64,000 bases of DNA, taken from assembly GCF_020745735.1 (NCBI RefSeq), contig NC_083444.1, positions 7,570,338 to 7,634,337 on the forward strand. The letters run 5' to 3'. Positions 1 to 64,000 of the stretch are shown piece by piece. Within the stretch, counting starts at the first letter, position 1, and every line of letters starts with the position of its first letter. The stretch is from Hemiscyllium ocellatum. Taxonomy: Eukaryota. Below the pieces are notes generated by a model. It was not told the DNA's origin. It ran no database searches and was given only the letters and a program-made list of their open reading frames with translations. Both the position numbers and the translations under genes were made by a program.

Positions 1-1710
1 CCAGCCCCCTCACTCCCCACCCTCACTACAGTCTCCACCCCCACACTCCCCACCCTCACTACAATCCCCTCATGTTCACTCCACACCATCATTACAATCC
101 CCTCACCCACACTACCCACCCTCACTCCAATCGCTACCCTCACTACAATCCCCTCAGCCTCACTCCCCACCCTCAGTACAATCCCCTCCCTCACTGCATT
201 CCCCTCACCCTCACTCCCCACCCTCACTACAATCCCCAGCCCCCTCACTCCCCACTCTCACTACAATCTCCACCCCCACACTCCCCACCCTCTCTACAAT
301 CCCCTCATGCTCACTCCACACCCTCACTACAATCCCTACATCCTCACTACAATCTCCATCCACTAACTCCCCACCCTCACTAGAATCCCCACCCCCGCAC
401 TCCCCACCCTCACTACAATCCCCACCCTCACACTCCCCACCCTCATTACAGTCTCCACCCGCTCACTCACCACCCTCACTACCATCCCCTCACTCTCACT
501 CCCCACCCTCACTATAATCCCCTCACCCTCACTTCCCAACCTCACTAAATTTTCCCACCCCCACACTCCTAACCCTCACTACAATCTCCACCCCTTCACT
601 CCCCACCCTCACTACCATTTCCTCACTCTCACTCCCACCCTCACTACCATCCCCACCCCCTCACTCTCCTCTCTCACTATAATCCCCTCACCCTCACTCC
701 CCACCCTCACTACAATCCCCACCCCCTCACTCCCCACACTCCCCACAATCCCCACCCCCTCACACCGCACCCTCACAATACCCACACCCTCACTCCTCAC
801 CCTCGCTACAAACTCCACCCCCACACTCCCCACCCTCTCTACAATCCCCTCATGCTCACTCCACACCCTCACTAAAATCCCTACATCCTCACTACAATCC
901 CCACCTCCACACTCCCCACCCTCACTACAATCCCCATCTCCACACTCCCCACACTCATTACAGTCTCCACCCCCTCACTCTCCACCCTCACTACAATCTC
1001 CAACCCCTCACTCCCCACCCTCACTACCATCCCCTCACTCTCACTCCCCACCCTCACTATAATCCCCTCACCCCCACTTCTCACCCTCACTAAATTTCCC
1101 CACCCCCACACTCCCCACCCTCACTACAATCTCCACCCCTTCACTCCCCACCCTCACTACCATTTCCTCACTCTCACTCCCACCCTCACTACCATCCCCA
1201 CCCCCTCACCCTCACTCCAATCCCCACCCACTCACTCCCCACACTCACTACAATCTCCACAGCCTCACTCCCCGCCCTCACAATATCCACACCCTCACTT
1301 CCCACCCTCACTACAATCCCCTCACGCTCACTCCCCACCCTCACGACAATCTCTACCCCCTCACTCCCCACCCTCACTACAATCCCCTCACCCTCACTCC
1401 CCACCCTCACTAAAATCCCCACCCCATCAGTCCCCACCCTCACCACAATCCACATCCCCCGCACTCCCCACCCTCGCTACAAACTCCACCCCCACACTCC
1501 CCACCCTCACGACAATCTTCACCCACTTACTCCCCACCCTCATTGCAATCCCCTCACCCTCACTCCCCACTCTCACAACAATACCCACACCCTCACTCCC
1601 CACCCTCACTACAATCCCCTCCCCCTCTCTCCCCACCCTCACTCCAATCCCCTCCCCCTCACACCCCACCCTCACTCCAATCCCCCTTCTCACTCACTCT
1701 CCACCCTCAC
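1..1710 (+). repeat. C-rich minisatellite (about 22-24 bp unit, cactccccaccctcactacaatccc)
   Basis: Degenerate tandem unit repeated through 1.7 kb; all ORFs here are repeat translations. Confidence 0.95.
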
Positions 1711-2410
1711 TAGTTGAAAAGGAGTTACAAGGATGTTGCAAGCGTTGGAGGATTGCAGCAATAGTGAGAGGCTGAATAAACTGAGGCTGATTTCCCTGGA
1801 GCGTTGGAGGCTGAGGGGTGATCTTATTGAGGTTTATAAAATCAGGAGGGGCATGGATAGGGTGAATAGCATCCAAGGAGCAGGAGAGTCGATGTTTTGG
1901 GCAAAAGCCCTTCATCATGAATGAAGCTCATTCCTGGTGAAGAGTTTATGCCCGGAAAGTCCATTCTCCTGCTGCCTGACCTGCTGTACTTTTCCAGCAC
2001 CACACTCTCGGCATCAGTTTAATGTTGGAGGGGAAAGAATAAACGGGAACCTGAGGGGTTACCTTTTTGCACAGAGGGGTGGTACGCATCTGGAATGAGC
2101 TACCAGTAGAAGTGGTTAAGGCGGGTACAATAACATCATTTAAAAGGCATTTGGACAAAATCTTGACTAGGAAAGGCTAAGTGCAGGGAAATGGGGTTAG
2201 CGTGGATGGACATTTTGGACAGCATGGACCAGTTGGGCTGAAGGGCCTGTTTCCACACTCTAGGGGTTCTGTGATTCTGTCTATGACTTGTACAAATGCA
2301 GGGATAGGAAAGGATATGGGCCAAGTGCAGGGAAATGGGGTTAGCGTGGATGGACATTTAGGTTGGCATGGACCAGTTTGGGCTGAATGGCCTGTCTCCT
2401 TCCTGTAGGA
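1711..2410 (+). mobile_element. CR1/HER1 LINE 3' fragments interrupted by a degenerate Penelope-tail palindrome (about 1863-2012)
   Basis: Translation [26 protein letters not shown] is typical CR1 ORF2 C-terminus; 3' UTR gggcctgtttcc tail; short internal duplication at about 2180 and 2322. Confidence 0.8.
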
Positions 2411-2506
2411 CTGGTTTGCAGGATCTGACCTCATGCGCCCTAGCCCAGAGATGTTAGCGCTACGCCAAAGCGCACATGTGACACGTTGCTGTTGTCGTTC
2501 ACTTAC

Positions 2507-3200
2507 TCTCCAGGCCATTCAGGTAGGTGAGGGTGATGCTGGCATTGCCCCAGACGCAGCTCACCATGGGGTACAGGGTCTTGCCCTTCAGCCCGTCGAA
2601 GGCCACTCCCAGGTACAAGCCGTCCACCAGGAAGCTCAGGGTCCCGCCGTCGCAGTCCAGCACGGCCAGGAAGCTCTCGGGCACGGGCAGCGGCTCCTCT
2701 GCCACCTCAGGGTACCGGTGGCCATCCCTGCCCCCACCGTGTAGCTGGTTCGCCCCCAGCTCCCAGCCCCAGGACTCTCCATCCCCTCCGCCCAGGAGCA
2801 CCCGGTAGCTGTCATGGTGCAGGGGGGCGTGGGCAGTGCCCACCCCTATCGCCGCGTGGCTGCCCCTCTCCCCAGGGGGCCAGCGCACCTGCCAGACGTG
2901 GAGTCCGCGGCGGTAACTCATGCTGCCCCGGGCGCAGTCCGTGCTGTCCTGCACCGGGTTCCGGCGCACCGTCAGCCCACTGTAGACCGTGGCACCCTCC
3001 GGCTGGCACATGTTGGGCGAGCGGTCCCAGCGACTCCAGGCGTGACAGAGCTGCACCTCCATGGGCACCGGGGGCAGGTCCAGAAGGAGCTCTAGGTTGG
3101 CAGGAGTTGGCATGTGCCAGCCTTTGAACTGCTGCAGCCTCTGTCTCCAATTCGTCTGCTCCGTCTCCCCCCTCAAGGGTTTGATCAACTTCAAACCCAT
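2507..3200 (-). CDS. SPSB: SPRY domain-containing SOCS box protein (SPSB1/2/4 family), main coding exon; the SOCS-box exon should lie before position 1
   Basis: ATG at 3200 (MGLKLIK...). Motifs LELLLDLPP, HAW..DRS, RNPVQDSTDCARG, GLHVWQV, ERGSHA, ESWGWELG, LDCDGGTLSF, GLKGKTLYPMVSCVWG, YLNGLE match SPSB proteins. Perfect phase-1 donor A|GTAAGT (acttac at 2501-2506); 694 nt = 231 codons + 1. Paralogue identity not resolved. Confidence 0.93.
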
Positions 3201-3614
3201 TTCACTCACAAAGGGACACAAGACTCCTCCCTCTCCTGGCTTCCCTTGTGAGTGACCCAAGTTATTTTCTTCCAATTTCCAATATAATTGCAAAGTGCAC
3301 TGCTCTCCTCATCGAGGGGAAGTCTTCCACTGCTACTAAAGCGTTCACAAGTGACACCTTTTTATATGTGTTTTATCAGCTTTATCGGACTCTCTTACGC
3401 ACACTCAGAATAGTGTGTTATTGTGTGATGAATGGCTCTCCCTCTCTCAGTCTCCGGCTGTATCTCACACAGTCCTCCTGTTCCCATCTTGCCGTCACTG
3501 ACTCCCACTCAGTACATGGTCAAATGTCCACGTCATTCAGAGACACTTGGGCCTCCTGTGTTGAGCAAGAGGCAGATATACCAGAGTTAGGACAATCCAG
3601 GGCCAGAGCGAGAA

Positions 3615-3677
3615 CGAGAGAGAGAGAAAAAAAAACGATAGACAGAAACACAGCGAAAGACACTTGCAGAGAGAGAG

Positions 3678-3711
<34 letters not shown>

Positions 3712-4010
3712 ATATACATATTCTCTCTCACATACACACAGACACACATACTCTGTCTCTCACACACATGCACGTACACAAAGTCTATTCCATGTGCATA
3801 TACATACACATTTTCTCTCTCTCTCCCTCTTTCTCTTACTCTGCCTCTCATACACACACGAGTCCACACAATCCTGTTCTCTCTCTCTCACACACACACA
3901 TCCCACCCTCTCTCTCACACAGATACTCTCACTCACTCACACTCTCTCTCTCTGACTGTCACACATATACACTCTCTCCTTTTCTCTCACACACAGACAT
4001 AGAGAGATTC
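3615..4010 (+). repeat. (GA)n/(CA)n/(CT)n microsatellite complex
   Basis: Direct dinucleotide runs. Confidence 0.9.
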
Positions 4011-4476
4011 AATGAGAGACAGACGGACACAGAGCAACTCCTCATTTTCTGTTTGATTTGATTTGATTTATTAATTGTCACATACATTTTGTAACAAAAC
4101 ACAGCTGGAGATGTTTAAGCATTTTACAGCCTTTTAGACTTAGTCTTCAACTCCACATCCTGTTGTTCCCCAGTCTACCCCACCCCCAACCCCAGTCTTG
4201 TCTAGTTTGCTATCAATAAAATTAACCCATTCTCTTCCATCCACACTTTAACTCACATCCACTTTTGATCTGTTTCTCCATCATTAACAGACCTGGGTCT
4301 TTTGCCTTGGGCCTCACTATCATCCCATCATCCCTCCAAAAAAACATGCACGTAAAGTTTCCAACCCTTGTCAATTCTGAAGAAGGGTCAGCCTCAAAAC
4401 TGTTCTTCTCTGTCTCTCTCCCAACAGATGTTGCCAAACCTGCTGAGTTTCTCCAGCACTCTGTGTTTGTTTCAGA

Positions 4477-4778
4477 TTAGATTAGATTCCCTACAGTGTG
4501 GAACCAGGCCCTTCAGCCCAACCAGTCCACACCAACCCTCCGAAGAGTAACCCACCCAAACCTATTTCCCTCTGACTAGTGCACCTAACACGACGGGCAA
4601 TTTACCAGGCCTGCACATCTTTGGACTATGAGACAAAACCGGAGCACTTGGAGGAAACCCATGCAGACACGGGGGAAGAATGTGCAAACTCCACACAGAC
4701 AGTCACCCAAGGCTGGAGTTGAACCCGGGTCCCTGGTGCTGTGAGGCGGCAGTGCCAACCACTGAGCCACTGTGCCAC
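4477..4778 (-). mobile_element. HE1-type (V-SINE) tRNA-derived SINE
   Basis: Reverse complement of ggtggctcagtggttggcactgccgcctcacagcacc...; (TCTAA)n tail. Confidence 0.85.
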
Positions 4779-4902
4779 CTCTGAAATGGCAGTGGTGGGA
4801 TTCAAAGCCACACCTCCTTAGAGATTGGAACCTGGATCCAGCGCCGCAGACCGCTCGGCCCCACTACCAGCCGCAAAGTCTCCACAACGTCTCTTTGTGT
4901 GT

Positions 4903-5180
4903 GGCACGGTGGTTAGCACTGCTGCCTCACAGCGCCAGAGACCTGGGTTCAATTCCCACCTCAGGCAACTGACTGTGTGGAGTTTGCACATTCTCCCCGT
5001 GTCGGCGTGGGTTTCCTCCGGTTTCCTCCCACAGTCCAAAAAACATGTGCAGGTTAGGTGAATTGGCTGCACTAAATTGCCCGTAGTGTTAGGTATAGGG
5101 GAATGGGTCTGGGTAGGTTGCGGGTCAGTGTGGACTTGTTGGGCTGAAGGGCCTGTTTCCACACTGTAAGTAATCTAAAT
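4903..5180 (+). mobile_element. HE1-type SINE
   Basis: ggcacggtggttagcactgctgcctcacagcgccagagacctgggttcaattccc (pol III A/B boxes) through gggcctgtttccacactgtaagtaatctaa; the tail resembles the CR1 3' end. Confidence 0.9.
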
Positions 5181-5204
5181 ATTTACCTTTTATTTGAGGT
5201 TGAG

Positions 5205-6260
5205 CTGATGAAATAACTGCACTGGGGCTGTCACCCTTTAGTTACACATGTATAGTACGTGTCATTGATCCAGCTAGCACAGAGCTGGTTCCTTGAGTGA
5301 ACAGAACTCCTGACATTCCTGATTATTTTCTTTCCTTTTTCTTTCTTTTTTACTGTTGCAAGTGAATTTCTTCAGGAGTCTGCTTTTATCTCATGGTCAC
5401 TGGAATAACTCCACGGAGGCCAGTATCTAATCTCCTTGATTCAGCTCCTTCGGAGTCAGCTCTCAGTGTGAACAGGATGTGTGACGCTCTAGTTTTTCAC
5501 TTTGTTTGTCTTGTTGTTCCCCAGCACCCGTGTCGTGTGTGGGCAGGTATAGGGCACAGTGAAGAACTAACAAGTTCGAAGAGACCTAAGAGGCAACTTT
5601 TTCACACAGAGGGTGGTACGTGTGTGGAATGAGCTGCCAGAGGAAGTGGTGGAGGCTGGTACAATTACATTTAAGAGGCATTTGGATGGGTATATGAATA
5701 GGAAGGGTTTGGAGGGATATGGGCCGGATGCTGGCAGGTGGGACTAGATGAGGGAGTTGGGATGGACAAGTTGGATTGAAGGTTCTGTTTCTGTGCTGTA
5801 CATCTTTATAGCTCTATGTGCATACATTTTGCACTCCTGTTTATCTTCTTTCTTTTTGGACAATTTAGCATGCCCTATTCCTGAGATGCTGCCTAACCTG
5901 CTGTGCTTTAACCAGCAACACATTTTCAGCTGTGATCTCCAGCATCTGCAGACCTCATTTTTTACTGGCCAATTTACCTGACCTGCACATCTTTGGAATG
6001 TGGTAGGAGTAACAGAGGAAACCCACACAGACAGTCACCCAAGGCTGGAATTGAACCTGAGGACCTTGATGCTGTGAGGCAGCAGTACTAACCACTGAGC
6101 CACCATGCCACCCTACACTCCTGTTTATATCTGTCAGCTAGGGGGTCCCTGATTGGAACAGGTTAGCAGGTCCCAATCAAGGAACTCCTATTCTATGGGA
6201 TCTACCTAGCTGACCTCGGAGTTGTGTATAACACTGTGTGAAGTTCTGGTGACCACGCTA
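5205..6260 (-). mobile_element. Probable fragmented LTR-like repeat (pieces about 5205-5315 and 6115-6260) split by CR1, Penelope-tail and SINE insertions
   Basis: The two non-SINE, non-CR1 pieces read as one contiguous LTR-like sequence with a TATA-like gatataaa on the minus strand; family recognised from memory only. Confidence 0.4.
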
Positions 6261-6294
6261 TAGGAAGGATTTGCATAGAATAGAATCACCATCA

Positions 6295-6625
6295 TAAAAT
6301 CCCCAAAGTGTGGAAACAGGCCCTTCAGCCCAACAAGTCCACACTGACCCTCTGATGAGTATCCCACCCAGACCCATTCCCCTACCCAATTACTGACTAA
6401 TGCACCAAACTTATACATCCCTGAACACTATGGGCAATTTAGCACGGCCAATCCATCCTAACCTGCACATCTTTGATTGTGGGAGGAAACCGGAGCACCC
6501 GGAGGAAAGCTGCGCAGACTCAGAAAGAATGTGAAAACTCCACACAGACAGTCTTCCTAGACTGGAATCGAACCCAGGTCCCTGCAATGTGAGGCAGCAG
6601 TGATAACCACTGAGCCACCATCCGT
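6295..6625 (-). mobile_element. HE1-type SINE
   Basis: Same consensus as other copies, reverse orientation. Confidence 0.85.
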
Positions 6626-6689
6626 TAGAGGTGTTGAGGAGATTGACCAGGGCTGAAGAGAGACTGGATAGGATGGGACAGGGAAAGAA

Positions 6690-6915
6690 AATTGCTGGGG
6701 AAAGCTTGGCAGGTCTGGTGGGAAGGAAGCAGAGTTAACATTTCGGGCCCGGTGACTCTTCATCAGAACGGCCCTCAGAGATTCATACAGCATGGGAACA
6801 TTCCTGATGAAGGGCTTATGCCTGAAACGTTGACTCTCCTGCTCCTCGGATGCTGCCTGACCTGCTGCGCTTTGCCAGCGGCACACTTTTCTACTCCAAA
6901 TCTCCAGCCTATGCT
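6690..6915. mobile_element. Penelope-tail fold-back element with hammerhead motif (cctgatgaagggcttatgcctgaaacg at about 6803)
   Basis: Inverted arms and CTGATGA...GAAA core. Confidence 0.7.
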
Positions 6916-8385
6916 GTCCTTGCTTTCTCTCTGTGTATATGTGTGTGTGTAGCAGATGGTGCGTCTCAGGTACTGTGGTGAAGGGTTAGCTGAGGACTGA
7001 CAGACAGTCTCAGCTCAGCAGCTTTGAGAGCTGACTGACTGGGAGCTGCATTACAGCAGCAGTGCTGTGGTTAATATCTCTACAGCCCAACAGCCTGGCC
7101 AGCACCAGCTCCCCAGGGGAAGGCCAGTCCCTCGATGGTTTGGTCTCATGCATTAGCTATCAGCAGCCCCTCACAGCAGGCTGCCTGACTCTGTGGGTGT
7201 CCCAGACACGGTATTATCTTGCTCTCGAAGATTAAGGCCCAGCATGTCACAGGTTATTGGCGAGAACGTCTCTCTCTCTCTCAGCCTTATTCAGTCACTC
7301 TCCAGACTCTGAACAGTGAGGCCAATAAACAGAAAAACTAAGCAGGGAAAAAACATATACTGCTCCATTTCCCAGACTGTGACAGAGTTGATCAGCTTTT
7401 TCACCCTTCTGTCTCAAACTTTCCCCAGTCAGGCTCCCATCTTATCCGTCTTTCTCTCCCTCTCTCGGATGTGAACACTATGTTGTATCCCTCCATTCTC
7501 TGTCCTGTATCTGTCTCTCCCTCTCTCTGTATCTCAAACTGTCTCCATCACTCTCACTCTCCTCTCTGTGATTGGAATTCTCTCTTGTATCGCACTCTCT
7601 CTGTCTTGCTGTCTCTCTGTTCATGTCTCTCTCTCTGTGACTTGAATTCCCCTCTGTAACTGTCTTTCTCTGTATCTTGTCCATCTATTTCTTACGCCCC
7701 CACCTCTGTTATTTTCAAATCTGCCTATTTCCATTTCTTACTTCACCTTTTTAATCAGTTGCACCCTCTCTATTCCCAGTCTCTGTTTCTCACTCCCTGT
7801 TACTGTTCTTTTTCTCTCTCTCTCTTTATTGTGCTCAGCATGTGTTTCACCCTGACTGTATTTCTCGCTCCCTCTCTCAGTGGTTGTGTTGTGGTCACAG
7901 CCCTGCTCAGAAATGGATTTAAAACAAGGCTCATTTTCAGTACTGCGATTAAAAAATGCAAATCGTTTCCCGTCAAGAATCTCCTACTGACGACGTGTGT
8001 GCGTTGAAAAGTGTGGCGCTGGAAAGGCACAGCATCTGAGGAGGAGCAGGAGAGTAGATATTTCGGGCTTCATCGGTAATGTGGGGGGGCTAAGGGGGCT
8101 GAGGGACAAATCAGAGGAGCTGGGATTGGGGGAAGGTAGCTGGGAATGCCATAGGTAGATGGAGGTGGGGGATGATGGTGGTAGGTTAGATTAGATTCCC
8201 TACAGTGTGGATACAGGCCTTTCGGCCCAACCAGTCCACACCGACCCTCCAAACGGTAACCCACCCAGTCCCATTTCCCTCTGACTAATACACTTAACAC
8301 CATGGGACAATTTAGCATGGCCAATTCACCTGACCTGCACATCTATGGACTGTGGGAGGAAACCAGAGCACCCCAGTTACTAACT

Positions 8386-8975
8386 TACTAACTATATTGT
8401 CTATGTTCACATCCAAATCATTTATGTAAATGACAGAAGGTAGTGGACCCAGCACTGATCCTTGTGGCATTCCACTGGTCACAGGCCTCCAGTCTGAAAA
8501 ACAACCCTCCACCACCACCCCCTGTCTTCTACCTTTGAGCCAGTTCTGTATCCAAATGGCTAGTTCTCCCTGTATTCCATGAGATCTAACCTTGCTACCC
8601 AGTCTCCCATGGGGAACCTTGTCCAATGTCTTACTGAAGTCCACATAGATCATGTCTACTGCTCTGCCCTCATCAATCCTCTTTGTTACTTTGTCAAAAA
8701 ACTCAATCAAGTTCATGAGACATGATTTCCCATACACAGATTTTTAAAAAGTCTGGAATCAAGAGTCTAATGATGACCATGAATTCATTGTCGATTGTTG
8801 GAAAAACCCATCTGGTTGGCTGATGTCCTTCAGGGAAGGAAACTGCCATCCTTACCTGGTCTGGCCTACATGTGACTCCAGACCCTCAGTAATGTGGTTG
8901 ACTCAACTGCCCTCTGGGCAGTTAGGGGTGGGCAATAAATGCTGGGCCCAGACAGCGGCACCTTCATCCTGTGAA
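8386..8975 (-). mobile_element. CR1 RT fragment fused to a DeuSINE/SacSINE-like repeat (left arm of an inverted duplication)
   Basis: [38 protein letters not shown]...PQGSVLGP; junction shared with 11100-11700. Confidence 0.85.
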
Positions 8976-9274
8976 TGAATCAAACTTACTGCTGCTAATA
9001 GATTCAGATGGACAAGCAGGAGGCTGCAAAAACACAACAAGCATCTGGAGGTGGGGAGGTCAATGTATCGGATAAAGAAATGTTGACCTCTCCACCTCCT
9101 GATGCTGCCTGGCTTGCTGTGTTCTTCCAGCCTACTTTGGGTCCCAGCAGCTGGAGTTTCAGATTCAGATAAGCAGTTACAAAACTAAAGCACACAAAGC
9201 TGTGGGCCAAAGGCAGATGGCTAGTGCAGACTCAATGGGCTGAAAGGTGTTTCTTTCTGTGCTGTGGGTATCTG

Positions 9275-9783
9275 TGACTATACCACACACACACATTCAC
9301 ATGGACACGGGGAAGCACACACACACACACGCACATATACAAACACATATGCAGACGCAGTCACACACTCAACACACACACACAAACACTTTCACATGAA
9401 CACTCAGAAGTACTCACACATTTATACAAACACATACACAGACATGGTCACACACTCAACACACACACACGCGCACACACACATGCTCACACACACACAT
9501 TCACAGACACCTACAAACACACACACATACAAAAACACACAGATGCACATATTCACACACGCACATACAAATACACACACACATGCAAACACACACACCC
9601 ACAAACACACACACACACTCACAGACACATGCAACACACACACATACAATAACACGNNNNNNNNNNNNNNNNNNNNNNNNNNNNNNNNNNNNNNNNNNNN
9701 NNNNNNNNNNNNNNNNNNNNNNNNNNNNNNNNNNNNNNNNNNNNNNNNNNNNNNNNNNNNNNNNNNNNNNNNNNNNNNNNNNN
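9275..9783 (+). repeat. (CA)-rich microsatellite followed by assembly gap (N at 9657-9783)
   Basis: Direct observation. Confidence 0.95.
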
Positions 9784-9784
9784 N

Positions 9785-10590
9785 CAGGAGGAAGTGAGGA
9801 CTGCAGATGTTGGAGATCAGAGTCGAGAGTGTATTACAGGAAAAGCACAGCAGGTCAGGCAGCATCTGAGGAGCAGGAGAGTCAATGTATTGAACATAAA
9901 CTCTTCATCAGGAATGTGTGTGGGGTGGGGTGGGGGAAAGGGGGTTCAGAAATAAGTAGGCGGGTGGGGGTGGGTTTAGGGGAAGGTAGCTGGGAAAGTG
10001 ATTGGTAGATGTAGGTGGGAAGTGATAGTGATAGGTTGGAGCGGAGTGTGGAGTGGATAGGTGGGACAGTTCAAGAAGGCGGTGCCGAGTTGGAGGGTTG
10101 GATCTGGGATGAGGTGGGGGGAGGGCAGATGTGGAAACTGGTGAAATCGACCTTGATACCGTGAGGTTGGTGAGTCCCGAGGCACAGGATGAGGCGCTCT
10201 TCCTCCAGGCGTCTGCTGGCCAGTGTTTGGTGGTGGAGGAGGTCCTTGCCGGAGTGGAAGGGGGAATTGAAGTGGTCAGCTACGGGGCAGTGCGGTTGTT
10301 TGGTGTCCCAGAGATGTTCCCTGAAACTTTCTGCAAGTTGGCGCCAGAGAACATCTCCAGGACACATGCACCAAACAACCCCACTGCCCTGAGGTCGACC
10401 ACTTCAACTCCCCCTCCCACTCCGGCAAGGCCATGCAGGTCCTGGGCCTCCCCCACCGCCAAATCCAAACCACGCCTGGAGAAAGAACACCTTATCTTCC
10501 ACCTTGGGACCCTCCAACCACACTGCATCAACATCAACTTCACCAGTTTCCTTACCCCCCCCCCCCCCCGCCCCCCCCCCCCCCCCCCCT

Positions 10591-10626
<36 letters not shown>

Positions 10627-10710
10627 CCTCCCACCTCATCCCAGACACAGCCCTCCAACTCGGCACTGCTCTCATAACCTGTCCTACCCTGTCCATCTTC
10701 CTTCTCACCT
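9785..10710. mobile_element. Two Penelope-like element 3' ends in opposite orientation (minus about 9785-10350; plus about 10340-10710)
   Basis: Translations FREHL...PVADHFNSPFHS...RRLEEERLILCLGTHQPHGIKVDFTSF and EKEHLIFHLGTLQPHCININFTSF resemble the PLE GIY-YIG C-terminus; the minus copy continues into the cctgatgaaga tail. Confidence 0.75.
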
Positions 10711-10853
10711 ATCCATTCCACTCTCCTCAGTGGCTCAATGGTTAGCACTGCTGCCTCACAGCACCAGAGTCTCAGGTTTGATTCTAACCTCGGGTGACTG
10801 TCTGTGTGGAGTTTGTACATTCTCCCTGTGTCTGCTCGGGCCCAGCATTAATT

Positions 10854-11066
10854 AGGAGAAAGTGAGGACTGCAGATGCTGGAGATCAGAGCTGAAAACGT
10901 GTTGCTGGAAAAGCACAACAGGTCAGGCAGCATCCAAGGAGCAGGAGAGTCAACATTTCGGGTATGATTCATTCCTGAAGAAGGGTTCATGCCCGAAACG
11001 TCGATTCTCCTGCTCCTTGGATGCTGCCTGACCTTCTGCGCTTTTCCAGCAACACATTTTCAGCCC
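10854..11066. mobile_element. Penelope-tail fold-back element with hammerhead motif and target-site duplication
   Basis: Inverted arms around cattcctgaagaagggttcatgcccgaaacgtc; flanked by cccagcattaatta / cctagcattaatta. Confidence 0.8.
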
Positions 11067-11099
11067 TAGCATTAATTACCCAGAGGGCAGTTGAGGGTC

Positions 11100-12590
11100 A
11101 ACAGGATGAAGGTTATTGCTGTCTGGGCCCAGCATTTATTGCCCACCCCTAATTGCCCAGAAGGCAGTTGAGTCAATCACATTGCTGTGGGTGTGGAGTC
11201 ACATCTAGGCCAGACCAGGTAAGGATGGCAGTTTTCTTCCCTGAAGGACATCAGCCAACCAGATGGATTTTTCCAACAATTGACAATGAATTCATGGTCA
11301 TCATTAGACTCTTGATTCCAGACTTTTAATCTGTGTATGGGAAATCGTGTCTCATGAACTTGATTGAGTTTTTTGACGAAGTAACAAAGAGGATTGATGA
11401 GGGCAGAGCAGTAGACATGATCTATGTGGACTTCAGTAAGGCATTGGACAGGGTTCCCCATTGGAGACTGATTAGCCAGGTTAGATCTCATGGAATACAG
11501 GGAAAACTAGCCATTTGGATACAGAACTGGCTCAAAGGTCAAAGACAGGGGGTGGTGGTGGAGGTTTGTTTTTCAGACTGGAGGCTCGTGACCAGTGGAG
11601 TGCCACAAGGATCGGTGCTGGGCCCTCTACTTTTTGTAATTTACATAAATGATTTGGAAGTGAACATAGGAGATATAGTGAGTATGTTTGCAGATGACTG
11701 ACACCAAAATTGGAGGTGTAGTGGAGAGCAAAGAAGATTACCTCAGATTACAATGGGATCTTGACCAGATGAGCTTGTGGGCTGGGGAGTAGCAGATGGA
11801 GTTTAATTCAGATAAACGTGAGGACCTGCATTTTGGGAAAGCAAATCTTAGCAGGACTTATACTCTTAATGGTAAGGTCCTAGGGAGTGTTACTGAACAA
11901 AGAGACCTTGGAGTGCAGGTTCATAGCTCCTTAAAAGTGGAGTCACAGGTAGATAGGATAGTGAAGAAGGCGTTTGGTATGCTTTCCTTTATTGGTCAGA
12001 GCATTGAGTACAGGAGTTCGGAGGTCATGTTGCGGCTGTACAGGACATTGATTAGGCCACTGTTGGACTATTGCATGCAATTCTGGTCTCCTTCCTATCG
12101 GAAAGATAATGTGAAACTTGAAGCGGTTCAGAAAAGATTTAAAAGGCTGTTGGAGGATTTGAGCTATAGGGAGAGGTTGAATAGGCTGGAGCTGTTTTCC
12201 CTGGAGCATTGGAGGCTGAGGGGTGACCTTATAGAGGTTTACAAAATTATGAGGGGCATGGATAGGATAAATAGACAAAGTCTTTTCCCTGGAGTGGGGG
12301 AGTCCAGAACTAGAGGGCATAGGTTTAGGGTGAGAGGGGAAAGATATAAAAGGGGCCTAAGGGGCAACTTTTTCATGCAGAATGTGGTGTGCGTATGGAA
12401 TAGCTGCCAGAGGAAGTGATGGAGGCTGGTACAATTACAGCATTTAAAAGGCATCTGATGGGTATATGAATTGGAAGGGTCTGGACGGATATGGGCCAGG
12501 TGCTGGCAAATGGGACTCGATTAGGTTAGGATAACTGTTTCTGTACGGATGTGTTAAATGGAAGGATCTGTTTCTGTGTCTCTATGACAG
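11100..12590 (+). mobile_element. SINE fragment plus 5'-truncated CR1/HER1 LINE (RT C-terminal half and 3' UTR)
   Basis: [35 protein letters not shown] motifs; frameshifted. Confidence 0.92.
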
Positions 12591-14260
12591 TGCGCATGAT
12601 GAAAGAGATGAGTCACATCCTGTGTAAGTGAGGGCCTTTCTCTCTGCATCAGCCCTCGTGGTAAGTGCTGCCTGGTGAAGCCCGCTGATTGTTATCTGTG
12701 CCGCTGAACTGCTTCCCTCTGAACCAGTGACCATCGGAGACTGCACTGAGCCCCACTGAGTAAAGGCATCTCTGCTGGGATTGTCAGAGAGCGCAAATAA
12801 ACTTCGATCGCCAAGAAACGACAACAATGCTGTGGCAATGAGTGGAGGGTGGATGGGGAGCCTGTTGTGTGGCTGGGTGCAGGAGGAAATGTCTGTGAGT
12901 GTGTGTCTATGTGAGTGAAGTTACTTAACACACAGGCACAGGGATGGCAAATTTAAATGCCTGCTGGTCTGGCAGTTTGGTTGTTTGGAGGGGAAGCTAT
13001 CTCTATCTCTTGTTCAGTAATTATCACTGTGGAGATCCCTTCCACCTCAGAGGCTCAAGTTACCTTCAGAGAAACAGCCTTGAGGCGGAGAATCATTTGT
13101 AACTCGGAGACTGCAGTCTCCCTCCCCCACTCAGTCCCCAAAAGGCTTTAATCTCTTCAAATGAAAGTCCCCGGTTCAGAGCAGAATGAGCTCTTGGGCC
13201 GGCAGTGCGTTCACAATCTTAGAACATAGAACATTCCAGGCCCTACAGCCCTCAATGTTGCACTGACCTGTGAAACCAATCTGAAGTCCATCTAACTGAC
13301 AGAGAAACAGCCTTGCGGTGGAGAATTAATTATAACTGGGAGGATGCTGTCTCCCTCCACCCCCGAAACCCTGCCCCCCCCAACACCCCCCCAAACCCCA
13401 CCCCCACCTCACCCCCTGTCCCCCACTCAGTCCCCAGACAGCTTGAATCTCTTCAAATGAAAGACCCAGGTTCAGAGCGGAACTGAGATTTCGGGCCTGT
13501 TGTGCTTTCACAATCTTCTCAGGGCTGTACAGGCCGTTCGGCCCTCAATATTACACCCCACCCCACTCCCCCGCTCCAAAACCAATCCCGTCTAACCTAC
13601 ACTTTTCCATGATTATCCACATGTGTATTCAAGTTGGCAAGTCTACTATCATTGCAGACAGGGCGTTCCACACCCTTACTACTCTCTGAGTGCCTCCTGA
13701 CATCTGTCCTATTTATATATCATCCCTCGATTTAAAGCTATGTCCTCTTGTGCTAGCCATCACCAACTGAGGAAAAAGACTCTCACTGTCCACTCTAACT
13801 AATCCTCTGATCATCTTGCACGTCTCTATTAAGTCACCTCTCAACATTTTTCAATCTAACGGAAACAGCCTCGAGTACATCAGCCTTTCTTCCATACCAG
13901 GCAACAACCTGGTAAATCTCATTGCACCCTTTCCAATGCTTCCACAACCTTCCTATAATGCGGCAACCAGAACTGTATGCAATACTCCAAGAGCAGCTGC
14001 ACCAGGGTTGAATCAGAGGCTTGGGTTGGGGAAGGGGGGGAGGAAATACTGCTTCACAAAATCGTGTTGGTGTGGACAGACTGGTTATTTTTTTCCTCCC
14101 CAACACCCCCCTCTACCAGGGTCAAAAGCTCAATCACTAGGTTGAAGGTAAAAGAGGGGAAGTTTAAAGGAGATGTGTGAGACAGGTTTTTTTTACACAG
14201 AGGGTGGTAAATACCTGGAGGTGGTGGAGGCAGGTACAACGTTAAAATGGCATCTTGACA

Positions 14261-14350
14261 TCCTGATGAAGGGCTTATGCCCGAAACGTCGAATTTCCTA
14301 TTCCTTGGATGCTGCCTAACCTGCTGTGCTTTAACCAGCAACACATTTTC
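14261..14350 (+). ncRNA. Minimal type-I hammerhead ribozyme motif within a Penelope-tail repeat
   Basis: CTGATGA (14263-14269), stem II GGGC-ttat-GCCC, GAAA, then CGTC with palindromic stem III (ACGT) and GUC cleavage triplet. Confidence 0.7.
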
Positions 14351-14378
14351 AAATATATGAACGGACAGGGAACAGAGG

Positions 14379-15003
14379 TGTGAGAAACAAAGCTCACTCG
14401 CTGCAATAATTTCAGTCCGAGACAAGATCTGAATCAGCAGAGCTCTTTATTTCACACTTGCAAGTGGGTGTGATGTCCACAAGGCAGGGACAAAAACACA
14501 CCCCAAATTCAACAAATACTCGATATTTATACAATTTGGTTCCTATATGTTTTTTTCTTATTTCATTGTTTCCCCCCCCCACCTTGTTCACATCCTCCAC
14601 TTCCCTGAGACCCTCCTGCTTATCTCGTGTCTTATCCGGTCTTATCTGCGGAAAACATGCTCATTCCTGACGTCAGGCTATTTGCCCCTCATCCTGCCTC
14701 TTTACAGCATCCTGTCACTAAGCCCTTCTCAATGGTTTTGTTCCTGTATAAAAGTGGGAAACAGATGTGTTATACCTATTGTTTGTTGAGACATATTGAG
14801 TTGAACTGTCTGTCTTCACAGCATCTTATCACGAAGCCCTTCGAACTAGGGTTAACCATTTATTACATTCTTAGCAAACCAATTAGCATTTCCTCCACAG
14901 AGTTCACATTCTTGTTGACTCAGCTCCTGGCTGAAACAATTGCACACTGAGTTTTAGTGAATTTAGAATTTGCAGAAGAAACATAAATTTCCTATATCCC
15001 ACA
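14379..15003 (-). mobile_element. 3' LTR of endogenous retrovirus (about 625 bp)
   Basis: TG...CA ends with inverted TGTGGGA/TCTCACA; preceded by polypurine tract AAAAAGGGGAAA (about 15005-15017, minus); TATAAATA at 14524-14531 and AATAAA at 14446-14451 (minus); about 165 bp identical to 21608-21772. Confidence 0.88.
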
Positions 15004-15055
15004 AATTTCCCCTTTTTATTTCTTTACCATTTGTTACCTTCTGCATTTTGTTCTG

Positions 15056-16948
15056 TTAAACATTATTCCCAAAATTCGCAAGCATCATTCCGGAAATTTC
15101 AGCCATCTTGGTCTCACTCATCTCCTCAATATTTAGTTGATAAAGTTCTTCTGTCTGATTTCCTTTTAAGGGCATCTGTCTCATTAAGGCCGTCTCAATC
15201 AGTCTTTGGGTAATCCCTCGTATACAGGGTATGATACAACAGCCAATGGCCACCAATACCCCGACTACTACTATCATGGAAGTAAGGATGGAAACTACCA
15301 CCCCCTTCCATCTTCCGAACCAGGATTCAAGCCATCCCGTGAGAGATGTGTCTACTCCTGAATTCTCAGCCAGTTCCTCTGCTAAGGTAGTCAATCCCCT
15401 TAAGGCCCGAGTAATTGAACCATCAGGTGCAGTGTTATTAGGAATAAAGGTACAACAGCTTCCTCCTAACATCACACACACACCCCCTTTTTCTGCTAGA
15501 ATCACATCAAGGGCCATTCTGTTCTCCCATGCCATCCTACTTGTCGCATCAAGCTGTTCTGATATTCCTTTAACCGCATCCCTCGTATAATTCATAAATC
15601 GTTGTTGATTATAGAAAATGTAATTTATCCAATCTACATTTTTATTAATTGTTACCCACCAAAAGAGAGCTGACTCAAAGCCTGCTGCAATCTGGTTACG
15701 AGCCTTGAACTCATCAGGTACCCCCCTAGGGACTCCTAGCGAATCGAGATAAATCCTGTCATCGAAAGAAGTGTCTAACAGTGATCTCTTACCCCTTCCC
15801 TGTTTCCCTACTATCTTTTCCTTCTCAAATGCCAGGGTAAATGGAATTGCTAATTGTACAATCGCACATATCCCTTTCCAATCTGGAGGGAGGGTGGGTC
15901 TCAACAGTTTGCCTTCACAGTACCACCACAGATCCGCTCGGGGAACCTTTAGTGCTGAGTATTCCCTCCTTTCTTCGTTTCGGTAACATTTTTAATCTCT
16001 GTACACAATTTCAGCTCCCCCAAATCTCTAGACCAACTTGTACCTCGTCTACGCACACACGACGTGTGGTTTCCAACTGCAGCGGAAAATGCGGGGGGAG
16101 CTTGTACATCTTTCTTCTCCAAGGGAGGGAACATCAGAGATAGGGAGGTACAATTCCTATCATTCCATGCAGTCTCATCCTGATACAGGGCTATCATACA
16201 TTTCATGCCCTGCCTGTCTCGCTTCCACCCGAGCGGAAAGGGAACCACCTGGGCCACTGGCCTACCGGAGGCACAGGCATAGCAATTGCTTTTGTTCAGA
16301 CTTTTTACAGTATATTTTACCCATTCAGCCCAGGCATTTGCATCCCCATATCCAGTTTCCATTTCAAGAGTCTGTTTCAAGTCCTTTACCCCTATAATTT
16401 TTACTACTTTAGGATCAGTGGGAGGGGTGAAAGGTTGTATCTCATTATCCAGTAATTCCGCACGTTTTCCCTGTCCCACGCTAATTCGAAAACAACAAGC
16501 CGACAAAATGTTTCCCATATGCTTTCATTTCTATCCCAAATGTTTCATTTAATTGCATCTCATAGGTGCCCCCGCCCAAAGTTGCTTCGTGCCATGTGGT
16601 TTTCTTGATTGTCAGGTATATTGGGTTACACTTTTTATCGGGACAATCACGAGCTGGTTGAAAGGGGGTCCGGTGTACTGTGACGAGATTATTATGCCAA
16701 GTACCATCCCCACGACCATCCCCATAGGACTTAAGATGTATCTCTGAACAGCGGTACTGTCGCTGAATATCTACATCCCCACAATTTACTAAGCTGCATG
16801 CATCAGCGTCTATTACTTGTGGATTATTAGACTCAGGAACCATTAATAATACATATGAAAAGGATATTTGACAAAATCCCAATACTAATAGGGCTAGCAT
16901 CATAACTCTAAATAGTCCTAGTACTTTAAACATCATGTTGAAGCACAA
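15056..16948 (-). pseudogene. env: Retroviral env (SU + TM), two frameshifts
   Basis: Hydrophobic leader MLALLVLGFCQISFS; CYAC motif; furin site RGKR; immunosuppressive-domain-like ENRMALDVILAEKGG; CX6CC (CVMLGGSCC); transmembrane VVVSILTSMIVVVGVLVAIGCCII. Confidence 0.92.
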
Positions 16949-17015
16949 AACAACTTAATACACAATTCTACAGAAATAATCCCCGCGCTCGCGTCGCCAC
17001 TATATAATCAGTTAC

Positions 17016-20000
17016 TCAAAGTCTCTTTAGTCTGAGTTTCAGTGGGTCTTGTGTTGATTCGGCTGTCCAGACTTCTTCCTCAACTGGAGAGTCCACTGGC
17101 CCTTTGATCCGAGTGTAGTGAGTCCAACCTTTCTCCGCTGTCCTTATTGCCATCTTGGTAGTCAAAAGAGCCTGGTACGGCCCTTCCCAGTCCGGCTGCA
17201 ATTTAGTCTCTGTCCATGATCTTACTAAGACCCAATCTCCCGGCTGGATGGGATGAACGGTGAATTCTAGGGGTGGAGTCTGTGCCAATAAACCCTGTTT
17301 CCTGAGGAAAGACAAAGAGGAGGACAAGCCCAGTATATACTTCTTTAAGAACAAATCTTTAGTTTCGGGAATTGGCAATTCTCCGTCCGTTCCCAGATAA
17401 GGTAATCCAAATAAGATTTCATAGGGGGATAGTCCCAAATCTTTCCGTGGGGCTGTTCATACTCGCAAGAGAGCTATAGGTAAACATTTGGTCCAAGGGA
17501 GTCTGGTTTCTATTATCAATTTAGAGAGCTGTCGTTTGAGTGTTTGGTTCATTCTCTCAACCTTTCCTGATGATGGCGGGTGCCATGGAGTATGGAATTC
17601 CCAGGAGATTCCCAACCCTTTCATTACCCCCGTAACACTTTCGAGGTAAAATGAGTTCCTTGGTCGGAATCTATACGGTTTACTAGCCCATATCGGGGAA
17701 TGATGTGCTCCAATATTGTTTTAGACACCCCACTCGCAGTGGCAGTAGCTAGGGGGGTATGCCTCAACCCAACCGGATAAATGATCTACTATGACTAACA
17801 TATATTTTAGTCTCCCTACTCTGGGTAACTCAGTATAATCTACTTGTATACTCTGGAAGGGTCTCAATCCTGGGTCTCTTCCTCCCGGGGTCTGTTTTCT
17901 CAAGACTTTTTTATTTACCTTTCTGCAGATTATACATCCCTCACATATTTATTTAGCAATTGTATATATTCCTTTACATCCATATTCCCTAAGAACTAAA
18001 TCACACATTGCTTGTACTCCCCAATGACTGCCTTGGTGTAGTAGGACAGCCATAATCTCTCGCATCATCATTTTGTTTAACATTTCCCTCCCATCAGGTA
18101 ACATCCAACGCCCATCTGCTGTTTTTGCAGCCCCTAAATCTTTCAATTCTTTTTCTTCTCTTTCAGTAAATATAGGAGCTTCCCGAGGACCTGGGACAGT
18201 AGGTATTAGGGAATGAATCACCACTTCTTGTGAGTCCAGGGCTGCTTCCTTAGCCACTTCATCAGCTAATCTATTCCCCCTGGCTTCTGGTTCCTTTCCT
18301 TTCTGATGACCATTTACACGCACTCCTGCTATTTCTCGGGGGAGTAATAGGGACTCCAAAACCCGTTTAATCAATTCTTCATGTACTAATTCCCTCCCCC
18401 GGCTGTTGATCAGTCCCCTTTCCTGCCATATCTTTCTGAAAGTGTGCACAACACCGAAGGCATATTTGGAGTCAGTATACACCGTTCCCTCTTTATTGTC
18501 TAATGCCCTAAGGGCTCTTTCCAATGCATAGAGTTCGCAGGTCTGAGCTGACCACCCATTTGGCAACCTGCCTGCCTCTACCACACTACCTTTCGTCCCA
18601 TCTATGACTGCATACCCATTATGTCGTCTCCCTTCAGTCACCCGGGATGATCCATCTATAAAAAGTCTAGCCCCTGCATGAAGTGGAACATCTCTCAGGT
18701 CCATGCGGATTTTAGTTTGGTATTCTATAATGTCAAGGCAGTCGTGCCCTGGATTCCGAGGAGATTCCCCTTCCCCTTTCCAAAGAAAGGCAGCTGGATT
18801 TAAACAATTGTCCGTGACCAACACTAGACCATCTTTCTCTATTAATATTGCCTCATATTTCAAAATCCGCGAGTCTGTCAACCATCGCCCAGCTTTTTGG
18901 TTTAGGATCGTTCTCACTTGGTGTGGGGTGCTGACTATTAGGGCTCCCCCAAATGTAAGCTTTCTGCTTTCCTCTACCAACAGTGCAGTGGCAGCCACTG
19001 CCTGCACACACTCAGGCCATCCCCGGGATACTGGATCTAATAGCTTCGAAAGATATGCTACTGGCTGTTTCATTCCTCCCCACTGCTGGGTTAATACTCA
19101 CAAAGCCGCTCTCTTATCCACAGTAGCAAAGAGGTGGAAAGGTTTATCTAGGGAAGGTAAGGCTAACACGGGGGGCATGGATCAGATCTCTTTTGAGTTT
19201 CTCAACTAGTTCTTTGTCCGCATCATCCCAACTTAGACATTTTGGTTTGTCCTCCAATAGTTTGAGATATAATTTCTTAGTCTTTTGAGCATAGGAATCA
19301 ATCCCTAATCTGCAATATCCCGTTAGACCCAAAAGCTTACGTAACTCCCGCTTAATCCTGGGCAGCGGCATCCCCACTATTCCTGCTATCCGTTCCGGGC
19401 TTATCTTTCGCTTTCCCTCACTAACTAAATGTCCTAAGTATTTCACTTCTTGCTCCACATATTGTAATTTGTTTTTAGATACACGCAGGCCCTGCTGGCC
19501 CAGAAAATTCAATAATTTGTTTGTGGCTTCTACTACTCTTTCTCTTTTGTTTCCTGTTACTAAGAGGTCATCTACATACTGCAACAGGGTAGTCCCCTTG
19601 GGGCTGCTAAATTTCTCCAACATTTGTTCTAACATCTGTCCAAATAAATTCGGGGATTCTGTAAACCCCTGGGGGAGCACAGTCCATCGGTATTGCTGTT
19701 TCCGTCCTGTTTTGGGGTTTCCCATTCAAAGGCGAACAAATTCCTACTTCCCTCCGCCAAGGGACAAGCCCAAAAGGCATCCTTTAAATCTATCACACTA
19801 AACCATTTGTGGTCATGAGGGATCTTACTTAATAACGTATAGGGGTTTGGCACCACTGGGTGTCTGATCGGTACTATCTGATTTAATGTTCTCAAATCCT
19901 GCACCAATCGATAAGTTCCATCAGGTTTCCGCACAGGTAGAATTGGGGTATTATAAGGAGACATACATGGCTCCAACAAACCATCCCTAATCAGTCCCTC

Positions 20001-20537
20001 AATTACTGGCTGCAGTCCTCGTTTACCCTCCATGGGAATGGGATATTGTCGCTCACAGACAATGTCCCCGTCCCTTTTTAAATTTACTTCAAGGGGAGGG
20101 ATCTGTAGTCCTCCACGATTCCCTTCCCTAGCCCATACAATAGGGTCTATCTCTCTTTCCATATCCTCTGTCAACATCGCCATTTGTACAACTAATTCTT
20201 TTTCCTGAATTCCAATCTCCAGTCCTAAGAGGATAATTAAATCTCTCCCTAATAAATTACTTCCTATATCGGGGATATACAACAGTTCCCCTGTGACCCT
20301 ATCCTTAGGACCTTCTATCATCATAGGTTCAAATACTGGAACAGTAAATCCCTCCCCTTTCACCCCGGAAACAGTAATTGATCGTGTCGACATGTCTACT
20401 TTCTTTGGTTTAAAATTCAGCGATGACCGTGCTGCCCCCGTATCTACTAGGAAGACTACCTCTTCCCTACAGGGTCCCACCTTCAAGTTTATCAAGGGTT
20501 CCTGGTGGGTCCCCGAGGGCAGGAACCCCTGACACCC
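17016..20537 (-). pseudogene. pol: Retroviral pro-pol (protease, RT, RNase H, integrase), frameshifted
   Basis: FLVDTGA (protease); NTPILPV, DLKDAF, LPQGF, YVDD (RT); FIDGSS (RNase H); HQGSHWG..CEGC, QVDY, DSDQG, GKVERMN, GPY (integrase). Confidence 0.95.
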
Positions 20538-21597
20538 CTATTCATTATCAAAATTCATAAGCGGAATAGCCCTTGCCTCCCTTTGTAGATCAGGACACTC
20601 CCGCCTAAAATGCCCTATCTTTCCACAATAATGGCATCCTGCTTGTGGAGACCCCCACCTTTGCCCCTGTCGTTCGAACCCTCTATCAAACGCTCTCCCT
20701 TGTCCTCTTCCTCTCTCCTTTCCTCTCTGTCCTACATGCTGCTACCTACCACTCCTGTTGCTCACTATTGGTTCCATTCTTCTCTTAATTACCTCATCAA
20801 CCGCAGCTACCATCATTTTCGCTTTCTGTTTCTGTCTCTCATCCTCTCTCTTCACAAACACTTTCTGTGCCTCTCTTAACAGTTCATCTAATGGTTTTTC
20901 ACTCCACCCTTCTATCTTCTGTACCTTTCTCTGTATGTCTGGCCATGCCTTTGTCACAAAATGTACTTTCAAAAGACCCTGTGCCACTGGGTCCTCAGGG
21001 TTCATTCCAGAATATTTTCGCATTGAGTCTCTTAATCTCTGCAAGAAAGCTGAGGGAGTCTCATCTTTCTCCTGACTAACTTCAAAAGCTTTAGTCAGAT
21101 TCTGTGACTTCGGAACTGCCTCTCTTATTCCTTTTAGAATCAGGTCTTTCAATTCCCTCATTTCTGCTGTATGTTCTGGGTTTTGATTTTCCCACTGGGG
21201 GTCTCTGAGGGGAAACTTCATCTCTCCCTGTCCAGCATCCCCATCTCCAATCGGGTGTTCCCTGTCCCATATTTTAATGGCTGCTCCCCGTATAAGTCCC
21301 CTTTCCTCCCCGGTAAATAGTATATTCAAAATAGACATTAACTCAGCCCACGTATACAGACTGGGCCCCAAAAATTGATCAATTTGTTCAGACAATCCTA
21401 CCGGATCCTCAACCAGGACCTTCATTTCCTTTTTAAATGTTCTGACCTCCCCACTGGTGAGGGGGACACACACAAACCCAATCTCTTTGTCCCCTATCGG
21501 TACCTCCCGAAGGGGATAAGTCGTTACGTTCTTCCCCTTTTTCTTTTGTTTCGCCCCCTTAGACTTTGATTTAGGCCCTCCAGAGGCCTCATCTATC
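20538..21597 (-). pseudogene. gag: Retroviral gag (capsid and nucleocapsid; matrix deleted)
   Basis: YPLREVP, Q.KDETPSAFLQRL (MHR-like), single CCHC knuckle CHYCGKIGHFRREC, ends NFDNE-TAG at 20540-20538, in frame with pro. Confidence 0.9.
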
Positions 21598-21770
21598 ACG
21601 AAGCACTTCGAACTAGGGTTAACCATTTATTACATTCTTAGCAAACCAATTAGCATTTCCTCCACAGAGTTCACATTCTTGTTGACTCAGCTCCTGGCTG
21701 AAACAATTGCACACTGAGTTTTAGTGAATTTAGAATTTGCAGAAGAAACATAAATTTCCTATATCCCACA
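21598..21770 (-). mobile_element. Truncated 5' LTR (U3 start only)
   Basis: Identical to 14841-15003; joins directly to gag with no R-U5, PBS or leader. Confidence 0.85.
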
Positions 21771-21819
21771 AACGGATACAGAAGTCTTTTAGTTTACAAA
21801 CAAGGGTCTTAGTTAGTGG

Positions 21820-22820
21820 GGCCAAACAGAGAGACCTAGGGGACTCAGGTACAGAATTCTTTGAAGTTTGCATCCCATTTAGACAGGGGTTAAAAAGGCA
21901 TTTGGCATGTTTGTCTTCAGTCCTAAGAGCTTTGAGTATAGGAGTTGGGACGTCACATTGAGGTTGTACAGGATGTTGGTGAGACCTCTTCTAGAGTACT
22001 GTGTCCAGTTTTGATTAGATTACTTACAGTGTGGAAACAGGCCCTTCGGCCCAACAAGTCCACACCGACCCACCGAAGCGCAACCCACCCATACCCCTAA
22101 CCTAACACTAGGGGCAATTTAGCATGGCCCATTGACCTGACCCGCACATCTTTGGACTGTGGGAGGAAACCGGAGCACCCGGAGGAAACCCACGCAGACA
22201 CGGGAGAACGTGCAAACTCCACACAGTCAGTCGCCCGAGGCGGGAATTGAACCCAGGTCCCTGGCGCTGTGAGGCAGCAGTGCTAACCACTGTGCCACCG
22301 TGCCGCTACAATGTTCACACCATTGTAGCAAGGATCTTATTAAGCTGGTGAGGGGTTCAGAAGAGGTTTACCAGGATGTTGCCGGGTATGAAGGTTTGAG
22401 TTATAAAGAGAGGTTGGATAGGCTGGGACTTATTTCATTGGAGCACAGTGGGTTGAGAGGTAGCCTTAAAGAGGTTTAAAAAAGTGAAGGGGCGTAGATA
22501 GGGTGAATGGCAGGTGTTTTTTTCCTTAGGATTTCCCATCTAGGGGGCACATTTTAAAGGTGCAAAACAACAGATTTAGGAAAGTCACAAAGTGCCAATT
22601 TTTGACACAGAGGTTGGTTTGCGTTTGGAATGATCTACCTGAGGAAGTGGTGGATGTGGGTACAGTTACAATGTTTAAAAAATATTCAGATAAGTGCATG
22701 AATAGGAAAGGTTTGGAGGGATATGTGCCAGGACCGGGCAGGTGGGATTGGTTTAGTTTGTGATTACAGTCGACACGGACTGGATGGACCGAAAGGTCTG
22801 TTTCCGTGCTGTCGGACTCT
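21820..22820 (+). mobile_element. CR1 fragments with nested HE1 SINE (22012-22306, minus)
   Basis: CR1 ORF2 C-terminus and 3' UTR; SINE consensus. Confidence 0.85.
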
Positions 22821-23869
22821 ATAAAGGTGTCAGGTGTTGGCATAAGCTTGGTGGGCCGAAGGGCCTGCCGTTGTTTGTTCTGATGGAGGTCATTCGGCCT
22901 GCCCTGTCCATGCTAGCTCACGCAAAGTGCAACTCCACCACTCTGTTGTCCCCTTTCCCTGAACACTGTGTCCGTAGGCGAATTTCCTGACTGGAATCCT
23001 CTCTGTCCAGCCACACTTTGAGGCCTTTCATTCCATATGCTAACCCCTGTCATCTCAGGGATAGGTTTTTTTCTTCCGTAACCTCTGCTTTACGGCCTTC
23101 CCCCTGCCGTAAATCTCATGGCCCCTGGTTTGCGATCCTCTCTCCAATGTGAACAGTTCCTCTGGTTCTGCTCTCCTCAGACACTGCCCCCTGCTGTCCC
23201 AGCTGTCGAAAATGCCTGGTCAATTGTCCTCTCCCCAGCAACAGGACCCAATTTCTCCAGTGTGTCACTTTGGGATGGAAGACCATAAGATATAGGAGCA
23301 AAATTAAGCAGTTCAGCCGGTCGGGTCTGCTCCACCATTCAATCATGGCTGATATGTTTCTCAATCCCCTTCTTCCTGTTATCCTCGATTCCCTTAACAA
23401 TCAAGAACCTCTCTCTCTCTGTCTTAAAGACACTCAATGACTTGACCTCTGTGGCAATGAGTTCCACAGAGTCCCCACCCTCTGGCTGAAGAAATTCCTC
23501 CTCATCTCAGTCCATCCCTTCACCCTGAGGCTGTGCCCACAGGTCCCAGTCTTTCCAACTGTTGGAAACGTCTCTACATCCACTCTATCCAGGCATTTTG
23601 GTATTCTGCAAGTTTCAATCAGATCCCACCCACCGCCATCCTTCTAAACCCCATTGAATACAGACCCAGAGTCCTCAACTGCTCCTTGCAGTGATAGTAT
23701 CTCAGTCTTATTATCATCTTGATTTATTAATCTAAAGCTATATCTCACGATCTGGAGATCTGGGTTCAATTCCTGCCATGGCAGATGGTGGAATTTGAAT
23801 TCAACAAAAAGTGTCTGGAACTAAGTGTTTAATGGGAACAACTGGCAATTGTTGGAGTCATAGAGCTGT

Positions 23870-24123
23870 ACAGCATGAAAATAGATCCTTCAGTCCAATG
23901 TGTTCATGCTGACCAGCTATCTTAACTTAATCTCGTCCCATTTGCCAGCACTCAGCCCATATCCCTCTAAAATCTTTCCTATTCATGTACCCATCCGGAT
24001 GCTTCTTAAATGTTGTAATTGTACCAGCCTCCACCACTTCCTCTGGCAGCTCATTCCATACACGCACCACCCTCTGCGTGAAAAAGATGCCTCGTAGGTC
24101 CCCTTTAAATTTTTTCACTCTCA
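23870..24123 (-). mobile_element. CR1 3' end fragment
   Basis: [25 protein letters not shown] motif and tail. Confidence 0.85.
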
Positions 24124-24650
24124 CTTTTTCATGCATTCACTGTACAAATGGATCGTGTCCATTTCGAGTTTTACCATCACTCGTCGATGCATGGATACCC
24201 CTATCTAGCTAACCACAGCCAGTTGATCTTAAGGGAGTGGGTTAAAATAATGCAGACCAGAATATCAACAAGGTGAGGAATGAGCTGGATTTTTCAACCA
24301 TTTGATTATGTTACAACTCATCATCTGTCGTGTGTCGCGTGCACTTTAATTCTTAACACCATAATTACCCACCACCAATTACTATGTGACTTAAAATACT
24401 CTAATTTTTATTAATAAAACATTAAACTTTTAAAAATACTAGTTTAAATCAATACTAATTAAAATTAACCTAAAACCTTGTTAAAAACAATCAAAATTAA
24501 AAAGTTATTAAATTATGTCAACTGGACAGTCTTAGAGTCCATAAAAATCCTTAAAAGCTCAAGAGTCAAAGATAAAACAAGGTTTGCGATGTTCTGAGCA
24601 AAAAATTTAAATTTTTCGATCCCAAGGTCTTTCATTAGTTCATTGTTCTT

Positions 24651-24957
24651 TAGATTAGATTACTTACAGTGTGGAAACAGGTCCTTCGGCCCAACAAGTC
24701 CACACTGACCCGCCGAAGCGCAACCCACCCATACCCCTACATTTACCCCTTACCTAACACTACGGGCAATTTAGCATGGCCAATTCACCTGACCCGCACA
24801 TCTTTGGACTGTGGGAGGAAACCGGAGCACCCGGAGGAAACCCACGCAGACACGGGGAGAATGTGCAAACTCCACACAGTTAGTCGCCTGAGTTGGGAAT
24901 TGAACCCGGGTCTCAGGCGCTGTGAGGCAGCAGTGCTAACCACTGTGCCACCGTGCC
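24651..24957 (-). mobile_element. HE1 SINE inserted in the R2 endonuclease region
   Basis: Full SINE consensus; removing it (ttct duplicated) restores GSRGKWFENNELMKDLG. Confidence 0.9.
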
Positions 24958-25796
24958 TTCTCAAACCATTTTCCTCGGGATCCCATCACAAAACCATAAA
25001 AGGATATTTTTCTTCCTTCTGTAAGGTCCAATATTTCCTATTCCAGATGTTTATACTTGGTTTTCTTTTCTTCCCAGGCCTGTTTGAGTGAGTTAATTTG
25101 TAGGTTTGTTCTAATTGTTACATCGACCACGATAATCTGATTTTCCTTTTTAAAAATTATGTCCAGTATCCATAATTTCCCGGTATTATCTTAAATACGT
25201 GGTTCCATGTATATTATCCATCCTTTTTTCTTAATAAACTTAGTTAATTCTTCCATTATCTTTTTATCCTCATATTTTTAACATAGGGACACCATCCTGA
25301 GATATGCGTAATTGTTTCAGAATTATCATTACATCTCTGGCAACTCTTGATATTAAATGGCCTTCCATACCCTCGCGACGCCCGTGTTGGATATAGGTTC
25401 GTTCATAATAAGATCGAATTTATTACTTTGGACATCTTCATGTGTTGTATTTTTGTCAACCAGTTATTAGAGATATTATCATTCTTAAAATAATAGGTAC
25501 CAGCCCCTTGATAGGGCAAGGCTATCCATCTCTGAAGTTCCATAGATCTCCAGTTAGCATAATTTTTATTGCTAAATTCTTCTATTCCATCATTCTCTTT
25601 CTTGATAATATCAGATTCTCCCAATTGTCGATTTATACTTGGATTCCAGATATTTTCTAATATTTTCAATTTGCTGAGCATGTGCATTTTCGTGGCTATA
25701 CTACCACCTGTGAATAAAAACGAGGCATGTAGGATTTCATCCTCGGATTTGTATAGCGTCTCGTATTTCCTCAAAATCGCAATAGGAAAAGATGTT

Positions 25797-26503
25797 ATAG
25801 ACAATAGACAATAGGTGCAGGAGTAGGCCATTCAGCCCTTCGAGCCTGCACTGCCATTCAATATGACCATGGCTGATCATTCCTAATCAGTATCCGCTCC
25901 CTGCCTTACCTCCATGACCTTTGATTCCACTATCTTTGAGAGCTCTATCCAACTTTTTCTTAAATGAATCCAAAGACTGGGCCTCCACTGCCCTCTGGGG
26001 CAGAGCATTCCACACAGCCACCACTCTCTGGGTGAAGAAGTTTCTCCTCATCTCTGTCCTAAATGGTCTACCCCGTACTTTTAAGCTGTGTCCTCTGGTT
26101 CGGCACTCACCCATCAGCGGAAACATGTTTCCTGCTGCCAGAGTGTCCAATCCTTTCATAATCTTATATGTCTCAATCAGATCCCCTCTCAGTCTTCTAA
26201 ACTCAAGGGTATACAAGCCCATTCGCTTCAGTCTTTCAGTGTAAGGTAATCCCTCCATTCCAGGAATTGACCTCGTGAACCTACGCTGCACTCCCTCAAT
26301 AGCCAGAATGTCTTTCCTCAAATTTGGAGACCAGAACTGCACACAGTACTCCAGGTATGGTCTCACCAGGGCCCTGTACAGCTGCAGAAGCACCTCTTTG
26401 CTTCTATACTCAATCCCTCTTGTTATGAAGGCCAGCATGCTATTAGCCTTCTTCACTACCTGCTGTACCTGCATGCTTGCCTTCATTGACTGGTGTACAA
26501 GAC
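25797..26503 (-). mobile_element. CR1 LINE 3' fragment inserted in R2
   Basis: 199-aa ORF with YCVQFWSP and LRGDLIETYKIM; short tandem tail. Confidence 0.9.
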
Positions 26504-28719
26504 TGGGGTTGACAATCTATTCACCGCAAAGCCGCCGTCCCGGGACTTTGTATATAATAGCCCATCCGTGATGGATTGTGGGAGATGTAATATTTCTTTG
26601 ATTGCATTTTTAGTTATGTTGTCCAGTTTATTAAGGTAGTTTAATGATACCTCTGATAAAATTAGATAATAATATAATCTAGTGATAAAATAAATTTTTA
26701 AAAGTTCCAATTTCTGAACAGGTTTTAAAAAGGATCTTTTAAGATTTTCAATCCATATACCTAGTTGGTTTTCCCAATCCAATTGGCTTACACCAATCCA
26801 TGGGTCTATTTTTACTCCTAAATATTTATCAGTACTTCCTGGATCTATGAATTGTATATTACCCTCATTGAACTTCCAATTTGCCTTATCATTACTTATA
26901 AAAACAAAATGTTTATATATAAAGTAAAACCCTTTTGTTTTTCTTATATTGACCTCCATCCCCACATTATTACAAAGTTTCTCAACCAGATTTAAATTGT
27001 ATGCCATTCCATCATAGGATTGGCTAATTAGAGCTATATCATCGGCAAACGCTAGAGTTGCAAAATGATAGCTCTCTCTATTTTGACCTAAAAATAATCC
27101 TCTTTTTCTTTCTTCGATAGTGCTTATTAAAAAGAATTGGTGATAACACATCACCCTGTTTGACCCCTCTTAAAATTTTAACCTGATCAGTTTTACAATT
27201 AAAACCTTCAATTTGAGTAAAATTATTTTCATACAAATTTGTAATTAATTTAATAAATGTTGGGAGGAGCTGAATTCTTTTAAGAGCACTTATTATTAAT
27301 TTATGTCCTACGGTGTCAAAGGCTTTTGCCAGGTCTATGAATACCACTGCTAAATCAATTTTATTCTTCTTAGCTCCATTTATGATATTCTCCAGGATTT
27401 TAATATTTTCTTCACACCCTGCCACACCTGCCATAAAACCTTTTTGCCTCTTATTTAGGTTTATAACTCTACTTAATCTATTGGTTATAATTTTTGCAAA
27501 CAGCCTAAGCATAATTGGACCTATCATGATTGGTCTCCAGTTATTAATACCTTTTAATCCATCCTCATCACTTACTTTAGGAATCAGCACTGTTCTACTT
27601 ATCTTAACTTTATCTGGGATTTTACCTTTTTTTCTACTGTATCTTCTCTTAGCGTTATTTACCTTCTTATTACCTTCTCGTCTACTATCCTTCTGCTTAG
27701 TACCTACTTGATTTTCATATTTCAATTTCTTTGACTTATTATTTTCATTATTATTCTCTAGTTTACTGACTATCATATCCATATGATATCGTAGTCCTTC
27801 ATTATACCTTTACTCTTACTTATTTTATCCTCTATTATCTCTACTAATTCTGTAAGTGACCTATTTTTATATCCTACACTCCTATTAATATCATTATTAC
27901 CTTGATGACTATACTCACCAACTCCGATCTCCTCTATTACAGTATCTATATCCAGATCACTACTCTCACTTTCAATTTTACTATTATTACAAAGGACCAC
28001 TACCTGGCTTGTGCCCGCAACTTTCTCGTGATTTTTACTATGTTTATTTAACAATCTACTTTTATCCGAAATCTGTTTTGCTGTTTTAGTTTCCAATTTT
28101 TCCGCAATACGTTTATTGATATTTTTACAACCTCTAAATTCTAATTCTAATTGTTGTAATATTTTAATTTCAGAATTAGACCACATACTTCTTTTACCTT
28201 TCTCTCCTTTTTCTAAGTTATCTTTATTTTCTTTCTTCCTCTTATCGTTTCTCAGATTGGGATGCACGTGCCTCTCGTGTTGTCCCAATCCTCTAGCTGT
28301 TGGAAATTTCACATTTCACATTGGTATGATTTCTCGTCTTCCCTCTCTTTAGTATTCTTATTACTACTATTACTATTGCACTTAGAATAGTGACATGCGA
28401 CTGCGCGATAGTTGCCTTCCCAGCCACACTTATTACATTTTATTCTTACCACTTTAATCCCTTTACATTATTTTAGATGTTTCCTAAACATTCCCGTAGT
28501 ATTAGAAATATTATTACAAGATTTACACTTAAAATTATTTAACGGCTATTTTATTATTATCTCTAATTTATCTTCCTCATTAATAACCCGATGAATAATT
28601 CTACTCTCACTCCTCTCCTTGTTGATCTCTAGTTCTCCAGTCTGACTAAAATCAAAAGGCCCTTTAAAATTCGAATTAAAAATTGGCCAGCTGTTAAACG
28701 AACCAGATTCTAGAGGGGT

Positions 28720-28810
28720 AAAGCTGAATATGTGTTGCTGGAAAAGCACAGCAGGTCAGGGAACATCCAAGGAGCAGGAGAGTCGACGTTTCGGGCATGA
28801 GCCCTTCTTC
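28720..28810 (-). mobile_element. Penelope-tail/hammerhead fragment inserted in R2
   Basis: 14-bp TSD agattctagagggg on both sides. Confidence 0.8.
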
Positions 28811-29224
28811 AGATTCTAGAGGGGCCTTCTCGAAGAGTCCTTCCATTCGAATTTGATCCTGATTACTCTGGACTTCCTCATTGGCTTCCTCATGCCTGCC
28901 AGAGGGCAGCCTTGCCGGAGTAACTCTTAGGGTCTCCTCTGTTTGTGACAAAACGGATTGTCTAGTCCAGGTTTGGCTAACACACTTAGCACACGGTGCC
29001 GTCAATAACACAGGGCGGTTATTTTCCCGGTCTCCCACCCAACCGGAAATTTTGGAGTTAGACATAATCGCCACTGCCAAAAACTAGGTTTCTATCGTTG
29101 ACCGAGTGGTCACCAGCCATCTCGTATCTTTTCTCTGGTCGTATTAGCCGACCTGATCCGAGTCATGCTCTTACAACAGAAGGAAATAGTAAAACTGTCA
29201 GTGGCATACAGCATAGGTTAAAAC

Positions 29225-29417
29225 TGAAAATGTGTTGCTGGAAAAGCGCAGCAGGTCAGGCAGCATCCAAAGAGCAGGAGATTCAATGTTTCCTGTATGA
29301 GCCCTCATGCCTGAAGCATCGATTCTCCTGCTCCTTGGATGCTGCCTGACCTGCTGCGCCTTTCCAGCAACACATTTTCAGCTCTGATCTCCAGCATCTG
29401 CATCCTCACTTTCTCCC
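29225..29417. mobile_element. Penelope-tail fold-back element in the R2 5' region
   Basis: 16-bp TSD cagcataggttaaaac (29209-29224 / 29418-29433); inverted arms. Confidence 0.85.
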
Positions 29418-29829
29418 CAGCATAGGTTAAAACCAAAGGTAAAACCAGTGATAAAATCAATGATAAAAGCCGTGATAAAACCATGCTAATATAACCTCTG
29501 GACAAGTTAAAACCACTCCTCTGTTTGGAGCTTCCACTTACAGGTCGTTTCCAGGGGGAACCGTGTGGAGTTTTGACCAACTTTGCAATCGATAAAATAC
29601 GTAGAAATGATTACAAAGTTTCCTTTCTCCTCGCTCTGCCTGCCTTGCTCCCTCTCACTGTCTCAGGGTTTGTTTCTGAGCAGACACACATGTGTGTGTA
29701 AGGGACCAGCAGCGTTGCTGAAGCCTCCCACTGCACCCCTCCATCAGTTCAATGGGATTGAGACAGTGAGCACTTGCTCAGCTCGCTCCTTGTTCAGGAG
29801 ACGAGGCAGCAGCACATCGCGCATGAGAC

Positions 29830-32800
29830 CCCACCCCACAGACCCCTCACACCCCGCCCCTCTGTCTACTCCTCACCCGCCTGTCCAATCATGGCCCTAC
29901 TCGCAAACCCCGCCCCTCTTCCCCAACCCTGCTCCACCAACCTCTCCCCGCCACACAACCCTGGACCCCTCTCCCACCCCCGGACCCCTCTCCCATCCTA
30001 ACCCCTCTCCCCACCCTGGACCCTTCTCCCAATCCGGACCCCTCTCTCACCTTGACCTCTCTCCCACCCCAGGTCACTCCCCCACCCTGACCCCTCTCCC
30101 CTCAGACCCCTCTCCCATCACCGGACCCGTCTCCCATCACCAGACCCCTCTCCCACCCCCGGACCCCACTCCGCCTGGACCCCTCTCCCACCCTGACCCC
30201 TCTCCCCTCGGACCCCACCCCCAACACCGGACCCCACTCCCACCCCAGACCCCTCTCTCCCTTGACCCCTCTCCCCCCAGACCCCTCTCCCACCACCGGA
30301 CCCCTCTCCCACCCTGACCTCACTCCCTCGGACCTGTCTCCCACCCTGATCCCTCTCCTCCCCGACCCCTCTCTCCCACCCTGCACCCCGGACCCCTCTC
30401 CCACCACCGGACCCCTCTCCCACCCCCGGATCCCTCTCCCACCCTGACCCCACCCCCAGACCCCTCTCCAACCCCACCGTCCCCTCTCCTCCACCCCGCA
30501 ACCCGGACCCCTCTCCCACCCTGACTCCTCTCCCCCCCCGACTCCTCTCTCCCCCGACCCTCTCCCTCACCCGCACCCTGGACCCCACTCCCACACCTGG
30601 ACCCCTCTCCCACCCTCGGACCCCCCTCCTCCACTCTGCACGCTGGACCCCTCTCCCATCCCCGGACTCCTCTCCCACCCTGACCCCTCTCCCCCTGGAT
30701 CGCGCTCACACCGGATCCCGGACCTTTCTCCCCTCCGCCCCGGGCCCTTCTCCCACCCCCGGGCCCCTCTCCCACCCTGACCCCACTCCGCCCGGACCCC
30801 TCTCCCACCCCCAGAACCCTCTCCACCCCCCCTTCCCCTCTCCTCCACCCCGCACCCCAGACTCCTCTCCCACCCTGACTCCTCTCCCCCCCGACCCTCT
30901 CCCTCACCCGCACCCTGGACCCCACTCCCACACCTGGACCCCTCTCCCACCCTGACCCCTCTCCCACCCCCGGACCCCTCTCCCCCACTCTGCATCCTGG
31001 ACCCCTCTCCCATCCCCGGACTCCTCTCCCACCCTGACCGCTCTCCCCCTGGATCGCGCTCACCCCGGATCCCCAGACCCTTCTCCCCTCCGCCCCGGAC
31101 CCTTCTCCCACCCCCTGGACCCCTCTCCCACCCTGACCCCACTCACCCCGGACCCCTCTCCCACCCCCGGACCCCTCTCACCCCGACCCCTCTCTCCCAC
31201 CCCGCACCCTGGACCTCTCTCCCACCCCCGAACCCCTCTCCCACCCTGACCCCTCTACCCCCGGACCCCACTACCCCTGGACCTTTCTACCCCCCTGCCC
31301 CGGACCCCTCTCCCAAACCCTGACCCCTCTCCCACCCTGACCCCTCTTTCCCCTCCTCCCCCACAGCCCCGGACCCCAGACCCCAGACCCTACTGTGAGA
31401 AACAAATGTCACTGTTCAATGATTTCAATCCGGTTCATACATTCTTGCAAGCCCGGGTGACCACAAAGTAGGCACCCCGATCAGGAGGTCACATTACAAT
31501 TGATAGAGTTCAGTTGAGTCTCTTGGTACTCCCCTTTTACCCTGCTGGTTGCTTTTGCAGTTGTGTAGCCTATCACAAGCTCTAGCTTCACATCGCCTCT
31601 GTTTACATCTCCCACTACTCTAAATCTGTCGCGCCCACCCCCACTCATATTCATTTTATGTCTTATTTGATTATCTTGTCCATACAAGCTCCCGATGTGT
31701 GTGACAATTGCAACCGTGATGTCAATACACCTGTTTCTACCAGTCCACCACCTCCCTTTTCGGTTCGTTATTTCTTGGTATATTTCTTGTTTCTGCCCTG
31801 CAACTTCTGCAGAAGCAAGAGGCAGCTACTTGTAGCTGTATGTGCAAGCATATCCAGCTTAACATACACCCCGTCATGTTTCAGCCTCGTGATTTTTGCA
31901 AAAACAACAACATTTGCAAGCGCCTCTCACACCACTCCCCCCAGTCGCCAGACTCTTCTCTCACTCCAGATCCCTCTCCCCCCCCCCCCGGACACCTGAT
32001 CCCTCTCCCCCCAGACCCCTCTCCCCCCCGCCAACCCCACTCCCTGCTCCCACCTCAGACCCCTCTCCTGGCCCCGAACCCCTCTTTCCCCCAGACCCCT
32101 CTCTCACTCCTCCCCGGACCCTGTCCTCCCTCTCTCCCCCCGCCCCCGGACACCTGACCTCGGACTCCGACCCCTGACCCCTGACTGTTCTCCCTCTCAG
32201 ACCCCTGACCCTTCTCCCCTCCTGGACCCCGGAACCTTCTCCCCCCGACATCTCTACCCCCTCCCCGGACCCCACCCCCTTTCTCCCCTGACCCCTGGAT
32301 CCCAGACCCCTCTCCCCCTTGGACCCCAGACCCCTCTTCCCCCCCTGAATCCCAGACCCCTCTCCCTTCCAGGCCCCTCTCCCCTCTGGACACTGTGCCC
32401 CTCTTCCCCATGGACCTTGGACCCCTCTTCCCCCCAGACACCTCTCCCTGCCCCCACCCCGGACCCCTCTCCCCCCCCTCCCAGGTCACCTCACCCTCCC
32501 ATGACCCCTCTGACCTCCCCAGCACTTCTCCCTCCTGGACCCTGGTCCCTCTCCCCCTTTTCTCCCCTCTCCCCCACCCCCTGGACCTCTCTTACCCCTC
32601 CCCAGAACCTGCCCTTCCTCTCCCTTCCCGAACGCCTGACCCCAGACCCCGACCCCATACCTCTGACCCTTATCCCCTCCGGACCCCTGACCCCTCTCCC
32701 CCACCCGGACCCCTGAACCTTCTCCCCACGGAGATCTCCACCCCCTCCCCAGTTCCCACTGCCTTTCTCCCCCGGACCCCGTCCCTTCTCCCCTGGACCC

Positions 32801-33620
32801 CAGACCCCTCTTCCCCCCGAATCGCGGACCCCTTTCCCATCTGGAACCCAGACCCCTCTCGCCTCCAGACCCCTCTCCCCTCTGGACCCCAGGTCCCTCT
32901 CCACCCCCCCCCCCGACCCTGGACCCCTCTCCCCCACTCCCGACCCCTCTGCCTTCCGGACCCCGGGCCCCTCTCCCCCGGACCAGTCTCCCCCCCCCAG
33001 ACCCCTCTCACTGCCCCAACCCCGCACCCCCTCCCGGTCCCGGACCCTTCTTTCCCCCCAAGACCCCTCTCACCACCACCCCCCTTGGACGACTCACCCC
33101 TCCCCGGGACCCCTCTCTCCCCCCACACCCCGGCCCCGGACCCAGCCCCCCCCCGTCCCTCTGCATCCCTCTGGACACCTCTCCCCCTCCGATCCTCTCT
33201 CCCCCCCTCCACGGACCATGGCCCCCTCCCCCCGGGCCCCTCTCCCCCCCCCACCCCTGGACCACAGACTTCTGTTCCCCCCCCCGGACTCTGGACCCCT
33301 CTTCCCCCCTGAATCTCGGACCCCTCTCCCATCAGACCCAGACCCCTCTCCCCTCCAGATCCCGGACCCCTCTCCCCCATGGACCTCAGACCCCTCTTCC
33401 CCCCCTGACCCCGGACCCCTATCCCCACCCGACCGCTCTCCCCTCCAGACCCTGGACCCCTCACCCCCTGGTCGCCCAACCCCTCCCCCCACCAAGACCC
33501 CTCCCCCCCAAGGATCCCAGACCCGTCTCTCCCCTGGACCCCTCTCACTCCTGGACCCCTCTCTCCCCCCATGACTCTGTCCCCCCCTTCCCCCCCCTGC
33601 CCTGATCCTGCCCCCAACTC
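29830..33620 (+). repeat. C-rich degenerate satellite (ggacccctctcccacccc-type units)
   Basis: Tandem 10-20 bp units with higher-order duplications; interrupted by a solo LTR. Confidence 0.95.
31394..31931. mobile_element. Solo LTR (538 bp)
   Basis: TGTGAGA...TCTCACA inverted termini; near 4-bp TSD ctac/ccac; first 13 nt identical to the terminus of the ERV LTR at 14379. Confidence 0.72.
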
Positions 33621-33907
33621 CTCCGTCCCGTCCCATCCCAGATATTTCCCCGCTGTGAGTGCCCCCTGCACGTCTGGGATCTTGCTGTGCGCCCATTACC
33701 AGGAGGGGTTTTTTTGGGCATGTGAAGGAACCGAGTGTGATGGGCAGTGGGGAGGTTGGCAGCTACGGGATGTGAACCCCGATCTACGTCCTGCATGTAG
33801 CAGCAAGGTGATGGCGCTAAATGGCCTTCCCTTGAACCACAGTCCAACGGACTGATGCATAACCCGTCTGGAAATGTCTTGTTTTCAGGCTCAGAGACGT
33901 AGACAAC

Positions 33908-33980
33908 ATGAACCACATCGCCCGCTCCTGCCTTCACCTTCTGTTAATGCTCCTCTGGATGACTAACATATTCGGAATGG
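33908..33980 (+). CDS. Ig-superfamily gene, exon 1: signal peptide MNHIARSCLHLLLMLLWMTNIFGM(G)
   Basis: ATG in acaacATG context; hydrophobic core; phase-1 donor G|gtaaga at 33981; acceptor tcttgttttcag at 33888. Confidence 0.75.
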
Positions 33981-34014
33981 GTAAGAAAGACAGGGGACTG
34001 CCATAGTGTTAAAG

Positions 34015-36530
34015 GTTTAGATGGGGAGGAATTTCTTAAGTGTGTACAAGACAACTTTCTGATTCAGTATGTGGATGTACCTACTAGAGAAGGTGCAAAA
34101 CTTGACCTACTCTTGGGAAATAAGGCAGGGCAGGTGACTGAGGTGTCAGTGGGGCAGCACTTTGGGGCCATAATTCTATTCGTTTTAAAATAGTGATGGA
34201 AAAGGGTAGACCAGATCTAAAAGTTGAAGTTCTAAATTCGAGAAAGTCCAATTTTGATGGTATTAGGCAAGAACTTTCGAAAGTTGATTGGAGGCAGATG
34301 TTCGCCGGTAAAGGGACGGCTGGAAAATGGGAAGCCTTCAGAAATGAGATGACGAGAATCCAGAGAAAGTATATTCCTGTCAGGGTGAAAGGAACGGCTG
34401 GTAGGTATAGGGAATGCTGGATGACTGAAGAAATTGAGGGTTTGGTTAAGAAAAAGAAGGAAGCATATGTCAGGTATAGACAGGGTAGATCGAGTGAATC
34501 CTGAGAAGAGTATAAAGGAAGTAGGAGTATACTTAAGAGGGAAATCAGGAGGGCAAAAAGAGATGAGATAGCTTTGGCAAATAGAATTAAGGAGGATCCA
34601 AAGGGTTTTTACAAATATATCCAGGACAAAAGGGTAACTGGGGAGAGAATACGGCCCCTCAAAGATCAGCAAGGTGGCCTTTGTGTGGAGCCGCAGAAAA
34701 TGGGGGAGATACTGAATGAATATTTTGCATCAGTATTTACTGTGGTAAAGGATATGGAAGATATAGACTGTAGGGAAATAGATGGTGACATCTTGCAAAA
34801 TGTCCAGATTACAGAGGAGGAAGTGCTGGATGTCTTGAAATGGGTAAAGGTGGCTAAATCCCCAGGACCTGATCAGGTGTACCCGAGAACTCTGTGGGAA
34901 GCCAGAGAAGTGATTGCTGGGCCTCTTGCTGAGATATTTGTATCATCGATAGTCACAGATGAGGTGCCTGAAGACTGGAGGTTGGCAAATGTGGTACCAC
35001 TTTCTGGATTAGTGGTGCTGGGAAAGCACAGCAGTTCAGGAGGCATCAGAGGAGCAGTAAAATTGACGTTTCGGGCAAAAGCCCTTCATCAGAAATATGG
35101 TACCACTGTTTAAGAAGGGCGGTAAAGACAAGCCAGGGAACTATAGACCGGTGAGCCTGACCTTGGTGGTGGGCAAGTTGTTGGAGGGAATCCCGAGGGA
35201 CAGGATGTACATGTATTTGGAAAGGCAAGGACTAATTAGGGATAGTCTACATGGCTTTGTGCGTGGGAAATCATGTCTCACAAACTTGATTGAGTTTTTT
35301 GAAGAAGTAACAAAGAGGATTGATGAGGGCAGAGCAGTAGATGTGATCTATATGGACTTCAGTAAGGCGTTCGACAAGGTTCCCCATGGGAGACTGATTA
35401 GCAAGGTTAGATCTCATGGAATAAAGGGAGAACTAGCCATTTGGATACAGAACTGGTTCAAAGGAAGAAGACAGAGGTTGGTGGTGGTGGAGGGTTGTTT
35501 TTCAGACTGGAGGCCTGTGACCAGTGGAGTGCCACAAGGATCAGTGCTGGGTCCTCTACTTTTTGTCATTTACATAAATGATTTGGATGCAAGCTTAAGA
35601 GGTACAGTTAGTAAGTTTGCAGATGACACCAAAATTGGAGGTGTAGTGGACAGCGAAGAGGGTTACCTCAGATTACAACAGGATCTGGACCAGATGGGCT
35701 AATGGGCTGAGAAGTGGCAGATGGAGTTTAATTCAGATAAATGCGAGGTGCTGCATTTTGGGAAAGCAAATTAGAGCAGGACTTATACACTTAATGGTAA
35801 GGTCCTAGGGAGTGTTGCTGAACAAAGAGACCTTGGAGTACAGGCTCTTAGCTCCTTGAAAGTGGAGTCACAGGTAGAAAGGATAATGAAGAAGGCATTT
35901 GGTATGCTTTCCTTTATTGGCCAGAGGATTGAGTACAGGGGTTGGGAGGTCATGTTGTGGCTGTACAGGACATTGGTTAGGCCACTGTTGGAATATTGCG
36001 TACAGTTCTGGTCTCCTACCTATCGGAAACATGTTGTGAAACTTGAAAGGGTTCAGGAAAGATTTACAAGTATGTTGCCAGGGTTGGAGGATTTGAGCTA
36101 TAGGAGAGGCTGAACAGGCTGTGGCTGTTTTCCCTGGAGTGTCGGAGGCTGAGGGGTGACCTTATAGAGGCAAAATTATGAGGGGCATGGATAGGTAAAT
36201 AGGCAAAGTCTTTTCCCTGGGGTGGGGGAGTCCAGAACTAGAGGGCATACGTTTAGGGTGAGAGGGGAAAGATATAAAAGAGACCTAAGGGGCAATGTTT
36301 TCACACAGAGGGTGGTACGTGTATGGAATGAGCTGCCAGAGGAAGTGATGGAGGCTGGTACAATTGCAACATTTAAAATGCATTTGGATGGGTATATGAA
36401 TAGGAAGGGTTTGGAGGGATATGGGCCGGGTGCTGGCAGGTGGGACTAGATTGGGTTGGGATATTTGGTCAGCATGGATGTGTTGGACCGAAGGCTCTGT
36501 TTCCGTGCTGTATATCTCTATGACTCTATG
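34015..36530 (+). mobile_element. 2.5-kb 5'-truncated CR1/HER1 LINE (intron 1) with Penelope-tail insertion at about 35002-35092
   Basis: Endonuclease C-terminus/linker, RT ([29 protein letters not shown]), 3' UTR and (tatgac)n tail; the insertion has a 15-bp TSD aaatgtggtaccact/aaatatggtaccact. Confidence 0.95.
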
Positions 36531-36534
36531 ACTA

Positions 36535-36712
36535 AGAGAGAGAGAGAGATAGAGACAGAGGGAGAGTGAGATAGACAGTGAGGGAGACAGACCGATGGAG
36601 AGAGATAGGAAGGGTAGAGAGAGAGAGAGAGACAGAGAGCAAGAGAGAGAGAGGAAGGAGAGGAAGAGAGAGAGCGAGACTGGGGTTGACTTGTAAGAGA
36701 GATTGAGAGGGA

Positions 36713-36747
<35 letters not shown>

Positions 36748-36895
36748 GGACAGGGAAAGAGAGAAGGGGAGAAATGGAGCAGGAGGATGGAGAAAGAGGG
36801 ACAGAATGTGGAGAGATAGATAGGGACAGAGAGAGAATGGGAGAATCAGATTGAGAGGAGGGAGAGAGAGAGATGGAGGGAGAGAGGGAGAGTCC
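36535..36895 (+). repeat. (GA)n purine-rich microsatellite
   Basis: Direct observation. Confidence 0.9.
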
Positions 36896-36919
36896 TCCTC
36901 TTTAGGGTTCACTGCAAGT

Positions 36920-37220
36920 GCTGAGGTAGCTCTACACTGTCCCCCATCAAATACTCCCAGGACAGGGACAGCATCGGCATAGATACAGAGTAAAGCTCCC
37001 ACTACACTCTCTCCCCCATCAAACACCCTCCAGGACAGGGATAGTACGGGGTTAGACACAGAGTAGAGCTCCCTCTACACTGTCCACCCATTAAACACTT
37101 CTAGGACGGGACAGCATGGGGTCAGATACAGAGTAATGCTCCCTCTACACTGTCTCCCATCAAAAACTCCCAGTACAGGGACAACATGGGGTTAGATACA
37201 GAGCAAAGCTCCCTCTACAA
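36920..37220 (+). repeat. About 60-bp minisatellite (ctacactgtcccccatcaaacactcccaggacagggacag...)
   Basis: About 5 tandem copies. Confidence 0.85.
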
Positions 37221-37564
37221 AATGGAAGCAGGGTAAATAGCAACAGCAGAAGGTCAGTTGACCCATAGAGCTTGCTCTGCCATTTGATGTGATCACAGCT
37301 GACCCTCAAACTCAATAACCTTTTCTCACTTTGCCCGTGGAACTCTTTTTAATTCCTTCAAGAAAACACAATATTTTGGCCTATCCACTTTCTATGGCAG
37401 GATATTCCACAGTCTCCACCCTGTGGGTAAAGACCTTTCTCCTCGTCTTAGTCCCACCCCTTCTCCTTTAGACTGTGATCTCTAGGCTGCCCCCGGTCAT
37501 CAGTACCAGTCTTTCTGTATTTACCCTGTCTAGTCTGGTTAGAATTTTATAGACCACTCCATCA

Positions 37565-38400
37565 GCACTAACCTGCCGACAGTGTGGTGCTCCCTCAGCA
37601 ATGATCCTCCAACACTGCTATTCCCTCAGCACTGACCCTCTGACAGTCTGGCACTCCCTGAGCACTGACCCTCTGACAGTGTGACACTCCCTCAGCACTG
37701 ACCCCCTGACAGTGCAGCACTCCCTCAGCACTGACCCCCTGACAGTGTGGCGCTCCCTCAGCACTGACCCCCTGACAGTGTGGCGCTCCCTTAGCACTGA
37801 CCCCCTGACAGTGTGGCGCTCCCTCAGCACTGATCCCCTGACATTGTGGCGCTCCCTCAGCACTGACCCTCCAAAAGTGGGGCACTCCCTCAGTACTGAC
37901 CCTCTGACAGTGCCCATTCCCTCAGCACTGACACTCTGACAGTGCGGCACTCCCTCAGCACTGACCCCCTGACAGTGTGGCGCTCCCTCAGCACTGACCC
38001 TCCGACAATGCAGCACTCCCTCAGTACTGACCCTCTGACAGTGCCCATTCCCTCAGCACTGACCCTCTGACAGTCCGCACTCCCTGAGCACTGACCCCCT
38101 GACAGTGCGGCACTCCCTCAGCACTGACCCTCTGACAGTGCCCATTCCCTCAGCACTGACACTCTGACAGTGCGGCGCCCCCTCAGCACTGACCCCCTGA
38201 CAGTGCGGCACTCCCTCAGCACTGACCCTCTGACAGTGCCCATTCCCTCAGCACTAACACTTGACAGTGCGGCACCCCCTCAGCACTGACCCCCTGACAG
38301 TGCGGCACTCCCTCAGCACACCGTCAGCACTGACCGTCAGAAAGTGCCTGCTCCCTCAGCGCTGACCCTCCGACAGTGCCCACATCCTCAACACCGACCC
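37565..38400 (+). repeat. About 31-bp minisatellite (cactccctcagcactgaccctctgacagtgcgg)
   Basis: About 25 tandem copies with no unique spacers. Confidence 0.93.
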
Positions 38401-38654
38401 TCAGAGTCTGCAATTCTTCCTCATTACAACTCCTCACACTCTTGACCCTCTGAGCGAAGAAATTCCTCCTGAGCTCAGTCTGAAGTTGGCACCCCTTTAC
38501 TCTGAGATGGTGCCCTCTGGCCCTAAACTCTCCCACCAGGGGGAAACATCCCCTCAAAGTTGACCCTTAAGGAATCTGCTACTTTTCAACGAGATTGCCT
38601 GTGACCGGGGTGATGGGGAGCGGGTGTCATAATTGGAGTCACTTTGTCCCATAG

Positions 38655-38993
38655 GACAGGCACTGTGCGAGAATGTAGTCTCCAAGGTACAGGTTACATG
38701 TGGGAACTCTGTCGTCCTGCCGTGCCAAGCTCCTGGTGTGGCGGAGCCCACCAGCATCATCTGGCAGAAAGAATCGACTGGCGGTGACTTGGTGGTGCAT
38801 GGGCAGCCAGAAGACTCCATGGGCAATCGCCAAAGTGCCTGGTACAAGAACAGGACCATGCTGCATCCCAACCATAACCTGACCCTCCAGAATGCCAAGC
38901 TGAACGACAGTGGCACCTACCTTTGTTTCGTCCGCTCGAACCCGCAGCAGAAGAGCGAGCTTTGCTCCAAGGTTTCGCTGGGCGTCATTCAAG
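38655..38993 (+). CDS. Ig-superfamily gene, exon 2: V-set Ig domain
   Basis: Acceptor ttgtcccatag, donor G|gtaagc, 339 nt, phase 1-1; B-strand LPC, C-strand IIWQK, LTLQNAKLNDSGTYLC. Confidence 0.92.
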
Positions 38994-39109
38994 GTAAGCA
39001 GCCTTTGTAGAATAGAAATGTAGAAATAGGAGTAGGAGGAGGCCATTTGGCCCCTCGAGCTGGCTCTGCCATTCAATAGGATCTTGGCTGAACGTTGAGC
39101 TCAGTTGCA

Positions 39110-39750
39110 TACAGTGTGGAAACAGGCCCTTCGGCCCAACCAGTCCACACTAACCCTCCGAAGAGAAACCCATCCAGACCCATTTCCCTCTGACTAATGC
39201 ACCTAGCACTATGAGCAATTTAGCATGGCCAATTCACCTGACCTGCACATCTTTGGGGTGTGGGAGGAAACTGGAGCACCCGGAGGAAACCCACGCAGAC
39301 AAGGGGAGAATGTGCAAACTCCACACAGACAGTCACCCAAGGCTGGAATCGAACCTGGGATGCTGATGCTGTGAGGCAGCAGTGCTAACCACTGTGCCAC
39401 CAAGCCACCTCCCTACTCTTGCCCCACTGCGGGTGGCATTGTGGCTCAGTGCTTAGCCCTGCTGCCTCACAGCGCCAGGGACCCCAATTTGATTCCAGCC
39501 TCGGGTGACTGTCTATGTGGAGTTTACACGTTCCCTTGGTATCTGCGTGGGTTTCCTCTGGGTGCTCTGGTTTCCTTCTGTCATGTGCAGTGTAGGGTGG
39601 ATTGGCCATGCTAAATTGCCCATAGTGTGCAGGTTAGGTGTATTAATCAGGGGTAAATGTAGATTAATAGGGGAGTAGGACTGGGTGGCTTATTCTTTGG
39701 AGGTTCATTGTAGACTTGTTGGGCCTAATGGCCTATTTCCACAGTGTAGG
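39110..39750. mobile_element. Two HE1 SINEs head-to-head
   Basis: Minus copy about 39110-39400, plus copy about 39430-39750. Confidence 0.85.
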
Positions 39751-40059
39751 GATACTTTTGCTCCCATCGACTTCTCCCTCTATCTTGAAAACATAATGTT
39801 TTGGCCTGAACCACATTCTGTGACAGACAATTCCACAAACTCCCCACTCTCTGGGTGAAGACATTTCTCCTCATCTCAGTCCTAACTTGTTTACCCCTCA
39901 TCTCTCAACATAACCTGTCCACCACTATCAGGACTATCCTTTCTGCCCCCTGCCTGTTGGAATTTTTAAGGCTTCTATGACACTTCCCCCCTCAATTCTT
40001 CTGAACTCCAGGGAATACAATCCTAACCCAGTCCATCCGTCCTTCTGCCAGTATAGAAT

Positions 40060-43000
40060 CCCTATGAATGTTGACAAATCCCTGGAACCTGATCAAGTGT
40101 ATCCCCTGGACATACTGGGAAGCTTGGGAAGAGATTGCGGGGCTCCTAGCAGAGATAGTTGTATCATTGACAACCATGCGTGGGGTGCTAGAGGGTGGCT
40201 AATGTGGTGCCATCATTTCAGAAATGCCAGAGAACTATAGACAGTTGAGCCTGACATCAGAGGTGGGTAATTTGTTGGAGGGCTTTGTGAGGGACAGAAT
40301 CGACATTTGGAAAGGTAAGGACTAATTAGGGATGGTCAGCATGGCTTTGTGCGTGGGAAGTAACATGATTTGAGTTTTTTTGAAGAAGTGAGCAAATTGG
40401 TGAAGGCAGAGTGGTGGAAACGGGCGTTAGAAAAGCCTTCTAGGAGAAAGTGAGGACTGCAGATGCTGGGGATCAGAGGTTAAAAATGCATTGCTGGAAA
40501 AGCGCAGCAGGTCAGGCAGCATCAAAAGAGACGGAGAATCGACGTTTCGGGCATAAGCCTGAAGAAGGGCTTATGCCCGAAACGTCGATTCTCCTTCCTC
40601 GTTGATGCTGCCTGACCTGTTGGAAAGGCCTTCGACAGGATACCACATGGTAGACTTGTTAGCAAGGATCAGTCACGGGGATCGGGGGAGGGCCAGCCAA
40701 TTGACTTGGCTTGATGGCAGGAGATAGGAGGCTTGTTTTTCAGACTGGAGGCCTGCGGTGTGTCGCAAGAATCAGTTCTGGGTCCACTGTCGTTTGCCAT
40801 TTACCGAAACAATTTCAATGAGAATATAAGAGGCATGGTTAGTCATTTTGCGGATGACACCAAAGTTGGCGGCAGAGTGGATGGTGAAGAAGTTTTTCTA
40901 AGAGTACAACGGAATCTTGATCAACTAGGGCAATGGGCTGAGAAATGGCAAATGGAGTTTACTTTCGATAAAAGGATGTATAACTACAAGTTGAGGGGTA
41001 ATAGACTTTAAGACAGATGTCAGAGGCAAGTTCTTCACTCAGAGAGTGGTAAGGGCGTGGAATGCCCTACCTGCCAATGTAGTTACCTCAGCCACATTAG
41101 AGAGATTTAAACAATCCTTGGATAAGCACATGGATGATGATGGGATAATGTAGGGGGACAAGCTGAGAATAGTTCACAGGTCGGCGCAACATGGAGGGCC
41201 GAAGGGCCTGTTCTGCGCTGTATTGTTCTATGTTCTATGTTTTAAATGTGTGGTGTTACATATTGGTAGGACAAATCTGGTCAGGACTTACACTGTTAAC
41301 GGTGGATCCCTGGGGAGTGCTATTGAACAGAGAGAGACCTGAGGTGCTGACACACAATTCCTTGAAAGTGGCATCAAAAGTAGACAGGGTGGCGAAACAG
41401 AAATTTGCCTTCATTGGTCAGAGCTTTGAGTATAGGAGTTGGGACGTCATGTTATGGCTTTACAAGGTGTTAGTGAGGTCAGATTTGGAGTACTGCATGA
41501 AATTCTGGTTGCCTGCTACAGCACCGTTGTGCTACTGAGATTTATAAAGCTCTGGTTAGGCCCCATTTGGAGTACTGTGTCCAGTTTTGGTCCCCACACC
41601 TCAGGAAGGACATACTGGCACTGAAACGTGTCCAGCGGAGATTCACACGGATGATCCCTGGAATGGTTGGTCTAACATACGAGGAACGGCTGAGAATCCT
41701 GGGATTGTATTCATTGGAGTTTAGAAGATTAAGGGGAGACTTAATAGAAACTTACAAGATAATACATGGCTTGGAAAGGGTGGACGCTCGGAAATTTTTT
41801 CCGTTAGGCGAGGAGACTAGGACCCGTGGACACAGCCTTAAAATTAGAGGGGGTCAATTCAGAACAGAAATGCGGAGACATTTCTTCAGCCAGAGAATGG
41901 TGGGCCTGTGGAATTCATTGCCGCAGAGTGCAGTGGAGGCCGGGACGCTAAATGTCTTCAAGGCAGAGATTGATAGATTCTTGATGTCTCGAGGACTTAA
42001 GAGCTACGGGGAGAATGCGGGTAAGTGGAGTTGAAATGTCCATCAGCCATGATTGAATGGCGGAGTGGACTCGATGGGCCGAATGGCCTTACTTTCACTC
42101 CTATGTCTTATGGTCTTATAGGAAGGATGTTATTAAACTGGAAAGGGTGCAAAAAAGATATGTATGGATGTTACTGAGAATGGAGGGTTTGGGCAATATG
42201 GAGAGACTGGATAGGCTGGGACTTTTTTTTTCCATGGAGCATAGAAGGCTGAGGGGGCGACCTTATAGAAGTTTATAAAATCACGGATAGGACAAATAGC
42301 CAAGATCTTTTCCCCCAGGGTGGGGAGTCCAAAACTAGAAGGCAGTGGCATAGGGTGAGAGGGGAAAGATTTAAAAGGGACCTGACAGACAAAAATCAAT
42401 GAGGAGAAAGTGAGGACTGCAGATGCTGGAGATCAGAGCCGAAAATGTGTTGCTGAAAAAGCGCAGCAGGTCAGGCAGCATCCAGGGAACAGGAGATTCG
42501 ACCTTTTGGGCATAAGCCCTTCTTCAGGAATTCCTGAAGAAGGGCTTATGCCCGAAACATCAAATCTCCTGTTCCCTGGATGCTGCCTGACCTGCTGTGC
42601 TTTTTCAGCAACACATTTTCAGGCAAAGATCATTCACAGGGGACTGGGGAGAGCTAGCCAATTCAATACTGACTTGGCTTGATGGTAGGAGACAGGAAGC
42701 TTGTTTTTCAGACTGGAGGCCTGTGACCAGCAGTGTGTTGCAAGAATCAGCACTGTCGTTTGCCATTTATCGAAACAATCATAAATTGTTTAGACAAATT
42801 TATCTAAATTTATAGTGGGTGGTGTGTGCATGGAATGAGCTGCCAGAGGAAATGCTGGAGTCTGGTACAATTACAATATTTAAAAGGCATTTGAATGGAT
42901 ACATGAGTAGGAAAGTTTTTAGCGGGGTGTAGGCCGAACACAGGCAAATGGGACTAGTTCAGTTTGGTGAACCAGGTCAGCATGGACAAGTTGGGCTGAA

Positions 43001-44330
43001 GGGTCTGTGCCAAAGGGTTCGGTCCTTGGATTCTCCAGCTATTTACAATCCACATTACCAACGTGAATACAGGGATAGAAGACTGTACGGCCAAATTTGC
43101 AGACGACACTAAAATAGGCAGGATAGTAAATTGCAATGAGGAAATAAGAATCTTACAAATGTGTATAGATTGGTTGGGAGAGTGGGCGGAAATGTGGCAG
43201 ATGGAGTGTAACGTGGATAAGTGTGAGGTCGTGCATTTCGGTTGGTTAAATGGGAAGATGACCTATTATCTATTTCCTTTTTGTTTTTATTTTCTTAACT
43301 GCGATAGTGCTTATTTTTTCCCCAGCATCCATGGTGTGTGTGTGCAGGTGTGAGACACAGTGAAAGACACAAAGTGTACAAATCTTTATTCAATTTCCAC
43401 CACCAGGAAAATAGGAAAAACACCCAAGGGGCCTGTGATAGGCAGTGCCCTAAGGAAACCTGTGGGGAGAATGTGCAAGCTCTACAGAAGCAGTCACCAG
43501 AGGTCTGGAATTGAACCTGGGACCCTGGTGCTATGAGGCAGTAGCGCAAACCACTGAGCCACCAGGCTACCCCATGACCTATTATCTAAATGAGGAGAGA
43601 CTTAAGGGTGGTCAGGTGCAGAGGTTTCTGGGTGTCTTTGTTCATGAGTCCCAGAAAACTAGCATGCAGCTAAGCAGATAATAAAGAAAATGAATTGCTT
43701 TTACAGCTAAAAGAATAGAATATAAAGGTAAGGAAGGATTGTTGCAACTGTACAAGCAACTGGCGAGACCACACCTGGAGTATTGTACACAGTTTCGGTC
43801 TTTTTGTTTGAGGAAAGATGCAGTGGCATTGGAGGCATTTCGGAGGAGGTTCATTGGATTGATCCCGGAGATGAAGGGTTTGTCGTATGGAGAGAGATTG
43901 AACAGCCCAGGTTCAATTGAATAATGCTCTATGTGATTTAGAAGTATAAACGGAGATCAAATTGAGATATTCGAGATGATGAAAGGTGTGGATAAAGTAG
44001 ATGTGGAGTGAATGCTTCCTCTTGTGGGGGCATTCTGAGTCGAGAGGTCATAGTCTTAGGATAAAGGGGAAGCAAATTTAAAACAGAGTTAGGGAGAAGC
44101 GAGTTCTCCCAAAGGATTGTGAATCTGTGTAATTCGCTACCCCAAAGTGCAGTGGGTGCTGGGACAGCGAGTAAATTTAAGGAGGAATTTGACAGGTTTC
44201 TAATGGGTAATGTGTCGAAGAGATAGGGGGAGAAGGTAGGAAAATGAGGGTGAGGAGTGAATCAGCCGTGATGGAATGGCTGAGCAGACTTGATGGGCTG
44301 AATGGCCTAATTCCATTCCTATATCTTATG
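40060..44330 (+). mobile_element. Cluster of nested CR1 fragments, with Penelope fold-backs at about 40441-40620 and 42400-42620 and SINE pieces (intron 2)
   Basis: Multiple CR1 ORF2 fragments (FADD, YCVQFWSP); hammerhead cores ctgaagaagggcttatgcccgaaac; TSD gttagaaaagccttc/gttggaaaggccttc at the first fold-back. Confidence 0.85.
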
Positions 44331-44585
44331 AATTTATGTATGATTCTTTGACAGGAGGTAAGGAACACAATGGGAGGAATATCTTTGGGATTCTCCCTCC
44401 CAGAGGCTCCATTGGCAGATTGATCTGAATGAATGGGGGGACGTGGGAGCCCAGGATTGACCCATGTCAGGAATAAAAATGGCGGAGGGAGATGGATAGT
44501 CCTCCCATCTATTCTCTTCTGCTTCCCACACGTGGATGTATTGAGTCCCTCCTGCTGTGACGCTGTTGTTCTCCTGTCTTTGCAG

Positions 44586-44927
44586 AAGCCGATGTTTTCT
44601 GGGCAGTGCACTCCGAGGTCAGAGCGAAACATGGGGAAGAGCTGAGTTTTCACTGGGGCTTGAACCTGCACTGTATCACCACTGAGGATCTGGGAGTGAA
44701 CTGCGGGATCCTCAACTCGACCGAGCAGCGCCGCTTCGAGCTGCGGAGAGTGGGGGCAGCCGGAGGAGCCCGCTCCGAGCTCCCCGTCCTGATCCTGGAA
44801 GAGGCCGGCGGGTTGGCCAGCTTCCGCGTGCCGGGCTTCTCCTTCGGGAGGCCAGGGGGTGCCATCGAGTGTTGCCTGGACAACGGCAGGAAGGAGGTGT
44901 GCGCCCGCGCCAAGGTCAACATCATGG
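44586..44927 (+). CDS. Ig-superfamily gene, exon 3: atypical Ig-like domain
   Basis: Acceptor ctcctgtctttgcag, donor G|gtacgt, 342 nt, phase 1-1, open frame, GC/CpG-rich coding-like composition; ASFRV..G.IEC and EVCARAKVNIMG resemble E, F and G strands. Confidence 0.8.
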
Positions 44928-45489
44928 GTACGTTTGATCGGAGCGCCTGTGCGATCAGCCCTGTCCCCTCCCCACCCCCACCCCCAACTGCGCCATCATT
45001 TGCCAACAGAGGCCAATTGGCCCGTCAACTCCCAGGCTGTCCCCCTACTGAGCAACCTAGTCAGTCCCCTTCCCCCCACCGTGTCCCTTCCCTTCTCAAA
45101 CTCCATCACGTTCACTTCCATAGTCCTCCAACCAGCCTCACTTCCAGGCCATGATTTCTCGCTGATTGAAAGTTCTTCTCTGTATCTCCATTGCAGCCCT
45201 TCCTCTGAATTCAGTAATCAGCATTTTATTTTCTCTGCTATACCTTTGCAAGGTCGTAATCTTGGCCAGGCCTCAATCAAATCTCCCCTTGGCCCCTTTT
45301 TCCCTGAGGAGACCAACCCTAGTGTCTCTGATGTATGATCAGAATCCCCAATTTCCTGAACTGATCCAGGTAAATCTCCTCCACCCATGCGGCTTTGAAG
45401 GATCTTCCAGTCCACCTTGAGTGAACTGGGGGGCAATACATTCTGGAGCACCCCAGCCCCCACCCCCTCCCTCTCTCCAGCCATTCAAC

Positions 45490-48120
45490 ACTTCTCCACT
45501 TAGAGTCATAGATTCATATAGTTGTACAGCATGGAAACAGAGCCTTCGGTCCAACCCATCCATGCCGACCAGATATCCCAACCCAATCTAAGTCCACCTG
45601 CCAGCACCTGGCCCATATTCCTCCAAACCCTTCCTATTCATATACCCATCCAAATGACTCTTAAATGTTGCAATTGTACCAGCCTCCACCACTTCCTATG
45701 GCAGCTCATGCCATACCCGTACCACCCTTTGTGTGAAAAAGTTGCCCCGTAGGTCTCTTACATCTTTCCCCTCTCACCCTAAGCCTATGCCCTCTAGTTC
45801 TGGACTCCCCAACCCCAGGGAAAAGACTTTGCCTGTTTACCCGATCCATGCCCCTCATAATTTTGTAAATCTCTATAAAGTCTCCCCTCAGCCTCCAGGG
45901 AAAGCAGCCCCAGCCTGTTCAGCCTTATTAGTTCATGTCTAAATGCAACTAGCTCTGGACGATATCCAGGTTTGGGTGGACAAGTGGCAGAGAACATTCA
46001 CGTCACACAAATGCCAGGTTGTGACCATCCCCAACAAGAGAGATTCGAACCATCAGCCCATGCCATCAATGGTGTTGCCATCAATGAAACCTCCCCAATA
46101 TCAACATCCTGGGGGCTACCGTTGCCCAGAAACTGCACACAGTGGCTACAAAGGAGAAAGTGAGGGCTGCAGATCAGAGTCGAGAGCATGGCGCTGGAAG
46201 AGCACAGCAGGTCAGGCAGCATCCCAGGAGCAGGAGAATCGATGATTCAGGATTCCTGATGAAGGACTTCTGCCCGAAACGTTGATTCTCCTGTTCCTTG
46301 ATGCTGTCTGACCTGCTGTGGCTTTCCAGCACCACACTCTCCACAGCGGCTACAAATGCAAGTTAGGATACTGCCGCGAGTAGGTCACCTCCTGACTCCC
46401 TGAAGCCTGTCCACCATCGACAAGGCACAACTCAGGAGGGTGAGGGGGAATACTCCCCACTTGCCCCGGATGGTGGGCAGCTCCAACAACACTCAAGAAG
46501 CTCGACACCATCCAGGGACAAAGCAGCCCCCACTCGATTGGCATCACATCCACAAGCATCCCCTCCCTCCACCATCAACGCTCAGTCGCAGCAGTGTGTA
46601 CCATCTACAAGATGCGCTGCAGAAACTCACCAAAGATCCTCAGACAGCACCTTCCAAACCTATGGTCACTTCCATCGAGAAGGACAGGAGCAGCAGATAC
46701 TTGGGAACACCACCCCCTGCAAGTTCCCCTCTGAGCCCCTCACCATCCCAACTTATCATAGATAAGGTCCATCAAAAAGGCCCTTTGGCTCATCGTCTGC
46801 ACTGACAATAACCGCCACTAAAAGTGCACTCATCCCAATTTCCTGCACTTGTCCCATACCTTTGAATGTTGTGATATTTGAAGAAAGTACTCTTCCAAAT
46901 ATTTTTTCGTTACCTTCCTAGGCAATGCATTCCGGATTCCCACCACCCACTGAGTGAAAAGGTGCTTTCCCCAAATCCCCTCTGAATCTCCTGACCCTTA
47001 CCTTAAAAATGCTCATGATTGGCTCCTCAACCAAGGGGAACTGCTGCTCTCTATTCACTCTGTCCATACCCCTCATAATCTTACACACCTCAATCATGTC
47101 TCCCCCTCAGTTTTCTCTGCTCTAGAGAAAGCAACCCAAGCCTATCTAGTCTCTCCTTGTAGCTCAATGTCTCCATCCCAGGCAAAATCCTGGTGAACCT
47201 CCTCTGTAAGCCGTCTAGTGCTATCCCATCCTTTCTGTCCTGAGGTGACCAGAACTGCACACAGTCCTCCAACTGTGGCCTAACCAACACTCTGTATATT
47301 ACCTCCTTACTCCTTATACTCTATGCCACAACTGAGCATAGCAAATGTCCCATACGTCTTCTTAACTATCTGACTCACGTGCTCTGCTGTCTTCAGGGAT
47401 CTGTGAATAATTACCCCAAGAGCCCTCTATTCCGACCCACTATCCTACCCTTCATTAAATACTCCATCATCTTGCTTCTTTGTCCAAAGTGCACCACCAC
47501 GCACTTAGAGTCATAGTCATAGAGATGTACAGCCTCTTTGGTCCAACCCGTCCATGCCAACCAGATATCCCAACACAATCTAGTCCCACCTGCCAGCACC
47601 CGGCCCATATTCTTCCAAACCTTTCCTATTCATATACCCATCCAAATGCCTCTTAAATGTTGCAATTGTATCAGCCTCCACCACTTCCTCTGGCAGCTCA
47701 TTCCACACACATACCATCCTCTGCCTGAAAAAGTTGCCTCTTAGGTCTTTTTTATATCTTTCCCCTCTCACCCTAAACCTATGCCCTCTAGTTCTGGACT
47801 CCCCGATCCCAGGGAAAAGACTTTGCCTATTTATCCCATCATGCCCCTCATACTTTTGTAAACCTCTATAAGGTCACCCCTCAGCCTCCGACGCTCCAGG
47901 GAAAACAGCCCCAGCCTTTTCAGCCTCTCCGTGTAGCTCAAATTCTCTAACCCTGGCAACATTATCAGTCTTAAATACCATCTGCCACCGGTCTGCCCAT
48001 TTGACTGACCCATCCATGTCTTCCTCTAATCTACAACCATCTTCTTTGCTTTTCACCATTTTGCCAATCTTGGTGCCATCTGTAGATTTGCTTAATAGTC
48101 TCCCCACATTTTCATCCATA
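45490..48120 (-). mobile_element. CR1 fragments, L2/RTE-like fragments and a Penelope fold-back (about 46155-46345) (intron 3)
   Basis: CR1 3' ends in reverse orientation; cctgatgaaggacttctgcccgaaacgtt core at about 46255. Confidence 0.75.
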
Positions 48121-48854
48121 TCATTTATGTCTATATATCGGCCAAAATCCTGAAACTCCCTCCCTAACGGATGCTGCGTCTGGTGTGTGGGTTTTATGAC
48201 TTTAGAGTTTCACTTGGCCAGTGTACCCAGCATCCCTTGCTGTTTGGCCCTGTGTTAGGGACCCCTACACCACACGGGACTGCAGCGGTTCAAGAAGGCA
48301 GATCACCCCCGCCTTCTCAAGGGGAAATTAGGGACTGGGCGACAAAACCTGGAATTGAAAATCTAATGATAATCATTACTGACTGTTGGGAAAAAAAACA
48401 CACAAAGTGGGGCAGAGGGGTCTGGAACTCTCTTCAACAAACAACAGTGGATCAGTTGTTAATTTTAAATCTGAGATAGATAAAGTTTTGTTTAACAAAA
48501 GGTGTGAAGGCATCTGGGCCAAAGGCAGGTACAGGGAGTAAGGCTATGACCAGTGAGTGGCGGAACAGGCTCAAGGGGCTGAATGGCCTATTCCTGTTCC
48601 GTTTGCCTGCAACCTGTGTGTACATAAAAAAGTAAGAAGAGTGGGGGAGTTCAGAGACACGGTGGCAATGACTGGGGGATTAGCAGAGAGAATGAGCAGA
48701 TGTTATCGTAATGTTAACCATTCCCCCATTGAAAGCACTGGCACCATATGCCATTGAGGTGGACCAATGATTCAGGGAGGGTTGATAAAGATGTGCAGGT
48801 TAGGGTGAATTGGCCACGCTAAATTGTTCAGGGATGTGTGGGTTAGGTGCATTA

Positions 48855-51800
48855 GGCGAAAGTGAGGACTGCGGTTGCTGGAGATTAGAGCCAAGATTAG
48901 AGTGGTGCTGGAAAAGCACAGCAGGTCAGGCAGCATCTGAGGAGCAGGTAAAATCAACGTTTCAGGCAGGTGTCCTTCATCAGAAAGTTGAATTAGATTA
49001 GATTACTTTTTTTTTAAGGTTAGATTACTTACAGTGTGGATGCAGGCCCTTCGGCCCAACAAGTCCACACTGACCCGCTGAAGAGCAACCCACCCAGATC
49101 CATTGCGCTATATTTACCCCTTCACCTAACCTGCACATTTTTTGGACGGTGGGAGGAAGCCGGAGCACCCGAAGGGAGCTCACAGAGGCACGGAGAGAAT
49201 GTGCAAACTCCACACAGACAGTTGCCTGAGGTGGGAATTGAACCCAGGTCCCCACTGCTGTGAGGTAGCAGTGCTAACCTCTGTGCCACCGTGCTGCCCA
49301 TAGTCAGGGGTAAATGGCTAATGCAGTAATGAGGTAGGGGAGTGGTTCTGGGAGGGTTACTGTTCGGAGGGTTAGTGTGGGCTGTTGGGCTGAATGGCCT
49401 GTTTCAACACTGAGGTGTTTTATGATTCTATGAACACACTGTGTCTGTGTGAGCCTGACTCTGCCCACTCATTCTTTTTTTTTGTCTTTAAAAGCTCCAA
49501 AGCTATTTACTTTGCTTTCTATGGTGCAGACATCTCATCACCAGATTTACAGCAGCCCTGTTCAGGAGGAAAATGACAGGACCAATCCTTCCTCAAGACA
49601 CTTCTTGTCATTCAGCTTTTTGAGAAAGTAACCGAAAAGATAGATGAGGGCAGAGCGGTAGATATTGGTCACTTGGACTTCAGTAAAGCCTTCAACACGC
49701 TTCTGCACCGTCAACCAATTCGAAAGCTAGATCACATGGGATTCAGGATGTGTTTGACTATTGGATACAGAATTGGCTCGATAATAAGAGACAGAGGATA
49801 GTGGTGGAGGATTGTGTTCCAGTCTGGAGACCTGGTACCAATAGTGTGCCACAGAGATTGGTGCTGGGTCCATCTCTGTTTGTCATTTAAATTGAATAGA
49901 ATTGAACCCTAATGGAGTGAAAACAGGCCAATTGGCCTAACAAGTCCACACCGACCCACCGAAGGGTAGCCCACCCTAACCCATTCCACTACCCTATTAC
50001 TCTACATTTACATCTGACTAATGCGCCTAACCTACACATCCCTGAACACTACAGGCAACTTAGCACGGCCTATTCACCTAACCTGCACATCTTTGGACTG
50101 TGGGAGGAAACTGGAGCGCCTGAAGGAAACGCATGCAGACATAGAGAGAATGTGCAAACTCCACACACAGACAGTCGCCCGAGACTGGAATCGAACCTGG
50201 GTCCTTGATGCTGTGAGGCAGCAGTGCTAACTAACCACTGAGCCACCCTGCCGCCCTACGTGATGCCTCACCTACATTGTGTGCGACTGCAATGTGACAT
50301 CCCAACTCCTACACTCAAAAGTCAGAGTAACAAAGGCAAGCGTGCTAAACATCTTCTTAAACCACCCTGTCTACATGTGAGGCAACATCAAAGAATCATG
50401 TACCTAAACCCCTAGGTCCCTCTCTGTTCTACAACACTACCCAGGGCCCTACTTTTAATCGTACAAGCCCTCCCCTCGTTTGTTTTACCAAAATGCAACA
50501 CCTTGCATTTATCCAAATTAAACTCCATCTGCCACTCTGCCCATTGACACAAACGATCAAGATCTCTTTGTAATCTTAAATAATCTTCCTCCTTGTTCAG
50601 CAATGTTGGTGTCACTCACAAAGTTACTAACCGTGCCTTCTATTTTGGTCAAATCAAGGACAGGGCTTGTACAATTCAAACGAGGACCCTGGCTAGTGTT
50701 GTAGAATAGAGAGATCAAGGGGTTCAGGTACATCATTCTTTGATGTTTGCATCATATGTAGACAGGGTGATTCAGAAGGCGTTTAGCACACTTGCCTTCA
50801 TTACTCAGAATTTTGAGTGTGGGAGGTGGGATGTTATGTTGCAGTTGTACAAGATGCTGGTGAGGCGTCTTCTGAAGCCTCAGTGTTGTAGGAAGGATAT
50901 TGGAGAAGGTTCAGAAGAGATTTACCAGGATGTCGCTGGTTATAAGGAGAGGCTAGACAGGCTGGGATTTTGTTTTTCACTGGAACATAGGAGATGACCT
51001 CACAGAGATTTATAAAATCAGAAGGGGTATAGGTAAGGTGAATGCCAGGTATATTTTCCTTAGGCTGGAGAATTTCAAGACGAGGGTGAAAGATTTAAAA
51101 AGGACATGGGGGAAAACGTTTTACACACAGATTGGTTCGTGTGTGGAGTGAACTTCTTGAGGAAGTGGGGGATGCGGGTACAACGTTTAAAAGGCACTTG
51201 GATAGGTTTGTGAACGGGAAAGGTTTGGAGGGGTATGGGCCAGGAGCAGGCAGGTGGGGTCGAGTTTAGTTTGGGGTTTTGGTCTGCACGGACTGGTTGG
51301 GCCGAAGGGTCTGTTTCCGTGCTGTGGGACTGTATGACACAGTCCCCACTGTGGGGGGACAGGAACAGAGATGAAGAGAAATGTGTTCATCCAGGCGGTG
51401 AGGATTAGAATAGCACAGCACAGCACAGAATCAGGCCCTTCAGCCCATGATATTGTCCCAAACATGACGCCAAATTAAACTAATCCCTTCTGCCTGCTCC
51501 TGGCTTTTATCCCACCAAATATTTCCCTTTCATCTACTGATTTTATTACAGCATAGATAACTTACAGTGTGGAAACAGGCCCTTCGGCCCAACAAGTCCA
51601 CATCGACCCGCCGAAGCGCAACCCACCCATACCCCTACATTTACCCCCTACCTAACACTACGGGCAATTTAGCATGGCCAATTCACCTGACCCGCACATC
51701 TTTGGGCTGTGGGAGGAAACCCACGCAGACACGGGGAGAACGTGCAAACTCCACACAGTCAGTCGACTGAGGTGGGAATTGAACCCGGGTCTCTGGCGCT

Positions 51801-51900
51801 GTGAGGTAGCAGTGCTAACCACTGTGCCACCGTGCCGCCCATCTACTGATCCAAACATCTTTTAAACATTGTAACTGTACTCGCTCCTCTGGAAGTTCAT
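48855..51900. mobile_element. SINE (about 49015-49300, 49930-50255, 51560-51840) and CR1 fragment cluster
   Basis: HE1 consensus copies and CR1 motifs. Confidence 0.8.
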
Positions 51901-52081
51901 TCCACACACAAACGTGGTCCAGATCCCTCTATTCCTCACATATTCATGTGCTGATCTAAAAGCCCCTGAGATGCCCCTATTGTATCTGCCTCTATCACCA
52001 CCCCTGGCAGCACATTCCAGACTCCTACCACTCCAGAATGTTCTCTGCCTGCTCTGATCTCTTGCGTTCTTATACCGACAG

Positions 52082-52170
52082 GGTCCACAAACAACACTGG
52101 CTCAACACACCGGGGACGCCATCAACTCTTAACCTTGTTGCTGCTGACCTTCGTCATGGTTGTTTTGTGA
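52082..52170 (+). CDS. Ig-superfamily gene, terminal exon: (G)STNNTGSTHRGRHQLLTLLLLTFVMVVL* (GPI-signal-like)
   Basis: Acceptor cttgcgttcttataccgacag, phase 1, stop TGA at 52168-52170, hydrophobic C-terminus, followed by AATAAA at 52394. Confidence 0.72.
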
Positions 52171-52393
52171 AAATAAGGGGCTTTTTCAGCAGAACTGGTG
52201 ATAGCTGAGCACAGATGAGGATGCAAATCTGCTTCCCCAACTGTCAGAGAGAGAGGAAGCAGCCTCTGCCTTCTCTTACAAGTCAGATGTTTACAGCGCA
52301 GGAAGACGTCAGTCAATCCTTCCACAAAGACACTCAAGTCAGTTTCCAGTTCTGGGCCCGTTCGGAGGAGGTTGATCATCACCATGTTGTCGA

Positions 52394-52399
52394 AATAAA
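52394..52399 (+). terminator. Polyadenylation signal of the Ig gene
   Basis: AATAAA about 225 nt after the stop codon, in non-repeat sequence. Confidence 0.55.
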
Positions 52400-55300
52400 G
52401 GTTTCAGGTTTTAACTGATTCTGACACGGCTCCGTGCCACACATGCACTGCATCTCGGGAGTCCTGAAGACGGGTCAATACCAGAAACGTTGACTTCCCC
52501 ACCTCCTGATGCTGCCTGGCTTGCTGTGTTCTTCCAGCCTCCTGCCTGTCCACCTTGGATCCCAGCATCTACACGGTTTTTTTTTCTGTCTCGGGGAAAG
52601 CAGAAGGTTGGCTGGAGGAACTCCAGCTGAAGTCTAGGAGCAACACCAAGAGAAGGAACAGATACCGCAGATCTTGGAAGTTTCATAGAGTCCCTATAGT
52701 GTAGAAACAGGCCCTTCAGCCCAACAAGTCCATACTGACCCTCTGAAGAGAATCCCACCCAGACCCGTTGCCCTGTTACTCTACATTTACCCCTGACTAA
52801 TGCACCTAACCCACACATCCCTGGACACTATGGGCACTTTAGCATAGCCAATCCACTCTAATGTGTGGGTATATGAATAGAAGGGATATGGGCTGGGTGG
52901 TGGCAGGTGGGACTAGATTGGGTTGGGATATCTGGTCAGCATGGACAAGTTGGACTGAAGGGTCTGTTTCTGTGTTGTACATCTCTGTGACTATAACCTA
53001 CACATTCATAGACACTAATGCATAGCCAATCCACCACAACCTGCACACTATAGCAGAGTCAATTCACCCTAACCTGCACATCTTTGGATTGTGAGAGGAA
53101 ACTGGAGCACCCAGAGGAAATCCACGCAGACACGGGGAGAATGTGAAACTCCACAGACAAATACCCCGAGGTTGGAATCGAACCCAGGTCCCTGACGCTG
53201 TGAGGCAACAGTGCTAACCACAGAGCCACCATGCCGTCCCACGCTGGGCAGATTGTCCTTGCCCTCAGGGTCTTCTTGCCTCTCGCGACATTTTCTGCCA
53301 TTTCAGCTACTCCTGCTTCAGAGTCGCAGGTTCGAACCCCGCTCTGTGGCAGAGCTTGGGAGTGGTGGGGAATGGGGGTGTGAGAAGGTAAACTTGATTG
53401 ATTGATTGTCACGCGTACCAAAGTACAGTGACAAGAATTGTTTACAAGCAGACCACAGTGAGCAAGGGATGCACAGATGAAATACACTCAGACAGAGGCA
53501 CACAGGGCATTCCCTGGGCAAGATCAACTTGGCTCAGAGGAACATGGGAAAATGTCAAGGATGGACAAGGGAATTAACGCCCCCCCCGCCAATAGCCATC
53601 TTTCTCCAGAGGGAGGGAGGGAGAGCGCAAGAGTTGACGATCTGGCCATTGTCACATTACTCCTCTGTGGGATCTTGCTGTGCTGATGACGACGGTTCCC
53701 AGTGCCGCGGCAGTGCCAAGACTTCGGAGCTGGTTCCTGACTCTTTCTGGAGCATAGGGCCCGGAATTAAAACCCAACCTGATGGCGACTGCGCCGTCGA
53801 TGTCCGTAAAAGTCGCCCCCCCACCCCACCTTCTGGCCCTCCCATTCAGTAGGGAAATCCACCCTCCCTCACCTGCTCGGGACCTACACGTGACTCCAGA
53901 CCTGAAGGCGTTAACACGTAACTGCCCTCTAAGATGGTCCACTCGGTTCCAAGGGGCTGCGGTTGGTGATAGGGGTCTTGACAGCAATCACATGGAATGG
54001 TTAGCAAAACAAAGTTCCGGAAGGGCGCTATACCAATTCAAAGTCTTTTCTCCTCTCTATTTCCTTTCTCTTCCCCTCAGGAAGTCTCTGGATTGTGTCC
54101 ACTGAGTTTTAATTCTCAGCTACACTAGGAACTGATGATAATCAGAGGGTTCAAGGGTTAAGCTTTCAGGAGGGACATTAACAAGTAAGAACAGGGGGAG
54201 GCCATTCACCCCCTCGAATCTGTTCTGCCTTGAAAACAATCAGGATTGATCTTATCTCGGCCTCAGTTCCACTCTGCTGCCTGCTCTCCTTTAACCAGTT
54301 GCTAATTAAAAAATCTGTCTCCTCCTTACATTTACCCAGCTTCCATAGCACTCTGGGGCGAGTGAATTGCACAGATTCCCCACCCTTTGAGAGAAGTAAT
54401 TCCTCCCCATCTCTGTTTTAAATCTGCCATCCCCTTGTCCCAAAACTGTGACCTCTCGGTCCAGATGGCCCTACACGGGGAATCACCCTCTCTACATCAA
54501 TTTTGTCAATCTCCTTTCGCATCTTGTAGACCTCAGTTATAACTTCTCTCCTTCTAAACACCAGACAATACACACCACTCCGTCTCTGTTCGTAAGACAT
54601 TCTTTGTCTCTGGAATCAATCTGGTGAATCTGCCCTGAGTTGCCTCCAATGTGTGGACTGTTAATGACTAGTCCTCCCAACCTTGCTGGATAGACCCAGC
54701 AATGTGAGAGCAAGCCATTTTTGGACCATCTAGTCCACACCGACCCTGTGAAGGGTATCATGTTCAAGTCGTTTTGCCTCATCTGTGGCTTTTTCATTTA
54801 CCAGTTATTTTCCTTTGCAACCAGCAGTCACATGTTAACAGTGGTTGAGAAGTTAACTGTTTGCAAATGGAACAATTCTACACGAGACTGCTTCCCACTC
54901 TCTAGTCGGTGTTAATCAGAACTCACACCTTGCGTGTGTTAGAAAAACCCGTTGTGAGGTTTACTGAAAGTTGCATCTGACCAGACCTTTGGTAACAGTA
55001 ACTTTAGTTGTGGGTGTGAAAGCAGCCCACTGCTGGCAGAATCTGCATGATCTCCCTCTGCAAGGACTGTGCTGTTCAAGAAAGAGGCCATTCCACCATC
55101 TGAATCCCTCCAGTATGGGAACAGGCCATTCGGCCCAACAAGTCCACGTCGACCTTCTGAACAGTAACCCAGCCAGACCCATTCCCCTACCCTAACTAAT
55201 GCGCCCATATATCCCTGGACACTATGGGCAATCTCCCATGGTCAATCCACCCTAACCTGCACATCTTTGGAGTGTGGGAGGAAACCGGAGTACCCGGAGA

Positions 55301-55868
55301 TTACCCACTCAGACACGGGGAGAACATGCAAACTCCACACCTACAGTCGACTGAACCTGAGTCCCTGGCACTGTGAGGCAGGAGTGTTAACCGCTGAGCC
55401 ACTGTGCCCACCTCTGGTCCAGTATCTCCTCACCTCCTCTTCATCTCACCCCTTCTCCCAGAAGCGAAACACTGTGGGGGATCGGGAACATAAATGGAGA
55501 GCTGCTGGAGAAACTCAGCAGGTCTGGCATGATTAGAAGGAGGGGGCATTTAGCACCCTCAAGCCCGTTCCAACATTCACCAGCTGATCCCTGGCCTAAC
55601 TCCACTTTTTGATCCATATCCCCTTAGCTTAACACGACATCATCAATCTCTGATTTAATATTTTTTTTATTCATTCACAGGGCATCACTGGCTACGCCCA
55701 GAATTTATTGCCCATCCCTAATTGCCCCAAGGGCAGTTAAGAGTCAACTGTATTGCTGTGGGTCTGGAGTCACGTGTAGGCCAGACCAGGTAAGGATGTC
55801 TGTTTCCTTTCCTAAAGGACATTAGTGAAGGGGTGTAATCAACACATGATCATCATTGACCTATTAAT

Positions 55869-56180
55869 TAGATTAGATTAGATTACTTACAGTATGGAAA
55901 CAGGCCCTTCGGCCCAACAAGTCCACACCGACCCGCCGAAGCGCAACCCACCCATACATTTACCCCTTACTTAACACTACGGGCAATTTAGCATGGCCAA
56001 TTCACCTGGCCTGCACATCTTTGTGACTGTGGGAGGAAACCGGAGCACCCGGAGGAAACCCACGCAGACACGGGGAGAACGTGCAAACTCCACACAGTCT
56101 GTCGCCTGAGGCAGGAATTGAACCCGGGTCTCTGGCGCTGTGAGGCAGCAGTGCTAACCACTGTGCCACCGTGCCGCCCA
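55869..56180 (-). mobile_element. Full-length HE1 SINE
   Basis: (TCTAA)n tail and full consensus. Confidence 0.9.
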
Positions 56181-56599
56181 CTTTTTCCAGATCTTTTTTA
56201 GTTACTGAATTCAAACTCCACTCTTTGTGGTGCAGTTGAACCAGAACATTCCCTGGGTTTTTGGATTAACAATCCAACGATAATAAGACAAGACTGATAC
56301 CTCCCCAGTGAATGCGGTCATTCAATGAACAACTGACTCAGCATCCATTGTTGTTTGTGGAGCAGAGTTCCAAACCTCTCCCACCCTCTGTGTGTAGACG
56401 TACTGCCTAACATCTCACTTGAATAGTCTGGCCCTGAATCTCGACTGAACCAGTTTAAAATCTATTGGGAGCTTCCCCAGCAATCCCGGTAACAGAGGAC
56501 AGAGCGCCAGTCTGGTCAATCATTTTTTAATCAGCTTAACAACTCAGTTCATGCAAGTGAGTCACAATCCTCAGGTCCACCACCTCCATAATGTAGAAT

Positions 56600-57580
56600 A
56601 TATGCAGTGTTCCCAGTGCGGTATCGAGACCGGACTGTACACAGTGTTCCTAGTGTGGTATCGAGACTGGACTGTACACAGTGTTCCTAGTGTGGTATCG
56701 AGACTGCACTGTACACAATGTTCCCAGTGTGGTATCGAGACCGGACTGTACCCAATGCTCCCAGTTAGGTATAGAGACCGGACTGTGCACAGTTTACTAT
56801 ACAGATCAGACTGTACACAGTGTAATATAGACACTGGACTGTACACAGTGCTCCCAGTGTGGTATAGAGACCGGACTGTACACAGTGCTCTCTGTGTGAT
56901 ATAGAGACCAGACTGTACACAGTGCTCTCTGTGTGATATAGAGACCAGACTGTACGCAGTGCTCTCAGTGAGATATAGAGACGGGACCATACACCATGTG
57001 GTATAGAGACCAGTCTGTACACAGTGTGATATAGAGACTGGACTGTACACAGTGGTCTCAGTGTGATATAGAGACCAGACTGGACACAGTGTCCCCAGTG
57101 TGGTATAGAGACTGGACTGCGCCCAGTGCTCCCAGCGTGGTATAGAGACCGGATTGTACACAGTGTAATATAGAGACCGGACTGTACATGGTGTGATATA
57201 GAGACCAGACTGTACACAGTGCTCCCCGTGTGGTATAGAGACCGGACTGTACATAGTGTAATATAGAGACCGGACTGGACACAGTGCCCTCAGTGTGATA
57301 TAGAGACCGGACTGTACACAGTGCCCTCAGTGAGATATAGAGACCGGACTGTACACAGTGCTCCCAGTGTGATATAGAGACCAGACTGGATACAGTGCTC
57401 CCAGTGTGATATAGAGACCGGACTGTACACAGTGCTCCCAGTGTGACATAGAGACCGGACTGTACACGATGCTCTCAGTGTGATATAGAGACTGAACTGT
57501 ACACAGTGCTCCCAGTGTGATATACAGACTGCACTGTACACAGTGCTCCCAGTGTGATATAGAGACTGGACTGTACGCAG
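56600..57580 (+). repeat. About 31-bp minisatellite (gtgtgatatagagaccggactgtacacagtgctccca and shorter variants)
   Basis: About 30 tandem units. Confidence 0.93.
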
Positions 57581-58393
57581 TAGACAATAGTCAAGACCCT
57601 GTACAATTGCAGCAAGACATATCTGCTTCTGTATTCGTACCTACCACGGCCAACATCCCATTTGCCTCCTCCGCTGCCTGCTGTATTTGCAACGTTCACT
57701 TTCCGCGACTGGTGTATCGAGACACCCAGGTCTCGTCACTCGTCTCCCCTTCCTGATCTATCCCCATTCAGGTAATAATCTGCCTTCTCCTATTTTTGCC
57801 ACCAAAGTGGATAACCTCACGGGTGATCCACATTGCATGGCGTCTGCTGTGCTTTTGCCGGCTCACTCCATTTGTCCGAATCGCGCTGAGCGCCCTCTGC
57901 GTCCTCCTTCATAGTTCCGCCTCCAGAGCAACGTACTGTCATCCAAGTATGGAATCTCACTCACTAACAACACCGTGGAAGTGTCCCCTACATTGTATAG
58001 AGTGTACCAGCTCACCCCCACCTACTTGGGGGGTGTGGGGGGAAGGTGAGTGCAATTGGGGGCGAGGTATAAGACCAAGAAAAATTTGAGCTGGACGGGC
58101 TGTTTTGTGAATGCATTCTCACACTTTTGCAAGCCAGCTGCGTGACTGCCAACTCACACTCTATGTGTGCTGTCAGATGCAAAGTTCATGAGATGCAATG
58201 CCCTGGCCTTACTGAACACAATTACATAAGCGCAGTTATTGCGAAATCTCACGTTTAATGTCTAGGCAACACTCAGTTGAGGGAACCTACCCACATCCTG
58301 TCCAACCTCAGTCGCTGGGCGGATGCAGCGCAGAGTTTAAAAAGCTGCAGAGTTGCAATAAACAGAGGCAGATTACCCTCCAACTCAGCCGAA

Positions 58394-58460
58394 ATGGGAT
58401 TTGAAGCCGCCTTAAAGACTTTCACCGCCCTGCTCGTCTTTCTGGCCTTGGATCTTCAAG
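58394..58460 (+). CDS. Signal-peptide exon of a further gene: MGFEAALKTFTALLVFLALDLQ(G)
   Basis: gaaATGG start context, hydrophobic core, phase-1 donor G|gtaaga at 58461; unique-sequence context. Confidence 0.6.
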
Positions 58461-59621
58461 GTAAGAACACTGTGAGGAAATTCCAGTTGCACTCTGTTGG
58501 GTGGACAATACCCGTCTCAAATGCTGTGCCGATGGAGTTTCAAACCCTACCAAAGCCGCTGGCGGATTTTTATTGCAATCGATTTCAATTGAAGGCCAGT
58601 CTCAGAACATGAGACCTGGGAGCAGGAGGAGGCCATCTTGTCGCTGCTCTGCCATTCAATGAGAACATGGCTAGCTCTTTCTCGTAGACTCGGCTCTGCT
58701 TGCTCACCCTTAATTCCTTTCCGGTTCCAAAATCAACATTCAACGGGTTGGCCTCAACTGCTCCCCTGGGCAGGGAATTCCACAGATTCACAAACCTCTG
58801 GGGGTAGAAGGTCCTCCTCAACTCAGTCCCAAATCTGCTCCTCCTTATTTTGAGGCTACACCCCCCCTCGTTCTAGTTTCACCCCCCAGTGGAAACCACT
58901 TCCCTGCTTCTAGCTTCTCTGTTCCCTTCATAATTTAATATGTTTCGTGAAGACTACCCCCTCATTCCACAAAGTTCCAATGAGTATCGGCCCAGTCCCA
59001 GTCTCTCCCGTGTTATCAAACCCTTGTGTTGAGCCTTTGACTCCTCAGTCAGTCACAGGATGCGGGTGTCACTGGCTAAGTCAGTGTGTACGGCCAATCC
59101 TGAACTGTCTGCAGTAAGATAGCTATTCTTAAACGGTTGCATGTGGCTTGAGCACATCTACCAACAGTTCAAGAACAGCCTCTTATTAGGCTTCTCTATG
59201 GAGCTTCTTAATTTCAACTAACATTGATCTTTGTACACTTTCTGTGCAGGTGTAAACTTGTATGCCTCACTCTGCCTGTACCCCTGATGATCTGAATGTC
59301 CTTGTTTGCTATGAGCTGCCTGTACTGCTCACAAAACAAAACTTTTCTGTGTACGCAGGTACATGTGATAATACTAAATCAAACATTGCTTTAAATCTGG
59401 ATTTTAAGAAATGCCATGAGCCTTTAATCCTCTATTTGAGGTTTCGCAGGTTCAAATCCCACCATTACCCGAATTTAAATCTGAAATTCAGAGTCAGGGA
59501 GCTGTACAGCACAGAAACAGATCCTTCGGTCCAACTAATCCATGCCAATCAGATATCTGAAATTAATCTAGCCAGCACCCAGCCCATATCCCTCTAAATT
59601 CTTCCTATTCATGTACCCAGC

Positions 59622-59838
59622 TGAAAAATGTGTTGCTGGAAAAGCGCAACAGGTCAGGCAGCATCCAAGGAGCAGGAGAATCGACGTTTCGGGCATAAGC
59701 CCTTCTTCAGGAATCCTGAAGAAGGGCTTATACTTGAAACGTAGATTCTCCTGCTCTTTGGATGCTGCCTGACCTGCTGTGCCTTTCCAGCAACACATTT
59801 TTCAGCTCTGATCTCTAGCATCTGCAGTCCTCACTTTC
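59622..59838. mobile_element. Penelope-tail fold-back element inserted in a CR1 3' UTR
   Basis: Near-perfect inverted arms centred on cttcttcaggaatcctgaagaag; TSD cctattcat(g/a)tacc. Confidence 0.85.
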
Positions 59839-60479
59839 CCCTATTCATATACCATCCAGATGCCTTTTAAATGTTGTAATTGTACCAGCCTCCACCACTT
59901 CCTCTGGCAGCTCATTCCAAACATGCATCACCTTCTGCATGAAATAGTCACCCCCCCGCACCCCCCACACCTCACCTTACTCAGATTTTGGATATTGTAT
60001 GAACAATTAGATGGCATGGGATTAGGGATAATCTGTTGTAATAGATAGAGAACTGGTTGGCAGACAGGGAGCTAACAGTAGGATTAAACAGATCTTTTTC
60101 TGAGTGGCAGACAATGACTAGAAGAGCCCAGTGCTTCAGATGAACAATTACACAGATATGGGACAAATGCTGGCAAATGTGACCAGGTCAGGTGAATTGG
60201 CCATGCTAAATTGCCCATAATGTTAGGTGCATTGGTCAGGTCTAATTATAGCATACGTGAATGGGTCTGGGTGAGTTACTCTTTGGAGGGCCAGTGTGGA
60301 CTTGTTGGGCTGAAGGGCCTGTTTCCATACTGTAGAGAATCTAAACTAAATGTGACTAGGTCATATTGGAATGTCTGGTTTGCATGGACAAGTTGTACCA
60401 AAGGGTCCGTTTCTGTATGACCCTGTGACTCTAATCCATCTTCACTTGAGGATGCTCCAGTGCTTGAGTACATTTACAG

Positions 60480-61120
60480 CTGAGACAGACAGATCTTTGT
60501 TTTTTTTGGAATTAGGGGAAATAGGGAGAACTGTCCAGGAGTTGGGACATCATGTTAGGGCTGTGCAAAACGTTGGTGAGGCCACATGTGGAGCACTGCG
60601 TACAATCCTGGGTTGCCCTGCTACAGGAATGATGTTGTAAACTGGAATGGGTGCCAAAAAGATTTGACAGGGATGTTACTGAGACAGGAGGGTTTTAGTT
60701 ACAAGGAGAGGCGGGGAATGTTTCCTTGGACGTCGAAGACTGAGGGGTGACCTGACAGAGACTTATAAAGTCATGAGGGGCATGGATAAGGTGAATGGTC
60801 AAGGTCATTTCCCTGGAGTAGGGAAGCCCAAAACCCAGAGATTTAAAGTGAGAGAGAAAAGATATAAATGTGACCTGAGGGGCAACTTTTTCACACAGAG
60901 GAAATGATATGTGTATGGAACAAGCTACCATAGGAAGTGGTAGAGACAGGTACAATCACAACATTGAGAAGACATTTAGACGGGTACATTATTTGGAAGA
61001 ATTTAGAGGGATATGGGCAAAATGTGGGCAAAGGTGCTAATTTAGTATGGGAACCTTGGTCAGCATGGACATGTTGGGCCAAATGGTCTGTTTCTGTGCT
61101 GTATGACTCTATTACTCTAA
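60480..61120 (+). mobile_element. CR1 3' fragment
   Basis: CR1 ORF2 C-terminus and tail. Confidence 0.8.
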
Positions 61121-61508
61121 TCTGTCTTGGCTCAGTTGGCTGATTTGCAACGCAGTCTCACCCCAACAGCGTGGGTTCAATCCCCACAGCAGCTAAGGTT
61201 GCCATGAAGGCATGAGACATGGTGACTCTCAACTTGGACTGATCACCAGTTATCTCTCTTTTGTGAGAGAGTGGGAAAACAGTGACTTTATTTCTGCATT
61301 GTACCAATTCCTTTAATCAGCAGTACTTGCTGTGGTCTATGAAGCTGGGTTTGAACACTGCAGTAATTCTCTCCCTTTTCCTCTCTCTGTCAAGAGTTTT
61401 CTCTTGATGCATTTTTCCCTCCTAAATTGTAGAATTGCCTGTGAGATAACCTATTTTACTGAATTTGCCATTGCCAAGGGTGTATACATGGGATATTACT
61501 ATATTGGA

Positions 61509-61822
61509 ACAATTAGATTAGACTAGACTAGACTTACAGTGTGGAAACAGACCCTTCGGGCCAACAAGTCCACACTGACCTGCCGAAGCGCAACCCATCC
61601 ATACCCCTACATTTACTCCTTACCTAACACTACGGCCAATTTAGCATGGCCAATTCACCTGACCCGCACATCTTTGTGACTGTGGGAGGAAACCGGAGCA
61701 CCCAGAGGAAACCCACGCAGACACGGGGAGAACATGCAAACTCCACACAGTCAGTCGCCTGAGTCGGGAATTGAACCCGGATCTCAGGTGCTGTGAGGCA
61801 GCAGTGCTAACCACTGTGCCAC
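61509..61822 (-). mobile_element. Full-length HE1 SINE
   Basis: Consensus with (TCTAG/TCTAA)n tail. Confidence 0.9.
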
Positions 61823-62934
61823 CCACAATTACTGTTGAATAGTTCAATAATCTATTATTCTATTAAGTTTTCCAGTTAAGTTATTCCAATTTCTGCTTTC
61901 TCTTGTATTTTAACTGAAGGGTTTGAATAAAGTGCGTTTTACTTCGAACCTGGAAGTTTAACCAATTGATTTACATCCGGAACACAATGTCTTAACACTT
62001 GCGTTTAAAATAAAAAAAAGTTAAAGTCTCAGCCACCTTCTTAATATGTTTAGAGAGGGTTTAGTCTGGTTTTAACAGTTGTGACGATGCGTAACTCCCT
62101 ATCCAAAAGACCTTTTGAGAAACAGGAACATTTTAGAAGACATAAAGGTCCCTACGGGTTAAGAACTGGAATGGTGGAAGGGGTGGCTCTCTCTCTTTCG
62201 GCTCACACACTCACAAAGACCCTTTCAAACACCATAAAGTTTACAATCTGGAGAGATTGAGCAAACTAGACTATTCACATAGAGTCTCAGAGTTGTACCG
62301 TACGGAAACAGACCTTCTGGTCAACTGATCCATGCCGACCAGATATCTTAAATTAATGCAGCCCTATTTGCCAGCACTTGGCCCATACCCTTCCAAACCT
62401 TTCCCATCCAAATGTATTTTAAATGTTATAATTGTACCAGGCTCCACCACTTCCTCTAGCAACTCATTCCATACACGCACCATTCTCTGCATGAAAATGT
62501 TGCCTCTCGGGTCCCTTTTAAACCTTTTCCCTCTCACCTTAAACCTGCACCCCCTCTAGTTTTGGACCCTGGGGACAAGACCTTGCCTATTCTCTTACTA
62601 TGCCCCTCATGATTTTATAAAGCTCTGTAAGATCACTCTGTAAGATCATGCTCATTGGAATCTAGAAGAATGAGGGGATATCTTAGGCAAACATATCAAA
62701 TGATGAAGGGAGTAGATAAGATAAGCAGGGAGGTTGTTTCCACTGGTGAGTGAAACTAGAACGAGGGAGCATAGCATCAAAATAGTGGAGAGCATATTTA
62801 GGACTGAGTTATGGAGGAATTTTTCCCCCCAAACGGTTGTGAACCTGTGGAATTCCCTGCCCAGGGAAACAGTTGAGGCTACCTAGTTGAATGTTGATAG
62901 GTAGATTTTGGAACAGTAACGAATTAAGGGTGAG

Positions 62935-63880
62935 GACGGGGTTGTAAGTTTGCTTGCTGAGCTGGTAGGTTTGTTCTCAGACATTTGGTCACCATGCTCA
63001 GTAACATTATAAGTGAAGTGCTGGTATACTGTCCCGCTTTCTGTTTATGTGTCTTGGTCTGATGTGGTGGGTGATACCGCTTTTCTGAATGGTTGGTAAA
63101 TGGCGTCCAAATCGACGTATTGTTGACGGAGTTCCAGTTTGAATGCCAGGCCTGTGGGAATTCCCGTCTAGCCTATCCCAGGATGGATATATGGTCCCAG
63201 TCGAACTGGTGTCCCTCATTCCCTGTGTGTAAGGTTAGATGAATTGGCCACGCTAAGTTGCCCGTAGTGTTAGGTGCAGGGGTAAATGGAGGGGAATGGG
63301 CCTGGGTGGGTGCGCTTTGGCAGGTCGGTGTGGACTTGTTGGGCCGAAGGGACTGTTTCCACACTGTAAGTAATCTAATCTAATGATAGTTGATCGTGTC
63401 TTTGGGTGGCTAGTCGGTGCTCATGTATCCTGATGGTAATGTTTCTTGCAGTCCTTGCAGGGTATTTTGTATATGACGTTCATTCTGCTGGTTGTTGGTA
63501 TGGGGTCCTTTAGATTAATTAGGAGCCGTTTCAGTGTGCTGGTAGGTTTGTGGGCTACCACGATGCATATGGGTTGGAGTAGTCTTGTCATCATCTCTGA
63601 GATGTTTTTAATGTATGATAGTGTGGCTAGAGTCTCTGGGAGTGTTGTGTCTTCTTGCTTAGATTTGTGATTTGGAGATGCCGGTGTTGGACTGGGGTGT
63701 ACAAAGTTAAAAATCACACAACACCAGGTTATAGTCCAACAGGTTTAATTGGAAACACACTAGCTTTCAGAGCGTCGGACTATAACCTGGTGTTGTGTGA
63801 TTTTTAACTGTTTAGATTTGGACCGTGTTTGTTGCGTACCCATTGTTCCTGAATGCGTTGTATAGGTTTTTTTGGATAGA
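62935..63880 (-). mobile_element. Penelope-like element 3' fragment (RT end and GIY-YIG endonuclease) with nested SINE tail (63225-63383) and hairpin insertion (63668-63811)
   Basis: NNGY.., YIKNISEM..RLL, VAHKPT, NVIYKIPCKDCKKHY, REF.QAW motifs. Confidence 0.85.
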
Positions 63881-64000
63881 GAGTTACACATCCTCACCAT
63901 TGTTAAAGACCAGACTAAACCCTTTCAAAACATATTAAGAAGGTGGCCAAGACTCTAACTTTTTTAAAATTTTAAACACAAGGGTTAAGGCATTGTGTTC

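Follow-up and report, generated by a model that had tools for sequence, protein, structure and literature searches.

A decayed lineage-A R2 retrotransposon outside the ribosomal DNA of the shark Hemiscyllium ocellatum

The closest described relatives of the element reported here are R2-1_CPl and R2-1_CPu from Chiloscyllium plagiosum and C. punctatum (Genome Biol 2026, PMC13188248, Table S2), which are intact or nearly so and occupy the canonical 28S site with the 3' flank TAGCCAAATGCC (PMC13188248, supplementary file 16). Their hosts and H. ocellatum belong to sister genera of one shark family. Like the H. ocellatum copy they are AT-rich, encode an N-terminus of the form M..SGWVGDR.NNRP..LLTAPCAKC with three zinc fingers and a Myb domain, and carry, as judged by eye from the printed sequences, matching ribozyme blocks in the 5' UTR and matching blocks in the 3' UTR, including one that is antisense to 28S. 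The H. ocellatum copy, in contrast, is ectopic, 5'-truncated and broken, and the N-termini are only about 60–65% identical.

The A-clade R2 proteins of known structure (R2Tg/TaGu 9dou; 9nl3; 9nl2, the last being equal in length to the Platysternon R2, P0015) show the same domain order and the same ZnF1-Myb motif as the H. ocellatum copy and are about 60% identical to it in the fingers and palm of the reverse transcriptase (RT).

Family membership of the H. ocellatum copy

The R2 copy lies on the minus strand of the window, i.e. the whole 64-kb stretch of H. ocellatum DNA that was analysed, with its 3' end at about 24135 and its 5' end at about 29619. A preliminary description had given its span as 24130–29590; the location was correct and the ends have been re-set. 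The domains follow each other in the order zinc fingers, Myb, RT, CCHC and restriction-like endonuclease (Table 1).

The pieces of the broken ORF were searched separately and joined with X for the tree. The N-terminal half of the RT (27632–27126) matched R2Tg at 5e-50, as compared to 3e-24 for Bombyx R2 and 1e-12 for L1, and Pfam RVT_1 at 8e-19, while the C-terminal half with the thumb (27130–26508) matched 9nl2 and 9nl3 at 1e-42. The piece containing ZnF1 and Myb (28320–28045) matched R2Tg (9dou) and 9nl3 with E values of about 2e-16, and ZnF3 and ZnF2 (approximately 28527–28378) matched P0002, P0012 and P0013 in the tblastn map of full-length R2 proteins. Reading in three frames gave the zinc-finger patterns CCHC, CCHC and CCHH at 28527–28255 and the Myb domain at 28185–28045. 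An RT tree, drawn without NeSL, Utopia and Hero outgroups, placed the element in a shark clade next to vertebrate lineage A. The PDB matches, the reading of the zinc fingers and Myb domain and this tree together bear out the earlier identification as an R2 of the three-finger A lineage.

Within the tree, the H. ocellatum copy pairs with a copy from C. punctatum (support 99), and its closest relative is P0008 on the locus L005, which is likewise ectopic. Both copies fall into a shark-specific clade of 10 rows (support 100), whose sister group is vertebrate lineage A with its bird, turtle and teleost members, the Platysternon R2 among them. P0002 belongs to the shark clade as well; on its contig, L002, the boundary between R2 and 28S is at ...CTCTTAAGG. 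The assignment to a 28S family is based on Chiloscyllium relatives that are 60–75% identical and on the comparison by eye with published sequences.

At the DNA level only L005 aligns with the H. ocellatum R2 (72–76%). Comparison with the R2 copies of L001, L003 and L004 gave essentially no match; those copies belong to another, GC-normal subfamily. L005 was considered as the orthologous locus and rejected, since the SINE and R2 that it carries lack colinearity with those of the H. ocellatum locus. In addition, a search with the neighbouring gene's Ig exon yielded no orthologue in Chiloscyllium. No 28S was found on L008 and L009.

Structure and decay

The ORF has accumulated five nonsense mutations (28548, 28470, 25405, 25193 and 25040) and four frameshifts (about 28312, 27780, 27130 and 25262), and four repeats are nested within the element, in agreement with the preliminary description of an old copy with inserts, stops and frameshifts. 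Two of the three zinc fingers are now broken: ZnF3 has the in-frame stop at 28470, and in ZnF1 the second Cys was removed by an indel and stop at about 28312. The CCHC/endonuclease region contains two of the stops (25193 and 25040) and the frameshift at about 25262; it retains the C, H, D and K positions that are invariant in our alignment A1 and is 36–40% identical to the C-termini of P0011 and P0015. The endonuclease itself was read at approximately 25170–25055, with D at 25163, VVDVT at about 25130, D at about 25124 and K at about 25067. The copy is dead, slightly 5'-truncated, long decayed and unable to encode a protein.

Table 1. Features of the R2 copy and its 3' flank; positions are those of the window.
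Feature	Position	Strand	Evidence and remarks
R2 5' UTR remnant	29066..29619	-	3' two-thirds of the HDV-like ribozyme region; by-eye match to R2-1_CPl and R2-1_CPu
Palindromic interspersed repeat in 5' UTR	29225..29416		Flanking duplication TTTTAACCTATGCTG; many copies in Chiloscyllium loci
Single R2 ORF, broken	24513..29065	-	ATG at 29065, natural stop 24515-24513; three-frame reading, tblastn to full-length R2 proteins
Half copy of palindromic repeat in N-terminal coding region	28722..28812		Duplication CCCCTCTAGAATCT
Three N-terminal zinc fingers and Myb	28045..28527	-	PDB match, tblastn, by-eye likeness to R2-1_CPu N-terminus
Reverse transcriptase and thumb	26508..27632	-	Two frames, shift at ~27130; PDB, Pfam, tblastn, tree
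5'-truncated CR1 (ORF2 C-terminus and 3' end) inside R2	25797..26507	-	ORF and homology to CR1 copies
CCHC motif (25342-25289) and restriction-like endonuclease	25055..25342	-	tblastn, frame reading
SINE in C-terminal tail of ORF	~24650..24960		Comparison with other loci
R2 3' UTR	24135..24512	-	Complete to within ~10 nt; by-eye match to R2-1_CPu 3' UTR
Antisense-28S block in 3' UTR	24198..24241	-	Antisense to 28S +73..+110 downstream of the R2 target site
CR1 3' fragment, flank not R2	23855..24134	-, R2's strand	Directly adjoins R2 3' end

The nested CR1 interrupts the element without loss of R2 sequence, the R2 reading being resumed at 25796. The nested SINE is 93.5% identical to L005 15848–16154 and 83% to the copy in L003. 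The hairpin of the palindromic repeat at 29225–29416 gives rise to miRNA-like Rfam matches below threshold.

The GC content of the R2 parts is 31–34%, as compared to 44–49% in the flanks, which confirms that the element is AT-richer than its surroundings. This AT-richness is a family trait and no marker of age.

In the 5' UTR remnant, which is 76% identical in nucleotides to L005 8887–9299, the ribozyme core AACTCCACACGGTTCCCCCTGGAAACGACC at about 29571–29542 aligns with L002, L003 and L006 and keeps the conserved pattern ..CTCC.C..GGT/CCCC.CTGG.AA... The first 50 nt or so of the ribozyme, including the strand that pairs with 28S, and the 28S leader are missing; a word search found no 28S leader words in the 64-kb window, and the HDV-like Rfam models gave no match in 23000–30500. 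At the other end of the element, the 3' UTR has the terminal block GTAAA.ACTCGAAA..GGCAC in common with L003 and L006, which end 21 nt beyond it. The Rfam model of the R2 3' element gave no match.

Genomic setting and origin of the copy

The preliminary description had noted that 28S sequence is lacking at the flanks and that a CR1 fragment adjoins the 3' side, and both observations hold. No rRNA was found at the Rfam gathering score in the whole 64-kb window, no LSU match at E<=5 in 23000–30500 and none of the 28S target-site words in the window, which holds ordinary genes. Insertion at the 28S site CTCTTAAGG/TAGCCAAATGCC is found in the family (R2-1_CPl, R2-1_CPu and L002) and not in the H. 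ocellatum copy. On the 3' side, homology to the CR1 consensus starts at 24134. CR1 is abundant here, with 30 fragments making up 9.2% of the window. The 110 nt that precede the R2 5' end show no significant CR1 homology; further out, 130 nt upstream of the element, 29796–29748 is weakly CR1-like. An imperfect 17-nt direct repeat (14/17) brackets R2 alone; it is marginal, being reached by 15 of 500 shuffles and lying 29 nt from the R2 5' end.

Ectopic copies of R2 are found repeatedly in these sharks. The four Chiloscyllium loci checked on large scaffolds (L001, L003, L005 and L006; 0.2–11 Mb) are all ectopic, two of them (L003 and L006) adjoin protein-coding genes, and each ectopic copy examined is broken or truncated. 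L003 and L006 share a precise 3' end and begin with a 17–18-nt 28S leader GGAGGGAGTAACTATGAC. As they carry this leader, they must descend from masters that reside in rDNA and are co-transcribed with it.

We consider it probable, at roughly 85%, that the H. ocellatum copy is a dead retrotransposition product that was integrated outside rDNA and stems from the ordinary lineage-A R2 family of hemiscylliid sharks, which is 28S-specific. An R2 element would normally reside in 28S and be co-transcribed with it, an HDV-like ribozyme at its 5' end would release the R2 RNA from the co-transcript, and the R2 protein would re-copy the element by target-primed reverse transcription (TPRT) at ...CTCTTAAGG/TAGCC. 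In the present case, reverse transcription of an R2 RNA would have started from the natural 3' end of that RNA, at a break outside rDNA, and copying would have ended, or the product would have been trimmed, about 50 nt before the R2 5' end. Left without promoter and intact ribozyme, the product would then have decayed by the stops, frameshifts and nested repeats described above.

The preliminary description had instead suggested a shark R2 lineage with relaxed or altered target specificity, i.e. one that has lost or changed its 28S preference and inserts at many genomic sites by design. Families of this kind (R2NS) are known from flatworms (PMC5035012), and both the four ectopic Chiloscyllium loci and the ectopic position of the closest relative in the tree would fit such a lineage. 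We nevertheless regard it as highly improbable and do not maintain the suggestion, since the published family members reside in the canonical 28S site, L002 of the same clade is joined to 28S, the leader of L003 and L006 can be supplied only by an rDNA co-transcript, the ectopic copies are damaged throughout, and the 3' UTR retains a block complementary to 28S. Still less credible is the transfer of an rDNA piece, consisting of R2 and its 28S flanks, by rearrangement or segmental duplication with later loss or decay of the 28S part: apart from the empty rRNA searches, the 3' flank is CR1 from its first base, and the 5' end is truncated within the ribozyme, as in abortive reverse transcription.

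The route by which the 28S-specific element reached its present position we infer from the junctions. Reverse transcription by the R2 protein itself, off target or primed from a nick, beside or inside CR1 debris has in our view about an even chance of being correct. It is favoured by the natural R2 3' end without a 28S tail, by the 17-nt direct repeat and by the off-target TPRT of A-clade R2 proteins in human cells, which ranges from about 0.1% (ZoAl) to 1% (TaGu) (PMC11371274). The flanks, on the other hand, bear no resemblance to the 28S target that would point to recognition by the R2 protein. A later rearrangement appears rather unlikely. It is possible, if somewhat doubtful, that the R2 protein played no role and that a CR1 reverse transcriptase, primed at the 3' tail of a CR1 RNA, synthesised about 280 nt before it switched to an R2 RNA, entering this at its 3' end. 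Such an R2-CR1 chimera would account for the same-strand CR1 tail, which begins exactly at the R2 3' end and runs from 24134 down to 23855, for the missing CR1 homology just upstream of the R2 5' end and for the abutment as such, which is expected by chance in about 0.2% of cases (estimated from the CR1 density of about 30 fragments in 64 kb); CR1 tails are also plentiful. LINE template-switch chimeras of the U6-L1 type combine the full 3' end of the 5' partner with a LINE tail that is 5'-truncated and runs in the same direction. The R2-CR1 junction has this layout but shows no flanking duplication and has no second copy. However, no duplication was found around the composite of R2 and CR1, L003 and L006 were inserted ectopically without any CR1 tail, CR1 is so common that adjacency alone is weak evidence, and the junction lies at the exact R2 end although R2 RNA is expected to continue into 28S (PMC12222951).

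The antisense-28S block and comparison with other ectopic elements

The block antisense to 28S in the 3' UTR contains the exact gapped match GGCTGTGGTT-N-GCTAGATAG, which none of 100 shuffles reached; alignment and duplex statistics were also run. It was seen in the H. ocellatum copy, in R2-1_CPu, in L006 as a member of a second shark subfamily, and in two unrelated metagenomic R2s (L007 and L010). In the shark copies and L010 it is situated 64–70 nt before the R2 3' end, i.e. just 5' of the position of the 67-nt protein-binding module of R2Tg, assuming that sharks keep such a module. We tentatively suggest that such a block in R2 3' UTRs, antisense to 28S rRNA 43–110 nt downstream of the insertion site, may be functional and guide-like. 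Within a co-transcript of 28S and R2, it would tether the R2 3' end to the 28S that follows, and it could set the natural 3' end of the R2 RNA or help to position the template at the target; ectopic copies such as that of H. ocellatum retain the block without its 28S partner. The observation may be new, and it bears on a question of the R2Tg literature, namely where the natural R2 RNA ends and how much 3' homology a template needs.

On this reading the H. ocellatum family is 28S-specific, and its off-target leakage is more frequent than might be anticipated. The present copy adds one more natural data point for such leakage of lineage-A R2, elements of which are now being engineered for safe-harbour gene insertion, and a catalogue of natural off-target junctions in sharks could reveal sequences that attract the R2 protein. 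The CTCTTAA motif of CR1, which was seen at the L005 junction, is a candidate attractor.

In Drosophila, R2 and R1 copies outside rDNA (Stage and Eickbush 2009, PMC2718515) are often incomplete, and they are dead ends, as is the H. ocellatum copy; the 5' junctions of ectopic R1 there include 7–28 bp of upstream 28S, in the manner of L003 and L006 from Chiloscyllium. Compared to the Drosophila copies, that of H. ocellatum belongs to vertebrate lineage A, is much older and lies in euchromatic, gene-bearing DNA. R2NS-1_SMed and R2NS-1_CSi (Kojima 2016, PMC5035012) resemble it in that proteins of the R2 clade are found at non-rDNA sites. The R2NS families, however, consist of many young copies that are more than 98% identical to the consensus and occupy varied sites, whereas the family of the H. 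ocellatum copy lives in 28S, with members resident in rDNA, 28S leaders and degraded ectopic copies.

A decayed R2 copy and its reading frame

The element is a real, old and ectopic R2 copy, nearly full-length, and belongs to a shark family known to be specific for 28S; ectopic R2 copies are a kind of thing already known. According to the ORF listing and the translation it is encoded on the minus strand, in a single long, broken frame which opens with an ATG at 29065 and closes with a natural stop at 24515-24513. RVT_1 was detected by Pfam, and tblastn with full-length R2 proteins as queries mapped all domains in order. Compared with solved structures, the N-terminal half of the reverse transcriptase (RT) matched the A-clade proteins R2Tg (9dou) and 9nl3 at about 5e-50, Bombyx R2 at 3e-24 and human L1 at 1e-12; the C-terminal half matched 9nl2 and 9nl3 at 1e-42, and the first zinc finger with the Myb motif matched R2Tg at 2e-16. 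Domain order, structure matches and tblastn thus bear out the R2 element of the preliminary description, whose coordinates lie at most 5 nt from the measured 3' end and at most 30 nt from the measured 5' end. The GC content is 31-34% in the R2 parts and 44-49% in the flanks.

Nonsense mutations interrupt the frame at 28548, 28470, 25405, 25193 and 25040, as do frameshifts or indels at ~28312 (deleting the second Cys of the first zinc finger), 27780, 27130 and 25262. The pieces of the ORF were searched singly and linked by X solely for the tree. Four younger repeats are nested in the copy, all belonging to families that are multi-copy in Chiloscyllium loci. The palindromic one, an interspersed repeat of ~190 nt also present as a half copy, forms a perfect hairpin with sub-threshold miRNA-like Rfam matches, and the duplications flanking both copies exceed the usual length for cut-and-paste MITEs.

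Features of the R2 copy (window coordinates) and antisense-28S blocks at other R2 loci
Feature	Position	Strand	Basis or remark
Three zinc fingers	28527-28255	-	translation
Myb motif	28185-28045	-	translation
Reverse transcriptase and thumb	27632-26508	-	translation
CCHC motif	25342-25289	-	translation
Restriction-like endonuclease	~25170-25055	-	translation
Palindromic repeat in 5' UTR	29225-29416		flanked by 15-nt duplication
Half copy of same palindromic repeat	28722-28812		flanked by 14-nt duplication
Nested 5'-truncated CR1	25797-26507
Nested SINE	~24650-24960
Antisense block, C. punctatum locus	L006:12270-12300
Antisense block, metagenome contig	L007:7632-7663
Antisense block, further metagenomic source	L010:2052-2084

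Family home and the ends of the copy

In an exhaustive protein search with the N-terminal RT half, the best matches (58-64% identity) were unnamed Chiloscyllium punctatum and Scyliorhinus torazame proteins. In an RT tree of 112 sequences the copy groups with the C. punctatum protein P0008 (support 99) within a ten-row shark clade (support 100), whose sister is a vertebrate lineage-A clade with the Platysternon R2 and teleost R2s. The clade also holds P0002, on whose contig (L002) 28S runs to ...GACTCTCTTAAGG and is followed by the R2 5' UTR. Most informative is a comparison with a 2026 survey, which prints two Chiloscyllium elements, R2-1_CPl and R2-1_CPu, each occupying the canonical site with 28S on its flanks [PMC13188248, supplementary file 16]. 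By eye, their N-terminus (M..SGWVGDR.NNRP..LLTAPCAKC...), 5' UTR (..TTTTTACGTATTTTACCGACTGCAAAG..CCTCCACGTGGTTCCCCCTGGTAACGACC..) and 3' UTR (..ACAACAGATGATGAG..GGCTGTGATTTCGCTGGATAAGGG..) match our copy, which, judged from these sequences, therefore belongs to an AT-rich R2 family of hemiscylliid sharks with its home in 28S.

Two environmental sequences, L002 (JGI metagenome 3300026616) and L007 (a TARA metagenome scaffold), carry animal R2 in 28S. The L002 element has an intact 779-aa partial ORF and falls in the shark clade, and it is therefore host DNA in a microbiome sample.

The 3' UTR extends to ~24135, and from 24134 downward the sequence tracks the CR1 consensus; no 28S tail follows. 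The terminal block of this UTR is common to two ectopic C. punctatum copies, L003 and L006, which end 21 nt past it. Because of the shared block and the adjoining CR1 consensus, the 3' end, without a 28S tail, is natural to within ~10 nt. Homology to Chiloscyllium 5' UTRs begins at ~29619, about 50 nt inside the element, so that the 28S leader and the ribozyme strand pairing with 28S are missing. With Rfam, rRNA was not detected anywhere in the window, nor did the surroundings of the element give an LSU match at E<=5, and a word search found no target-site words; neither flank is degenerate 28S. The window bears ordinary immune-type genes. Upstream of R2, at a distance of 340 nt from its 5' end, begin degenerate tandem repeats that are rich in C (~70% GC) and have units of ~16-19 nt (CCCCGGACCCCTCTCCCAC). 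They occupy 29959-31384 and 32000-33434 and showed neither rRNA nor spacer-like features.

Route of integration

Two routes compete, of which off-target priming by R2 itself has the higher odds, with a probability of about 0.5. The exact and natural 3' end fits this route, as does an imperfect 17-nt direct repeat (14/17; TGAGACAGTGAGAGGGA / TGAAAAAGTGAGAGTGA, minus strand) which encloses R2 alone (29665-29649 vs 24131-24115), one copy lying 29 nt ahead of the 5' end and the other immediately past the 3' end. This repeat was reached by 15/500 shuffles and may be a duplication or chance. The other route is a chimera formed by CR1 template switching, which we rate as the less probable of the two. 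It fits the exact abutment of the R2 3' end on a CR1 tail, at the tail's 5' edge and on the same strand, and it fits the lack of significant CR1 homology adjoining the 5' end. No duplication encloses R2 plus CR1. CR1 makes up 9.2% of the window (30 fragments) and its tails are common, so that an insertion within one is nothing unusual; for an insertion exactly at an edge, the chance estimated from the CR1 counts in the window is ~0.2%. Least probable is a later rearrangement.

Upstream of R2 by 130 nt, the stretch 29748-29796 (-) resembles CR1 ORF2 around ..LLNRERPEVLTHNSLK.. of the CR1 at 41324-41367 (score 36 vs null 24 +/- 2.9), possibly representing an old same-strand CR1 scrap.

R2 copies outside rDNA are known in Drosophila [PMC2718515], and A-clade R2 proteins prime off target in human cells at roughly 0.1% (ZoAl) to 1% (TaGu) [PMC11371274]. 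Four C. punctatum copies sit on scaffolds of 0.2-11 Mb. L003 and L006 adjoin protein-coding genes, start with a 17-18-nt 28S leader (GGAGGGAGTAACTATGAC at 41458-41475; GGCAGGAGTATCTATGGC at 9941-9958) fused directly to the ribozyme, and terminate at the same 3' base (...CAAAATA); their flanks are unrelated and show no duplication. They are true retrotransposition products of rDNA transcripts that the ribozyme had processed. L005 holds the copy nearest to ours at the DNA level (72-76% identity), which is 5'-truncated and at this truncated end joined (8760-8800) to a CR1 ORF2 broken at ...CATCAGTCTCTTAA. Since this break matches the 28S target TGACTCTCTTAA at 10/12 bases, it is a candidate for a natural off-target motif within CR1.

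An antisense-28S block in the 3' UTR

At 24198-24241 (-) the 3' UTR contains CCCACTCCCTT, 10 nt and GGCTGTGGTTAGCTAGATAGGGG, which together are the reverse complement of 28S positions +73..+110, counted downstream from the R2 site. As a gapped word this sequence fits 28S exactly, and 0/100 shuffles reached it. In antisense alignments against a real 28S flank (L013:834-983), this copy and L010 each scored 27 and L007 scored 28 (0/300 shuffles reached the score in each case), and L006 scored 21; these matches all lie inside 28S +43..+98. The controls (sense, other 28S) scored 14-23. L003 and L013 were not significant. Over the six UTRs tested, the block, antisense to 28S +43..+110, is significant against shuffles and both kinds of control in three, weaker in a fourth and missing from two. 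Predicted duplexes exceed shuffles (z -4.1 for this copy, -4.5 for L006, -3.0 for L007). We came across no account of such a block in the literature and regard it as a putative feature and a lead.

Between the end of the block and the R2 3' end there are 64-70 nt in L010 and the shark copies. R2Tg has a 67-nt protein-binding pseudoknot, and the block would be just upstream of the corresponding place; the R2Tg paper gives the natural 3' end of R2 RNA as unknown [PMC12222951]. The block is unlike the 28S-like 3' sequences that Kojima described in teleost R2s, which occupy the 3' terminus and go together with an upstream-shifted 5' junction.

Follow-up and report, generated by a model that had tools for sequence, protein, structure and literature searches.

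The window is a 64,000-nucleotide stretch of the genome of the epaulette shark Hemiscyllium ocellatum, and it contains an IgSF gene on the plus strand. Four spliced coding exons encode an open reading frame (ORF) of 280 amino acids, and every junction is a GT-AG junction in phase 1. Coding exon 1 lies at 33889-33980, with a coding part at 33908-33980 (73 nt) that begins with the ATG at 33908-33910 and supplies signal peptide residues 1-24 and the first base of codon 25. It is followed by a B7-type V-set Ig exon (38655-38993, 339 nt; residues 25-137), a domain 2 exon (44586-44927, 342 nt; residues 138-251), and a tail exon (52082-52170, 89 nt including the TGA at 52168-52170; residues 252-280). 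The donors of the coding exons are GTAAGA, GTAAGC, and GTACGT, and all acceptors consist of a pyrimidine tract followed by AG. The 3′ UTR extends over 52171-52420 (end approximate) with an AATAAA at 52394-52399, and sequence conservation with Stegostoma and Rhincodon runs on to 52446-52451. The product contains five N-X-S/T sequons at N90, N99, N108, N181, and N255.

The spliced product is 100% identical to XP_060710745.1 (P0014), the uncharacterized protein LOC132835316 of Hemiscyllium ocellatum, so an independent gene model places its junctions at precisely the same sites. The locus is a real epaulette-shark gene that is already present in RefSeq as an uncharacterised protein, and a literature search for these LOC and XP identifiers found no mention of them. 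The sequence-only reading, which had described the four in-phase exons, the 280-residue ORF, the five sequons, and the poly(A) signal, was accurate on each of these points. As an indirect sign of transcription, every sampled word of exon 2 (1.00) occurs in sequencing runs guessed from their small size to be RNA. Of a 1-kb stretch that surrounds exon 4, and of which 0.33 is exon, these runs contain just 0.32 and 0.47, and DNA-sized runs contain 0.57-0.72.

An additional 5′ exon, which is non-coding in Hemiscyllium ocellatum, lies on the plus strand at 12600-12660 (start approximate; donor 12660/12661) and joins the acceptor 33888/33889 in a gene model based on conservation. Its donor, CCCTCGTG/GTAAGTGCT, is invariant among the window, Rhincodon (L002), and Stegostoma (L001). 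In L002, the Rhincodon counterpart of the exon lies at 10001-10063, where the XP_048476061 model places it, and this species also keeps the acceptor of the start-codon exon and the surroundings of its ATG. Once the 5′ exon is counted, the gene as predicted from these alignments has at least five exons and covers about 40 kb. The locus had been proposed as a complete four-exon gene starting at 33889; the four coding exons stand as described, with this conserved 5′ exon to be added to them. Position 33889 is a genuine exon boundary, the first base after the conserved acceptor ttgttttcag/G, and the start codon is at 33908.

Two features of the whale-shark gene models were rejected. The 26-residue N-terminal extension of the RefSeq model is not a conserved feature: Stegostoma has no ATG at this point, and in the window the upstream ATG at 12609 runs into a TGA after 7 codons. 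A candidate 3′ exon at approximately 45197-45366, which corresponds to the C-terminus of the ab initio model P0002, does not occur in Stegostoma, and in the other species its frame is broken by a 13-nt indel and a TAG. In the intron directly upstream of the V exon is a 33-bp satellite of about 23 copies (37555-38405), which Stegostoma and Rhincodon carry at the corresponding place in the intron.

The V domain and the adjacent receptor gene

Domain 1 matches the Pfam V-set at 4.4e-11, in agreement with its earlier designation as an IgV domain. A profile of the orthologues finds its best solved match in CD276 (B7-H3), with the 4Ig form at 5e-22, both of its V domains being matched, and the 2Ig forms at 1.3e-10 and 3.7e-10. 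The best 60 matches to the PDB also include BTN3A (BTN3A1-3, 2e-8), VTCN1 (B7-H4, 2.3e-6), and PD-1. The CD276 alignment spans the A′/B to F/G strands, which is most of the V domain, and covers the pattern IWQ...LVH...Y-NRT-L-PD...L-L...D-G-Y-C-V. Five V-domain cysteines, C29, C40, C48, C115, and C128, are invariant in the orthologues. By profile, domain 1 is a B7/butyrophilin-type V domain, and it supplies a family where the sequence-only reading could name none. The gene also shares with the B7/butyrophilin family its plan of one domain per exon and its phase 1 junctions.

CD276 is the most conserved B7 protein across jawed vertebrates (PMC13262535), whereas the shark gene is known from carpet sharks only. 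In addition, the shark V domain differs from that of CD276 in its extra cysteines C29, C40, and C128, no C1/C2-set domain can be recognised in domain 2, and the shark gene lacks a transmembrane or cytoplasmic exon.

A second gene begins 6 kb downstream on the same strand. Its first exon (58394-58460, 67 nt) encodes a signal peptide, ends in phase 1 at a GTAAGA donor, and belongs to a CD28H-like single-V receptor gene. This exon aligns with Stegostoma L001 at 39842-40090 and, at 36971 in Rhincodon L002, with the start of a V-set gene of 266 aa. The head-to-tail linkage of the putative ligand and receptor genes is kept in three species, which represent three carpet-shark genera. The V region of the whale-shark receptor contains YYCHLQIERPIP...GNGTVLIV, which resembles YxC-polar-xxx-E-I-P-(P), the CDR3 motif of CD28H-type receptors (PMC11599192). 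In this motif the neighbouring gene is like TMIGD2 (CD28H), and if the two neighbours are partners, HHLA2 (B7-H7) and TMIGD2 would be a comparable case of a B7-type ligand for a CD28H-type receptor. HHLA2 has a V-C-V ectodomain and a transmembrane segment, and the human HHLA2 and TMIGD2 genes are unlinked.

The B7-like protein may bind this neighbouring receptor. In a model of the whale-shark V-V complex (ligand P0012:52-171 and receptor L002:41050-41400), the ipSAE is 0.81 versus 0.20 for the best of the controls, which were unrelated proteins and included no other Ig domain. The partner pLDDT is 86 and the runs share at least 96% of contacts; in calibration, 51 of 78 solved complexes and 2 of 108 mismatched pairs attained the mark applied to complex scores. 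The modelled interface involves the C, C′, F, and FG strands of the ligand and the IPIK FG loop of the receptor. Nine of its 15 residues are identical between epaulette and whale shark, as compared with about 58% for the V domain overall, so conservation in the predicted interface does not exceed that of the remaining V domain. The complex may also pass through memory of solved V-V pairs, because such pairs resemble many solved complexes, including antibody Fv and PD-1/PD-L1, and the test cannot say which member of a family binds.

These properties of the complex test and the unexceptional conservation of the interface lend some weight to a different partner, either another CD28-family receptor or an unrelated one, or to homophilic adhesion. 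The linkage would then be merely part of a local IgSF cluster, and the adjacency of the two genes may simply reflect tandem duplication. Against this stand the retention of the head-to-tail arrangement in three species and a complex score that is both high and reproducible, with contacts made through the CDR3-like P-x-P loop of the receptor. A partner other than the neighbour is considered somewhat unlikely.

Domain 2 and the C-terminal tail

Domain 2 contains five invariant cysteines and has no match in Pfam, in the PDB (by single sequence or profile), or in the ESM Atlas. Among 1.84 billion representative proteins, only its carpet-shark orthologues were recovered. Alignment with the gene's own V domain by hhalign returned nothing, and domain 2 is therefore not a recognisable V duplicate. 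Weak phmmer matches (P0004-P0011), mostly to bacterial Big_13 repeat proteins, were rejected as chance matches that share only a short FEC-LDGG-like motif. The AlphaFold model of the domain is all-β and of low confidence (pLDDT 48), and that of the full-length protein is also of low confidence (pLDDT 32). With the pLDDT-48 model as query, Foldseek returns nearly all Ig-type domains at weak E-values of 4e-3 to 2e-2, and VIA-align returns mostly Ig-like β-sandwiches, again weakly, with a best Z of 6.7. The model suggests that domain 2 is an orphan disulphide-rich β domain, probably Ig-like. The Ig-like label given earlier finds no counterpart in the Pfam and PDB sequence searches and draws its support from the resemblance of this low-confidence model to Ig-type domains.

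Only two stretches of the protein are hydrophobic: the signal peptide and the 14-15 C-terminal residues, after which nothing follows. The signal peptide has its hydrophobic core at residues 4-25, with the small residues G23 and G25 at -3/-1 by inspection, and it can be retained from the earlier description. The tail exon encodes, in order, GSTNNTGST, the polar spacer HRGRHQ, 14 hydrophobic residues (L267-L280), and the stop. Judged by rule, this is the arrangement of a GPI signal: the small residues G258-S259-T260 (D-S-A in Stegostoma and Rhincodon) are followed by the spacer HRG(R/C)HQ and a hydrophobic end. The GPI-like tail is kept in all orthologues, which upholds the C-terminal pattern noted in the single sequence; it fits a GPI-attachment signal and suggests that the protein is GPI-anchored. 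The sequence-only reading had also raised the use of a transmembrane or cytoplasmic exon instead of the exon at 52082, and a search of the window against the orthologues for a conserved in-phase hydrophobic exon downstream of exon 3 found none.

CD48, the GPI form of CD58, Thy-1, and CD160 similarly combine a signal peptide and one or two Ig domains with a hydrophobic C-terminal signal that ends at the stop, but they have no specific sequence similarity to the shark protein. The V domains of the CD2/SLAM family are further set apart from the shark V domain, which has the canonical disulphide that they lack. VTCN1 resembles the shark protein in its B7 V domain. Its ectodomain has two domains, its cytoplasmic part is nearly absent, and early reports described it as GPI-linked. 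Domain 2 of the shark protein is unrelated to it by sequence, and the comparison offers no evidence of orthology.

VTCN1 is now usually drawn as a type I membrane protein with a minimal cytoplasmic tail, and the shark protein could likewise be held in the membrane by its C-terminal hydrophobic stretch, with a cytoplasmic tail of 0-2 residues and no GPI anchor. The whale-shark protein carries two extra polar residues (RN) beyond the hydrophobic stretch and ends in ...VVLRN. The dN of the tail exon (0.14-0.16) is lower than that of the ectodomain (0.23-0.26), and a cleaved signal would not need such conservation. However, the ORF ends with a hydrophobic run of just 14 residues, preceded by H-R-G-R-H-Q and small ω-like residues, rather than with a transmembrane segment and cytoplasmic tail. 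A hydrophobic run of fourteen residues is what a GPI signal typically has, whereas a helix that spans the plasma membrane is usually longer. The type I arrangement is thought quite unlikely, and GPI anchorage is preferred. As an observation in its own right, the RN end of the whale-shark protein resembles a very short cytoplasmic tail.

Orthologues, selection, and the comparison with CD83

The same exon plan is found in Chiloscyllium, Stegostoma, and Rhincodon, and the architecture and tail recur in four further species. In both Stegostoma (L001) and Rhincodon (L002) the coding sequence is likewise divided into four exons, of 73, 354, 348, and 89-95 nt, all in phase 1. Protein database searches, including a search with the orthologue profile, found no relatives outside the carpet sharks (Orectolobiformes). 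A word-indexed search with the V region gave only 17 candidates and no new relatives, and the ESM Atlas returned only generic IgSF clusters for the whole protein. As far as the databases show, the gene is restricted to carpet sharks.

The ORF is intact in five species, and the orthologues conserve every one of the ten ectodomain cysteines along with three sequons and the phases of the splice junctions. In comparisons with Stegostoma and Rhincodon the dN/dS ratio is 0.48-0.52, which lies significantly below 1 (p about 1e-5), and that of the domain 2 exon is 0.56-0.60 (p about 0.02). Between Stegostoma and Rhincodon the ratio is 0.77, which is not significantly below 1. With a ratio of about 0.5, the gene is fast-evolving and yet constrained by purifying selection. 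The overall ratio, the higher value between the latter two species, and the lack of any relative found beyond one shark order could also describe a lineage-specific gene that is drifting towards loss with no maintained function. This reading is very improbable: the deeper comparison departs significantly from 1, and reading frame, cysteines, sequons, and splice phases have all been preserved.

CD83, which the sequence-only reading had named as the nearest look-alike, is a protein with a single V domain and a transmembrane segment, followed by about 40 residues of cytoplasmic tail. Although CD83 (5mix) aligns with the single shark sequence across the entire V domain at 3.1e-5, has a similar V-domain start, and shares an A-strand cysteine eight residues before the B-strand cysteine, homology to CD83 can be dismissed as extremely improbable, since it falls outside the best 60 profile matches while CD276, BTN3A, PD-1, and VTCN1 fall inside, and the shark protein has two extracellular domains and no tail.

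Proposed role of the protein

The reading preferred here, with a probability of roughly 0.6, is that this is a functional, fast-evolving carpet-shark IgSF gene for a GPI-anchored B7-type ligand, with a probably Ig-like second domain and the neighbouring receptor as its likely partner. Its role as an immune ligand, which the sequence-only reading had also proposed, is one that we infer. The precursor would lose its signal peptide, probably by cleavage after G25, leaving in order the B7-type V domain, the disulphide-rich β domain, and the C-terminal GPI signal. The likely ω site lies around G258-S259-T260 and would be followed by the HRGRHQ spacer and the 14 hydrophobic residues. Once processed, the protein would sit on the outer leaflet as a glycosylated ligand held by its lipid anchor, and it would itself lack a signalling tail. 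The V domain would turn its GFCC′ face towards a receptor carried by another cell, and the most likely candidate is the CD28H-like single-V receptor whose gene begins 6 kb downstream.

A bolder and distinctly tentative extension, which is considered unlikely as it stands, is that the two neighbours form a linked checkpoint pair that is private to carpet sharks, consisting of a GPI-anchored B7-like ligand, whose membrane-proximal domain would belong to no known family, and the CD28H-like receptor 6 kb away that it would engage. The database already models the gene, and its product, an IgSF surface glycoprotein, is of an ordinary kind, so the finding is not a surprising one. The locus also shows a B7-type V domain on an apparent GPI anchor, together with a second domain that sequence searches assign to no family.

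Sharks and basal bony fishes have proved to possess many more CD28-family receptors than mammals do, and the ligands of the members of this family have been left open (PMC11599192). The locus provides a concrete candidate ligand-receptor gene pair that is present in three carpet-shark genera and passes an in-silico complex test. If the proposed pairing is true, it would provide a ligand for one orphan CD28H-like receptor of early jawed vertebrates, and it would be an example of a ligand and its receptor inherited as one block.

Gene structure and distribution

LOC132835316 has four coding exons on the forward strand: exon 1 at 33908-33980 (start codon 33908-33910), the V-domain exon at 38655-38993, the domain 2 exon at 44586-44927, and the tail exon at 52082-52170. 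Every donor carries GT, every acceptor is pyrimidine-rich and ends in AG, and the phase is 1 throughout. Splicing these exons by script yields a 280-codon ORF followed by TGA, which reproduces the product of the sequence-only reading and matches XP_060710745.1 in 280/280 residues; an independent annotation thus uses the same junctions. The product contains eleven cysteines, and the proposed five N-X-S/T sequons (N90, N99, N108, N181, and N255) and poly(A) signal (AATAAA, 52394-52399, +) were both located.

The proposal that the gene is complete in four exons did not hold. Position 33889, which the sequence-only reading gave as the start, directly follows a good acceptor (ttgttttcag, then G) 19 nt 5' of the ATG, and the extra upstream exon of the whale-shark (Rhincodon typus) model has a conserved homologue at about 12600-12660 (+). 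The donor of this exon (…CCCTCGTG followed by GTAAGTGCT) is invariant in the window, Rhincodon, and Stegostoma, whose background identity is about 70%. Because the upstream ATG of the epaulette shark runs into a stop after seven codons and the Stegostoma exon has no ATG, the exon reads as a 5' UTR exon, non-coding in the epaulette shark. This brings the gene to at least five exons across about 40 kb, with a first intron of 21 kb. The 26-residue extension before the whale-shark signal peptide (XP_048476061.1 residues 1-26; 10001-10063 of the Rhincodon locus, L002) is unconserved and probably reflects an annotation artefact.

About 23 copies of a 33-bp satellite (37555-38405) lie in the intron before the V exon. 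The array is found at the matching position of that intron in Stegostoma and Rhincodon and is therefore older than their divergence. The window also contains a run of 128 N at 9657-9784, which is an assembly gap or a masked stretch.

An exhaustive HMMER search of 1.84 billion representative proteins with the domain 2 exon returned three real relatives, whose clusters gave XP_060710745.1 and its orthologues. The orthologues are XP_072447377.1 of Chiloscyllium punctatum (280 aa, 90% identical), a partial model of C. plagiosum (201 aa), XP_059498545.1 of Stegostoma tigrinum (287 aa, about 60% identical), and XP_048476061.1 of Rhincodon typus (315 aa). All are named uncharacterised, all come from Orectolobiformes, and a literature search found no paper mentioning them. 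The rebuilt loci each contain four phase-1 coding exons (73/354/348/89 nt in Stegostoma and 73/354/348/95 nt in Rhincodon) and are collinear with the window. No relative in other sharks, rays, or chimaeras emerged from the exhaustive domain 2 search or from word-indexed searches with one orthologue or a profile. This supports, but does not prove, restriction to Orectolobiformes, as protein searches would miss unannotated genes. LOC132835316 is an uncharacterised gene for which a model is already in the databases.

Indirect evidence for expression comes from two small same-organism sequencing runs that the tool guessed to be RNA. These runs contain every sampled exon 2 word (1.00). For the 1 kb surrounding exon 4, of which exon plus 3' UTR amounts to 0.33, their fractions are only 0.32 and 0.47, compared with 0.57-0.72 in DNA-sized runs. 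The fractions match what exon-only (RNA) data would give, which is not proof.

The two ectodomain folds

Domain 1 is assigned by Pfam to the V-set (4.4e-11). Its single-sequence PDB matches are generic (CD276, Robo, contactin, and CEACAM), and CD83, to which the sequence-only reading likened the N-terminus, matches across the whole domain at 3.1e-5. A profile built from the four orthologous V domains and run against PDB gave a sharper ranking: CD276 at 1.3e-10 and 3.7e-10, its 4Ig form at 5e-22 with both V domains matched, BTN3A1-3 at about 2e-8 to 3e-7, PD-1 at 3.7e-7, and VTCN1 at 2.3e-6. While these proteins rank, CD83 and CD80 are absent among the best 60 matches. A CD80 likeness of IIWQKE and YKNRT is likewise unsupported by the ranking.

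The CD276 alignment spans IWQ...LVH...Y-NRT-L-PD...(A/N)-L-L...D-G-Y-C-V. Six V-domain residues are deleted in the Hemiscylliidae Hemiscyllium and Chiloscyllium (region 38868-38880, residues 96-100) and kept by Stegostoma and Rhincodon, where they align with the CD276 stretch D-L-L-A-Q-G-N. By its profile matches, domain 1 classes as a B7/butyrophilin-type V domain, and its resemblance to CD83 is weaker. A family can thus be named for a protein previously said to match none.

Domain 2 is likely Ig-like. It is 113 aa long and encoded by a phase 1-1 exon, with a B-strand-like L-x-L-x-C and an F-strand-like I-E-C-C-L, all of which fit such a fold. Pfam (E up to 10) assigned no family to six orthologous domain 2 sequences, a domain 2 profile matched no PDB chain, the ESM Atlas gave nothing usable, and comparison with the gene's own V domain revealed no likeness. 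Single-sequence PDB matches were LAR Ig domains only, at E of about 1, and weak matches to giant proteins were discounted as mostly bacterial Big_13 repeats sharing a common short motif.

The AlphaFold model from the six-sequence alignment is all-β with eight strands at low confidence (pLDDT 48, pTM 0.44). Its top 50 Foldseek matches are almost entirely Ig-type domains, including FGFR, RPTPσ/LAR, RAGE, antibody V, and ICOS-L, at weak E values of 4e-3 to 2e-2. The best VIA-align match is the CD84 V domain, with a Z of 6.7 that the tool calls unremarkable, and the remainder are also mostly Ig-like β-sandwiches.

Tail and selective constraint

The hydrophobic stretches of the product are limited to the signal peptide and the last 14-15 residues, with which the protein ends. 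In GPI signals, small residues at ω and ω+2 are followed by a spacer of 5-10 residues and then by 10-20 hydrophobic residues, with no cytoplasmic part. A plasma-membrane helix is usually longer than 14 residues. Here the hydrophobic run is preceded by the small residues G258-S259-T260 (D-S-A at the aligned positions in Stegostoma and Rhincodon) and then H-R-G-R-H-Q. The proposed pattern of small residues, polar spacer, and terminal hydrophobic run is kept in the orthologues and fits a predicted GPI signal. Two residues (RN) beyond the hydrophobic run in the whale-shark protein call for caution.

The alternative, a transmembrane exon used in place of the tail, is countered by a search in which no conserved exon of this kind was found. 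A single in-phase candidate, an ORF in the intron that follows exon 3 (45197-45366, +), does contain a hydrophobic stretch, and an ab initio whale-shark model (EukProt g24934.t1) takes its C-terminus from the downstream part of this ORF. The ORF shows no in-frame conservation and is absent from Stegostoma.

Nei-Gojobori estimates of dN/dS between the epaulette shark and Stegostoma and Rhincodon are 0.48-0.52 for the whole gene, 0.40-0.45 for the V domain, 0.56-0.60 for domain 2, and 0.44-0.62 for the tail exon. The synonymous excess is significant overall (p ~1e-5) and for domain 2 alone (p ~0.02). The ratio between Stegostoma and Rhincodon, 0.77, is not significantly below 1. All ten mature-ectodomain cysteines, sequons N90, N181, and N255, and the tail are kept in the orthologues. 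By these comparisons the gene is constrained yet fast-evolving, as are many immune surface proteins.

A linked CD28H-like receptor

In Rhincodon, a V-set gene of 266 aa begins 5.4 kb downstream of the orthologue on the same strand. The first exon of that gene corresponds by alignment to 58326-58572 of the window, where a signal-peptide exon (MGFEAALKTFTALLVFLALDLQ) lies at 58394-58460 (+; ATG at 58394, 67 nt, phase 1, donor GTAAGA after 58460). The same exon follows the Stegostoma gene, and linkage is thus conserved in three genera. About 55 nt before this exon there is a TTTAAAAAG box, and the remainder of the receptor gene is beyond the window end.

The whale-shark receptor V exon (L002:41050-41400) reads YYCHLQIERPIP...GNGTVLIV. 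This is close to the CDR3 motif Y-x-C-polar-xxx-E-I-P-(P) and the J-like G-x-G that CD28H-type receptors carry (Quiniou et al., PMC11599192). Searched against PDB by plain sequence, this V matches TCR Vα and light-chain V domains best, making it a VJ-type V.

Since a B7-type V beside a CD28H-type V is more than adjacency, the two whale-shark V domains were modelled together. The predicted complex reached an ipSAE of 0.81 in 3/3 runs, where the best control, drawn from unrelated proteins and not other Ig V domains, reached 0.20. Partner pLDDT was 86, and at least 96% of contacts were common to the runs. In calibration, the tool's mark was reached by 51/78 solved complexes and 2/108 mismatched pairs and, for eukaryotes, by 39/65 solved pairs without a like complex among older structures and 2/126 unrelated pairs. 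Predicted ligand contacts fall on strands C, C', F, and FG (epaulette-shark I60, Q62, G67-V71, F116, R118, and Q122-S125), and receptor contacts on strands C, C', and F and the I-P-I-K FG loop. This is the face-to-face mode known from B7 and CD28-family pairs.

Solved structures include many V-V pairs, so the high score may reflect complexes that the model has memorised. When the tool itself was tested, close relatives of a true partner reached the mark as well, and the predicted interface is no better conserved than the remainder of the V domain. The prediction supports, but does not show, binding of the ligand V to the neighbouring receptor V.

Of the earlier interpretation, the architecture and GPI-like tail stand; CD83 as the nearest resemblance and an unnameable family do not, and the second of the two proposed Ig domains is supported by weak structural evidence. 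LOC132835316 most likely encodes a B7-like carpet-shark ligand with a lipid anchor, for which the linked CD28H-like receptor is a possible partner.
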